A DNA stretch of 60,159 nucleotides, the filler included, from Sanchytrium tribonematis (Eukaryota): NCBI GenBank assembly GCA_018985235.1. It is 9 parts of 9 records of this genome, joined end to end, with 100 filler letters (N's around TTAATTAATTAA, not from the genome) between each part and the next. Parts side by side here need not be neighbours in the genome. Positions count along the whole stretch, not along the records: positions 6,764 to 13,419 come from JADGIG010000510.1; positions 13,520 to 20,151 come from JADGIG010000511.1; positions 20,252 to 26,849 come from JADGIG010000512.1; positions 26,950 to 33,536 come from JADGIG010000513.1; positions 33,637 to 40,213 come from JADGIG010000514.1; positions 40,314 to 46,869 come from JADGIG010000516.1; positions 46,970 to 53,520 come from JADGIG010000517.1; positions 53,621 to 60,159 come from JADGIG010000518.1; 1 more part is not named here. One strand, written 5' to 3'. Below the pieces are notes generated by a model. That model ran no database searches. It worked only from the letters and a program-made list of their open reading frames with translations, and was not told the DNA's origin. Position 1 is the first letter of the stretch. Every line of letters starts with the position of its first letter. The position numbers and the translations under genes are program-made. Positions 1 to 60,159 of the stretch are shown piece by piece.

Positions 1-2331
1 CGTGATTATGTCAGTAAAAGTAATATCACCATTTCAGGAGTATTTTACAACAAAATATCTATTTTATGCAGTGGTCCTTTACATGGTGGAGAATCAGGGC
101 TGAAAGGATTTTCACCGGAACAAAACGTTGCAACGATCGCGATCAAAGAAGCTGCCCAGGAATCAGCGGACGCCGATATGGCAATAAAGGAAGCACGCAT
201 CAAAAAGGATCGTGCGGAAAAGAAACGAAAGGAAGCTCAAAGAGCAATGCAAGTGCAGTTTGGAATTAAAATGGAGACGAACTCTTTAGATGGAATATTC
301 TCAGACAAACTTAATGAAATGGATACAAAAGTTGATCAAGTATCGAATGAAAATGTGTACGATCAGACATTCGTACCGGCAAATGGTGAAGCATCAACAG
401 GAGACGTCATTCGTGTTCTACAGGAACAAATGCGTCTACAAGACAAGGGAATGGCTAGTCTGATTACGCAAAATCAGCTATTGAGCATTCGAGAATCATT
501 GAAGAATAAGATAGATTTCAATCCTCAAGGGAAAGGAGATGAAAGCTATAAAGCAGACATTGATTTATTTATTAATCAATATGAAAAGAACATGGTACGT
601 AATAGAGTACCTAAAGCAGAATGGGCGAACTTTCTATTATCGTTTTTGCCTGATCGTGTAGCAAAGTTCTTTTGTGGACCACAGTACGATTCATACGAAC
701 GACTAGTAACAGGATTAATTATGAAATATCGAAGCAAAAGAATGTTAGCATTGGTTATTCAGCGAGTGACACAAATTGAACAATTACCGACTCAACCGGT
801 CGATGATTTTTGTAATTACGTCCGAACGCAGATTGACAAGGCGGTTTTTGTCCGGAAGTATCCTTTACCGACGGACGAACAAGTTCATCTAAGTCACTTG
901 GACATGGTATTGGACGATAGCTATATTGTTAGACGAATGTTGGATTTCTGTCATAAGCGATTGAGATCCGGTGTCAGAAACATTACTCGATTTGGAGAAG
1001 TACGATCAATCCCTGCGGCTGAACATGTATTGAAGACAGCTGAGAATGAATTAATGGACCAATTTGGAGATAATATTTATCAAGAGAAAAGATTCAAGAC
1101 TGACATGTCACCTGTACATCCTAAGGAAGAACATCGAGGTGGTAAGCCAGCTAGTGGACGCCCCAGACCGAATCCATACGTTAAAAAGTTATCAGTTGAA
1201 GACCGTGCCTATTTAAGCAAACATGGATTGTGCTTCTATTGTAAAGATCCGAATGATAAACATCGAATGAGAGATTGCCCTAAGGCTAAAGCTAATGGGA
1301 TGGAAATGAAGTCGAACGAACCAAACAATCATGTACATAACCAAGAAGTAACTTCAGTTCCTAAAACTGTCCTAGAACAATTTGGAGATGCTCGAACGAA
1401 AGTAGTTAGGGTAAAGAAGACTAAAACTGGTACGATCGAAAAGTTAATTCCAACGATCGAGGTTGAAGCTAAAGTTGCAGGATCTCTATCAAAAGTATTT
1501 ATTGATACTGGTAGTAATGTGAACTTAGTGACCACATCCTGGCTATTAGACTATCAGCCAATGATGAAAGTGCTAAAAAGCCCATGGACGGCGTTGGAAG
1601 GTTTTAAAGAAGAGATAACTGAAAGAATCCTTGGACGGGTCGAACTACAGGTTGAAATAGCTAAAGGTAGTTGTGCGACCATTCCATTTGAGATCGTTCG
1701 CAGTAGTTCTAGTCCGCTACTATTAGGTATTGGCTCACTAATTCCGCTTAAAATTGTAATTAACGGTAAACGTAATGCAGTGGAATTAGGTAGCAAAGTC
1801 ATTGAACTAGACACCCTCAAGACAAAAGACATGGAGCAGGTTCGAAAGGAATCGGCAATGGTATGTTCTGTTGCAGCTAATGATGGTGCGAAGCAACGCT
1901 ATCATGACTCCGCAATCAAGATGAGCAGTCCTACAGAGTTTAAAGGAAAGGATTTGACACAAAAATTGGTAGAGGACTTTGATCCTCAGGTTGATGTTAT
2001 TCAGAATAAAATTAGTGAATGTTATTCTGATAGCGAAACTCCATCTTCTGCTCGTGAGTTCACTCACGAACGCGAAGATATAGATGGAAAGGAGATAATT
2101 TCGGAAAAGTTTGAATCTATGCCCGAAGAGGATCTACCTGGTAACAAAGATATCATTCACTGGGATGATGTTCCGATCGATGAAAGTGCGATCGATGAGA
2201 TTATTGCGGAATTGCCGATCGGTGATCAAATCAATAAGGAAGAACGAAAAAGGCTGACTAAAATTATTCGGAAGAGAGCGAGAGCGTTTGTTGGAAGGTT
2301 AGGAATCAAGAGTACCTCCCATCCGCATTGA
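1..2331 (+). CDS. gag: Gag-protease; frame open from position 1, first ATG at 178
   Basis: Zinc knuckle CFYCKDPNDKHRMRDC; retropepsin motifs FIDTGS and LLLG. Confidence 0.9.
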   Translation, partial: RDYVSKSNITISGVFYNKISILCSGPLHGGESGLKGFSPEQNVATIAIKEAAQESADADMAIKEARIKKDRAEKKRKEAQRAMQVQFGIKMETNSLDGIFSDKLNEMDTKVDQVSNENVYDQTFVPANGEASTGDVIRVLQEQMRLQDKGMASLITQNQLLSIRESLKNKIDFNPQGKGDESYKADIDLFINQYEKNMVRNRVPKAEWANFLLSFLPDRVAKFFCGPQYDSYERLVTGLIMKYRSKRMLALVIQRVTQIEQLPTQPVDDFCNYVRTQIDKAVFVRKYPLPTDEQVHLSHLDMVLDDSYIVRRMLDFCHKRLRSGVRNITRFGEVRSIPAAEHVLKTAENELMDQFGDNIYQEKRFKTDMSPVHPKEEHRGGKPASGRPRPNPYVKKLSVEDRAYLSKHGLCFYCKDPNDKHRMRDCPKAKANGMEMKSNEPNNHVHNQEVTSVPKTVLEQFGDARTKVVRVKKTKTGTIEKLIPTIEVEAKVAGSLSKVFIDTGSNVNLVTTSWLLDYQPMMKVLKSPWTALEGFKEEITERILGRVELQVEIAKGSCATIPFEIVRSSSSPLLLGIGSLIPLKIVINGKRNAVELGSKVIELDTLKTKDMEQVRKESAMVCSVAANDGAKQRYHDSAIKMSSPTEFKGKDLTQKLVEDFDPQVDVIQNKISECYSDSETPSSAREFTHEREDIDGKEIISEKFESMPEEDLPGNKDIIHWDDVPIDESAIDEIIAELPIGDQINKEERKRLTKIIRKRARAFVGRLGIKSTSHPH

Positions 2332-3871
2332 ACTAGTAGACACAACTCCTCATAAGGAGAAGTTGCGACCCAAGAGTCATGCTAAACAAATGATAATTGA
2401 GAAGGATGTTGCTGAAATGTTAGCAGCAGATATGATTGAAGTATGTGAGACTTCTGAGTATACTCATGAGACTGTGCTCGTTAAGAAGAAAGGAACTGAC
2501 AAATGGAGATTCTGTGTCGACTTTAGACCTTTGAATCTCAAGTTAAGATTGCATAATTATCCACAAGCTGAACTAGAAGCAAATATTCTTCGTTTTGCGG
2601 GACTAAAGTATTTTTGTAAATTTGACCTGCGATCAGGATATTGGCAGCTTTATTTGGAACCAGATTGTCGACGTCTGACGGCATTTTATGCGAACGGGAA
2701 GTTGTATCAGTTTAAGATGCTTCCGTTCGGTATTGCTAATGCACCTGGATGGTTCCAACAGATTATGGATAATATGTTACAAAGGTATCCTTGGGCGAAA
2801 GCCTTTCAAGATGATGTCAGCTTTGGCGCCTCAACATTTGATGAACTAGAAGAACGATTAGATCAATTATTAGAATTATTTATAGAATATAATGTTAAAC
2901 TGAATGCTAAGAAATGTGCAATAGGATTTAGTCAAATGAATTTATTAGGACATGTGGTCGACCGAACGGGAACTCGACCAGCGGAAGATAAAGTCTATGC
3001 TTTAATTGCAGCCAAGTCACCAGCATCGAAGGATGAATTGCGCTCATTCAATGGCTGCATGCAATGGCATCAGCGGTATGTTCCAGAGTATTCTATGATA
3101 GCATCAGACATGCTCAAGATGCTCCGAAAGGGACAACATTTTGAATGGACATTGACCCATGAACAGTCCTATCGTCAGTTATTGGCGATTTTAGCCAAAC
3201 GAATGGTGCTGCACTATCCAGACCCGAACAAACCCTATCAAATTAGAACGGACGCAGCCAGTAAGTCAGGTTTAGGCGCAATTTTATTACAGGATGGACT
3301 TCCTATACATTTCTGGAGTCGGACTCTAAGTGAGCGGGAGTTAAATTGGCATGTTACCGAACTTGAGTGTCTTGCCATTGTTGAGGCCTTGAAGCGGTTC
3401 GAACGATATGTTATGGGCCAAGAGATTACCATTTTTACTGATCATTGCGCCTTAAGTTGGTTGTTAGCTGGACGGGAAGCTTTGAAAGGAAAGTTGTATC
3501 GGTGGTCTATTTATTTAAGTCAATTCAATCTCAAAATTGTTTACATTGCGGGAAATCGAAATCTTGATGCAGATTTTCTCTCACGACATCCATGTGCTGC
3601 TGATGCACAAACTATTGCTTTGTCTTTGATGACAGGAGGGGAGAGTTTATCGTCGATCGTAGAGAAGTGCATTACTTATGACAAATATGACGTCAATGAT
3701 GTCATCAAACAAACGAAAGAACGAGGAGAAGCACGTGTTATTACAGGAGTACCCCGTTCGAAACACATTCAATCGATGGGTACTACATTATCCGTACAGA
3801 TTGGAATCGGTACCCGTTCGATGGGTCTACCAGTATGCTCATTAATAGAGAGAATATTAAGGATGAGTTGA
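2303..3871 (+). CDS. pol: Reverse transcriptase and RNase H
   Basis: WRFCVDFRPLN, FDLRSGYWQ, LPFGIANAP, FQDD, LLGH; RNase H TDAA, ELE, FTDH, DADFLSR; frame open upstream of 2363 (VPPIRIELVDTTP). Confidence 0.95.
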   Translation, partial: ESRVPPIRIELVDTTPHKEKLRPKSHAKQMIIEKDVAEMLAADMIEVCETSEYTHETVLVKKKGTDKWRFCVDFRPLNLKLRLHNYPQAELEANILRFAGLKYFCKFDLRSGYWQLYLEPDCRRLTAFYANGKLYQFKMLPFGIANAPGWFQQIMDNMLQRYPWAKAFQDDVSFGASTFDELEERLDQLLELFIEYNVKLNAKKCAIGFSQMNLLGHVVDRTGTRPAEDKVYALIAAKSPASKDELRSFNGCMQWHQRYVPEYSMIASDMLKMLRKGQHFEWTLTHEQSYRQLLAILAKRMVLHYPDPNKPYQIRTDAASKSGLGAILLQDGLPIHFWSRTLSERELNWHVTELECLAIVEALKRFERYVMGQEITIFTDHCALSWLLAGREALKGKLYRWSIYLSQFNLKIVYIAGNRNLDADFLSRHPCAADAQTIALSLMTGGESLSSIVEKCITYDKYDVNDVIKQTKERGEARVITGVPRSKHIQSMGTTLSVQIGIGTRSMGLPVCSLIERILRMS

Positions 3872-6663
3872 CAAGTTACTTTCCATCTAATGCACCTAAC
3901 GACCAACTATCGAAAGATAATAAGAAAATCAGTTACCACAAAGAAATGTGGAAGAACACCGTCCTCGAATTTGGACAGGCTTATGATAATTTGGTGATTG
4001 TAGCACCGATCGGACATCTGAGTGAGAATCCGAACTTACCTTCGAGATTCATCAACCAATCGGACCAGATCGCATTCATTGTTCTGGAGTGGGTTGTCCC
4101 AATCGGTGACAATATTAAAGCCAAATCGGAAAAGATGGCTCAACTAATCGCTCTTTACCAATTAATGAGCGGAAATGACAACCGGGACTTGGAGGAAGAT
4201 CTAAAAAGTTCTGTGGCCCATCAACGTGATGGTAGCGATAGCAAGGAAGCTATTCTACCTTTAAGATTATTAAGAACAATTGACGGGCTAGTCAGTAAGA
4301 TTGGCGGCAACGTGCGACCGACCATTCGTTATATGGATAGGGAGGATTTTGTTGAGGGTCACCATGACGCATGGAATCTGGTGAAGACGTTTAGGGACTC
4401 TGAGGATCCACCGAAGTCGAAGTGGTTTTCGAGTGATCTCATTTGGGAGTGCATTCCGAAAGAAGTTAGTCGCGGAACCAACGACATGTACAGGTCGTTG
4501 GTAAGACAGTTAGAAGAGGAAGGGTACATGTTTGCGTATTCGTTTAGGAACACTGCTTTGTTTGGAGGTATCCCGTGTGCTTTCTACACAGGATTGTTGG
4601 AGTTTCCATCTCTTAAACCGATCCAGATGCGAATCGAAAATGAGGCTGGCACTACTTGGATAATTCCTGATTTTGGTGATAAAAAACCTCCGTCTGGCCA
4701 TGTCGTCAAGAGAAATTGGCATACCGGAGTAGACGATCGAGTTTACAAATATGTAGCTGAACCAAAAGAGAAGCAGTTGAGATTGTATAAGGATAGCTGG
4801 AAAGAGTTTTGGAAACAGCAAACCATGAATGGACATTCTCCCAATCTCTTCTATCAACCAGCGAACGAGATAAGAATTGAGGAGGAATGTACAGTAGTGA
4901 ACTTGGATGATAGATCGAAGAAACCGATCGCAAAAGCTATTCTACGATCGGGAAATGACACTGAAAGAAATGAACAAATAACTGAGCGATCGATGGAAGC
5001 TGTAGAAGATGTTGTGATGACAGATGCGGATGCAAACTTATCCCAAGTAGAAGTGAATGAGCTAAATGAGATGGCCGATCGAGAGAATATCGATAGAGCA
5101 GTGGCAATTGACGTGGAACTGCCACCAGTTGATGAACAAGTTGCCATTGGGAGTAGATCTGAGTCGGAAGTTCTAGGTCCTGGGCCAGCTGACGACCTGG
5201 TATTATCCGAGATTTCAGTGCAGCCCACTAAAATGGTTTTACCTGGGATCTCACAGGAACAGTTTGAGAAGATTCAAGCTCTCGATCGAACGGTAAGAGA
5301 CTCTTTTGATTATCTGGAGGGACTGGGTGATGATCAGGTGGAACTGATTGGTCATATCCAATGTTATAAAGACAGAATTATCATGCCCATGAGTTTAGTA
5401 GAAACAGCTCTAAGATTTTCTCATAATGATCGAGCGCATTGTAGCTCTCAAGAGGTAAAGAGAAACTTGCAAGGATTTATTTGGAAAGGCATGGATAAGG
5501 ATATCGAAGCATATGTTCGCACGTGTTTTTGGTGCAACTGCTATAGATTGAAGAATTTGAGTACGCAGTTCTACGTAAGAGTGGATCCGGAACATCCATT
5601 CGATGTATGTTCAATTGACACGTTATTTATTATTCCTGAAGAAGCAAACGATGGGAGTGTGATCAAGAAAATACTTACCTTTTGTGATGTCTTGACTGGT
5701 TACGTGCGATTAATGCCTCTCGAAGATGAACGAACGGAAACGGTGTTGAATGCTATTAAAGATATTGTAAAGTGTTCAGTGGTTCCAAAGAAAATTCTTG
5801 CTGACAATGCAAAGTACTTCCAGTCGTTAGAACCGCTAGCCAGAGAATGGAGTGCTAATGGACAAAATACAGAATTTCATTTTACTTTACCATATCTGCA
5901 TCACAGTAATCCGTCCGAGAGAGCGAATAAGGAAATATTGAAGATATTGCGATTAGAATGTAAATATACGTTTGATGGATTTCATAGCCAAACCAGTTGG
6001 CTAAAGGCTGTACAAAAGGCAGAACATGAGTTAAACCATCGATCGATTGGGAATACTGGATTTTCACCTGTAGACATGCAGTTTCATTCGGCCGCCGCAT
6101 TTAACAAGTTGAAGAATGGTTTTAATCTAGGTCTATCAAAAAGAGAGTTGCATAACATAAATGAACGATGGAAAACTCATTATGAGGTAGTCCAGCAAGT
6201 AAGACATAAGAAATTTGTCGACCGTGTGGTAGCTGCCTCTAGATCAAAGGTAAAAGGGGACAAGCGTTATTCTGAGTCGTTAGTAGGTGAATATGTGGTA
6301 GTTTGCCAAGATCTACCGTTGAAAACAAAAATGGGAACTGTTGCAGAAGGGCCATTTGAAGTTATGGAAAAGAATGGACCCTATCTGCATTTGAAAAGTG
6401 TAGCAAATGCTGCTGACACAAGGATTGTGAGCGAACGACAAGTTCGACCGGTGTCCTTGATGGAGTATGACCTCGGTAGAGACTTGCTAAAAGAAGAGGC
6501 AAGTCCGCAAGTAAAACAAGTACGGTTAAGATTAAGTTCCAAGGCAGAACGAAGCTTGGAACTGGAGGGGGTGTTGGGAAATCGCAGTGATCTGCTGTTA
6601 GACACATGTGTGGTAAGAAAGGTTGTCTGCGATCGTCATCTAGACGATCTCTCTGTGACCAAC
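3835..6663 (+). CDS. Unknown inserted domain followed by integrase; 3' truncated
   Basis: HHCC finger (SHNDRAH...CFWC); DDE core (SIDTL, ADNA, SERANK); GPF variant of the GPY/F motif. Confidence 0.85.
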
Positions 6664-6763
6664 NNNNNNNNNNNNNNNNNNNNNNNNNNNNNNNNNNNNN
6701 NNNNNNNTTAATTAATTAANNNNNNNNNNNNNNNNNNNNNNNNNNNNNNNNNNNNNNNNNNNN
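6664..6763. other. Artificial contig spacer; repeated at 13420-13519, 20152-20251, 26850-26949, 33537-33636, 40214-40313, 46870-46969 and 53521-53620
   Basis: Same 100-nt layout eight times: N-run, TTAATTAATTAA (stops in all six frames), N-run. Confidence 0.98.
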
Positions 6764-7139
6764 TAATATTGGCAGCATTATTCAAGTACTACTTTTTCAG
6801 GTTTAAGAACAGTTTCGCTGATCTATTTTGGCTAATCTTCTACACAAGACTATCACTAATTTACCAACAATCTTTTTAAAAATATAATCGCAATTGTTAG
6901 CCACTTCTGCTTTTAGTTCAACTTGAAGTATTAAAAGCCTCTTGTACCCCGTCTTACCAAATGTCTATCTAATTGATACTTTTGTAATCTGGAAGTAGTT
7001 TGCTAAATATCTAAGGATGTCTTGCGCATTCTCAAATTACATGTGGTGCGACGAATAAACACACCTGATGGCGATGCCGCAAAACGAACTGTTTTATTAG
7101 CCCCTTTGCCCTTTATAAAGCCATTGACGCCCATTTGCA

Positions 7140-8156
7140 ATGATTTTCGCTGGAATACTATACGCAGCTAATTACACTCCAGTAAGAAATGACGGTCAAT
7201 GTGGGGCTGGTTTCCAATTTGCAGTTTGTATTACAGGAGCTTGTTGCTCAACAAGCGGTTGGTGTGGCACCTCTGATGCTCATTGCAAAACATCTTGCCA
7301 ATATCAATGTGATGGTAAACCACCGAGTGGAAACACTGCAACACCAACACCTGTTCGAAGCGATGGCAGATGTGGAGCGGGATTCGGAAACGCGATTTGC
7401 GGAGATGGAAATTGTTGTTCTACTAGTGGTTGGTGTGGAACGTCCGACTTACATTGCAAAACCCAATGTGCTTCACAATGCACATTTATTGCACCAACTT
7501 CGCCAGAATGCGCAGCTGTTGTTAACTTGGCTATGGGACTACAAATGAATATTGTGCATCCAGATAAATTTGCAAAGGTCAAATCGAATTGCTGCACTGC
7601 AAGTGATGTTGGTTTAGGAACTACTTGCACAGACGGACATGTAAAAACCATTGATTGGAGTTCTTTGGGTTTAACAGGAACTGTTAAAGGTGAATACCTA
7701 CCTCCCCAATTGACCTTTCTGTCACTCTATCAAAACAAAATAACTGGCAGTATTCCAACTAGCTTGCCTGCGACATTGACGTATTTACAACTCAACAGTA
7801 ATATGTTGACTGGCACATTACCCACAAAGATTCCTCCCGGACTTCAATTTCTAGCTTTAAATGAAAACAAAATGACTGGTGTACTACCAGATTTCCCCGA
7901 CTCATTGGTTCATCTGAGCATTAGTTTTCCAAGTGCATTAGGAAATCAATTTACGGGAACCTTGAAGTTGAATAAGCCGCAATTTATTTACATTGCTAGT
8001 AACAAGATTCAAGACATTATTGTTAAAGATTCAAGTGCAATCGTGGACTGTGATATTTCCAACAACCCATTATTACGAAATCCTCTGTTTGGGAATCCAC
8101 ATTTGGGAAATCTACAGGCATGTAAGCAAACTGGTTTGACTTATGGCCCTATTTGA
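7140..8156 (+). CDS. Secreted protein with two hevein/CBM18 chitin-binding domains and an LRR domain
   Basis: Two CG...CCSTSGWCGTSDxHC...CQ repeats; Cys cap; repeats such as LSLYQNKITGSIP. Confidence 0.9.
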   Translation: MIFAGILYAANYTPVRNDGQCGAGFQFAVCITGACCSTSGWCGTSDAHCKTSCQYQCDGKPPSGNTATPTPVRSDGRCGAGFGNAICGDGNCCSTSGWCGTSDLHCKTQCASQCTFIAPTSPECAAVVNLAMGLQMNIVHPDKFAKVKSNCCTASDVGLGTTCTDGHVKTIDWSSLGLTGTVKGEYLPPQLTFLSLYQNKITGSIPTSLPATLTYLQLNSNMLTGTLPTKIPPGLQFLALNENKMTGVLPDFPDSLVHLSISFPSALGNQFTGTLKLNKPQFIYIASNKIQDIIVKDSSAIVDCDISNNPLLRNPLFGNPHLGNLQACKQTGLTYGPI

Positions 8157-8558
8157 TTCAATAAATATACTATCATCTACTATTATAGAGTTAGCTTTCA
8201 ATGAAGTAACATAAAGCCTTAAATTCTTAACAAATTTGTCCTCTAAGCTTCTCCCTGAAATCGAGATTTGTACAAATGGAGCTACAACTTCTCAAACAAT
8301 CCATACGTAACAAACATAGTGCATATATTTGTCTAATGGAAATGTAGTCATGCAAAAGCGTAGTGTCATAATCAGAATTCAACAAATCTGAGAATTTAAT
8401 TTCATACCTTAACAGCAGTTATACGTTTTTCTGTAAGATTGGATGTTCATAATTATTGCCAAATATCAACCTATAAAAAATCCAGTGTATACTTTAAATT
8501 TCAAAAAAACTGGTTTCAAATCGCCATTACGTGCATATTGTGAAACACCTTTTTAAAG

Positions 8559-11500
8559 ATGTCTCTTTCTCATCTTTATAAACTAAATTTGATAGAACAA
8601 CCGGAAGGATTTAGGCCTTTGAAATTTTTCAATTACGAAGTGAGGCATGCCAGTTTGAAGGATCTTTTGAAAGCCTTGACTGCTGATCCTAATTTTCACT
8701 ACCAATACAAAGCAGGCCAACTTCGTCAGTTAGAGTATTTATGTCATACCATGAGCGAGTCTTTTTATTTGGACATTAAAGACTTTGAAATGACAAGAAA
8801 CACTACCAAAATTTGGATCTCTTGGTTTATTTCAAAAACAGATTTACCACCTTGTTTAAAACCTGCTATGAATAGAGTTCGCCCGGAATTATTGGAATCT
8901 GGTAGTGATTTATCAAGTGAACCAAATATTAGCTCGCCTTTAAATGTGTTTAAGAAAGGTGGGACTGATGCAGAGCACGCTTTGAGAATTGTAAATCAAA
9001 TTTTGTTGCACTTTTCTAGTGTTTTTGAATTAGATGAACCATATGACGATGTTTCTAATACATTTCTGGAACAATACCAATTGCTCTTGACAACTATTAT
9101 CGGATTTTACGTTCAATTTAGTAGAACTTGGTCGTTTAAAATGGCTGCTCCTCGAAATCCACCCAGAGATGCCTTAGACATGAGTTCTAGTCGACTTTTA
9201 TTTAAAATTTGCATTGGGTTGGTTGATTATTGTTTGCATAAAAACAAACCAAAGGATGCTCATTACCAAATGTGGCAAAAGATTCTGCATAAATCATGCG
9301 CTGCTTTATTAAGTGTCATTTTCAGTGCCAAAGATCTTAGTGACGAGTCTTGGGATGAGCTGCATGTCTACTTTAGAGATTGGTTGAATTATGGAAATAT
9401 TGCAAAGGTGTGGAGTGCTGTCATTAATTCATTGAGTGAGCATATTCAATTTTTAAGTGAAAAACAAAGTAACAAATTGATGGACATTGTTAAAATCAAT
9501 TTGCCAGGTAACGAGTCTCTTGGAGTGTCTTTAACAGAAGAAGAATTTTTTGACTTTTGGAAACGATTTATTTCTCTTGGAAATACCATTTTGGTGCCTT
9601 CTTTGTTGAATGATCTAAATCCAGAATCTTTCCATATTATCTATCAAGGACTTAACAACTTGGTTTCAAAATTGATTGATTTTGAGAACAACAATCTTTT
9701 ATTGAAAAAAGACCAAGTCATTATCAGCGGAAATTCACTTTTAAAACTGTTTGGTGGTTGGTTAATGACTGGTGCTTGTTTTGAAGATATCAAGGATATT
9801 TTACATTTCAAAGGACGTGCAGAAGCCTTGAGTGCTTTATGTAGAATTTTCATCAATGACATTTATGAAGGATTTCAAAGAAGTAAGAACTACCAGTATC
9901 ATGGTAGCTTCGACGAGGAAGAAACAGCATGCATTTTAGCCATCATTGAAAAGGTAGATTTTATTTATTTAGAGACTGACCTCTGATTTTTTTGCCTCTT
10001 CAAAATTATTATTCCATTGTCCCTCATTGATGCAACTTGAGCTTACTGGTATTGAGTATCTCTTACCAAATATTTTACAAAGTTGTGGTGGATTTGTTCC
10101 AGAAATTGATGGTGCTGATAATTTATCTTTGGAAGAGAAAAATGCTGTTCAGTTGGCTGCTATTGAAAATTTGAGATACTTGGTTCCTTATGGGTACAAG
10201 TATAAACATTTGTTGAATATTTCAAAAACCAAGATGCATTTGCCTGATGTCAAGAGACTATTAAATACAAAATTGGAAAAATCATTTAAATCTTCTGAGG
10301 GTTTAACCAGTGATTACTTTGGAGATTTATTTCGTGTCTTACATTTATGTGTTTTAGCAGATTTGAATGTGGAAGAAGATGATTTTGTTTCTCTCATTAA
10401 TTCCATTACAATTTTCTGCATTGAAAATCACGATGTGTTGCCTCAAATCGCATTAATCGCAGCATCGAGCTTACTCGACAAAATTCAAGCTTTAACTTGG
10501 TCAGCATCTTTAATGTACACCAGTTTTATGGCAATTAATTCTTTGCTGTCTGTTATGAATCCAAAATATCCACCAATGATTACTGAGAAATGTTTGGAAA
10601 TTTTGCCATCTTTAATTCCAAAATACAAAGAATACAAACAAGTCATTTTCGCGTGCATTTACACCATCAGAAAATCATTTTATTACCACGATTCTATTGA
10701 CTCTAAACAAGCGAATATTTTATTTCAAATGTATAATCAATATCATGAGCAAGTGCTTCAAATGCAACTAACTTGGGATAAATTGACTGATGCTGAACGT
10801 GATTTCAAGCCATATTTGCAATTTATCACTGAGAATTTGTTTGTGATTCACAAGCAGCTTTACACTTTAAATTACTTTGATTTTGGACATGTTGATCCAG
10901 AATTGCCTGATATTCAAGATGAAGAAACCTTATTGCAAATGAACAAAGTATGGCACAAGGCTCGACAAGTTTACCAAATGAAGAAGAAGTTATTAAACAC
11001 ACCATCCACGCCCTTATTTCAAGAATTACAAGCAGATGAGGATTTACCACAACCAACTGCCAGTGTACATCCTGTCAAGTTGTATCATTCCAAAGATACT
11101 TTATTTACAATTGAGAAAATCAGCGCTAAAATGTCAAAATTGACAGTCAGAAATCGTGATGGATTATTTCAATTCCAAATTACAGAGACTGGTCAATTAT
11201 TGCCTAAATTACACAATGAAGATTATTCAAAAGAATGTAGAGCCCCGCTGACTCATTTCAATTTGTTTGATTTGGAAAAACCAATTTTAAAACCAGTCCA
11301 TGTAAATGCTGGATTTATTGAAGAACTCCGAAACATTGATTTGACTTATAAATTACAAACTGTGAACGTATTTGTTATGAATGTACATGACGGTAATAAG
11401 AAACTAAATCGACAATTTATTAAAAGTATTGGAGATGTAGATGATGCAGATGGTGATTTTATATTAAGTTGTGCTGAAGATGAGCAATATCGGTTTTATT

Positions 11501-12018
11501 TCTACAACCAGTTGTGTCAAACGGACTTGACAGAATTCACAAATATTAATTTGGATGGTTACGAAACTTTAGACAAGGTGAATGCATTTGTATATTTTGA
11601 ATCTTATTATTCAAATACGAGCACAGATGAGTTGCTCAATCACTTGGTTGATGTATCCACAAACAAGGAAGTTTCTACTGTCATTATTTGCAAACAATTA
11701 AAAACAAGAGGACTCGTTCAATGTCATGTTTACAGAAAGAGTGTTGTCAAGAAATTAAATCAGGTCAAAGATTTGAAAGAAGAAACAGCCACAAATGTAT
11801 TATACAAACAAGTTTACAACAGTGCGCCATTATATCACAATTGTATTGCAAATGTGCATCAATTGGGCACTTTGTTGAAAAATACATTGGCCATGTTTGA
11901 ATTAATGGATAAGAATAATTTGGATACAGACAGATTTAAATTGATTAAAAGTGTTGCTGCTAGATATACTTTGGATGTTGAAGGTCCACTTCAAGTTGCA
12001 GAATTATTGCTTTGCTAA
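8559..12018 (+). CDS. RalGAP beta-subunit-like protein; exons 8559-9953 and 9973-12018
   Basis: NSLLKLFGGWL...GRAEALSALCRIF resembles RALGAPB; removing a 19-nt GT-AG intron joins the two ORFs in frame. Confidence 0.7.
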
Positions 12019-12376
12019 TTTAATAAATATTTATTTTGGAGACTGAAAAATTAATCGTATTATTATAGATCGAATTTTATTTCCTGTTTAAAAATTTAAA
12101 AAATTCAGCATTGAGTGAATTTAAAATTGAGTCGCTAACCTTGTTTTCTTAAAAATTCCAGTTTCGAGTTCATATGAGAGTTATATAATCATATTCCAAC
12201 TTTGAATTACTAGTGCAATTTGGATATAATAATTAGACTAACTGCTGATGAACAATTACGCTACTTAAAATATATGAAAAGTAGACTAAAAATGAATTTA
12301 TAGATAGATTTGTTCAAATTTAATTCATTTGTGTTCCATCTTTATTATGAGATGAAATTAGTTCTATTGATGATTA

Positions 12377-12925
12377 TTATGTATTTAAACTTTGAAAATG
12401 AGGGAAGAATAAAGAGCAACTTTCTGACTTGTAATCAATTGTTAAAGTTGCTGCCATTTTTAATAGAAAAGATGCCCCAATCAAATTGATTTCTTTATAA
12501 TGACCCTCTACTTCACCAATATACAATGGACTCATTGACGCATCTAATGTGTAATCACCAAACAGTAATTTAAAGGTTTTTGGAATGTGGTCACTAAACC
12601 CTAATTTTTTCATTGCAAGATCACATACATACAGATTTGGACAACCAGTGTCCACTAAGAAAATGATATTGACCCACTTTTTGTGTTTCTTGCTGGCTAC
12701 TACAAGATTAATCATCGGTCGAGCGTTTGACCCAAAAAGGATACCGCTAACAGATGGTTTAAAAACAGGATTATGAACTGTGTCGAGATACTTGACATTT
12801 AACTGATCAGCTATACGTCCCACTAAATCGTTGTGCTTAACATCAATTAATAAAACATTGTAATCTGATGGGGGAATATAATCAATTGGTTCCATTACAT
12901 CTGCATCTTTCGCGTTAATGCACAT
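12377..12925 (-). CDS. Stand-alone retropepsin-like aspartic protease
   Basis: IFLVDTGCP and NLIGASFL motifs. Confidence 0.75.
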   Translation of the reverse strand: MCINAKDADVMEPIDYIPPSDYNVLLIDVKHNDLVGRIADQLNVKYLDTVHNPVFKPSVSGILFGSNARPMINLVVASKKHKKWVNIIFLVDTGCPNLYVCDLAMKKLGFSDHIPKTFKLLFGDYTLDASMSPLYIGEVEGHYKEINLIGASFLLKMAATLTIDYKSESCSLFFPHFQSLNT

Positions 12926-12944
12926 ATTTATCACTTTTGAAACA

Positions 12945-13419
12945 ATGGAGTTTCAATTGACAAAAACAAAGTGCAATAAAATTGATAACTTAAAAGAAAC
13001 GCAACGATATAAAAAATTGGAAAAATTCATATCTACCACTGACCCCGATATTCTAGCAAATCCACTAAATAAAGGCAAGATTATGAATGCTTGCCCTTTG
13101 GAACTTAAGATTACTATGATTGATTTTCTTAACAAAACTTATAAGATCAGGGATACTTTTGAGATTGAAAATTTCTACAAAAGCAATACCAAATCTGTGC
13201 ATTTGAGCGAAATTTGCACCAATAAAAAAACGTGCCCTTTGAATCATGTAAAATTGGAAAATTTAGCTAAAGAAATAGAATCGTTACAGAAGAAGGTTGA
13301 CTTTATGGATCTGAGCTGGAATTCTTTGCTGTCTGTTATGAATCCAAAATATCCACCAATGATTACTGAGAAATGTTTGGAAATTTTGCCATCTTTAATT
13401 CCAAAATACAAGGAATACA
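12945..13419 (+). CDS. Hypothetical protein with short coiled coil, running into a duplicated RalGAP fragment; truncated
   Basis: Open frame to contig end; last 100 nt copy 10537-10636. Confidence 0.45.
13320..13419 (+). repeat. 100-nt direct copy of 10537-10636 with one mismatch
   Basis: Direct sequence comparison. Confidence 0.95.
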
Positions 13420-13519
13420 NNNNNNNNNNNNNNNNNNNNNNNNNNNNNNNNNNNNNNNNNNNNTTAATTAATTAANNNNNNNNNNNNNNNNNNNNNNNNN
13501 NNNNNNNNNNNNNNNNNNN

Positions 13520-14110
13520 GTCAATTTATCAATTTTACCGTGTCTTTCATACGACCCTGAATCCTTTCCTGTTAAAAGTGGTGATGAGATTATCGTACAG
13601 TACGGTTTTCGAAGGTTCATCATCAATCCCGTATTCTCAAAGCAAACTAATGGGTCCACCAACAATGTACATAAGCTCGACCCATTTCTTCACGGACCCA
13701 GTGTCGTATCAACAGTTTTACCTGTGACTTTTAATTGTGGCCCTATTCTTTATTTCCGCAACGTACATGGTAACATGAAATTTCTTGGTAGCGGGGCTTT
13801 TTTAAATGCAGATTTTAAAAGAATAATAGCCAAACGAGTAGTATTGACTGCAGATCCCTTTAAAGTCAAAGCCACTCACAAAGGCGTGGTAGTGCGATTT
13901 ATGTTTTTCAATGCTGAAGATGTTAATTATTTCAAGCCAATTAAGTTATATACAAAGTATGGCCGACGCGGCCGGATTAAGGAAAGCTTAGGAACTCACG
14001 GTTATATGAAGTGCATCTTCAACAATCCTATTCAGCACCATGATTGTGTTTGTATGGCTCTATACAAGCGCGTTTTTCCTGATACAAACTACAAGATTTA
14101 CATTGAATAA
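13520..14110 (+). CDS. TSR1: Pre-rRNA processing protein TSR1, C-terminal part; 5' truncated
   Basis: RFMFFNAEDVNYFKP, GRRGRIKESLGTHGYMKC, LYKRVFP; frame open from contig start. Confidence 0.93.
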   Translation, partial: VNLSILPCLSYDPESFPVKSGDEIIVQYGFRRFIINPVFSKQTNGSTNNVHKLDPFLHGPSVVSTVLPVTFNCGPILYFRNVHGNMKFLGSGAFLNADFKRIIAKRVVLTADPFKVKATHKGVVVRFMFFNAEDVNYFKPIKLYTKYGRRGRIKESLGTHGYMKCIFNNPIQHHDCVCMALYKRVFPDTNYKIYIE

Positions 14111-14467
14111 TAAATTAAATGTAAACACTGAGAACATTTATTAGATTTTATCCATGTTTAAGCACATTTTGATAATAAACCGCAAAGAAAGGCAAACCAA
14201 ATGCGACTGCACTTCCACCAAATACGTATAATCCTAATTTTGGCTTTGAGCCACTAAATGGTAGCGGATTGGCCTTATGAGCCATTCTTCTGAACATTAC
14301 ATTTGTCATCATATTCTTCTAAAACGTGGAGAATTTTTAAAAATTTAAAATCCCGAATTAAAAGCCAATTTGAATCTGTGTGATATTAATAGCAATGGCC
14401 TTAAGTCATGAGCTAGTTAAAAATTTCTTCTTGTAATCAAGCGTTTGGTCAAAATCGTGCTAGGCCA

Positions 14468-14959
14468 ATGTTTGAACTTGGACCACCAGACGCTAGAAGA
14501 CTGAATCCATTAGACTGTTTTCTAAATGGACCGGATGAGCTGGACCTTTTTCCTCCATTTCATTTACCGTATATTCAGGATTTAATGAGCCCTATTCCCA
14601 TTACTCCAAGTTCTTCAGCTGACTTTGACCCAGTGCTTGACGATAAAAAATTCTCATGTCCCCACCCAGAGTGTCCTAAAGTATTTTCTAGGCTACACAA
14701 CCTCAAATCACATTATCTAATTCACACCAACGACAGACCATATGTTTGTAAAACTTGTAATATGGCTTTTCGTAGAAACCATGACTTGAGAAGACATGAA
14801 AGACTACATACTGGCCTTAAACCATTTGCTTGTCACCAATGTGGCAAGAGATTTTCAAGAAGTGATGCTTTAAAAAGACATCAGAAAGTGGAAATGCTAA
14901 ACCAACAAAAAAGTGTGGAAGATTTGATGATGAATTTACCTCCACCGCACTTTGAATAA
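14468..14959 (+). CDS. C2H2 zinc-finger transcription factor, three fingers
   Basis: Three C2H2-type repeats with HTNDRPY and HTGLKPF linkers. Confidence 0.92.
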   Translation: MFELGPPDARRLNPLDCFLNGPDELDLFPPFHLPYIQDLMSPIPITPSSSADFDPVLDDKKFSCPHPECPKVFSRLHNLKSHYLIHTNDRPYVCKTCNMAFRRNHDLRRHERLHTGLKPFACHQCGKRFSRSDALKRHQKVEMLNQQKSVEDLMMNLPPPHFE

Positions 14960-15018
14960 CAAAATTGTATTGTTAAATAAATTGTAGATAAACACAAATA
15001 ATTTTTGAAGCAGTAACA

Positions 15019-15888
15019 ATGTTAAAATTATGTAATATTTTACGAGCTAAGATCCAATCTGTGGCTGTTGTTGGTGCCGGTCAAATGGGCAGTGGAATAG
15101 CATACGTAAATGCAGCACATGCTAAAAAAAAGACCATCATTATTGATAACGAACAAGCGTTGAAAAAAGCTCAAACATATTTGTCAAAATTATTGGACAA
15201 GGATGAATCCAAAAGTAAATTGCTAGAGCCAAAAAGTAACATAAGCAACAGATTTAGTTTTGTGTCATCAATCGATAATCTGAAGGCTGACTTTGTAATT
15301 GAGGCCATCCCTGAAGTATTTGAGTGGAAAAGGGACTTATTCCTAAAGCTAGACCAAGTCTTACCAGATCATAGCATTATTGCTTCAAATACTTCCTCGA
15401 TCCCTATCACCAAATTAGCTGCTGTCACAAAAAGACCGAAACAAGTGATCGGGCAACATTTTATGAATCCAGTGCCTGTTCTAAAACTTGTCGAGATTAT
15501 TAAAGGCTTTGAAACAAGCAACGAGACATATGACACAACTGTTCAACTTACAAAAGAAATGAATAAGACTATAACTACTAGTACAGATGTACCTGGTTTT
15601 ATTTCTAATAGATTACTGTGTCCTTTCATCAATGAGGCAATTATTGCCTTGGAACATGGGATTGGAACTAAAGAGGATATTGATACTACAATGTGCTTGG
15701 GTATGGCACATCCAATGGGTCCTTTGAAACTTGCTGATCTAATCGGGTTAGACACGGTACTCAATATTATGAACATATTACACGCCGAACTTGGAGACAA
15801 ATACAGACCAAGCAACTTGTTAAAAACAATGGTCTTTGCAAAAAAGTTTGGAAGGAAATCCGGTGAAGGATTTTACAACTATAAATAA
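15019..15888 (+). CDS. 3-hydroxyacyl (3-hydroxybutyryl)-CoA dehydrogenase
   Basis: GAGQMGSGIA, ASNTSSI, HFMNP, PMGPLKLADLIGLD. Confidence 0.95.
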   Translation: MLKLCNILRAKIQSVAVVGAGQMGSGIAYVNAAHAKKKTIIIDNEQALKKAQTYLSKLLDKDESKSKLLEPKSNISNRFSFVSSIDNLKADFVIEAIPEVFEWKRDLFLKLDQVLPDHSIIASNTSSIPITKLAAVTKRPKQVIGQHFMNPVPVLKLVEIIKGFETSNETYDTTVQLTKEMNKTITTSTDVPGFISNRLLCPFINEAIIALEHGIGTKEDIDTTMCLGMAHPMGPLKLADLIGLDTVLNIMNILHAELGDKYRPSNLLKTMVFAKKFGRKSGEGFYNYK

Positions 15889-15889
15889 A

Positions 15890-16312
15890 TTATCGATTTA
15901 CTTCTGCCATGGGTTTTTGGACAATCCTAATTGGCATTTCATTAAGTATGTTTTGTATTCTCTCTAACACGTTCTCATCCATTAGAGCATCATTAATTCT
16001 GGATATCCCGTCCATTAATTTGCTAACTTTTATTTCGCACTCGCGAAGTTTATTGACTTTTCTCTGCTCCTCATTCCAGAACTCTGTAATGAGATCCTTG
16101 TCAATTATGCTGCATTCTTCCTCCCAACTGCAAAATGCAGCAGGGCAGTCCAACCATTGAACATAATATTCAAAGGAATTAGAATCGTTATTGTAGCGAT
16201 AGCTCAAAATTCTTTCAACGTAATACACATTGTCATTTGAGATATCGGTGATGTCAATTTGATCATCAGATTCAGTTCCACTTGACGAAGAAGAATTGGA
16301 TCTGGAATGCAT
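15890..16312 (-). CDS. Chromodomain protein
   Basis: YYVERILSYR...EYYVQWLD...SWEEE. Confidence 0.85.
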   Translation of the reverse strand: MHSRSNSSSSSGTESDDQIDITDISNDNVYYVERILSYRYNNDSNSFEYYVQWLDCPAAFCSWEEECSIIDKDLITEFWNEEQRKVNKLRECEIKVSKLMDGISRINDALMDENVLERIQNILNEMPIRIVQKPMAEVNR

Positions 16313-16388
16313 TTTTATTCTGACAAAGGAGAAATTTACATTACACAGATTTTAAACCAAGTGTCACAGAGAAATATAAAGATTTGAT

Positions 16389-17579
16389 TTATTCTAAAGC
16401 TGCTTCTTCTTCCATTTTCAAATCTTTTTTCAATGTACCCATAAATTGAGTCTTTTCTGACACAGTTTGGAATCTTCCATGTCCAAATTTAGAAGCAGTA
16501 TCAATAAATTTAACATTGACTTCCTCCAATGCATCTCTTGAAGAATGGACCAATAATGATTTTCTTAATGTAATCACACGCTTAGTAACACCAACGACAG
16601 ATCCTTTGATCATTAAAAAGTCTTCATTGACAAAACCGTAATGTGGGAATCCACCAAGAGGTGTAATTGATTTTTCAGTCATGTCGAATGAGGTAGTAGC
16701 AGATTTGCTGTCTGCTCCATTTGCAATTCTGTAAATCTTCTTGTTTGCTTCAACACGATGATAAAATCCATCTTGACCAGCACGAGGAACAGAGTACATA
16801 ACTCTGGAAGGATGCCATGCACCGATACAAGCAACCTTTCTAAGACCTCTGTGTGTCTTTCTTGGTAATTTTTTAGTACCCCATCTGTGGGTGACACCCT
16901 CATTACCTTTACCTTTGGTGATGGAGATTGTGTCAATTAATTCATTTTCACCAAAGACAGACTTAATGTCTATTTCTTTCTCTAAATGTTCTTTTGCCCA
17001 CTTGACCTTGTCAGCTACAGTACCACCATTAAGTTGGATTTCTAAAATGTGGGCTTTCTTTTGACCAATTTTAACTTTTTTAATTTGAGAGTGTGCAATG
17101 ACTCTAACAATATTGCAGTATTTTTCAATTTTCTTTAATTCTGCTTCAATTTTTTGAGGCTCTTTGGAGTATTTTGTAGAGTATTTGGTGAATGCCTTCT
17201 TTTTTGACTTGTACCAATTCTTGTAAAATCTTCTTAAACATTCTTCATTGATATGTTCTGCCCAGACTGTTGTTAATGATCTCAAACCTTTTGGGGTTTC
17301 GATATATCCAACGACACCAACAATTACAATTGGTGGGGTTTCAATAATAGTAACTGGTTCGACAACCTCTTTCTTGTGGACTCTGCTACCAGGTCTATCA
17401 ACATCACGAACAATATGGGTCATTCCAGCTTTGTAACCAATATAAGCAGTTAAATGTACCGGCTTTGAAGGATCATCCTTTGGAAATGACTTGATCTTAC
17501 CCTTTCCTCTCTTACATCTTTTGCGAGGTAAAAATCCGAGGGATCCGTGACGTGGGTGTTCAAATTTACGATGAGACAT
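16389..17579 (-). CDS. RPL3: 60S ribosomal protein L3 (uL3)
   Basis: [32 protein letters not shown]. Confidence 0.99.
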
Positions 17580-17623
17580 TTATTGTAAAAAAATTCATTG
17601 CAAAAATTTTGACAGAACACGTG

Positions 17624-18019
17624 CTACAGCCAATCAAATGTTGAAAAATAATTTATAAAAAAGCATCGGTATCCCCTCCTTATAAAACTTTTGTTTTCTG
17701 CAAAGATGAACGTGAATTTTATCTGCTTACTAATGATATATTCCTCGTCCTGAGCAGTCTATTTATTTTAATTTACGTAATATTTTTGCCTGAACTTAAA
17801 ATCAGAATCTTTGCCAATAGCAATAATAGATCTGTATTCGCCATTTCTAATGCTTGTTATATAACTTATAGTATTTGTCAAATCAGCAGCTTCCTCCTGA
17901 ATTTCTTCACCCTTTCGATTCTTTCGCGTTGTAGTAGTTTGTTCAAGCGCTTGTTCAATAATTTTCTTCTTGTTTTTATCGACGCTTTTTCTTTTAACTT
18001 GACTCTTTGAGTTCTTCAT
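17624..18019 (-). CDS. Hypothetical basic protein, probably two exons (18-nt intron 17759-17776)
   Basis: ORF stop lies inside GTAAATTAAAATAAATAG; its removal extends the frame by about 44 codons. Confidence 0.4.
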
Positions 18020-18223
18020 TGAAACAAGGGTTATTTTTGTTGGGAATTCTCTATTTAACTGACAAATAAAATTTGATACATTTATTTGAAATTCTACAGA
18101 TCAATTTTTGAAAAAGTTGATGTTGAATATACTTTATATTTGAACATTTTAGTTGGAGAAAGAAGCGCTAGTAGCATATAAAATTTTGGTGTCTCCTAAT
18201 TTCCTGAAACACATACATCTAAA

Positions 18224-18448
18224 ATGAACCACTCTGAAAAAGTAGAACTTCAATCTAAAAATTTATCCAGCTACATTGAAGAGGAATTACGACAGTTTGA
18301 CTTAAATATGAAATTTGGACCTTGTTTAGATTTATCAAGGATGGAAAGGTGGGAAAGAGCTGAAAGTATGGGTTTGAATCCACCCTCCAATATCAAACCT
18401 TATCTTACGAATTCTCCTGCAAGCGTTCTAGCTCAGATAATTAAGTAA
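18224..18448 (+). CDS. POLD4: DNA polymerase delta subunit 4
   Basis: LRQFDLNMKFGPC...RMERWERAESMGLNPP. Confidence 0.9.
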   Translation: MNHSEKVELQSKNLSSYIEEELRQFDLNMKFGPCLDLSRMERWERAESMGLNPPSNIKPYLTNSPASVLAQIIK

Positions 18449-18484
18449 AATATTTATTCGGAAGTTCAGTCCTAATTTTTTCAC

Positions 18485-20047
18485 ATGAAACCTTTGTTGA
18501 TAAATTTGCCTCTTGAAATTTTGTCCAATATTTCAAAGTATTTAAACATGTCCGACATTTACAGTTTGATGATTTGCAGTTCAGAAATATATTTGACTAT
18601 AAATTCGGATGAATTCTGGAAAAATATGTATTTTAGCAAATATAATGCTTTTTCCAGTATTAGCAATTACAAATTGGAATACAAAAAAAGGCTTATGCAA
18701 ATCCATACAAAATCTTCTCGTTTTTGTAATTATTTATTCGAAGATCATATAGTTTTGGATATATTGCAAATTGAAAGGGATTTCACCTTGATTATTAGTG
18801 ATGACTTTAAGGTGAAAGTAGTCAGACTTCAAGGTTATAAATACTGGAAAAAATCTATAAATGAGTACCTTTTCCCATTGCAATCGTATTTTCTACAGCC
18901 ACATCGTCACCTGATAGTTAATCAAAGGCTTTGGCAACATCGCAAAGAGCCAGTAGATTTTGCACAAGCAGAGCCAATTAAACAATGCTGCTTTATTGAC
19001 GAGCAATCGGATGGAATACTGCTGCGCTATTCTCGGTACGTTGAATTGTTATTTAAATCGCAAACAATTGCGAAATTCGAAGCGCCTGATGATATTGAAT
19101 ATATGGTCCACAACAGGTTTGAGCTATTTATATTCTCGAGGCGCCGGCTTCACATATACAAAATCGATTTCAAGAAGCTAGAAGATCATTTATGCAAAAT
19201 TCATAATAGAGCCATTTCTTTTGAACTACCTTTTGAAGTAGATCAACCATATTTTAAAGCATATTATTATCCATTTTGTCTATTCCAGACGAATTTACGT
19301 CTATCTATTTACAATTTGGATTCCAAAATGTTGGAATTTAAGATCACTCTTTCCGAAGAGTCATTTTGCGCAGATATATTTAACCAGAACGTTCCAGTAT
19401 TGTGTGTTACTTATAAAAATGGCATTGTTCAATTATACGATATATCACAAAAGCTATTGTTAAATCACACTCAATTGAAAAATGAGGTGATATGCATTAA
19501 GCTCAGCGAGTATTTTTTGTTTGCTTGTACCAATGCAAATTTAATAATCATGGATTCGTCAACATTAATACCTAAGCGAATTATCAGTTTAAGAATGAAA
19601 GACATCAGATTAGCACCCAATATTTCCCCATTTCAAGTATTTTATCATCTTAAGGAAAACGATCTCACAATATGGATCTTTTTCAGTAATGGAACGACAA
19701 GATTTATAGAATTGGAGTGTTTTGCCTACAAAAAAGTTGCGCCAGCCTTACCTCCAAAAAGTAAACAAATTCCTGGATTACGATTGAAAGAAAGACATGC
19801 TCGAAATCCCGGCATCATGCAAAGAATCGAGCACGAGCAATGGGTTTTAGAGTATGATAACGAAAGAGACGAATTGAATCGATCTATACAGCGCAAATTC
19901 AATGGCAGCTCACAATTGTCCGAGGAAGAAATGATAAATCTTGCGATGCAATTATCTCTTGATCATCAAGACCAATCCGAAGCCAGGCAAAATCTGGAAG
20001 ATGCAGCTATTATAGAAGCTGTTCATTCGTCAATGAACAATAAATAA
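18485..20047 (+). CDS. F-box protein with C-terminal ubiquitin-interacting motifs
   Basis: N-terminal LINLPLEILSNISKYL; C-terminal SEEEMINLAMQLSL. Confidence 0.85.
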   Translation: MKPLLINLPLEILSNISKYLNMSDIYSLMICSSEIYLTINSDEFWKNMYFSKYNAFSSISNYKLEYKKRLMQIHTKSSRFCNYLFEDHIVLDILQIERDFTLIISDDFKVKVVRLQGYKYWKKSINEYLFPLQSYFLQPHRHLIVNQRLWQHRKEPVDFAQAEPIKQCCFIDEQSDGILLRYSRYVELLFKSQTIAKFEAPDDIEYMVHNRFELFIFSRRRLHIYKIDFKKLEDHLCKIHNRAISFELPFEVDQPYFKAYYYPFCLFQTNLRLSIYNLDSKMLEFKITLSEESFCADIFNQNVPVLCVTYKNGIVQLYDISQKLLLNHTQLKNEVICIKLSEYFLFACTNANLIIMDSSTLIPKRIISLRMKDIRLAPNISPFQVFYHLKENDLTIWIFFSNGTTRFIELECFAYKKVAPALPPKSKQIPGLRLKERHARNPGIMQRIEHEQWVLEYDNERDELNRSIQRKFNGSSQLSEEEMINLAMQLSLDHQDQSEARQNLEDAAIIEAVHSSMNNK

Positions 20048-20251
20048 CTTATCATGCGAATTAAATTACAATGAGAATTTAAATGAAACTAAAATAATAC
20101 TACACTAGGCCTATTTGCTTCAATTCCACCTCAAATAATTCTTTGAATCCCNNNNNNNNNNNNNNNNNNNNNNNNNNNNNNNNNNNNNNNNNNNNTTAAT
20201 TAATTAANNNNNNNNNNNNNNNNNNNNNNNNNNNNNNNNNNNNNNNNNNNN

Positions 20252-20466
20252 TCATTCAGGTAGTACAGATGTCTAGCCTCATTTGAAAAATATCCTTTGT
20301 TAGCAACATTGGCCTTTGGTACTTCTGGAATCTGCGCAACTTCGGTCTTTTGTTCTGGAAACAGCTTCATAGTTTTGAAGTCTGGCATAGTTACCTCCGG
20401 CATTTCTGCTAACTTTTGAAGTAGAGGATGTCGCTGAAAAAGGACAATTACTTTTCCTTGTTTCAT
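20252..20466 (-). CDS. Hypothetical protein, 3' truncated
   Basis: ATG-initiated frame open to contig edge. Confidence 0.45.
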
Positions 20467-20490
20467 GATGAAATCAAAGTCAGGAAATTT

Positions 20491-21459
20491 TCATTGCGTC
20501 TCCAATGATATTATTTGATCAACTATACCATCAATTTCATAATCCAAATCCTCTAAAGACTTTTTGAACAAAATTTCTCTTGTATTTTTAATTACTGCAA
20601 GCACCTCATTCCACTCATATAATTTTGTCTGTCTTTGTATTTGGTCGATTCTTCTCTTCCTTTCATTTTTTATATTTTCAACAAGTGAACCGCTCAATGT
20701 TAGTGACACGCTTTTTGTTGTATTAATAATACCAACAATTTTAGTAGCAGCAGTACTTTTTTTTTCAATCTCAAACAATGGATCCTGCAAATTGATAGAT
20801 CTATTATTTAAAGCCAATTCGGTCTTTTTCAAGGAGTCGGTGGCGTCTAAAACTTCTTTGATTTTCAGTTTCCTATCTTTTAATTTTGACAAAAGTATTT
20901 CCCTTTCAACATCCTTTGTCTTTCGAATAGCAAACAGCTTGTCTTCCTCTAAAGCACTAACATTTCCCAAAATTGTAGGTTCAAGTTTTGTGATCTCGCC
21001 AGCCTTTAATTCATTTGTACATGGCAACAATTTTTTAGAATCATTAAGTTTTGCAGCAAATTCTATATCACTATTACTTTTTACACTCACAGAATTTCTA
21101 TATTTTGAAGATTTAAGCAAGCTTTGAGTTTTCATTCTTAAGTCGTTTTCTAGTCGCGTAACTTTAAGGGAAGATTCGATATTTGTGAATCCGTTATTCT
21201 TTCCACCTTTAATGGACTTTGCTGACTTTTTTGTGGAAGGTAGTCTCTCTCTTTGCTTGAGCATGTTTTGGATGGCTCTATGAATTCTATAATCAGTTTC
21301 TTCTAAATTTCCAATTCCAATATTTTTCCCCTGCGAAGTTACCAAGCCAGATTTTGTTCTTATGTCCAAATGAACAGGAGACAAATCAAATTTTTTCCTA
21401 GAACCGGTTGTATTGTTGTCTCGAAATGGTATGTCGAAGTGAATACTTTTTTTCGACAT
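20491..21459 (-). CDS. Hypothetical Lys-rich coiled-coil protein
   Basis: 322-aa ORF, no recognisable motif. Confidence 0.65.
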   Translation of the reverse strand: MSKKSIHFDIPFRDNNTTGSRKKFDLSPVHLDIRTKSGLVTSQGKNIGIGNLEETDYRIHRAIQNMLKQRERLPSTKKSAKSIKGGKNNGFTNIESSLKVTRLENDLRMKTQSLLKSSKYRNSVSVKSNSDIEFAAKLNDSKKLLPCTNELKAGEITKLEPTILGNVSALEEDKLFAIRKTKDVEREILLSKLKDRKLKIKEVLDATDSLKKTELALNNRSINLQDPLFEIEKKSTAATKIVGIINTTKSVSLTLSGSLVENIKNERKRRIDQIQRQTKLYEWNEVLAVIKNTREILFKKSLEDLDYEIDGIVDQIISLETQ

Positions 21460-21509
21460 TGAAAGTTATATTTTTTGTTTCAACTTATATTGAGGAAATT
21501 GAGATGTAT

Positions 21510-22587
21510 TTATTTAGCCCATGATTCATTCAAACGAGATAAGGCAAACTCCGTATCTTGCCAGCCGATACAAGCGTCTGTGATAGATTTGCCGTATTCC
21601 AAAGCATCAGTTGATGATAGTTTTTGATTGCCTTCCACTAAATGACTTTCAATCATAACGCCTAATAAATGCTCTTTAACCCTCTTGTTTGAATTGCAAA
21701 GACTGTTGACGACATCCAGTTGCTTCTTAAATTGTTTCTGGGAATTCCCATGTGAGCAGTCCACCATAACTTTTTCTTGTAGCCCATTTTTTGCAAGTAG
21801 CTCATTTACACCTAAAATAGATTTCTCGTCATAATTAGGACCATTTTTAGATCCTCTCAAAATTGTATGAACGTCAGCATTACCAGTGGTTTCAACAATA
21901 GCTGTCAATCCTTGCTTTGTAACTGACAAAAAACAGTGAGGCGATTTGGAAGCTAAAAGCGCATCAATGCAAATCTGATAATCACCAGATGTACTATTTT
22001 TAAAACCGATTGGCATAGAAAGTCCTGAACTTAGTTCCCTGTGAACCTAAATTATATAAAATTACTTGACTTTCTGTAGTCCTAGCACCGATTGCACCCC
22101 AAGAGACTAGATCAGCAATAAACTGAGGTGAAATAGTGTCCAAAAATTCAACAGCGCATGGAAGTCCTAATTCATTTATATCTCTGAGAAGCCCTCGTGA
22201 AAGACGCAAACCATCATTTATCCGAAAACTTCCATCTAAATTTGGATCATTGATTAAGCCCTTCCATCCCACAGTAGTTCTAGGTTTTTCAAAGTACACC
22301 CTCATTACTATAAATAGATTTGGATATCGATCTTTGATTGTATTTAATTTTTTTGCATACTCAAGAGCACTCTTGGGATCATGTATAGAACATGGCCCCA
22401 CAATTACTAGGAGTCTATCGTCTGTTCCGTTTAGAATACGACTAATCATATTTCTTCCCAATTTAATTGTAAGAGCTGCGTTGTCCGTTAAAGGAATCTC
22501 TTCCAAAAGAATCTCAGGTGGTAGAAGAGGCCTGATTCTTTGAATTCTTACATCATCAAGATCATTTAATGAGTCGCCATACAACAT
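21510..22587 (-). CDS. Class I DAHP synthase (ARO3/ARO4 family); intron 22047-22065
   Basis: GPCSIHD, EKPRTTVGWKG, VDCSHGNS, ITDACIGW; splicing restores GARTTESQ|VHRELSSGLSMPIGFKN. Confidence 0.96.
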
Positions 22588-22671
22588 AATAATACCTAAA
22601 CAAAGGGGTGGGGGTTAAAAATTTATATATCTACTTGTCCAATCAAGCACAGCTGCAAGCACAATATTATC

Positions 22672-23163
22672 TTATAGTAAGAAATAATAACGAGGTCTTT
22701 TATTAAAATCACCACCTGCGCCAATAGCTCCATATCCACCTCTATTGGCGTCAAAGTCTGGTCTTTTTTCATCTCTCACTTGACCGCCCGATCGACCTCT
22801 TCCAAATTGTCTCCCCTCTATAAAACCGTAATCCAAGTCCACTCGAATCAATTGGTCATCTAATTTAAGCCTGTTGAGGTATCTTACAGATCTTTCTGCT
22901 GCATCTCTGGATGAAAACTCTACGAAGCAAAACCCACAAGGAGTTTTCTTAATGCGATCTAAACCCATGATTATTTTGTTAATAGGACCAGCTTGCCCAA
23001 AAAAAGTGTAAAGTTGCTCTTCTGTGGTGTAAAAGCTTACATTCCCAACATAAACGGTAGTTGTTTTTCCAATTAATTCCTTATATTCATCCGGACTACC
23101 TTTGAATTGGCGATCAATGTAGGAGCTAGGACCTGCAGCATCTTGAAATAACATTAGCATCAT
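22672..23163 (-). CDS. NCBP2: Nuclear cap-binding protein subunit 2 (CBP20)
   Basis: [39 protein letters not shown]; first ATG at 23163. Confidence 0.95.
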
Positions 23164-23199
23164 TTTGGTACAACTGAAGTTTCGCTCAAAACTCCTTGT

Positions 23200-23478
23200 A
23201 TGATTGGATTTGCAAAAAGATTCTTGAGCTTGCCAAAACAGGATGTCAGCGCTAGAATTTTGACACTTCTCAAGGGCTTTGACAAAGTAGATCCCATCAA
23301 GGTAAATGCAGAGGCCCATTTTCTAAATGATCTGAAGTTGGATAGCTTGGACGTTACAGAGGTGATAATGCATGTAGAAGAAGAGTTTCGAATTCAGATA
23401 CCTGATGAGGTTGCTGATGATGTGACAAATGTCAAACAGCTAATTGAGCACATTTCAGGCCGACCAGATGCAATATAA
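23200..23478 (+). CDS. ACP1: Mitochondrial acyl carrier protein
   Basis: LDSLD phosphopantetheine site, EEEF, short presequence. Confidence 0.93.
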
Positions 23479-23501
23479 TAAATGAAAATTAGGATAACAC
23501 A

Positions 23502-26500
23502 ATGGAGTCTTTAATCCCATATTATTTGCAGTCAAAAGGTCTAGTTCGGCAGCACATAGATTCATTTGATTACTTTGTAGACGTTGAGATGAAAAAATTA
23601 TTACATTCTAATGAGAAAATATTAAGTGATGTCGATCAACATTTTTACATTAAATTCACAAATATATTTATTGGCAAACCTGAAGGGCAAGAGCAGTATT
23701 CCAACCACACTTTAACACCGCATGAATGTAGGCTGAGAGACCTAACGTACAGCGCATCTATTTTTGTGGATATTGAATATACTAGAGGTAACCAAATTGT
23801 TAAGAGAAAAGGAATTCCAATTGGAAAATTGCCTATAATGTTGAAATCAAAAAAATGTGTGCTTTTTAAAAAGTCTGATAAGGAGTTGGCTTCCTTGATG
23901 GAATGTCCCTTAGATCCAGCTGGCTATTTTGTTGTCAAAGGCGTGGAAAAAGTAATATTAATTCAAGAACAATTAAGCAAGAACAGAATCATTCTAGAAA
24001 AAGATAAATATGGAATAGTTGCTAACGTTACTTCGTCCTCTATCGAACGTAAAACAAAGACTTATGTATATTCGAAAAATAATAAGATCTATTTAAAGCA
24101 AAATTGCTTTTTGGAAGATATTCCTGTGGTCATGATATTTAAGGCGATGGGGTTGACAAGTGATAACGAAATTTGTGGTCTTGTTGCAGGTACCGATCAT
24201 AAGATCATGGAAATGTTTTCGCCTTCTATCGAAGAAGCGGCGCTTTTGAAAATTTACAACCAGAGAGAGGCTTTGTTGTACATAGGTAATAAGATCCGAT
24301 CTATCCGTGGCTCTGTTGATAGGACACCAGAGTCCAAAATTGAGGAGGCAATGGATATACTGGGCTCTGTTGTTTTATCTCATATTGAAGTGGAAAAGAC
24401 CAATTACAGATTAAAATGTATATATACAGCAATTATGTGTCGCAGGGTAATACTTGCTACTGATGAAACTCAAAATGTTGACGATAGAGACTTTATTGGG
24501 AACAAGAGATTGGAACTTGCGGGAAGTTTAATGTCGATTTTGTTTGAAGACTTATTTAAAAAGTTTTGCACAGAATTAAAGGTAGATATCGACAGGCATT
24601 TAAAAAGAAAATCGAAATCAGTATTTGATGCATACTCTTGTTTAAGAATGCATAGCGATACAATAACTACAGGATTTATTAGAGCCTTGAGCACAGGAAA
24701 TTGGTCATTGAAACGATTTAGAATGGAAAGATCTGGTGTTACTCAAGTGCTAACCCGTTTATCTTATATTTCTGCTTTAGGCATGATGACAAGAATCAAT
24801 TCTCAATTTGAAAAAACAAGGAAAGTAAGCGGCCCCAGAGCTTTGCAACCATCCCAAATTGGTGTGTTTTGTCCAGCAGATACGCCAGAGGGCGAAAGTT
24901 GTGGTTTGGTGAAGAACCTGGCACTATTGACACATGTTACTAATGATCTGGATCCTGAAAACATCAGAACTTTGACCTTTTCTCTTGGATTAGAAGACGT
25001 AAACACCATTTCCGGAGAATCAATTTATGCAGAAAATACCTGGATGGTGTTTTTAAACGGAGTCATTCTAGGAATTACCAAATTTCCTGAATTATTTTTA
25101 AGTAGATTCAGAAAAATTAGGAGGCAGCGTAGAATCTCAGAATTTGTAAGTATAAATAAGCAAGAAAAGCATAAATCAATTCAAATCTCTAGTGATGGTG
25201 GAAGAGTGTGTCGACCATTACTGATTGTAGAAAATGGTCGGCCACTTGTGACCAACGAACACATAAAATCGCTTCAAAATGGACTTTTATGTTTTGAAGA
25301 CTTACTCAAGCTTGGTCTTATAGAATACCTGGATGTCAATGAAGAGAATGACTGCTATATTGCTTTTTACCAAAAAGATCTTACTTTTGAGCACACTCAC
25401 CTAGAAATTGAACCATTTACAATCTTAGGAGCAGTTGCTGGACTCATACCATATCCACATCATAACCAAAGTCCGCGAAACACTTATCAATGCGCTATGG
25501 GAAAACAAGCACAAGGGTTTATTGGGTATAACATGCTTCATAGAATCGACACTCTTCTTTATATGCTAGTGTATTCACAGAAGCCCATGGTAAAATCTAA
25601 AACAATTGATTACATAGGCTACGATAATCTACCAGCTGGTCATAATGCTATAGTTGCAGTTATGAGTTATTCTGGTTATGATATTGAGGATGCGCTTATT
25701 CTAAACAAAGCCTCATTAGATAGAGGATTTGGAAGAGTAGTTGTTTACAAAAAAGCTGTGGCTCAAATTAAAACATATCCAAATGGAACTACTGACAGAT
25801 TGGCACCAGCCCCGAGTGGTGAAAGTCTTAAGTCTGACAAATTTTTCAATCTGGAAAGCGATGGCCTAGCTGCAGTAGGTGAAATCGTACAACCTGGAAG
25901 TGTCATGATTAATCTACAGACTCCTGTTGTGGTTGATCAAGATTCTAAATCTACTGAAGTGAAGTTTACATATAATAATTCTCCTATAAGTCTAAAGTCG
26001 GCAGTTCCTGTGGCAATAGATAAAGTTCTTTTAACAACCACCGAGGGTGGTCACAATTTAGTAAAAGTTCTTACTCGTCAAACGAGAAGACCCGAAATCG
26101 GTATTCAAAATTGATTTAGGAGATAAATTTTCCAGCAGACACGGTCAAAAAGGAGTGACTGGTCTTATTGTAAGTCAAGAAGATATGCCTTTTAATGACA
26201 ATGGGATTTGTCCCGATATTATCATGAATCCACACGGTTTTCCATCTCGTATGACTGTTGGCAAAATGATTGAGCTACTTGCAGGGAAAGCGGGACTACT
26301 ATGTGGTAAACAACAATATGGCACTGCGTTTGGGGGCTCTTCTGTCAAGGACATGTCTAAAATTTTAGTAGAGAATGGATATAGTTATAGCGGAAAAGAA
26401 TTTTTAACAAGTGGAATCAGTGGTGAACCGTTAGAAGCTTACATATTTTTTGGGCCCATTTATTATCAGAAATTAAAGCACATGGTTATGGATAAGATAC

Positions 26501-26838
26501 ATAGTCGTGCACGAGGACCAAGAACTGCTCTGACTAGACAACCCACAGAAGGAAGATCTCGAGATGGAGGTTTGCGGCTGGGGGAGATGGAAAGAGACTG
26601 CCTGATCGCATATGGCGCTTCCATGCTTATCTTGGAAAGATTAATGATTAGCAGCGATGCTTTCGAAGTCTTTATTTGTGGTGAATGCGGTTTGATTGCA
26701 TCTGAAGACTGGTGCAAATTTTGCTCCAGCTCATTAAATCTTCATCCTATGACAATGCCGTATGCTGCAAAGCTTTTATTCCAAGAGCTGCAAGCCATGA
26801 ACATAGTCCCTCGGCTACGATTACAAACCAATAAATAA
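23502..26838 (+). CDS. RPC2: RNA polymerase III second-largest subunit; intron 26101-26119
   Basis: [23 protein letters not shown]; splicing restores [29 protein letters not shown]. Confidence 0.97.
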
Positions 26839-26949
26839 ACTTTTTTAAANNNNNNNNNNNNNNNNNNNNNNNNNNNNNNNNNNNNNNNNNNNNTTAATTA
26901 ATTAANNNNNNNNNNNNNNNNNNNNNNNNNNNNNNNNNNNNNNNNNNNN

Positions 26950-28133
26950 GGTAGCTCTTTATTGCAAATGTCACAATAATATTGTTCCAAAGAAATTTGA
27001 TCTTGAGGTTGTGTATTTAAAACAAAATTGAATGAGGCAGCCTGTGATTTGGTAAAATTTGTGGCGGCGATATTAATACTTACATAAATTTGATCTTTAG
27101 GAATGACTGAATTCAGAATATTAGTCACACCTCTATTTAATTTTGCACAAGGGTGTTTGTCAGTCATCTTCACCGGCCAAGGAAAGGATTTGGACTTTCT
27201 CTTCCAAGTGTTCCTACCAAATAGCAGTCTTAAAGTTTTTGGCCACCTTTTATATACATTGTTTTCCATTTCCTGGTCTTGAATCAAATTAATTAAATGA
27301 CTACAGAGTTTATCAATAACCTGAGCCATGGTATTTCTAAAATAAGCGTCTTCCACTGATATTTGGGTAGATTCGATTGAAGATTCCAGAACTTTGGAAT
27401 CATCTTTTCCATTCATCAGGTCGTACAAATGACCGGATCTCGAACCAAGAATTTTAATAAATTCTTCTTTTGTATACAATAGCAAGAAATTTTCCACAGT
27501 GGTTGACTTTTCAGCCTTTTCAAATTTGCTCAAGCTTGACCTGCCGAAACCAGGAATCGCTCTGACTTTTTGACTTTTGACAAAATTTGTTCCATATTCG
27601 AGAGACATTGTAGTCTGTTGAAATGGCTTATGAAGATTTGAGCATAATTTGGCAAATAATTTACAATCTGAAATTCCAGCAGAAGTTGTGTATCCTAATT
27701 CTTTGAATAGCTTATGTCTTATCATGCAAACAGCATTAGAACCAAGCTGCAGTGAACTGGTTTCTCCATAATAATGACAACCTTCATTTGTGGAATCACA
27801 ATCAATTTCCAAGTCGTTGGATATATCTATAAAAAACTCGTCCATTCCACCTTTTTCCACAGTACCAAATTGTTGAAGAAATCTAAATATTTGTCTAGAG
27901 GCTTCTCTGTAACTATCAATATTGCTTCCATCAATAATTACCAGAGACGGAAATTTAGTAGTGGCCTCGTTTAGTGACATTGTCTTTTGGACGCCCAATC
28001 TTCTGGCTTCGTAATTGCATGTCACCATTAAAGTCCTCTGCTTGACGCCTATCGGTTTTCCTTTCAGATTTGGATTTTTAATTTCTTCGACTTGAGCATA
28101 GAAACAATCCAAATCGATGAGCGCAGTCACCAT
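26950..28133 (-). CDS. Y-family translesion DNA polymerase (iota/eta-like); 3' truncated
   Basis: IDLDCFYAQVEE, CNYEAR, MDEFFID, HKPFQQT; start of a UBZ-like CDIC at contig edge. Confidence 0.9.
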
Positions 28134-28185
28134 CAAAATTTGTGACGACAAATCTCCTGAACTTGGATCCTAAAAAATTTATTGC

Positions 28186-29643
28186 TTAAAGGTGTGGTGA
28201 GAATGCTGCAAAGTAGAACGCGCATCCTGATATTAGTCCAGCAACAGGCAAAGTGATGATCCATGAGAAAAAAGTCATCCCTAACATTTTCCAATTGATT
28301 GCTTTGAAAGTCCCATTACAGAGTCCAATAGCTGTTGTAGCACCAGTAATGCAATGGGTAGTTGATAATGGTACTCCCATTGCACTGGCAAATACTACAG
28401 TGAATGAAGTTGCCATTTCTGCACAAAATCCTCGAGAGGGACTAAGGTAAGTTATTTTGTGACCTAATGAACTGATAACAGCGTATCCAAGTGTAAATAG
28501 GCCAATGTCGATTGCGATGCCACCAAACGCTAGAAGCTCGAATGGTACTGGGACTTCATCTGGAACTTTGTTGTTTTTGTAAACATAGTATATTGTTGAA
28601 AGTGGGCCTATAGCATTTGATACATCATTGGAACCGTGTGCAATAGAGGCACAAATAGCAGTGAATACTTGAAGATAAGAATACATAGCTTCGGTTCTAC
28701 TTTCGAAGATTTCAGCACAGCCATGTACTTTTTCGATATGTTCATCTGTTTCCTTGACATCTTTTTTCACTCCGCTCAGCATCATATCCTTCATTTTGGC
28801 AAAAACACCGCCTTTTCTTCCGCTTTCCATATCTTTCATCTTTTTGGGCCTTGGAGGTTGATATGGGACTCTCCAAATGACAAACATATGATAAAATCTA
28901 AGGTCTTCGTCAAATTCAATTTTACGCACCATCCAAGGTACAAAGCAAAATTTTACAAAAGTAAATGCCAAAGCAGCCACACCCAAAGAAGCTCCCAGTT
29001 TTGATAGAATGGAAAGGTGAAACTTTTTAAAGAATCCACTTTCACTTATAATTAAAATAGTATTGACAAAGAAGGCTAATGCAAAATAAAATGGAACTGC
29101 TGCTTGAGCCCTTTCAAATGAGTTTTTGTGAATTAGAACGAATCCTCTTGTAGATAGAAACAAAAAGACAGCAACGAATCCACAAATGAAAGGTGCTAAA
29201 ACCCAAGAAATCACAATTTTACCGATGCCGCTTTCAAAGCTCCAATTAACAGCAGAAGGCCCAAAGCTTAGTAATACAGCACCAGACATAGCACCAATAA
29301 CAGCATGTGTACAAGATACGGTTAATCCAAATTTTGAAGCCGTAATTGTCCACACGGAGCTTCCAATCAATGAACAGCACATCGCTAGCATTAATAAGGG
29401 CGGATTGTATTCAAATAAATCATTGTTAACAATTCCGCTTATGGTTTTCGTTGTATTTGAGCCCAATAACACCGCTCCAAAAAATTCAGTAAAGCACGCG
29501 ATGATGCAGGCTTGCATCAGCGTAATTGATCCTGACCCTACACTAGTCGAAAAACTGTTCGATACGTCATTGCTTCCGATTCCATAAGCATCAGCAAAAG
29601 CAAGAATAAGTCCTAGTCCAAAAAGCCAGGAATATTCTTCCAT
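28186..29643 (-). CDS. PiT/SLC20-family phosphate transporter (Pho89-like)
   Basis: GSNDVSNSF and HGSNDVSNA signatures; PLSTTH. Confidence 0.95.
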   Translation of the reverse strand: MEEYSWLFGLGLILAFADAYGIGSNDVSNSFSTSVGSGSITLMQACIIACFTEFFGAVLLGSNTTKTISGIVNNDLFEYNPPLLMLAMCCSLIGSSVWTITASKFGLTVSCTHAVIGAMSGAVLLSFGPSAVNWSFESGIGKIVISWVLAPFICGFVAVFLFLSTRGFVLIHKNSFERAQAAVPFYFALAFFVNTILIISESGFFKKFHLSILSKLGASLGVAALAFTFVKFCFVPWMVRKIEFDEDLRFYHMFVIWRVPYQPPRPKKMKDMESGRKGGVFAKMKDMMLSGVKKDVKETDEHIEKVHGCAEIFESRTEAMYSYLQVFTAICASIAHGSNDVSNAIGPLSTIYYVYKNNKVPDEVPVPFELLAFGGIAIDIGLFTLGYAVISSLGHKITYLSPSRGFCAEMATSFTVVFASAMGVPLSTTHCITGATTAIGLCNGTFKAINWKMLGMTFFSWIITLPVAGLISGCAFYFAAFSPHL

Positions 29644-30092
29644 TGTACTGTTGGAAAACGTGTCTCTCCTTTCCGATTATCGGATATGTCCTTGATTGTT
29701 TGCGTGTAATATTGGTGCGCCCCCGTCGTTATCGCCAACATTCTTTAAGGTATAATCAAATTATTTTATTTGAATTAACTTTCGACAATACGGTTTTTAT
29801 TAAAAGGGGATTTTAGTACTTTAAAATATGAACCAACTTAACAATCAGGTTTACTTGCAGTAATAAACCAAGTGATTAAGGGTCGCCTAAGCGTTCCTGA
29901 TTGATAAATGTTGTGATTAAATAGTTTTATTACTCCATAAATTTCAAGCTGAACAATCAAATGGATTTTTTTTCCTTTTCAAATATTCAAAAGCATATTG
30001 AAATTTAGGATGTGATAACTAGACTAGGTGAGGCAATTGACTCTAAAGAATTTGATTTGAAATAGGAGCAGTTTAGCTATGGAAGATTTCAT

Positions 30093-30905
30093 TTATTTAA
30101 ATGAGTTCTTGAATTCGTAGTAATTAACATGAGCTTCTTTTATAGTTTCGAACAAGTTTTTATCCTTGTATCCAAATCCTGTCAAAAATTCAATCCATGC
30201 TCTATCATGATCCACATAATGTTCATAAATCCAAATATAACCATGTTGAAGATTGTCTGATGCACTAATTTGACTATCAGTCGGAGCTCCATAAGCATTG
30301 ATAATTGCCCATTTATCATTTTCACAATAGTTGCCATTGAAATTGATTTGAATCGTTTGGTGAGAATACAAAGCATTCAAGTCAGCCAATGCATCCTTAG
30401 AATATAAAGTAATCTTATTACGCATCAAATCAATTGCTTTTAAAGACGGAATAGCTTTGATCAGCTTCTGAAGAATTTGTAAATCATCTTCACAAAGTTG
30501 GTTGTTGCTGATGTCCAAAAACTCCAAATCGTTAATATCCAGTCTATTTGATTTACAGTAATCAACAATAACTCTGTGTATATCATTAAAGTAAATGCAT
30601 GAATCGTTAAAGTTTTCTAGAATGGATGAATGTACTTTACGTTGAAAATTGAGTCCGAATGAATTGCTTGATGTAAGCATTACAGGTGTTAAATCCGGTG
30701 CAAATAACTCTCTATTAAATTGTTTTGCTAAGTTGATATGTTTTGGAGCATAATATTTAGCCATATTTAAAAAATCTTCATCTGTATATTCAAAACAATT
30801 TTCAATTGTAACCTTATTAAAAGCACCTTTAAGCAAGACATCATACTTGTTGCTCTTTCGCATTTCGTTGAATCGTGTGGCAATGAATTCGTTACTGGGG
30901 TTCAT
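30093..30905 (-). CDS. Hypothetical protein with 2-3 RNI-like leucine-rich repeats
   Basis: LEFLDISNNQL, LKAIDLMRNKI, INFNGNY; first ATG at 30905. Confidence 0.7.
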   Translation of the reverse strand: MNPSNEFIATRFNEMRKSNKYDVLLKGAFNKVTIENCFEYTDEDFLNMAKYYAPKHINLAKQFNRELFAPDLTPVMLTSSNSFGLNFQRKVHSSILENFNDSCIYFNDIHRVIVDYCKSNRLDINDLEFLDISNNQLCEDDLQILQKLIKAIPSLKAIDLMRNKITLYSKDALADLNALYSHQTIQINFNGNYCENDKWAIINAYGAPTDSQISASDNLQHGYIWIYEHYVDHDRAWIEFLTGFGYKDKNLFETIKEAHVNYYEFKNSFK

Positions 30906-30912
30906 CAAACAA

Positions 30913-31767
30913 ATGTTTTGCCAGGGGTGTTGCGATCCATTATCTGCATTTGAACCAAGTGATGATATTAAGCTGATTATGCTTGAAATGCAGAAAAAAA
31001 TCAATTTTTCGATCAATCCGAAACTTTTCGAACTTGAGAAAAGTCAAAGGAAGAAGTGTAGTATAGTATTGGCCCGCTACCAAGTAAACACAACAGATAA
31101 ATGGTATCCTATCAACAAATTCTTCGTAGTAGGTGCTAAGAAGGAACAAAAGCATTATTTCAAAAATGAGTTACCTTTATTTCCAGATGTTTTTAAGAAG
31201 AATGGAATTGATCTCATGTTTCTTGCATTTGTCTTTAACTACTTGGATAGCAAGATACCAAAATTCCCCACTTGCAAGAACTTGTGTAAAATTCGCAATT
31301 GCCTTCATGTAGTGCGTGAGACATTAAAAAATGTGGCAGAGCAAGTTGGGATGAATCTAGAAAATGAATCATCGTCATCTTCTTCTGTAGATTCAATGGA
31401 TCATAAACTAGCAAACTTTAAAGAGTATTATTGGGAGCACTATGATGGTTCGAGTAAACGTGATAAACAAAAGATGAGAACAATCAATAATGATGGAGTC
31501 GAATTTAATAAAAAAGAAGGAGATCCAAATATAATCATTCAAAGTGAATATTTTCTACTATATCATTTATATAAAGAAAGCATTTTACCTGGTGTTAAAA
31601 ATCTCATGTTGGTCTCCAAATTAGACATTTGTGATTATTGCCTCACAATGTTTAAAAGATCTAATATGGCTCTATATGCGTCTTCAATTGAACCTGCTTT
31701 AAGGACCAACAAAATCTTTAATCGTGGATCGAAACGTGGAATTCATTATTGTAAATTATTAATCTGA
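30913..31767 (+). CDS. Hypothetical protein with C-terminal deaminase-fold-like motifs; start uncertain (30883, 30913 or 30979)
   Basis: QSEYFLL followed about 25 aa later by LVSKLDICDYC. Confidence 0.55.
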   Translation: MFCQGCCDPLSAFEPSDDIKLIMLEMQKKINFSINPKLFELEKSQRKKCSIVLARYQVNTTDKWYPINKFFVVGAKKEQKHYFKNELPLFPDVFKKNGIDLMFLAFVFNYLDSKIPKFPTCKNLCKIRNCLHVVRETLKNVAEQVGMNLENESSSSSSVDSMDHKLANFKEYYWEHYDGSSKRDKQKMRTINNDGVEFNKKEGDPNIIIQSEYFLLYHLYKESILPGVKNLMLVSKLDICDYCLTMFKRSNMALYASSIEPALRTNKIFNRGSKRGIHYCKLLI

Positions 31768-32058
31768 AATAAAATTTTAGTATTCATGTAAAATTCCCTT
31801 ATTCATCTAACAATTTAAAAATATGATCCTCAATTAGTTACGAATAGTATTGTGAAATAAATTGAGAATTCAAACTTTGGGTACACAATCATCCTAAATC
31901 ATTATTTTTTATAGCCCCATTAAGTAAAACAGGTACTGGGGTTGGTCTAGAATGTCATCTAACATGTAGAATTACTGGCCAATTATTTTTATGATTCATG
32001 TAATTTCAAAAACGGCGACGTGGTACCATAACTTAAAGAAATAATTTTTACTAGATAT

Positions 32059-33534
32059 TTAATTTTTCCTTTTCAAATATTCGAATGCATATTCATAAAC
32101 ATTGTATCTGTAGCTACCCATGCTATGCCTTACATAAGGAAAAACTTTCATTTCAACTTTCGCATGATTTCTGTAAACTTGTTGCAAAAAATCCAAGGTT
32201 TGCTGATAATGTACATTATCATCACTAGATCCATGCATCATTAAAACATTCTCGTTTGCCAGTTTGTGTACTTTAGCATTTTCATATCCCTCATTATTTT
32301 CCATCGGCATCCCCATATATCTTTCAGTATACATAGTGTCGTACAAGAGCCAATCTGTCACAGGAGCAACACAAACAATAGCATTGAACAAATGTTCCTT
32401 ATCATATTCTGCAATTTTAAGACCCAAATAACCACCGTAACTCCATCCAAAATAATTAACCGATTTTACATCTGCCAAATCTAAAAGATATTTGGCAAAA
32501 ATAAGCATTCCATTTGCTTCCTGCACACCCAATCGTCGATTGATTGAATATTTTTCATTTGCAAATGTTCCAGGACCATCTACAATATATACAATATAAT
32601 CTCTATTTACGACTTCAATGTGCATATGATCAATGTCATACTTATAAGATACTGACTGACTATCAGGTCCTTGATAGGGATGTATCAAAACAGGGTAAGC
32701 TTTTGAAAATGTATAATTTGATGGATAAAGCACATCCGCAAAAAATGTATGATTTTCTAATTTTATCACTTTACGGATTCGTTTTAATGTGCCATAATTG
32801 ACTTGAAAAGCATTCTCAGATAGTTTAAAATCATGCTTACAGTCGTAATCTCCCATGAGTGCGACTGTATCACTGTTCAAATCAAACACGCTATCGAATG
32901 GACAAAATGGGCCTTTGTATTGAACAACTAGTTGCGAGCAATCATTATTACCAGTAGCAGCAAAGTAGCCTACATCCGGTTCATAATGGTCCATTTCTTT
33001 GAAATGATGGAGGTAATTTTCAGTAATTCTTACATTGACGTTGTGAAGTAGATCGTATTTGTATAATTGATTTTGCAAAACGCCTAAAGAATCAATATTA
33101 GCTGCCAAAGTGCCACTGTAAATGACATGATTTTTGTTTGTACATATAATATTTCTAACTTGGATATCAGAAGTAAAGTCATTCAAGTTTCCAGATGAAT
33201 ATATCAAGTTGAATGGGTAAGTGAAAACTACAAGCACATGGTTGATAATATCAATCATATTCTCATTGTCTACTAGAAGCGTTTTATAGGGATTGGCTTC
33301 TATCCAAGGAGCTTCAAAACTTTTAAGATCTTCAGATGTATTTTTCAAAAGGTCATAAGATTTGTACAACAATTTGGATTGAACTCTATTAAATTCCTTG
33401 TAGATCAAGTATTGATTCAATTTAATGGTATCAGTGGGAAAAGCGCTGTCATCATAAGTAGTAATCTGAAATTTACTTCTATCTGCATCATGATAATAAA
33501 GATTTGCAATAGGATTTTTTGTACCGGGTCGAGG
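32059..33534 (-). CDS. Dipeptidyl peptidase IV family (S9B); 5' truncated
   Basis: PRPGTKNP, GWSYGG, YTERYMG, DDNVH. Confidence 0.93.
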   Translation of the reverse strand, partial: PRPGTKNPIANLYYHDADRSKFQITTYDDSAFPTDTIKLNQYLIYKEFNRVQSKLLYKSYDLLKNTSEDLKSFEAPWIEANPYKTLLVDNENMIDIINHVLVVFTYPFNLIYSSGNLNDFTSDIQVRNIICTNKNHVIYSGTLAANIDSLGVLQNQLYKYDLLHNVNVRITENYLHHFKEMDHYEPDVGYFAATGNNDCSQLVVQYKGPFCPFDSVFDLNSDTVALMGDYDCKHDFKLSENAFQVNYGTLKRIRKVIKLENHTFFADVLYPSNYTFSKAYPVLIHPYQGPDSQSVSYKYDIDHMHIEVVNRDYIVYIVDGPGTFANEKYSINRRLGVQEANGMLIFAKYLLDLADVKSVNYFGWSYGGYLGLKIAEYDKEHLFNAIVCVAPVTDWLLYDTMYTERYMGMPMENNEGYENAKVHKLANENVLMMHGSSDDNVHYQQTLDFLQQVYRNHAKVEMKVFPYVRHSMGSYRYNVYEYAFEYLKRKN

Positions 33535-33680
33535 ATNNNNNNNNNNNNNNNNNNNNNNNNNNNNNNNNNNNNNNNNNNNNTTAATTAATTAANNNNNNNN
33601 NNNNNNNNNNNNNNNNNNNNNNNNNNNNNNNNNNNNACTAGTTTATTTAGGACTATCAGGCGAACAAGTAAGCGCCTGGT

Positions 33681-34136
33681 TTACAAACAAGTTGGGACAC
33701 GTGGCAAATGCTGGGTCGGTGAATAATCCATTTGTTGTAGGAACGATCGGTCATTCCTTACAGTCGCAAAGAGCATTTGGTGCTCAGTTTTCTTCCAACA
33801 GCTCACTTTTACTTTTACATCTTGCAATACATGACAGACGAAAAACCCGATTCTCATCTTGGGTGGACCTCTCTTCACATAGAAATAACCATTATTACGT
33901 TGAGATAGATCAAAGACATTCTTTTGCTCACCATTTCCTAGTGTCAATTGTAAATTAGACTCAACGAGATTTAGTGTAGTAGACAATTGATGTCCACTGT
34001 TCTCAGTCCATGTCTCGGGCTTCCCGTCAGACCTCAAGTTTAGTACTGTACTCTGGCCATTATTGTAGTTGCATCTCAGTTCCAACTCATATGGTTTAAA
34101 CAAGTATGCATTCAATAGAAATAGCAAGTAGAACAT
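33681..34136 (-). CDS. Small putatively secreted hypothetical protein
   Basis: Short hydrophobic N-terminus MFYLLFLLNA. Confidence 0.55.
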   Translation of the reverse strand: MFYLLFLLNAYLFKPYELELRCNYNNGQSTVLNLRSDGKPETWTENSGHQLSTTLNLVESNLQLTLGNGEQKNVFDLSQRNNGYFYVKRGPPKMRIGFFVCHVLQDVKVKVSCWKKTEHQMLFATVRNDRSFLQQMDYSPTQHLPRVPTCL

Positions 34137-34391
34137 TTGTTACGGGGGATGATTCCCAAATTTGATTTTGTTGCATCCTGGTAGTACAAATTTGACCTTT
34201 TCCAATCATGATACTCTATTCATGTCTGTACGACCCACATGGTCACACCAATAGAAATTTCACATGTACAAATGTTTCAAGTTATTCTGGCAAATAAGTG
34301 GCAATAAATAGCCATTCATGAATATCTGCTACCAATTATCAATATTAATGGCAAATGAGTTGAAATAAATATAGTCTGATGAGTTATAATC

Positions 34392-35330
34392 ATGCATTTG
34401 AATTTACTTAATATTTTCAATCAATGTGTCCATCTTTATGGCAAATCACCTTTTATTCAATTATATGATACATATGGTGAATCGAATATGATTGTAAATG
34501 GGAGAGTATTTCAATGTCATGATTCTATTTCATTTGATGCGCTAATGCCAATATTGCAAATTATGGCTAAAAATGAAAATGAGAAACACGTATTGGAATA
34601 TAGATTAGCCCATTTTGCAGTATCTACTCCAGATCATACACCAGTACGCATTCAAATCAACCATGTAGATCAACTCTATGTCACCAATGAACAAGGGGAT
34701 TTTTCAGACACGATTTCCAATGCATCCAATTTGCAAATTACTAGTCAAAATACCACTTCATCCATTTATCCATTCCATAAATCACTCATTATCATCTCGG
34801 ATATTGATGATACCATTAAAATAGCCAATATTACCCATAAACAAGCAGCCATTCACAAATTATTCATTGAGCCATTTCAACCGTATTTGGATATGATTCC
34901 TATTTATCAACAATGGGCATCTTTTAGTCAATTCATTTACTTATCAGCTGGATTTAAACAATCATATGGCTTCATTAAACCTGATTTATTCAAATATTTC
35001 CCATTGGGTCCAATTATTTTAAGATCATTGGATATTAGTGAGATATTTGGATCTAGTTCTACGTATCAGTATAAATATAACAAGATTGTAGAGATATTAA
35101 GTGTGACTCATCAACAATTGGTATTAATTGGTGATTCTACTGAAATAGATGCTAAAATATACACAGATATTTACTTGAAATATCCCAATAGAATCTGTAG
35201 AATCATGATTAGAATTATTTATCAATGGCAAGTGGCTAAAGTATTGGATAGTGGGTATTTGGTACCCCCTAACAAGTTTCAAATATTTCATGAGGCTCAA
35301 GAATTGTATTTGAATAAATTGGATTGTTGA
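34392..35330 (+). CDS. App1-family phosphatidate phosphatase
   Basis: IISDIDDTIK, YLSA, LIGDSTEID. Confidence 0.85.
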   Translation: MHLNLLNIFNQCVHLYGKSPFIQLYDTYGESNMIVNGRVFQCHDSISFDALMPILQIMAKNENEKHVLEYRLAHFAVSTPDHTPVRIQINHVDQLYVTNEQGDFSDTISNASNLQITSQNTTSSIYPFHKSLIIISDIDDTIKIANITHKQAAIHKLFIEPFQPYLDMIPIYQQWASFSQFIYLSAGFKQSYGFIKPDLFKYFPLGPIILRSLDISEIFGSSSTYQYKYNKIVEILSVTHQQLVLIGDSTEIDAKIYTDIYLKYPNRICRIMIRIIYQWQVAKVLDSGYLVPPNKFQIFHEAQELYLNKLDC

Positions 35331-35466
35331 TTTGACCCTGTAATTGATTTAACCCTGATTGTCTGTTATTGGTGTGAATTAGGTTTGTTAAATGGGTGTG
35401 ATTGGGTATTAGGTCTAATTTGTCTAAATGGGTTGTTTAAAAAGAGGGATACGCAGTTTCATTATC

Positions 35467-35919
35467 ATGATCTTCACTACATTATTATTAGCCATTCCAA
35501 TGGAGCCTGGAAATTTTTTAAAACGAACTCGAAAAGGTATACCGCAAATGCCGTCTGCTGTGTCACCAGAAACTACTAGTGGTGATAATAGAAGTGGTGA
35601 TGATAGAGAAACGTTGCAGAGAGATTTAGATAATAGTGAAGTCCTGAATTTTCGTAATTTGGATGGATTGGTTAAAATTCCTGAGTTAACGCGAAAGGAT
35701 GCTTGGAACGGAAAAATGTTTGAGAGCTTTATGGAAAATGTAGATGTTAATCTAAATTTACCTAAAGAAACAGCATTTGATTTTGTAGCCACGCATGGCC
35801 TTGGAGCAGTTCCAGATCTTCCAGGTTATCATTCTGATACAGGAGAATTTGATTTGAATACAGACACAAAACCATCCAAACCAACAGATGCAAAACCAAG
35901 TGCACCAAGAGCACCCTGA
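35467..35919 (+). CDS. Small putatively secreted hypothetical protein
   Basis: MIFTTLLLA N-terminus followed by an acidic, Pro-rich body. Confidence 0.55.
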   Translation: MIFTTLLLAIPMEPGNFLKRTRKGIPQMPSAVSPETTSGDNRSGDDRETLQRDLDNSEVLNFRNLDGLVKIPELTRKDAWNGKMFESFMENVDVNLNLPKETAFDFVATHGLGAVPDLPGYHSDTGEFDLNTDTKPSKPTDAKPSAPRAP

Positions 35920-35948
35920 TCCGTTTACAATAAATTTCTACTTTTATT

Positions 35949-36229
35949 ATAAAGTGTTTACCCATCCAATTCCCCCCGGGGGGACTTGTAAATCTCAACC
36001 AAATAACCTGTTCAATTCCCCCCGGGGAATTGAATGGATTTTGATAAATTTATTTGAAAAGCCAGAAGTATTGGTGTAATAATTATTAAGAAAATATGAT
36101 AAACAGATTAATATGAGATAACATATATCAATTTGAGGGGGGGGAATTGTATTTTTATAGCCAAAATCCTATTCAATTCCCCGGGGGGAATTGATCAGGA
36201 GGGGGGAATTGGATGGGTAAACACTTTAT
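35949..36229. mobile_element. MITE of about 280 bp, Tc1/mariner-like
   Basis: Perfect 29-bp inverted repeat 35949-35977 / 36201-36229, including a possible TA target duplication; second nested inverted repeat; no transposase. Confidence 0.8.
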
Positions 36230-36273
36230 TCTCCAATCACAATCTATTTTCAGGATCAAACACAATCGGAGAA

Positions 36274-37584
36274 ATGTCTTTTACAAAATTCATTCGACCA
36301 TTGACCATCCAAAATGGATCACCAGTGACACTACAAACTGATTTTAAATGGCTAGGTAATTCTATATTCAACAAACTACAATCTAGTAAAATTAATGAAC
36401 CCACAGATATTCAAAAATATACATGGGCATTTGCACAACAACAACGAGATATGATTGCTATTAGCAAGACAGGAAGTGGTAAAACATTGGGATTTTTAGG
36501 TGGTATTCAAAATAAGCAATCTTTGGTATTAGCACCCACGAGAGAATTAGTAGAACAAATTTCACAGGAATATATCAAGTATTTTGACCATAAAGTGGCT
36601 ACTGTATATGGTGGTGCCAGTAGATACACTCAAATTAAAGCATTACGACGCAATCCCACTTTAATTGTAGCTACACCGGGTAGATTATTGGATCTAATGC
36701 AAGAACAAATGGTGCCATTAAATATGGATGCAATGGTATTAGATGAAGCAGATAGAATGTTGGATATGGGATTTGAACAACAATTAAGGGATATCATGTC
36801 ACAAATCAAGAGAAAACAGACTTTAATGTTTAGTGCGACATGGCCCATGTCTATTCAAAAATTAGCCAATGAATTCTTGAATAATCATGTGCATATCTCA
36901 ATTGGAAGCACTGAATTATCATTAAACAAAGATGTGACTCATGAAATGCACTCTAAATGTGATAAAATGGAATTATTATTGAAGCAATTGCAAAATACAA
37001 GGGGAACTAAAACATTGATATTCTGCTCTACCAAAGTAATGGTAGATAAATTGCATAATATGCTACAAGCAGAGAACATTAAATCATCATTTATGCATGG
37101 AGATTGTTCACAAGCAGCACGTGATTTTGCATTGAGTAAATTTAAGCAACGTAGTGATATTTTAGTGGCTACAGATGTGTGTGGACGTGGAATAGATGTG
37201 AATGATGTAAAATATGTCATTAATTATGATATGCCACAAAATGCAGATGATTTTATTCACAGAATTGGAAGAACTGGAAGAGCAGGTAAAAAAGGACATG
37301 CAATAAGTTATTTGGGAGATAAAGATGTGAAAGTATGTAAGGAATTGGTACCCATCTTTAAAAATAGTGATATTGAAGTACCTAGTGCATTATTGGAAAT
37401 GTCAAAAATGAGAGATATGTCAAAATCACGTGGATTTGGAAATCGTGGATTTGCTAGTCGTGGTGGCTATGGAAATAGAGGAGGGATGAGTCGATTTAAT
37501 AGACCATCTACTGGTAGACCATCCACTGGATCATATAGCAGATCAGGGTCAAATTATCAATTTAAAAAGAGAAATGTTGAATAA
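36274..37584 (+). CDS. DEAD-box RNA helicase (Dbp2/DDX5-like)
   Basis: KTGSGKT, PTREL, DEAD, SAT, HRIGRTGR, RG-rich tail; first ATG at 36274. Confidence 0.95.
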   Translation: MSFTKFIRPLTIQNGSPVTLQTDFKWLGNSIFNKLQSSKINEPTDIQKYTWAFAQQQRDMIAISKTGSGKTLGFLGGIQNKQSLVLAPTRELVEQISQEYIKYFDHKVATVYGGASRYTQIKALRRNPTLIVATPGRLLDLMQEQMVPLNMDAMVLDEADRMLDMGFEQQLRDIMSQIKRKQTLMFSATWPMSIQKLANEFLNNHVHISIGSTELSLNKDVTHEMHSKCDKMELLLKQLQNTRGTKTLIFCSTKVMVDKLHNMLQAENIKSSFMHGDCSQAARDFALSKFKQRSDILVATDVCGRGIDVNDVKYVINYDMPQNADDFIHRIGRTGRAGKKGHAISYLGDKDVKVCKELVPIFKNSDIEVPSALLEMSKMRDMSKSRGFGNRGFASRGGYGNRGGMSRFNRPSTGRPSTGSYSRSGSNYQFKKRNVE

Positions 37585-37589
37585 ATAAT

Positions 37590-39026
37590 TTATTGTTTTA
37601 AAATGGATTTGAGATAAGTGGCATCTTGTTGCAATTGATGAATCTCTTTATTCATGTGTTGAGAAGATTGATAATTCATGAATTGAGTATTGGTGACCAT
37701 TTGAATGATTTGAGCGTGTTTGACTTTAGGAATCAATTTTTGCCAATATTGATCTACATTAGAATGTTGTGGTTTAAAATGCATTAAATACGATTTATAA
37801 GATGCATCTATTGGTTTATCATGTAAATATTGTAATAAATAATCAAATTGGGATATTTTGGAGATTTGAAGAGATTTCAAAAAATATTCCAAATTCAATT
37901 CAAATGCGTCAGACTCATTTTTATCAACTTGTGATAATTCTAATGGTACTAAATTGGTTAATTGACTAAATACATCATTTAATACTGCCATTTGATCCTT
38001 TTGCAAGTAAATTAATGCTTGTTGCGTGATTTTAGATAATTGCAATTCATTTGATTTCAGCACATTAGAATTGATTTCTACTGCTTGTAAATGTTGATTA
38101 GAGATATAATCACTCAAATCATTGATCTCAGATACCAATTGCATCATTTCTTGCTCTTTTAATTGCCATAATTCATTATAATTAGCGTGTAATTTATTTA
38201 AACTATTTTTATGATTTGATGTCACATTCAACATTTTACCATTCATGGTTTTAGCCAATTCATCTCTATCATGTTGAGTTGATTTTAATAATTCTTGTTT
38301 ATTCATTTTCTCTTGTCGTTGTTTATTCAATTTATCAATTAATTGAGTTAGTTGTCGCTTTAATCCATTCAATATTATCCCATTTTCTTCTTCTTGTTTA
38401 GATAATACCACTAAATTATGATCAATCTTTTCAGAATTAGAAATACAAGTTGCTTTTAAAACATCAAATTGTTGTTGAATCAAAAACACAGATTTAGTAG
38501 ATGCTTTCCATTCTATCTCAGATTGTTGATGTTGATGTGTCTTTATTGCTAATAATTGATCCATAGAAGTCTCTAAATACTCTAATTTCTTGGTAGTAAA
38601 TGCATTAAATTGCTTAGAAATCATTTGAATCCAATTCTGAATCTCTAGTTGATACCCATTCGCATTCTCTTCAATTTTAGACTGTTGTAAATTCATTTGA
38701 ATCTCTTGTTTTTCTTTCAATTCCATTTGAAATTGATTCAATAATTCATCCATTTTCAATTTCCATTCATCTATTAAACGAGGTACTTGACTCAATTCAT
38801 TTCTCACTACATAATCCACATATTTATTAAAATCAATCAATATTAAATTCACTTTGTGTTTATTCTCTAAAATCAATTTCATCTCCATATTTTCCATTTC
38901 TGCTTCTTTTTCATTAATTTGAGTCATTATTTGAGTAAATCTTTTATTAATTTGTGATTCTAGTTGGTTGATTCTCATATTGATGTCATTTGAGAGTGAT
39001 TCTGATAATTGGGTCAAATCAGTCAT
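37590..39026 (-). CDS. Hypothetical coiled-coil protein
   Basis: 478-aa Q/L/E/K-rich heptad-like sequence. Confidence 0.7.
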   Translation of the reverse strand: MTDLTQLSESLSNDINMRINQLESQINKRFTQIMTQINEKEAEMENMEMKLILENKHKVNLILIDFNKYVDYVVRNELSQVPRLIDEWKLKMDELLNQFQMELKEKQEIQMNLQQSKIEENANGYQLEIQNWIQMISKQFNAFTTKKLEYLETSMDQLLAIKTHQHQQSEIEWKASTKSVFLIQQQFDVLKATCISNSEKIDHNLVVLSKQEEENGIILNGLKRQLTQLIDKLNKQRQEKMNKQELLKSTQHDRDELAKTMNGKMLNVTSNHKNSLNKLHANYNELWQLKEQEMMQLVSEINDLSDYISNQHLQAVEINSNVLKSNELQLSKITQQALIYLQKDQMAVLNDVFSQLTNLVPLELSQVDKNESDAFELNLEYFLKSLQISKISQFDYLLQYLHDKPIDASYKSYLMHFKPQHSNVDQYWQKLIPKVKHAQIIQMVTNTQFMNYQSSQHMNKEIHQLQQDATYLKSILKQ

Positions 39027-39159
39027 TTAAAATTGACCTTGTTTGAGAATGAGAAAAGAATAATTAGTGGATTGGATATAGATTAATGGCACAAATAATA
39101 CACTTGATGTGATGATGGAAATGAATGTGTTTGATCCTCTTTTTAAAAACTCCATTTAT

Positions 39160-40107
39160 TTATTGTTTACCTCCAGTGATCACAACATAACCATCTGTAT
39201 CTGGATTTTTTTCAGTTACGGGTGATGCCATTTCAGCCGATTGCACCAAATTTGCTTGAGGGTGTCTTACACTAGTGTATCTCTTTCCAGCAGATCCAAA
39301 CAATAATTTGATGATGTACGCAAATGCCATTAATGGAAAAAATACTTCTGCTGGCCATAAATTGACTGAAGGGTCAACTTGAGCATATTTTGCTCTTGAT
39401 TTTGCCAACGTTAACAAAGCCTCTTGCCGCGCCAATCTTCCGTAGTAAATATTATAATTGTGTATCCATTTTTTGTCACATTCTTCCAAGTTTTCATTTC
39501 CTTCGCACTTTGGATAAGTTGCTTTTCGACTATCACAAAAGATTGACTCCACCAAAGCAATTTCAATTTTTGGAGTCACTTCATCGCCTTTATTGGGCAA
39601 TGTGGGCATACGACAAGAACCTTCATCATATTGGTTCCTCATTTCCAATTCATCCCAATCCACGCTTTCGTAAATCAACTTGCTTTTTTGCAAGTTTACC
39701 AAAAATTCTCGACTATCTCTAATCTCTTTGCCAATTAATGCTGCTAAAAATATAGCAGTAAATGCCAAAATCATGATTTCTTTCGCGCTACCATCCTTCA
39801 CTTGAAAAGGATGATTTGTTTTAATCATTTCTAACAATTCCATGGCATTTTCACGATTCAATCTTTGAATGCTCAGCTTGAGACGGTGATGCAGATGTAG
39901 TACTCTATCAACTGGAAAACCATCGATGGGGCATGCTGATTCAATTTTCTCACTCCATTTACTGTAGCAATCCATGGCTGCTTGTTGGTACTCTTGACCA
40001 ATGTTTGCTAATTCTCTAGCATATCTCATTACATTGCGCACAATCTGACTTTGATATCCGCCTTTGTTTAAACTTGCTAAACAACAGAGCAGCACCAAAT
40101 ACAACAT
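39160..40107 (-). CDS. Hypothetical membrane protein
   Basis: Signal-like MLYLVLLCCLA plus two hydrophobic segments. Confidence 0.65.
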   Translation of the reverse strand: MLYLVLLCCLASLNKGGYQSQIVRNVMRYARELANIGQEYQQAAMDCYSKWSEKIESACPIDGFPVDRVLHLHHRLKLSIQRLNRENAMELLEMIKTNHPFQVKDGSAKEIMILAFTAIFLAALIGKEIRDSREFLVNLQKSKLIYESVDWDELEMRNQYDEGSCRMPTLPNKGDEVTPKIEIALVESIFCDSRKATYPKCEGNENLEECDKKWIHNYNIYYGRLARQEALLTLAKSRAKYAQVDPSVNLWPAEVFFPLMAFAYIIKLLFGSAGKRYTSVRHPQANLVQSAEMASPVTEKNPDTDGYVVITGGKQ

Positions 40108-40503
40108 GTTTAAAGACACTCCCCCTGTTGATCCGTGTGATCTGTGGGTTGATCTGTGAGTCAATCATCATTTATTGCATAAATTCAAGCATCTCTCACT
40201 GTTATAATCTCATNNNNNNNNNNNNNNNNNNNNNNNNNNNNNNNNNNNNNNNNNNNNTTAATTAATTAANNNNNNNNNNNNNNNNNNNNNNNNNNNNNNN
40301 NNNNNNNNNNNNNAGATACAACACATGGGGCTCTAAAAAGAAATCCAACTACTGACTTTTCAAGAAAATCTGTCGCATTTACGTGCATTGAAGCCAAAGA
40401 AGTAATTGCAATCATTAGAAAATATCGATCTACTGAACCGGTACATAAATTGAGTAACTAGAAATAAAAATCAATCCCATATTTTTTCAAAACCCCTCCA
40501 AAC

Positions 40504-40857
40504 ATGTTCAAAAAAATCAAGCAAGTATTATCTGTCAATCCCACTCTATTAGATTCCAATGTACGCACTAAAACATTCAGATATCCATCACCAGGATCTC
40601 AACCTACATATGAAGCACCCAATACAGAAGCATCAGATATTGCAGATAATCCATATTATAAAAGAGATGGTCGTAAATCATCCCCATCTATTCTCACAGT
40701 CACTAAACAACAATTATTACAGAATAAAGATGCATCTGGTGAATTAAAAGAGATATTGCCACCTCCATTAAATTCAAAAGTGCATATTTATACAGTTGCA
40801 ACTGAACAACCACCTCATCCAAAAGGAGATTATTTCCCAATTGTCAATTATAAATAA
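40504..40857 (+). CDS. Complex I accessory subunit NDUFA7/NUZM-like
   Basis: RYPSPGSQP...ASDIADNPYYKRDGR. Confidence 0.8.
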   Translation: MFKKIKQVLSVNPTLLDSNVRTKTFRYPSPGSQPTYEAPNTEASDIADNPYYKRDGRKSSPSILTVTKQQLLQNKDASGELKEILPPPLNSKVHIYTVATEQPPHPKGDYFPIVNYK

Positions 40858-40865
40858 ATATTGAT

Positions 40866-42677
40866 TTATTTTGTTTGTTTTTGTTGATTGGACCACAATT
40901 GATGATAAAATCCCTTTTTTTCTAATAATTCCAAATGTGTGCCATATTCTTGTATTTTACCATGATTTAAATAATAAATTACATCCGAATCATACGCAAT
41001 CGTACTCAATCGATGCGCAATCACCAATGATGTAATATGCTCTTGTTTTAATTTTGCATTTAAATTGGCCATGACGTGTTTCTCGGTATTCATATCCAAT
41101 GCAGAAGTGGGTTCATCCAACAACATCATTTTAACATCTTTTAAAAGAACACGGGCTAATAAAATACGTTGTTTTTCACCTCCACTTAATTTTAAACCAC
41201 GTTCTCCGCAATTTGTGAGATATCCTTCTGGCAATGATTCTATAAATTCATGAATATGTGCTAATTTAGCAGCTTCTTTCACTTGTTCTACTGATTTATT
41301 CGTGCCATATTGGATATTATATAAAATAGACTGATTAAATAAAGAGTGATCTTGTGGTAAAATACCCATATGGGGCCTATACGAATCCCAATTTAAATCA
41401 GATATCACTTGATTATCGAGTAAAATACGACCAGAATCCACATTATAATGTCGGAATATCAATTTGATTAATGTGGATTTGCCACATCCAGATGGGCCAC
41501 AAATACCAATGCGTTGGCCACCTTGGATATTCATGGAGATACCTTGTAAAATATGCTTTTTACCATGATAAAAATGGATATTATCGAGTTGAATTTGACC
41601 CGATTTGAGTTGAAAGGATTGTTTGCCATTTTCAAACACGGGTTTTTCATCTTTTAATTTGAGTAAGATGCTCATATCTATCATGGATTGCTTCAATTCC
41701 CTATAGACACTACCTAAAAAGTTTAATGGGGCAGCTAATTGGAATAATAATGCATTTATCATGACTAAATCACCTACAGTCAAATCTCCCATTAAAATAC
41801 CTTGGGATGCAATATACATTAAATAGGTCAATCCACTTGTAAATATGAGTTGTTGTCCACCATTTAAGAATGCTAGTGAGTAACTCGTTTGTAAACTGGC
41901 TGATTCATATTCTTTCAAAGATTTGTTGTAATTTTCAACTTCAAATGCTTCTGTGGCATTATATTTGACATGTTCAATGTTGATTAGGGCATCTGTAGCA
42001 GTAGTGGCTGCATTATTATCTGCTTTATTCATATATCTTCTAAACTTGGTTCTCCAGGAAGTCGTTAAAAGTGTAAATGCAGAATATGCTGAAATGCTTG
42101 CTAATGTGCCTACAACAAATGTGGTACCGTATTTATATCCTAATAAACAACAGACGAGTGATAATTCAAATGCAGTGGGGACAATATGGAATACCATGGC
42201 ATTTAAAACAAAACTTATTCCTTTTGTGCCTCTATCTATAGATCTTTGTAGCCCACCTGTTTGTCTATTTAGATGATATGGCATATCTAATGAGAGTATG
42301 TGTTCATAAGTGGATTTAGCCACTTGTCTAATGGTTTTATTGGCAATATTGGCAAAAACAGCAGATCTTAATTCACTGGCTGTAGATGCCAAACTACGCA
42401 CGACACCGTATCCCAATATACCATAAAAGACATGTTTTGGTTGATGAATATGATCTACGACGTATTTGAGTAGTAATGGTACTTGGATATTCAATAATTT
42501 GCCACTTATTAATAAACCCATTGCTAATTTGACAGTGGATTTGGTTTTTGGATCATCTTTTGGCCATACGTAATGACCTAGCATCTTCAGTATCTGCATA
42601 TCTACTTTGCCAGTGTTTTTATTTGTCTTCAAAATGGGTAATTTAGAGGACTGGCGACGTGAAATGAATCGGAGCAT
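40866..42677 (-). CDS. ATM1: Mitochondrial ABC transporter Atm1/ABCB7
   Basis: RQTGGLQRSIDRG, PLNFLGSVYRE, Walker A GPSGCGKST, LSGGEKQR. Confidence 0.96.
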   Translation of the reverse strand: MLRFISRRQSSKLPILKTNKNTGKVDMQILKMLGHYVWPKDDPKTKSTVKLAMGLLISGKLLNIQVPLLLKYVVDHIHQPKHVFYGILGYGVVRSLASTASELRSAVFANIANKTIRQVAKSTYEHILSLDMPYHLNRQTGGLQRSIDRGTKGISFVLNAMVFHIVPTAFELSLVCCLLGYKYGTTFVVGTLASISAYSAFTLLTTSWRTKFRRYMNKADNNAATTATDALINIEHVKYNATEAFEVENYNKSLKEYESASLQTSYSLAFLNGGQQLIFTSGLTYLMYIASQGILMGDLTVGDLVMINALLFQLAAPLNFLGSVYRELKQSMIDMSILLKLKDEKPVFENGKQSFQLKSGQIQLDNIHFYHGKKHILQGISMNIQGGQRIGICGPSGCGKSTLIKLIFRHYNVDSGRILLDNQVISDLNWDSYRPHMGILPQDHSLFNQSILYNIQYGTNKSVEQVKEAAKLAHIHEFIESLPEGYLTNCGERGLKLSGGEKQRILLARVLLKDVKMMLLDEPTSALDMNTEKHVMANLNAKLKQEHITSLVIAHRLSTIAYDSDVIYYLNHGKIQEYGTHLELLEKKGFYHQLWSNQQKQTK

Positions 42678-42726
42678 TATTGTTTCAAGTGGTTAAATTG
42701 CAAAGTTGTAAAACTAGTTTTATTTA

Positions 42727-43662
42727 TTAGCCCAATAATGCATCAAATGCATCCACTGCTTTACTAATAATCTCATCTGGATCTTCAAATGCCCACAATG
42801 GATATCTTGCTAAATAAACAGCATAAATTAAAGTTCTAATTTTATATCTTCTTTCAATTATTACGCCTGTTTTCATAATATAATCATTCACCATATCAGA
42901 TTTAAACTGCAACACACGCGCACGATTGAATTTATTGGGTTTTTGAGCCATTAACCATAAATTACCACAACATTGTGCAATATCTTCTAATCCATATCCA
43001 AATCTAGCTGTTTCCCAATCTACTATATAAATTGTATTGGTTTTAAAATTGAGACAGATGGAATTGGGCCAGAAATCACCCATAATGAGATTAGAATGAT
43101 TGGTGAATTCAGGTAATTGATCATTTTGAAATGGTTTCAAGGCTGGAGATGGGTCATTTAACATGGTATTATGGAAATAATGGTTTGTTTGACGGGCTAG
43201 TGGATTAATGAATAGGTCTGGTGCATCAGAAGCAGGATATTGGTGTAAATTGACAAAAAAATCCATAATTTGAGAATGCAAATTGTTCCATTTTAAATGG
43301 TTGTTTTCATTTAAAAAATAATCTTCTAAAGATACAATCTCTTTTCCACCATCTTCCATGACTAGAACATAATCAGCATCAATAAAATGGACCAATTTGG
43401 GTACTTTGACGAATTGAGTGTTAAATTGATGAAATGTGGATAAAACTTGTTTTTCTACAAAATATCTTTGTTGTGAGTATTGATAAGTAGTATCGGATGA
43501 TAAATGTGGTGGATATTGTTTAAGAACAAGTGATTTATCGGGAAATGTTAATCGATACACATAATTGACACCCCCGCCTGTTATTTTATGACAGGATATG
43601 ACATTTTTAAATTGCTGTTGAGCATATTGTAAGACTTGCACAGAGTCACTAAAATCAATCAT
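42727..43662 (-). CDS. APH/methylthioribose-kinase-like phosphotransferase
   Basis: GGVNYVYR, VMED, MGDFWPNSI, VDWE. Confidence 0.85.
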   Translation of the reverse strand: MIDFSDSVQVLQYAQQQFKNVISCHKITGGGVNYVYRLTFPDKSLVLKQYPPHLSSDTTYQYSQQRYFVEKQVLSTFHQFNTQFVKVPKLVHFIDADYVLVMEDGGKEIVSLEDYFLNENNHLKWNNLHSQIMDFFVNLHQYPASDAPDLFINPLARQTNHYFHNTMLNDPSPALKPFQNDQLPEFTNHSNLIMGDFWPNSICLNFKTNTIYIVDWETARFGYGLEDIAQCCGNLWLMAQKPNKFNRARVLQFKSDMVNDYIMKTGVIIERRYKIRTLIYAVYLARYPLWAFEDPDEIISKAVDAFDALLG

Positions 43663-43697
43663 GTGTCAAAAAATATTAAAATTCTTTTTTGGGGCAC

Positions 43698-45539
43698 ATG
43701 AAACAATTCATTTCTCGTAAAATGTCCATCAAATCAGAATTACCCCAATTCAACCCATCTAAATCCACATTATCCAATATCCAATCCTATTATCAATCTA
43801 CTCCAACCCACACATTATTTGAATTCCAATCCAAATTACCCAAATTACCAGTCCCCAAATTACAAGACACCCTCACCAAATATTTACAATCTTTAAAACC
43901 CATTATTCCATCTGATCAATACAATAGAACCCAATCTATTATCCAACAATTCTTAAAAGACCCCATCTCAAATACATTACAAGATCGATTAATTCAAAAA
44001 TCCACTTCTAAATATGGCTGGTTGCATGAATTATGGCTCAACTATGCTTATTTAGAATGGAGAGAAAGATCAGCTGGTAATGTCAATTTCTTTTACCAAT
44101 TCAAGAAATTCTCCAATTCTCAATCCCACACGGCTGCTCTTTTAATCCGTGAAATGATGGGTTTCCGTCAAACTATTTTCGATCACTCCCTTTCCCCAGA
44201 AATGAATAAAGACACCCCATTATGCTCCCACATGTACAATTATCTATTCAACACGACTAGAATCCCTTTAAAACCACGTGATCAAGTGACCACTCAATTA
44301 AACACAAATCACATTGTTGTATTTTATAGGCATCATCTATACACTTTAAACCCTATTATCAACAACCAGTTACTCTCAGTGAATGAAATCAAGCACCAAA
44401 TCAATCAAATATTAAATCAAGATGAATATGGCCCAGGATTAGGCGCATTAACCAGCTGGCATCGTGATGAATGGTCTAATGTCTACCATTCTTTATTAAA
44501 TGACCCCATCAACTCCAAATCATTAGCCCATCTCCAATCTGCTGCATTTGTACTTTGTTTAGATGAATCTGCTCCTATTTCTTTAGAACAATCTGCCATT
44601 CAATTATTGTATGGAGACATCAAAAATAGATGGTTTGACAAGTCTATCCAATTAATAGTCTGTCAAAATGGCGTATCAGGATTCAATAATGAGCATTCTC
44701 AAATGGATGGCACCATCAATAGCAGATTAGCAGATACCATCCTCACCCATATCTTCAATCAACCAGATCATGGTACAGATTCACTCAGTGCATCCCAATT
44801 AAGTGCATTAGCCCCTACTCGCTTGCCATTTCATATTTCCCCTCAAATTCAAAATCAAATATCTCATTCTGTCTCTGATTTCCAAAAATGGGCCAATGCA
44901 CATTACTGTAATGTATTAGCATATTATGGACATGGCAAATCACTCATTAAAACATTTAAAATATCACCAGATGCGTATATTCAAATGGCATTACAATTGG
45001 CGTATTTTAAATTACATGGCAAAGTCGTGCCTACGTATGAATCTGCACAAATTCGTAAATATCAATATGGTAGAACAGAAACATGCAGATCTACAAGTAC
45101 TGCATCCACTCAATTTGTACACGCCATGGAGAATCCACAAATGGATAAATTAGAAAAAACAAAGTATTTAAAATTAGCAATTCAAGCACATGCACAGTAT
45201 ATGAAAGATGCCGTGAATGGATATGGCGTAGATCGACATTTATTGGGTTTAAAACATTGTTTGTTGCCTAATGAACCCATTCCTTCTATTTTTCAAGATT
45301 TGTCATACAGTGTTTCATGTCATTGGAAAATGAGTACTTCTCAATTAAGTAGTGAATATTATGATGGGTATGGCTGGGTGGAAGTTGTACCAGATGGATA
45401 TGGATTGGCTTATTGTATTAAAAATGAGTCAATTCATGTGAATATGATGGGAATGGTAGATTGTAGTGGAATGCGACAAAAAATGGTGGAAGCATTGGAA
45501 GATATGAAGTGGTTGTTGATGCCAAGTAGTAAATTGTAA
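43698..45539 (+). CDS. Carnitine O-acetyltransferase
   Basis: LPKLPVP, NRWFDK, EHSQMDG, YGRTET, GVDRHLLGL. Confidence 0.95.
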   Translation: MKQFISRKMSIKSELPQFNPSKSTLSNIQSYYQSTPTHTLFEFQSKLPKLPVPKLQDTLTKYLQSLKPIIPSDQYNRTQSIIQQFLKDPISNTLQDRLIQKSTSKYGWLHELWLNYAYLEWRERSAGNVNFFYQFKKFSNSQSHTAALLIREMMGFRQTIFDHSLSPEMNKDTPLCSHMYNYLFNTTRIPLKPRDQVTTQLNTNHIVVFYRHHLYTLNPIINNQLLSVNEIKHQINQILNQDEYGPGLGALTSWHRDEWSNVYHSLLNDPINSKSLAHLQSAAFVLCLDESAPISLEQSAIQLLYGDIKNRWFDKSIQLIVCQNGVSGFNNEHSQMDGTINSRLADTILTHIFNQPDHGTDSLSASQLSALAPTRLPFHISPQIQNQISHSVSDFQKWANAHYCNVLAYYGHGKSLIKTFKISPDAYIQMALQLAYFKLHGKVVPTYESAQIRKYQYGRTETCRSTSTASTQFVHAMENPQMDKLEKTKYLKLAIQAHAQYMKDAVNGYGVDRHLLGLKHCLLPNEPIPSIFQDLSYSVSCHWKMSTSQLSSEYYDGYGWVEVVPDGYGLAYCIKNESIHVNMMGMVDCSGMRQKMVEALEDMKWLLMPSSKL

Positions 45540-45552
45540 AAGAATAAATGAT

Positions 45553-45804
45553 TTAATGATTGATGCGTCTGCAACGATTTTGTTTTGATCCACCATATTT
45601 GTAATAGCATGTTGACTTAACGCTGAGATTTGCTATGCATTTTCCATGAGAGTTGCAAGAATCGCGAGTCCCTTGGCAGTATTTGTTATCGTAATTGGGA
45701 CCACAATTAGACTCGACATGTTTTGGAGGATCCGCACAATTTTCCACTTTATCCACCAAAACTGCACACTGTGAATAAATGCTCAAGGTCAAGAATGCCA
45801 ACAT
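45553..45804 (-). CDS. Small Cys-rich secreted protein, degenerate hevein-like
   Basis: Signal-like start; CGPNYDNKYC...CNSHGKC. Confidence 0.55.
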   Translation of the reverse strand: MLAFLTLSIYSQCAVLVDKVENCADPPKHVESNCGPNYDNKYCQGTRDSCNSHGKCIANLSVKSTCYYKYGGSKQNRCRRINH

Positions 45805-45966
45805 ACAATATGGGGCATCGTCTCTATTTATCCCCAAAAATTATAACTGTTTAGCCGACAAGTGATTGCAACAATATGGCAAGGATGAAATTGATTGGTC
45901 CACTATTAATGCGGTATACTTGCTGCAAAACGGATACTTGTCAATTAAAATCAAAAGATCAATGAT

Positions 45967-46770
45967 TTATTGAGATGATAGACCATTTGGATCAGATTGA
46001 TAATGTGTAGGAGGCTTTTTTGTCACTGGTGGTTTGGGTTGCGTATCTGGTTGCTTGTATTTTGTGCGTTTGATGTTGAATTCGCATGATTTGACTTTGC
46101 AAATATTGCCAGTGACTATCGTATTAGTGCACTGTATAGAAATGCCTTTGGTATTGGGTGGTGTGTTGACGGTATTTAAATCCACTTGAGACCAGCAAAA
46201 TGATGGATCTGCTTTTGTAGCACGTAATTCGATATTGGTGACATTAAATCGAGGTGGATTGGAATGCCAGCCATTGGCAGGTTCAATCATGAAAATGGCC
46301 CATGCTTGAGTTTGTCCCTTTAAATCAAATTTGAAAATAATGGGATGTTTGCCATTGATGTAAATGGTTTGGATCCAAATTGTCTTTTTTAATTCCATGA
46401 CCATTCTCAATTCATCACCTACTCTAACAGGTACTCGATCACCCCCATAACAGCCTGTAAATCCAGGTTCACGGCCAATTGTATTGACGTATTGGCCACT
46501 GATCCACCATGTTTTATCCAAATTAAACGAGGCATTGGATGGATTTGGAGCACATGAATCCCCATAAGTCAATACGGGTTGTAAAACGCCATTATCGATT
46601 GGATAATATGTTTTAGAGCCACCAGGTTGCAATCCAGGCCAAATAAATAGAGTTTCCCATTCTTTATTGGGTAATGGTGGAACATTCATGGTAGATGCGA
46701 AATAAGTAAATGGAGCAACATCTCCATTTGTGTACCAATTGGCCCATGCAGATACTTGTGGGTAAAACAT
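45967..46770 (-). CDS. Putative secreted beta-sandwich protein of unknown function
   Basis: FIWPGLQP...NGVLQPVLTYG; Cys pairs; Pro/Lys tail. Confidence 0.65.
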   Translation of the reverse strand: MFYPQVSAWANWYTNGDVAPFTYFASTMNVPPLPNKEWETLFIWPGLQPGGSKTYYPIDNGVLQPVLTYGDSCAPNPSNASFNLDKTWWISGQYVNTIGREPGFTGCYGGDRVPVRVGDELRMVMELKKTIWIQTIYINGKHPIIFKFDLKGQTQAWAIFMIEPANGWHSNPPRFNVTNIELRATKADPSFCWSQVDLNTVNTPPNTKGISIQCTNTIVTGNICKVKSCEFNIKRTKYKQPDTQPKPPVTKKPPTHYQSDPNGLSSQ

Positions 46771-47076
46771 TGTGAGTTTGAAAAGAGACGATTTCTTAAA
46801 TAGACTGAAAATCCTTGCTTAAATTAAAAAGCAGTGGCTCGATTGGACTCAAACAAATTATTATCAGGTNNNNNNNNNNNNNNNNNNNNNNNNNNNNNNN
46901 NNNNNNNNNNNNNTTAATTAATTAANNNNNNNNNNNNNNNNNNNNNNNNNNNNNNNNNNNNNNNNNNNNGAGCCAAAGTAAATTGTGCGTTTTAGCTCGT
47001 GTCTAACAATTTGGACACCTTTAAAAATACGATTTGATTTTCATCATTTCAAACATTTAGTGAAACAAATGATGCA

Positions 47077-47166
47077 TCCACGATTTGCCATGAACCGATG
47101 ATCCGTTTTCAGCGATCTAGGTCCACGATTTGCCATGATCTGTCGATCAGTTTCCAGAGATCATGA
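47077..47166. repeat. Two imperfect 45-bp tandem units
   Basis: TCCACGATTTGCCATGA at 47077 and 47122 with similar downstream sequence. Confidence 0.75.
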
Positions 47167-47293
47167 ATATTGCAACTATGTGTAATACACCTTTATTGCT
47201 CAAACATTGATATCTTTGATTTGTTTGACATCCGCACTGCAAAAAAGACTATAAATTGGCACGCTTCATAAGCAACATTTAGTCTTATATTTA

Positions 47294-48840
47294 TTAAAAC
47301 CCGCTGGCATTCGATACCACATTACTTGGTTTTCTCTTCTTTCTCAAATGCAGTCTCCAAATAATGTAAATAGTCATAATTAAGTCAGACACGATTTTAA
47401 TTATGGGTTGTAAAGAGATATTAATCAGCTTTTGAGTACCATATATGATACTCTGAATTGATGAAATTGCCGTCGTCTTCCATATTGAATCCGTGTTTGA
47501 CGATCTATTTTGAAATGTTGATGCGTATTTCTCTGGAAGTGTCGTGACTATGCGTCTAACAGGACCTTGATTAGTTTTAATTACGTGTCGGTGGTATTGT
47601 AAATGCTGGTTCCATTAGTGCTGTGGAATCTGTGGAAGAATCAGAAAGATCTGCAGAGTTTGCTATTATTAAAGAAGAAATCGAGCTGCCTTTATCCACT
47701 GTCGTCAAATGTGAGGTCATTGTTACTTTCGAAGTCTCAATATTGACTTTGGTTGCTGCTAAATAAGCGTGAAATACGTATTACCACTTTATAAGCACAT
47801 CTTGATGCAAATGAATTATTTATGAAAATGGCATTTAAAGGATTATTGAGTAAATTGCACGTTGCTAACATGCTGTCATTCATCATATTCACATCTGTAA
47901 ATAAATTATTGCTAAGGTCTAATAAAGTTGGCTGTTGCAATGTAACAGAACCATTTAATTGATTATTTTTCAAATTACAATTTACACAATTTAAAACAGT
48001 ATTCAATGAGTCACTTAATTGGTTATTGTATAGTTCCAAATTGATCAATGGCATGCTCAATAATGAGTCTGGAATTGATCCAGTTATTTTATTATTATAC
48101 AAATATATATATTTTAATTTGGAAGGCCAAGAGTTGGGCAATGGACCAGGAATCAGGTTGTACGACAGGTATAAAGTGACCAGGTTTGCAGGTAATTTGT
48201 TGATCACCTTGTCAAAATGATTACTTACTCCATAAATATAATCTATAGTGTCAGGTAATAAATCGAAATTTCCTGTGAAACTATTGTGGGAGCAATCAAG
48301 TGTTTTCAGCTGACTCGGTATGTTGATCAAATTACCAGTAAATTGATTTCCTTCCAAGCGAATAATGACTAAGTTCACTGGTAAAACTGGAATGGTTCCA
48401 TTTAATTTGTTATTACGAATTTCCAATTCATAAAGTTGGTCAGGTAATTGTGGAATAGCCCCATAAAATGCAGAGCCATAAATATCAATATACGTTATTG
48501 AATTAGGTAGCCCATTAGGGAGTCTAGATTTCAACTTAACATTCATATCCAACTCAATTATTTTTAGACTTAAAGGAAGTAATTGAGGCTGTACGGTTCC
48601 ATTTAAATTCATGTATCCTGCCCTGATAGCTGTTACATTATTTAAGCTGCATTTGATGTACAAATTACCAGAGATACTATTATATCCACAGCAATCTGCT
48701 GGAATTTGTTGAAATTCAATTGGGTCTGTAAGATGCATATTTAATCCTTTAAAAAAGTTCAATACCATCGGACAGTCTGGGGAAATAGAATAGATACGTA
48801 ATAGCATAAATATGACGATTATTTGGTTCAAACGTGACAT
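47294..48840 (-). CDS. Receptor-like LRR membrane protein; introns 47759-47777 and 47566-47584
   Basis: Signal peptide, Cys cap, LRRs; removing two 19-nt introns gives an open S/T stalk, TM helix and RKKRK tail ending ASGF*. Confidence 0.85.
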
Positions 48841-48894
48841 TTTAAACTTTTAAACTTGAAACTTTTGACCTATGGAGGTACCAATCAACTACAA

Positions 48895-51572
48895 TCAAAT
48901 CCCAGAATATTTATTGGAAGTGTCTCGCGATGGATTGCTTTCTGGATAAGGATTAATAGTCTTTAATTTCCGTGTTCTTCCACTAAAAAATCCAAATAAA
49001 ATGTTATTTAAAACAAGAATATCCAAGAATATCCGTCCAACCATGGTCCATGTAATTTGTATACTATACAATTTGGATTCAAATTTTACCATTTTTACAA
49101 ATAGTTGAGCTGTTGACTGAGTTGTCAAATTGAAAGAAGATTCATAAACTGAGATTTGAGTTATTTGGGTAGCACTTGCTTTAAATATATTGCGAGTATT
49201 GACTAAATAAATATAAAAGTACTAGATTGTTGCCACAAGGTGGATTCAATTGAACTTGTTTCAACATTTTGCAATAAAAGTGATTTTGCGGTCAAATAAA
49301 ATTGATAACACATGGAATAATTACTCAATAATGTGCTATTTGACAGTGGATTAAATGATAAATCACATTTTGTGAGTGACGAAGTGTCATTAATTTGAAC
49401 TTGAGAAATATTCGTGCTTCCCAAAAAGATGGTAGATGGTCTCCACAAGTTAAGCGAACCACTAAATGTATTACCTTCATTAATTTTATCACCAAGCACG
49501 ACAACTTGGAGAGAAGCTGGAAATACCGGCAATGGACCACTAAATTGATTTCCATTTAAATATAATTCTTGTAAATTGGGTGGAAGGGGTGGAATTACAC
49601 CAGATAACCCACAATAAGTCGCTTCAAGTACCTGCAAAGTACTTGGAAGTAATGGAAGTGCACCTTGTAGTGTCAAATTTCTCAATCGTAATGTTTCTAA
49701 ACCCTCTGCAAATTGTGGCAAATACCCACCAATATTGGAATTTGTGATTTCTAAGTCAACAATATGACTAGGTATATATTTTGGAAGCAATGCAGTCTGA
49801 TTAAACTCGTTGGAAATCATTAATTGAGATAAAGAAGGTGGCAAATCATCTGCAGAAAATGCATACCCATTAAATGTTTTGGCACCTTTAAAATTGATTG
49901 AGTAAATATCCAGTTCGATGATATTTTGTCTGTAGCAATATACAGATCTCAAGGTTGGTTTGCAACAATTTGATTCCCCATCTGAATTTATTATTTCCAT
50001 TTTATGCACCATTTGTAGAAAGTATGAGCATGAATTTATATATGGTTGCTTCGTATACCGCTGCAATTCATAATTACAATTTTGAAAATTTGATAATGCA
50101 GTCAGATTGAGATTGTTCATGGTCACATCGCAAAACGTATTTGTAAATATTGAATTTGTGACAATAAAATCAATAAAATTGTATTGCACTCTGAAGGTGT
50201 AACTTGATTGAGACGTATAACTACTCAAGTCAATAAGGCCTTCAATTTGATTATTTGAAATATCAATATTTTCTAATATAGTTTTACTCCAATTATTTTC
50301 AATAGTTTCAAAGTAATTTCCATGCAAATCCAGATTAGTTATAGATTTTAAGTTTGGAATGGTACCATTTAACTCATTATTAGCAGCTGAAAAAGCCTGT
50401 ATGCTATTTGGAAGCATATTCATAATTGAACCGCTGAATTTGTTCAAGCTTAAATCGAGGAATCTTAAATCAGTTAAGTTAGTGAAATCCGGGAATGATC
50501 CTTGCAATTTATTTCCAATTATAGTAAAACTTTGCAATGTATTTGGCAATAATGATGCATTTAAAGTCCCATTTAAATATGAATAGGAGAAATCGATTAG
50601 GACAATTCGATTCCCGTTGCATTTAATTGGATGGATTTTATCTTCGCAACAATTAGACAGTGAGAATAAGTAATTGTAATAATCTGGATTTGTAAGATGC
50701 ATGTTTAACTGCTTTGCGAATAAATTTAAATTATCACAATCTTGAGATCTTGTATTTTTAAATTTGTAGACACATGCAGTCATTTTACTCAGCACATTAT
50801 TATTCGAAATGTCAAAATAGTTTTCTGCTAAATCACAAGTTTGTATTCTTTCCGGATAATCTATAAATAAATTATCAAAGGAATTTCTATTTAATGACAA
50901 ACTCGTAATATTTGGAGATGAAATAGTCAAATTTCCTATGAGATTATTTTGGTTGAATGACAAAGTTCTAATGCTCTTGAAATCACCGAATGGCAATTCT
51001 AAAATCTCAATGGTGTCTGGAATATTGGGAAATGTACTAGTTGATAAAACAATAGCAGCATATAGTTCTTTCAAATGACTAGTATCTTTTGGTAAGTACC
51101 GATAATCATACAAATCTCCGAGATTGATGTACTCTAAAGAATTTGGAAATTGGGGCAAATTCCAATTCGGATTAGTTGTGCGGACACATAAACTGATATA
51201 TATCAGATTAGGAAGAGTATAGAGTCGCAAAATAATATATCTGGCATCAGTCATATCCAATATCTTGAGAGAATCTGGTAAACTTTCAATGACCATTGAT
51301 TTGACACTATTTGCAAGGTTTAACACGCGTAGATTAGATGGGAATTGCATTGTAGGATATCTAGCACTCACGTAATTACTAGTAAACCCCCAATGTAGTT
51401 CTACAACCCGCTCATTTTCACAAATGACTCCAACTCCCAAACAACAATCTTTTTCATATTGCGGGAAATACTCTGTATTTGTGTACTTTATATCCATATC
51501 CAATGCCAATTGAACCACTATTGGACAATCTATTGAAATAGAAATCAAAATTGTCAAAAATAGCGCGTACAT
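48895..51572 (-). CDS. Receptor-like LRR membrane protein with three cap+LRR modules; 20-nt intron 49203-49222
   Basis: Three C...CC...C caps; splicing joins in frame to ORF 48895-49128, which has a TM helix and basic tail. Confidence 0.85.
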
Positions 51573-51660
51573 TTCAAATGGGTAATTTGTAAAGTAGCGT
51601 GAAAATTTACCATATTTTTGAGATTTATAAATGATTTATTAAATACTTGACTGTTTACGA

Positions 51661-53041
51661 CTAAAATAAATAAGTTCTTATAGAACTACCACTACTGTAT
51701 TCTACTTTTCTAGTTTTATGTCGATTTTTAATGGATTCCCGACATTTTATCAACAAGGATATTAATAAAAGGAAATCAAAAATACATCTTAATATTGAGA
51801 ATGTTGTGATATGAATAATTACCGAAGTGCGACTGGCTACTTTTTGAACAAATCGAATGGATGTTGAATTTTGCAATGTCTCATCCGTGTTTGATGCAAA
51901 TTCAGAGCTATTTGTCGTGATTCTCATATCCCCTGTGTACGTAGTCGTTTGCTTCTTATTTGGTCCTACATAAATTAAAATTACGGGCTGTAGTGTAAGT
52001 ACACATCCAAGCAAATGCAGAATTTGCAAATGCCAACTCTAACGGATTATTATCCAATGCACAATTAAATAAAGATGTGGCATTCCTTATTATCACATTT
52101 GTAAATTGATTATTCATAATCTCTATATCACCTGGTTGTTGGAAGGTAACTACGCCATTGAATTGATTATCATTCAATATGCACAAATCGCATTTTAAAG
52201 TAAAATCAATACTCCCACTTAATTGATTAAGTGACAGGGCTAAAAATTCGACATTAGTATTCCCAAATGAACTTGGAAGAGTGCCATTTATTCGATTTGA
52301 ATAAATACTAAAATCTCTCAATTTTGCCGGCCATGTATTTGGTAACGGACCAGGGATCTTATTTTCACTCAAATACACATTTACCAGATTACTCGGGAGT
52401 CTCGTAATTGGCTGGTCAATTTGATTTCCAATAGCATGAAAATTAGTAATTGAATCCGGTAAAAAGTTTATACTGCCAGAAAACATATTATAATTCATTT
52501 GCAACCAAGTCAATCTTGTTGGTATATTTAACAAATTACCAGTAAATTGATTATAATTCATTTTGATGGAAGATAAATTCACTGGTAAAATGGGAAGGGT
52601 TTCATTAAAATTGTTGAATTCAATGTCCAAAAATGTCAGATTTTTTGGTAATTTCGGTAGATTTCCAGACAATTTAGATCCATATGTGTTGAGAATTGTG
52701 ATAGAATCTGGTAAATTATTGGGAAGTGAACCCGTCAAGTATGGATTATTACTGAGTATGAGTTGCTTCAAGCTAGGTGGAATAAATTGTGGTAAAATCG
52801 CCCCATCTACATTTAAATTAGATGCTTCTATAATTGTTATATTATTTGAATTACAAACAAGTTTTATATTTCCAGTATTGCTAGTGAAATCACAGCAATT
52901 TAAAGTAATTTGTGAAAATTCATCTGAATCTGTATTATGCATATTCAAACCTTTGAAAAATGATAAAATTGATACACAATCTTCATAAATAGCATTGACG
53001 CGTGTTGAAATGATTACTATTAAAACATAATGAAGTTTCAT
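51661..53041 (-). CDS. Receptor-like LRR membrane protein; 19-nt intron 51966-51984
   Basis: Paralogue of the 47294-48840 gene; splicing joins in frame to the TM-encoding ORF 51661-52029. Confidence 0.87.
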
Positions 53042-53925
53042 TTTAGATTTCCTACTGAAACAATTGGCCTATAATTTTCAGGGTTACAATCAACAGCAAT
53101 ATTCTTTTTTTAGAAAAAAATTATACTACAGGCGTCTAAACAAAATATTGAAGGCATCTGAGACATGATTTAGCACTTAACCCTTTGAGGAAATCTACTG
53201 TCCAAATTTGGTGACATCCGTGCAAATTTCAGCTTCTATCCAAATTTGGCTACTTGCTTAAAAATAAATTTTTTGACTTGTTGATTGGCCCGTAATCCCA
53301 CTGATTCGAGTCTTTCGAGACATCTCAATACCCTTTACAATCATTTGAATAATTCCATAAAAGAAAATGTAATCCGCCCTCCTTCAACTGTTGTTATTGA
53401 CTAATCAATAGCACAATATAAAGGAAGGCACAGCAAAAGAGTGTGGTATTTTATTGTTTAATTGTTTTAATTTATTTAAATTAAAGAAACAATTGGTGGA
53501 CTAGTTAATAAATAATTCATNNNNNNNNNNNNNNNNNNNNNNNNNNNNNNNNNNNNNNNNNNNNTTAATTAATTAANNNNNNNNNNNNNNNNNNNNNNNN
53601 NNNNNNNNNNNNNNNNNNNNTTATGAGGCCCTCGCGCTTATATACCCTTTTTTAGAGCGCATGCTTTGTTTAGTTAAGCATGCGCCATCATCTGATTGGG
53701 ATCCAAGCCTTATTAGAAGACTTGGATCTTGTTTTGAATTGGCTAAATCAATTAGATCATTTTGATCTAAATAACATCCAATCACGCTTTGATTTAAGGT
53801 GTTGGATGCGACATCGTTTATTATACAACTAGAATTGCATCCATCGTACTTCATTATATATTACGCATTCAGTTAACAAATTGAAATTCAATTCGCACAT
53901 TTCACATTAAATATCACCAAATTTA

Positions 53926-54240
53926 TTAAAAATGCCCACCATATGCTTTAATACATGCTTTTGCACGTCCAGGCATTGACTCATACAACTTTTTAAACAA
54001 TTCCAAATCATTTTTTAAAATTTCCATGCATCGATTAATTTCCTCACAAATCTGTTCTTCATTGTCGTACTTTTTACCCTTAGCATACACCATTGACTTT
54101 AAAACACTCCACATATTCTCTATAATGTTGAGGTCTGGACTATATGGTGGCCAAACAAGCGTTTTTATTCCAAGTGATGCCATAGATTCCAGACACTCAT
54201 CTGTACAGTGTTGTTTGGCGTTGTCATCCATATAAGTAGC
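53926..54240 (-). pseudogene. Tc1/mariner DDE transposase, C-terminal fragment
   Basis: MDDNAKQH...WPPYSPDLNIIENMW...SMPGR..ACI...GGH. Confidence 0.9.
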
Positions 54241-55194
54241 CTAAATAAATTACCGTTACTCTCAAATCGGGGTGGATGAAACTTTTGTGCAAAAATTTAT
54301 TGAACAACCCTTTATTTGGGTTTTGTGTATCCCATTTTACATTTATTTCAATTTGATTAGCCATTTTAAATAATTTCTTGGTTTCCAGATTCATTGGAAT
54401 TTCTGGAAGATCTAATTCAATTAATTGATAATTTAAGCTGATTAATTTTATATTTTTTTAATTTTGCATTGTCATGTAGTTGTAAATGGTCTGGGAATAG
54501 TTGTATTTGCTGAAATTCTGTGATGAATAGTATAATTTATTCATTTTTGATGGCTAATTTGTCAACACAAGGCCCACCAACTATTATCCAGCTCAAGCTA
54601 GAATTATAATGGTTGTTAGGGATTTTAATAAAATAAATATCTGCCCCATGTCTAAGGTGGGGGATTTTAAAAAATATTTATATTTTAAAAAAATATATTT
54701 ATATTTGTAAAATATAAAAATATCACTCCAAATATAATTTTCAAACAGGGATTACTACTATTAAAGCAAATATTTATTAACTCTAATTGCCAGTTCAGGA
54801 GAGTAGATTCCTAAAGATTCTCTGATCTTTTTGCTTTTTCATTTTTTTCATCTCCTTGGTATTGTATAACTTTTGGCTACTGAAGAGAGAATTTCTAAGA
54901 GGGTATTAGTAAATTGAATAATTGGTTGAAATTTTTAAGTCTCTAGACACTAGGTTACTCAATAAATTGGAGTTTAAATGGGTTTTACCTGGCAATAATT
55001 GGCTCTTGTATCTCCAATTCCCAATTAACTAGTTATAAATGACAATGATGGGGTTAAATAGGACAAATTGATGCTCTGAATATTGACAATCTATTTGGAA
55101 AAAGATAAAATTGACTAAAAATAGACATCATTTTATTGGTCAATTTTCGATCGCGTCATCTCTAAAATATTTTTAATATTTATTTTAAATATCT

Positions 55195-55470
55195 TTAATC
55201 CCCCACTGATACCCTGTAGATTTCTTCTTCACTCAATCCCAGGTAATTGCTGGTGCATTCTATTTCAATATGCTCAAGTGAATCATATGGCTGGTGGCAC
55301 ATTTTGCAACCACCACCTATAAAAGGCATATCTCCCATAATAAATTTGATTGCCAATCTCAACACATGATGTGAATAGCAATAATGATACTTATGACGCT
55401 TTAAAATCTCCATTACTGCGGAATTCAATGGTAATTTTTGAGCCCTTTTTGCATTGTTTTTTATCCACAT
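55195..55470 (-). pseudogene. Non-LTR retrotransposon C-terminal zinc-knuckle remnant
   Basis: CKMCHQPYDSLEHIEIEC, a zf-RVT-like CCHC; flanks degenerate. Confidence 0.55.
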
Positions 55471-56573
55471 TTCATTCAGACTTCTTTACACCTCTTTTCG
55501 TAGCTGCTCTTTACTCTCAAACATTAGTGGGTCCATCTGTTCTATTGTTTCAGCAAAAGACGTGTTATTTCTAAAAATTTTAAAGTATTCTGTAGGGGTA
55601 TTTTAAATCATTTTTTTTGTTGCTCTATTAGTGAATCGATCTGTTTCTCGTTCGATATTCTAGATTTATGATATAGTTCTGTCGCTGTGTGGAATCTACA
55701 CAGGTATTCATGAGTTAATCTTGTATGGGAAAATAGATTATTTATTGCTGTTTTGCGAAAGTGACAATCCATAAGATAGAATTAATTCTATTACTTCATT
55801 GGTAAATAATAATTTACCATTTTTTTTAATCAACGAAGACAGAAAAATTTCGGTTGAGGATGCCCGACTAGCGGTGGTATTCCTACGGTATATAATAAAT
55901 AGATTGCCAATCTACATTCTTAAAGAAGTAAAATCGACAATGAAAAAATTTCAAAGTACTCAACATAAAATTATTCAAGTGCTCACCAGGAGTCGTAGAC
56001 AAGACATTATCCATGCACTGTTTGGCAGACTGATGTGTATTCAGCTCGTACGTATGTGCTAGGGTGTCAAGGATAAGAATACACGAGAAAATCCTCCTAG
56101 TTTGTAAAGATATACGCAGATACATGGTATAGATTGAACAGCTGTAACAAGGTCTATTGCATTTAAATAAATAATACTCTTTCAGTTCAAATTTGGGTTT
56201 GGGTTTGTCGAAAATAGATTTTTTCACGGTACAAACAGGAGCTCGTACAAATGGCGTCATTTCAATCACGCTGATTTTTGGGAAATTCGGAATTAACAGA
56301 AAGAATTCAATCACAAACACTACTACTTTCAATAAAATATAGGCACTTTGGCCTCCACAGAGCTGGGGTATTCATTTTAAGCTACAAACTACAAAACATT
56401 CTCCATGAAAAACACGACCCAATTGCCCAATACTTGTAATTTTGAGCACGTGAATAAATATTTGCCACTTAAATTGTTGCCTTCCCTTTTTGAAAGAAAT
56501 GTCAGAATACTCCATCAAATGAAGATGCATTACAGCTGGCATTTCAAGAACAGACTATAGATGACATGTTTAC

Positions 56574-57900
56574 ATGATAAATTTCATGTATAAAGAACAT
56601 AATATAGTACCTAGACATGTGAAGCAGTTGAATGAAAATGCCATTCACTCTACATGCAATTCCGGAGCACAAAATATATTACCAAACGGAAAAAAGCAAT
56701 ATATTCCGTGTAAATTTCGAATCAGATGTAAGGTTTTAAACCAAAAAGCCATTTTATCTCACCATTATTTATTAAAATATCAATCTCCCCATAACCATGA
56801 AATACCAGGAATATTGTCCTTCAAATATAGAAATAATTTGGCCAATAAATATCCCCATGTGATCGAGTATATTTTCAATTCAAAAAAGACAAATACGTCA
56901 CCCAAAGCAATCTATCAATTTATTCAAATGTCCTACAATATCCATGTATCAATAAATATTATTAATAATTTAAAAATTGACTATTTTGATTTCATGGGTA
57001 TATTAGATCAACATTCAGATGATATTATCTATCACGTGGAGTATACTACATTAAATATAAGCCAAAAATCTATTAAAAATCTTAAATACATATTTATTTT
57101 CTTTCAAAATGCATTTAAAGTGATAAATATTCCATCACCTATCATCTTTGATAGTACTTTCAATATCTGCAATGTAACTGGTCTACGGCTAGTTTATTTT
57201 TGTGCTAGAGACATTCATGGCAAGACAATAAATGTGGCTGCTGTCTACTTATACGAAGAGACAAATTTAGTATTTCATGAAATATTGAATTTATTGAAAA
57301 AGTACTACATTAAACCCATTGGAATGTTTATGACCGACTGAGATGCAACGTATTTATCTTCTCTCAAAGTAATATTTCCAGATATTCCTGCTCTTTGGTG
57401 CATTTGGCATATTGACTTGAATATTCGAAATTGGCCTAATTTATCAATCAATGATCGTAATACTATTGCTGACTTTATTCAGGATATTGCATTTATAAAG
57501 AGAAAGGAGGTAATTTACGTTTATTTAGAATGCAAAAAAGAAAATTGATGAATTATTAAAATTTATTAATGACAATCATTTAGATACTCTAGGTCCTTTG
57601 CAGACACTTTTAAATAATCGTGGTAAGTGGATAATGTCCTATTATGGACATTCAACAATCACCATGCTTATCACATCGTCTCAAAGGTCAGAATCTCAAC
57701 ATTGACTGTTAGAAAGAAATATTAACAAGAAGAACAGCCTCAAGTCATCTTTTTTACATGTTGTCAATCTACATAAGCCTCAACTACACATTAACAATCA
57801 ACAAACATCCAATCAATCATTGATACATTATCTGAATATGTACATTTGCGGTATAAAAACGAATATGATCAATATGAGAAGTGTAAAGAATTTGGAATAG
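56574..57900 (+). pseudogene. Mutator-like (MULE) transposase pseudogene; intron 57510-57528; in-frame TGA at 57339 and 57703
   Basis: C-x-F...HNH domain, FDSTFN, MTD*DA, WCIWHI; after splicing KW...TSSQRSESQH. Confidence 0.85.
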
Positions 57901-58200
57901 ACTATTCTAACGTATCATTTTCACGTGAAAGTGAATTATTCAAATTTCATCTGTATATTATTGAAAACCCACATTCGGGAATATCAAAATTATTGAAATG
58001 GGATTTTAGACCCAATGATCGTAATACTTGCCGTATTTGTCGTCGATTTTATCCATATTGCAATGTTTTCAAAACAATAGGGGATCTTTCGACTACTTGC
58101 CATCAATCACCAATCGACAAATGCAGCCACCAGCTTTAAATAATGAAAATGATCACGATTATTCAATACAATTCATTGTAACTACAATGGATACACATTA

Positions 58201-58600
58201 ATGACGGATGCCAGTTTAAATGACAATTAAATGGAATCACTTTCTCTCCACCAAACTCAATCAATATAATTAATGAATATCAATTTAAATTGCAAAATAC
58301 ATCCAATTACATCATTCCTTCATCCACTGAATTAGAATGTATTGGAATCGATAAATGTTTGGAATTGGCCAATTATTTGCATTTATCAAATTTTCGGATT
58401 TATTGTGATAATCAAGCATCCGTAAAGGCTGCTAATTATTTATTAAAAGGTAATGATCCATCTAAACATGCTTTATAAAAGCATATCCACATATCAATCA
58501 ATTTATCTCTCAAAATACACTACAAATTATATGGTGTAAAGGGCATAATGGCAATTATTTAAATGATAGAGCAGATTGGTTAAGCAAAAATGCACACAAT
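58201..58600 (+). pseudogene. RNase HI remnant, probably from a retroelement
   Basis: MTDAS, TELECIG, IYCDNQA and WCKGHNGNYLNDRADWLSK spread across frameshifts and stops. Confidence 0.75.
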
Positions 58601-59317
58601 GCATTTGTTATGCTATTTGATTCAGTATCATCAATGAAAAAAAGTTGCAGAATGATTTATTTTTATTCCAAAATAGTCTGAATTTGGACAGATTAAATAC
58701 CAGACATAAATTAGTATTAAATTCAAGGGTAAGAGAATTTATGAGAATTATGAGACTTCATTAATTCTAATCAGGTGTTTCCTAAATGTTATTGACATTT
58801 AATACCCCTTTAATAAATTCTTCTTCTTCTTCTTCTCTGTCGGAAATTGATGAAATTTCTTGCTCAAAAATGCCAATTTTGACTTTTTGTGTGCAATTTC
58901 TTTATCATAATCTATTCCGGCATATTTTGAACATTGGTTTTGTTTCAAAATTTTATGTTTTATTGTGATGTTTACAGGGTCAGTGGCGCAGATCTGATAT
59001 TTGTCAGGGTTCGCTTTAAATGGATACTTAATAAAATAGAATTCAGATCTTCAAGGACTCTCTTAAAAAAAATAAAGTGACCACAATAAATCTTTCTGTT
59101 TTGGAATTGAGTGGACAACGGGGAATTCGGGAGAAATCAAAAAAAAAGTTGTACATTGAAATAATTTATTAATAGACATAGTAACGGTTTTTATGCCCGC
59201 CACTTACTTCATTTACTTTTAATAGTCTAACAGGCACACTCAAAATAGTTTTCTTCACCATTTCTGTATTAATCATCTCAAATTCTTCTTTAATCGCTCT
59301 TTAAATTAAAAAACTGT

Positions 59318-59452
59318 AGTATACCGGTTAACGGTATGTTTGAATAAAAACTGTAGCCGAATAGAACGGTAGCTGATATTTATTTTGAATAAATAAAACG
59401 GCAGGTTATCAATACGGTAGCTTAATATAACGGTAGCCTTATAAAACGGTAT
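59318..59452. repeat. Cluster of (A)ACGGTA-like motifs, possible transposon subterminal repeats
   Basis: About six ACGG(T/C)A copies within 135 bp of AT-rich DNA. Confidence 0.5.
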
Positions 59453-59593
59453 CCAAATAATAGAGTGTTTGCGATTGACGTTTACAAATAAATTTTCAAA
59501 TTGTTTGGAAATAACCCTTTGTATCTCCTTTGAATTTTTGGAAAAACACGTGAAAATATCCCCGTTTTGAAAATCCAATTTGCAAATTTTAAA

Positions 59594-59848
59594 ATGACCA
59601 AAACAGCTTCTGAAAACGATGAAAAACAAAACAATGATGACACAGCCTCAAAATCAAGTAGCGAAAAGCAGAAGAAGTCACAATTTTGTTGGAATTCTTT
59701 CGCAAAAGATTTGGCATTGGGAAAAGAGATCCTTGCAAAATTTCCTTATCATTTTCCAGGTAAAGTTACTGCCATATTCACAGATATCGGAATAAATATT
59801 CGAAATTCATTTAATAATGGAGAACCAGTACCGTATTATGCCAATTAA
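59594..59848 (+). pseudogene. Possible Myb/SANT-like DNA-binding fragment, transposon-associated
   Basis: FCWNSFAKDLALGKEILAKFPY resembles the W...D..L..E....P pattern. Confidence 0.35.
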
Positions 59849-60159
59849 GTGACCGGGCTACTATTAGTGCTTTTGAAATGGGATTGGGCAACTAAATGGT
59901 ATGGGCAACTAAATGGAACATGTTCAAGAAAGTACCAAATAAAATCCCAATTTATCAGATACAATTCCAATTTATTTTTCTTCTTCACAATTTTTACAAA
60001 TACTATCACGATTACTACAACCAATTCCAGCACCATGGACATGCTGTGTAAATTTGTCGCATTTATGCCATTGGCACTTCAGCATCTCTACTTCACAATA
60101 ACAACAGCTGTAGTCGGCTAATTCACTATCATCTTTATCCTCAATAATATCCAACGCAG

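What the first reader, a model, noticed from the sequence alone, without database searches (positions are those of the whole stretch)
9954..57528. Ultrashort (18-20 nt, mostly 19 nt) spliceosomal introns with a fixed A at -6
Seen: 19-nt GT..AG segments at 9954-9972 (+), 22047-22065 (-), 26101-26119 (+), 47566-47584 (-), 47759-47777 (-), 51966-51984 (-) and 57510-57528 (+); a 20-nt one at 49203-49222 (-); weaker candidates at 54241-54259 (-, 19 nt) and 17759-17776 (-, 18 nt). Removal restores conserved motifs: RPC2 [30 protein letters not shown], and the MULE catalytic QRSES. All ten start GTA and have A at -6; nine read TNAT at -8 to -5 (one is CTAATCAAG), and most end TTTAG. I found no longer intron. 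Established: introns this short are known from heterotrich ciliates (15-16 nt) and chlorarachniophyte nucleomorphs (about 18-21 nt), while fungal introns are normally much longer. Inference: a length-measuring spliceosome with the branch point fused to the 3' splice site, in a fungus-like nucleus. Gene predictors with default minimum intron sizes would split these genes.
Basis: partly seen in the sequence, partly recalled or inferred. Interest (0 to 1): 0.88.

Follow-up and report, generated by a model that had tools for sequence, protein, structure and literature searches.

The report
19-base introns in sanchytrid fungi
Several genes of an algae-parasitic sanchytrid fungus, and of its relatives, are interrupted by 19-20-base GT-AG segments that are very likely spliced introns (no RNA was available to prove it), which would be the shortest introns I could find reported for any fungus and would mean that existing intron-blind gene lists for this phylum cut genes in two.

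Summary
All 10 segments are present as described. The window is nine size-sorted contigs of a sanchytrid fungus (RPL3 90% identical to Amoeboradix gromovi). Two introns are fixed by orthologues alone: removing exactly 19 nt from DAHP synthase and RPC2 gives gapless matches to intron-less sanchytrid orthologues. Three of four relatives break RPC2 at the same codon; the fourth carries a 19-nt GT..A(-6)..G segment at another site. Three LRR genes gain stalk, membrane helix and basic tail only after removal. A motif taken from three anchored introns rescues ORFs at 19 nt in 5 of 18 other matches, against 6 of 231 at other lengths. Seven introns are firm or well supported, two lie in decayed transposons, the 18-nt one is doubtful. 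No RNA run was listed, so splicing, the -6 branch point and genome-wide uniformity are inferred. The geometry matches Stentor's tiny introns; my paper searches found no report for sanchytrids. Earlier scan notes hold none on this lineage, but note 25-32-nt introns in Rozella.

The parts
26101..26119 (+). 19-nt phase-1 intron in RPC2 (RNA polymerase III second subunit, gene 23502-26838); firm
   Evidence: Best of 36 GT/GC-AG excisions, gapless match to P0128, P0181, P0233; P0125, P0126, P0127 stop at the same codon; retained without gap in X1 contig 25851-26576
22047..22065 (-). 19-nt phase-0 intron in DAHP synthase (gene 21510-22587); firm
   Evidence: Best of 57 excisions, gapless at the junction against intron-less P0244 and P0245; P0363 also intron-less; retained without gap in X1 contig 20704-24082
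9954..9972 (+). 19-nt phase-0 intron in a RalGAP-beta-like gene (8559-12018); well supported, no orthologue anchor
   Evidence: Joins 470 and 681 open codons into about 1145 aa; RALGAPB_N in the first half; second half unassigned
47759..47777 (-). 19-nt phase-1 intron 1 of LRR receptor-like gene 1 (47294-48840); well supported
   Evidence: With intron 2 gives LRR, S/T stalk, hydrophobic helix, basic tail; the 26-nt option from an upstream GTAATA does not rescue the frame; bridged by X1 contig 47641-47846
47566..47584 (-). 19-nt phase-1 intron 2 of LRR gene 1, with CTAAT branch-like motif and AAG end; well supported
   Evidence: Needed to reach the membrane helix; a divergent second copy in X1 differs at intron positions 4 and 7 among the listed changes, with no indel
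49203..49222 (-). 20-nt phase-1 intron of LRR receptor-like gene 2 (48895-51572); well supported
   Evidence: Adds stalk, helix and basic tail
51966..51984 (-). 19-nt phase-1 intron of LRR receptor-like gene 3 (51661-53041); well supported
   Evidence: Adds stalk, helix (KD19 2.18) and basic tail; lies within one codon of intron 1 of gene 1 in the paralogue alignment
57510..57528 (+). 19-nt candidate intron in a decayed MULE transposase; moderate
   Evidence: Perfect motif and brings SQRSES into frame, but stops at 57339 and after QRSESQH
54241..54259 (-). 19-nt candidate intron before a Tc1/DDE_3 fragment; moderate to weak
   Evidence: Perfect motif, joins 66 and 104 codons, but the upstream part has no DDE_3 match and a 13-nt option keeps the same frame
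17759..17776 (-). 18-nt candidate with in-frame stop in a small unknown ORF upstream of RPL3; doubtful
   Evidence: Lacks T at -8 and -5; no family or look-alike found for either part

Best explanation
These 19-20-nt GT-AG segments interrupt reading frames in a sanchytrid fungus and its relatives and are likely U2-type spliceosomal introns shrunk to near the minimum size, with the A at -6 predicted to be the branch point. Shown: termini, motif, frame rescue, gapless match to intron-less orthologues, the same break in three other genomes, core spliceosome genes annotated in a relative. Inferred mechanism: U1/U6 read GTA; U2 pairs with (Y)TNAT so that A14 branches to give a 14-nt lariat loop with a 5-nt tail; the first AG after the branch is used with no separate pyrimidine tract and no scanning. 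The near-fixed length would then be the sum of two tight spacings, a steric floor on donor-to-branch distance held down by deletion bias and a fixed branch-to-AG distance. With so short a tail the second-step factors Slu7 and Prp18 would be dispensable, and neither is annotated in A. gromovi (weak evidence).
For: signals; best of 57 and of 36 excisions, gapless junctions; three relatives stop after PEIG; in two the stop sits at intron positions 12-14, which is TRA at -8..-6 of a 19-mer; P0128 decodes under one offset only to a 19-nt segment starting GT with A at -6; five-lineage sanchytrid clade 100/100, window sister to the other four, so the RPC2 break spans the clade's root; three LRR genes become type I membrane proteins; length spike; Prp8, Brr2, SF3B1, U2AF1, U2AF2, SF1/BBP, U1-70K, Prp17, Prp22, Isy1, Dbr1 rows in the A. 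gromovi table of PMC8371127; general branch consensus WCTRAYN (PMC2483917, passages); Stentor branch A at position 10 of 15 (PMC9505925, passages); Slu7/Prp18 not essential at short branch-to-AG distance in yeast (PMC3683925 and PMC10158995, passages).
Against: No transcript or lariat was seen. Only 59 kb of an approximately 11-Mb genome was examined, so longer introns elsewhere are not excluded. P0125's stop lies at intron positions 15-17, which excludes a 19-mer with A at -6; 17, 18, 21 or 22 nt remain possible. The branch motif is mostly TTAT in 81% A+T sequence and could partly reflect composition. Two candidates lie in decayed transposons and one has no homologue. The Slu7/Prp18 zero comes from an automatic table covering about half the proteins, searched with identifiers I recalled, and the second species' sheet was cut.
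Confidence: 0.72

Rival explanations
1. The segments are real spliceosomal introns, but they are the short mode of a broader distribution and the -6 A is not an obligatory branch point; no strict spacing rule exists.
For: Small sample (7 good introns in 59 kb, plus one decoded in a relative); lengths of 18 and 20 occur; P0125 departs from the 19-nt pattern.
Against: No longer intron is needed in any conserved gene of the window: Pfam profiles of RPL3, PHO4, carnitine acyltransferase, DEAD helicase, ABC transporter and 3HCDH are covered end to end by single ORFs; the control without A at -6 rescues 0 of 25 at 19 nt; an unrelated site in another lineage is again 19 nt with A at -6.
Confidence: 0.19
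2. The segments stay in the mRNA and the ribosome recodes across them (+1 frameshift or translational bypass).
For: Eight of ten lengths are 19 nt, all one +1 shift; in RPC2 and DAHPS the codons either side of the segment are synonymous (Gly/Gly, Val/Val), as bypassing would need (read).
Against: Only 2 of the 7 good cases have such matched codons; a frameshift would leave six extra residues in the invariant RPC2 motif where orthologues align without gaps; the 20-nt case needs another shift; no stem-loop signal (z from -0.96 to 1.44 in 7 of 7 folds); GT, AG and A(-6) would have no reason to be kept.
Confidence: 0.03
3. Assembly or amplification artefacts, or disabling insertions in pseudogenes.
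For: Fragmented assembly; two candidates lie in transposon copies that carry other stops.
Against: A second assembly of run X1 holds 22047, 26101 and 47759 without gaps (X1 may be the window's own sample, so this tests the assembler only); three other genomes break RPC2, an essential gene, at the same codon with different inserted letters. It may still hold for 54241, 57510 or 17759.
Confidence: 0.03
4. Non-spliceosomal removal by an endonuclease and ligase, as for the roughly 20-nt HAC1/XBP1 introns (recalled) or tRNA-type introns.
For: Similar length (recalled, no call).
Against: GT-AG ends in 10 of 10 and no paired stem-loops at the junctions in 7 of 7 folds; the lineage has a spliceosome and a debranching enzyme.
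Confidence: 0.03

Closest known systems
Tiny introns of heterotrich ciliates (Stentor coeruleus; PMC9505925, passages seen)
   Same: GU-AG, invariant GUA start, AU-rich, weak branch consensus, putative branch A six bases from the 3' end (position 10 of 15, 11 of 16) leaving a 5-nt tail
   Different: 19-20 nt here against 15-16, so a 14-nt loop against 10-11; a fungus, not a ciliate; a small gene-dense parasite genome; not confirmed by RNA
Mikrocytid introns (Mikrocytos mackini, Paramikrocytos canceri; PMC10245619, section read)
   Same: Reduced parasite, narrow length range, conserved sequence
   Different: 16-17 nt, 224 introns, spliceosome of 17-19 proteins, none in metabolic genes; here 19-20 nt, one in a metabolic gene (DAHPS), and the relative keeps U1-70K, U2AF, SF1, Prp17 and Isy1
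Chlorarachniophyte nucleomorph introns (18-21 nt; as summarised in PMC10245619)
   Same: Same length range, GT-AG
   Different: Endosymbiont remnant of green-algal origin with more than two introns per gene; here a main nucleus with about one intron per four genes
Fixed branch-to-AG introns of Yarrowia lipolytica, Trichomonas and Giardia (PMC2483917, passages)
   Same: Branch motif anchored next to the 3' AG with no pyrimidine tract
   Different: Those have strong ACTAAC motifs and are much longer (Yarrowia median 204 nt in that table); here the motif is degenerate and the whole intron is minimal
Short introns of Microsporidia, Rozella, myxobolid myxozoans and Dicyema
   Same: Parasites with introns under 30 nt; donor reduced to GTa in myxobolids (PMC13644364, parts 1-2 of 3 read)
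   Different: Encephalitozoon median 32 nt (PMC2483917 table; minimum about 23 nt recalled), myxobolids median 22-27 nt, Rozella 25-32 nt (unchecked scan note); none reported at 19 nt in what I read

Membership tests
U2-type spliceosomal intron | GT...AG termini | tested here: met
   10 of 10; P0128 segment starts GT and ends NG with AG allowed
U2-type spliceosomal intron | Removal restores the orthologous protein exactly | tested here: met
   2 of 2 genes with orthologues in hand, RPC2 and DAHPS; the other eight had no orthologue
U2-type spliceosomal intron | Branch-site motif with A near the 3' end | tested here: met
   A at -6 10 of 10, TNAT 9 of 10, one CTAAT; consensus WCTRAYN. Sequence match only
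U2-type spliceosomal intron | Segment is absent from mature mRNA | not testable with these tools
   No RNA holder listed
U2-type spliceosomal intron | Excised as a lariat branched at that A | not testable with these tools
   Needs lariat sequencing
U2-type spliceosomal intron | Major spliceosome proteins present in the lineage | tested here: met
   Rows for Prp8, Brr2, SF3B1, U2AF1/2, SF1, U1-70K, Prp17, Prp22, Isy1, Dbr1 in the A. gromovi sheet; automatic labels, not re-searched
U2-type spliceosomal intron | U1, U2, U4, U5, U6 snRNAs able to pair with these signals | not testable with these tools
   No genome held; 0 Rfam matches in the window
Ultrashort fixed-length class (Stentor, Mikrocytos, nucleomorph) | Lengths within a range of a few bases below 22 nt | tested here: met
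   18-20 nt in 10 of 10 window candidates, 19 nt in the decoded relative
Ultrashort fixed-length class (Stentor, Mikrocytos, nucleomorph) | The range holds for nearly all introns of the genome | tested here: inconclusive
   No longer intron needed in 59 kb; rest of genome not available; P0125 departs from 19 nt
U12-type (minor) intron | Extended donor RTATCCT (recalled motif) | tested here: not met
   0 of 10
Ire1/HAC1-type or tRNA-type non-spliceosomal intron | Cleavage sites presented in paired stem-loops | tested here: not met
   No fold better than shuffles in 7 of 7 junction regions

The most novel reading that the evidence does not exclude
The whole phylum Sanchytriomycota runs on a 19-nt ruler: a fungal spliceosome that has dropped Slu7 and Prp18, can only reach an AG five bases past the branch point, and still acquires new introns (the lineage-specific RPC2 and DAHPS sites, transposon copies) that are born at or forced to 19 nt. 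It would be the first such system in true fungi, close enough to yeast for part-by-part comparison of what sets the minimum intron size.
Probability: 0.25. Interest if true: 0.8.

Novelty: new member of a known kind. Interest (0 to 1): 0.62.

Why it matters
It adds an independent origin of sub-20-nt introns, in true fungi, converging on the same GTA start and A(-6) geometry as Stentor, which bears on the open question of what sets the minimum intron a spliceosome can handle and gives a direct prediction (loss of Slu7/Prp18, altered branching factors). It also has a practical effect: sanchytrid proteomes were called without introns, so public proteins such as RPC2 are truncated; at 7-10 introns per 59 kb a rough extrapolation is 1,300-1,900 introns in an 11-Mb genome, enough to affect gene-loss counts and the many unannotated lineage-specific proteins reported for this phylum, and to hide the membrane anchors of an LRR receptor-like family.

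Tried and rejected
RNA evidence: no RNA holder listed for 20260-26840. Whole genome: none held, so no genome-wide length plot or snRNA search. A stricter 19-nt pattern found 0 in prokaryote genomes and 0 in viral contigs (it matches the window). So no DNA of relatives was seen; their introns are read from ORF translations. An orthologue for the RalGAP-beta-like gene: no PDB match for either half, only weak ARM/HEAT look-alikes under 0.9, and the representative search never ran, so 9954 is unanchored. 17759: no Pfam or Atlas lead. Hidden in-frame 18- or 21-nt introns: none in RPL3 (4 sequences) or RPC2 (4 sequences), gaps of at most 3 residues; the 21-nt match at 41408 reads as the ABC-domain motif and is coding. 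A relaxed scan gave 17 rows: the 10 known and 7 others that lie inside intact ORFs, antisense, or in decayed sequence; none accepted. Gain by tandem duplication: the DAHPS intron does not resemble its flanks. Direction for the DAHPS intron: one gain or one loss are equally parsimonious because the window is sister to the three intron-less lineages. Not seen: two supplements of PMC8371127 too large to read, one scanned PDF, and most of the second species' annotation sheet; a remark on introns there is not excluded. PMC3809491 (microsporidian intron structure) was not held.
Full report
Observation. All ten segments are GT..AG at the stated coordinates, strands and lengths: eight of 19 nt, one of 20, one of 18. 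Aligned at the 3' end, A at -6 is in 10 of 10, T at -8 and T at -5 in 9 of 10 each, T at -3 in 9 of 10; all start GTA; they are 81% A+T against 66% for the window. The window is not one stretch: eight 100-nt spacers cut it into nine pieces of falling length, 6.66 to 6.54 kb, i.e. size-sorted contigs. No whole genome is held.

Chance. GTA-N8-TNATTTAG occurs 6 times against 0.33 expected, and 0 of 100 shuffles reach 6; a Markov control gives 6 against 0.17 at 19 nt and at most 2 at any other length from 14 to 40. That motif is post hoc. For a fairer test I took a motif only from the three introns fixed by orthologues (GT..A-Y-N-T-A-G) and counted matches that join at least 50 open codons to at least 50 more where the unspliced frame stops within 25 codons: 7 of 20 at 19 nt (5 of 18 without the two window anchors) against 6 of 231 at the other 27 lengths, of which one is the 20-nt candidate and two share an acceptor with a 19-mer. 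The same motif without A at -6 rescues 0 of 25 at 19 nt and 6 of 556 over all lengths. Against this, the loose pattern GTA..A..TAG gives 13 at 19 nt but 14 at 25 nt with about 6 expected, and three strong-looking 19-mers are antisense or coding: the motif alone does not identify an intron.

Organism. RPL3 is 90% identical to the EukProt protein of Amoeboradix gromovi and at most 75% to the other listed hits; the two group at 100/100 in a 34-sequence tree. On RPC2 the window, A. gromovi and three unnamed ENA proteins form a clade at 100/100 that joins the two Blastocladiomycota at 98/97, with the window sister to the other four at 95/95 (14 sequences). DAHPS and RPC2 lie on one contig in A. gromovi as they do here. 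The window's 34% G+C fits the approximately 35% of published sanchytrid genomes (PMC8371127, passages and Table 1). Pieces 3 and 4 are thus sanchytrid; piece 8 is held by the same run as piece 4; pieces 2 and 9 are assigned by composition only.

Anchored introns. Of 57 GT/GC-AG excisions that restore one frame in DAHPS and 36 in RPC2, the 19-nt ones score best against orthologues and give gapless junctions. Three sanchytrid DAHPS proteins called from DNA (P0244, P0245, P0363) run through the site uninterrupted, as does RPC2 P0128. The other three RPC2 relatives, 80-84% identical, end a few residues after PEIG like the window's ORF, each with different residues, so four genomes carry an insertion at one codon of an essential gene. 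In P0126 and P0127 the stop occupies intron positions 12-14, where a 19-mer has TRA at -8 to -6; in P0125 it occupies 15-17, which excludes that pattern and leaves 17, 18, 21 or 22 nt open. P0128 begins with 15 odd residues; under one offset only, the first nine are the upstream exon read out of frame, and exactly 19 nt separate the exon from EGESC, starting GT, with A forced at -6 and G at the end. This is a second RPC2 site, absent from the other four, and most simply a gain in that lineage (inference; an old position kept by one lineage is not excluded). The DAHPS intron is one gain or one loss.

Other introns. The three tandem LRR genes end as soluble-looking stubs unspliced; after removing four segments each gains a Ser/Thr-rich stalk (28-35% S+T), a hydrophobic 19-mer and 4-6 basic residues behind it. 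The hydropathy gain is clear for genes 1 and 3 (1.14 to 1.53, 0.93 to 2.18) and small for gene 2 (1.51 to 1.71). At 47759 a more consensus-like GTAATA seven bases upstream does not rescue the frame, and in RPC2 a second AG three bases downstream scores worse, as expected if both ends are set by distance (inference). 9954 joins 470 and 681 codons in a RalGAP-beta-like gene, without an orthologue to anchor it. 57510 brings QRSES into frame, but the MULE copy has two other stops; 54241 precedes a DDE_3 fragment whose upstream part has no family match; 17759 breaks the motif and has no homologue. I rank 2 firm, 5 well supported, 2 moderate or weak, 1 doubtful. No longer intron is needed in the conserved genes, whose Pfam profiles are covered by single ORFs.

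Artefact check. Contigs of DNA run X1 bridge 22047, 26101 and 47759 without gaps and no indels are listed in either stretch; 49203 has only 19 letters on one side and 51966 is not bridged by a listed piece. X1 may be the window's own sample. A divergent second copy over 47523-47626 shows 18 listed differences, two inside the intron (positions 4 and 7) and none at GTA, CTAAT or AAG; 53 further rows of that table were not shown.

Machinery. The A. gromovi annotation sheet in the supplement of PMC8371127 has rows for Prp8, U2AF1, Brr2, cactin, Sub2, Prp22, Dbr1, U2AF2, SF1/BBP, U1-70K, SF3B1, Prp17 and Isy1; SF1/BBP appears as two ORFs of one contig, as a missed intron would cause. Slu7 and Prp18 gave 0 hits by name and by four identifiers that I recalled. 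In yeast these two are not essential when the branch lies 7-9 nt or less from the 3' site (PMC3683925, PMC10158995; passages). The zero is weak: only about half the proteins were annotated and the second sheet was cut.

Mechanism. Most likely U2-type splicing at minimal size: GTA read by U1 and U6, U2 on (Y)TNAT, A14 branching to a 14-nt loop with a 5-nt tail, first AG taken without scanning. Length then follows from a floor on donor-to-branch distance, deletion bias above it, and a fixed tail; PMC10245619 (section 7 read) argues this balance for mikrocytids. Shown are the signals, frame rescue, conservation and the presence of spliceosome genes; excision, branch position and uniformity are inferred. 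Recoding fails on unmatched codons in 5 of 7 good cases and on the gapless junctions; endonucleolytic splicing fails on the lack of structure in 7 of 7 folds.

Known cases and novelty. Stentor (15-16 nt, branch A six from the end; PMC9505925, passages), mikrocytids (16-17), nucleomorphs (18-21) and myxobolids (median 22; PMC13644364, two of three parts read) make this a known kind. For sanchytrids, five searches (on the taxon names with intron or splic; on tiny introns, fungi, 19 nt) listed no paper on their introns; I saw most hits as listings only. The genome paper has no mention of splicing in its main text and called ORFs on contigs with TransDecoder; the TPPP paper mentions introns only in a reference. 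Subscription papers and three supplements were not searchable. The 2026 overview names only Microsporidia among fungi with introns under 30 nt. I score it a new member of a known kind, interest 0.62: convergent, practically important for this phylum, but unconfirmed by RNA.

Noticed in passing
window 6664-6763 and seven more spacers to 53521-53620: The window is nine size-sorted contigs joined by 100-nt spacers; genes cut at the spacers (TSR1, IMS polymerase, S9 peptidase) are truncated by contig ends, not broken.
   Followed up: yes
window 47294-53041 (-) and 7128-8156 (+): Tandem family of signal-peptide LRR proteins with a Cys cap; three become type I membrane receptor-like proteins after splicing; a fourth on another contig has two chitin-binding modules and no tail. 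X1 shows many further copies (depth about 1500 near 51400). Candidate host-recognition family.
   Followed up: partly
window 1-6663 (+): Ty3/gypsy-like retroelement in three overlapping frames (unassigned first ORF; RT and RNase H; integrase zinc finger), with frame changes near 2303-2328 and 3700-3871 that do not fit the 19-nt intron motif.
   Followed up: no
   Followed up: partly
window 21510-22587 (-): Beyond sanchytrids the best DAHPS hits are mostly bacterial (65-72%), with one chytrid at 67%; origin not tested.
   Followed up: no
PMC8371127 supplement, A. gromovi sheet rows 1135-1136: SF1/BBP is annotated as two ORFs on one contig, possibly another gene split by a tiny intron; Slu7 and Prp18 have no row.
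   Followed up: partly
window 20252-26849 (run X1): Clusters of alternative letters at about half depth in RPC2, nearly all spaced in multiples of three, suggest two haplotypes or strains in the run.
   Followed up: no
window 53929-58678: Transposon graveyard contig: Tc1/DDE_3 fragment, MULE with internal stops, RNase H fragment; two of its elements carry perfect 19-nt intron motifs.
   Followed up: partly
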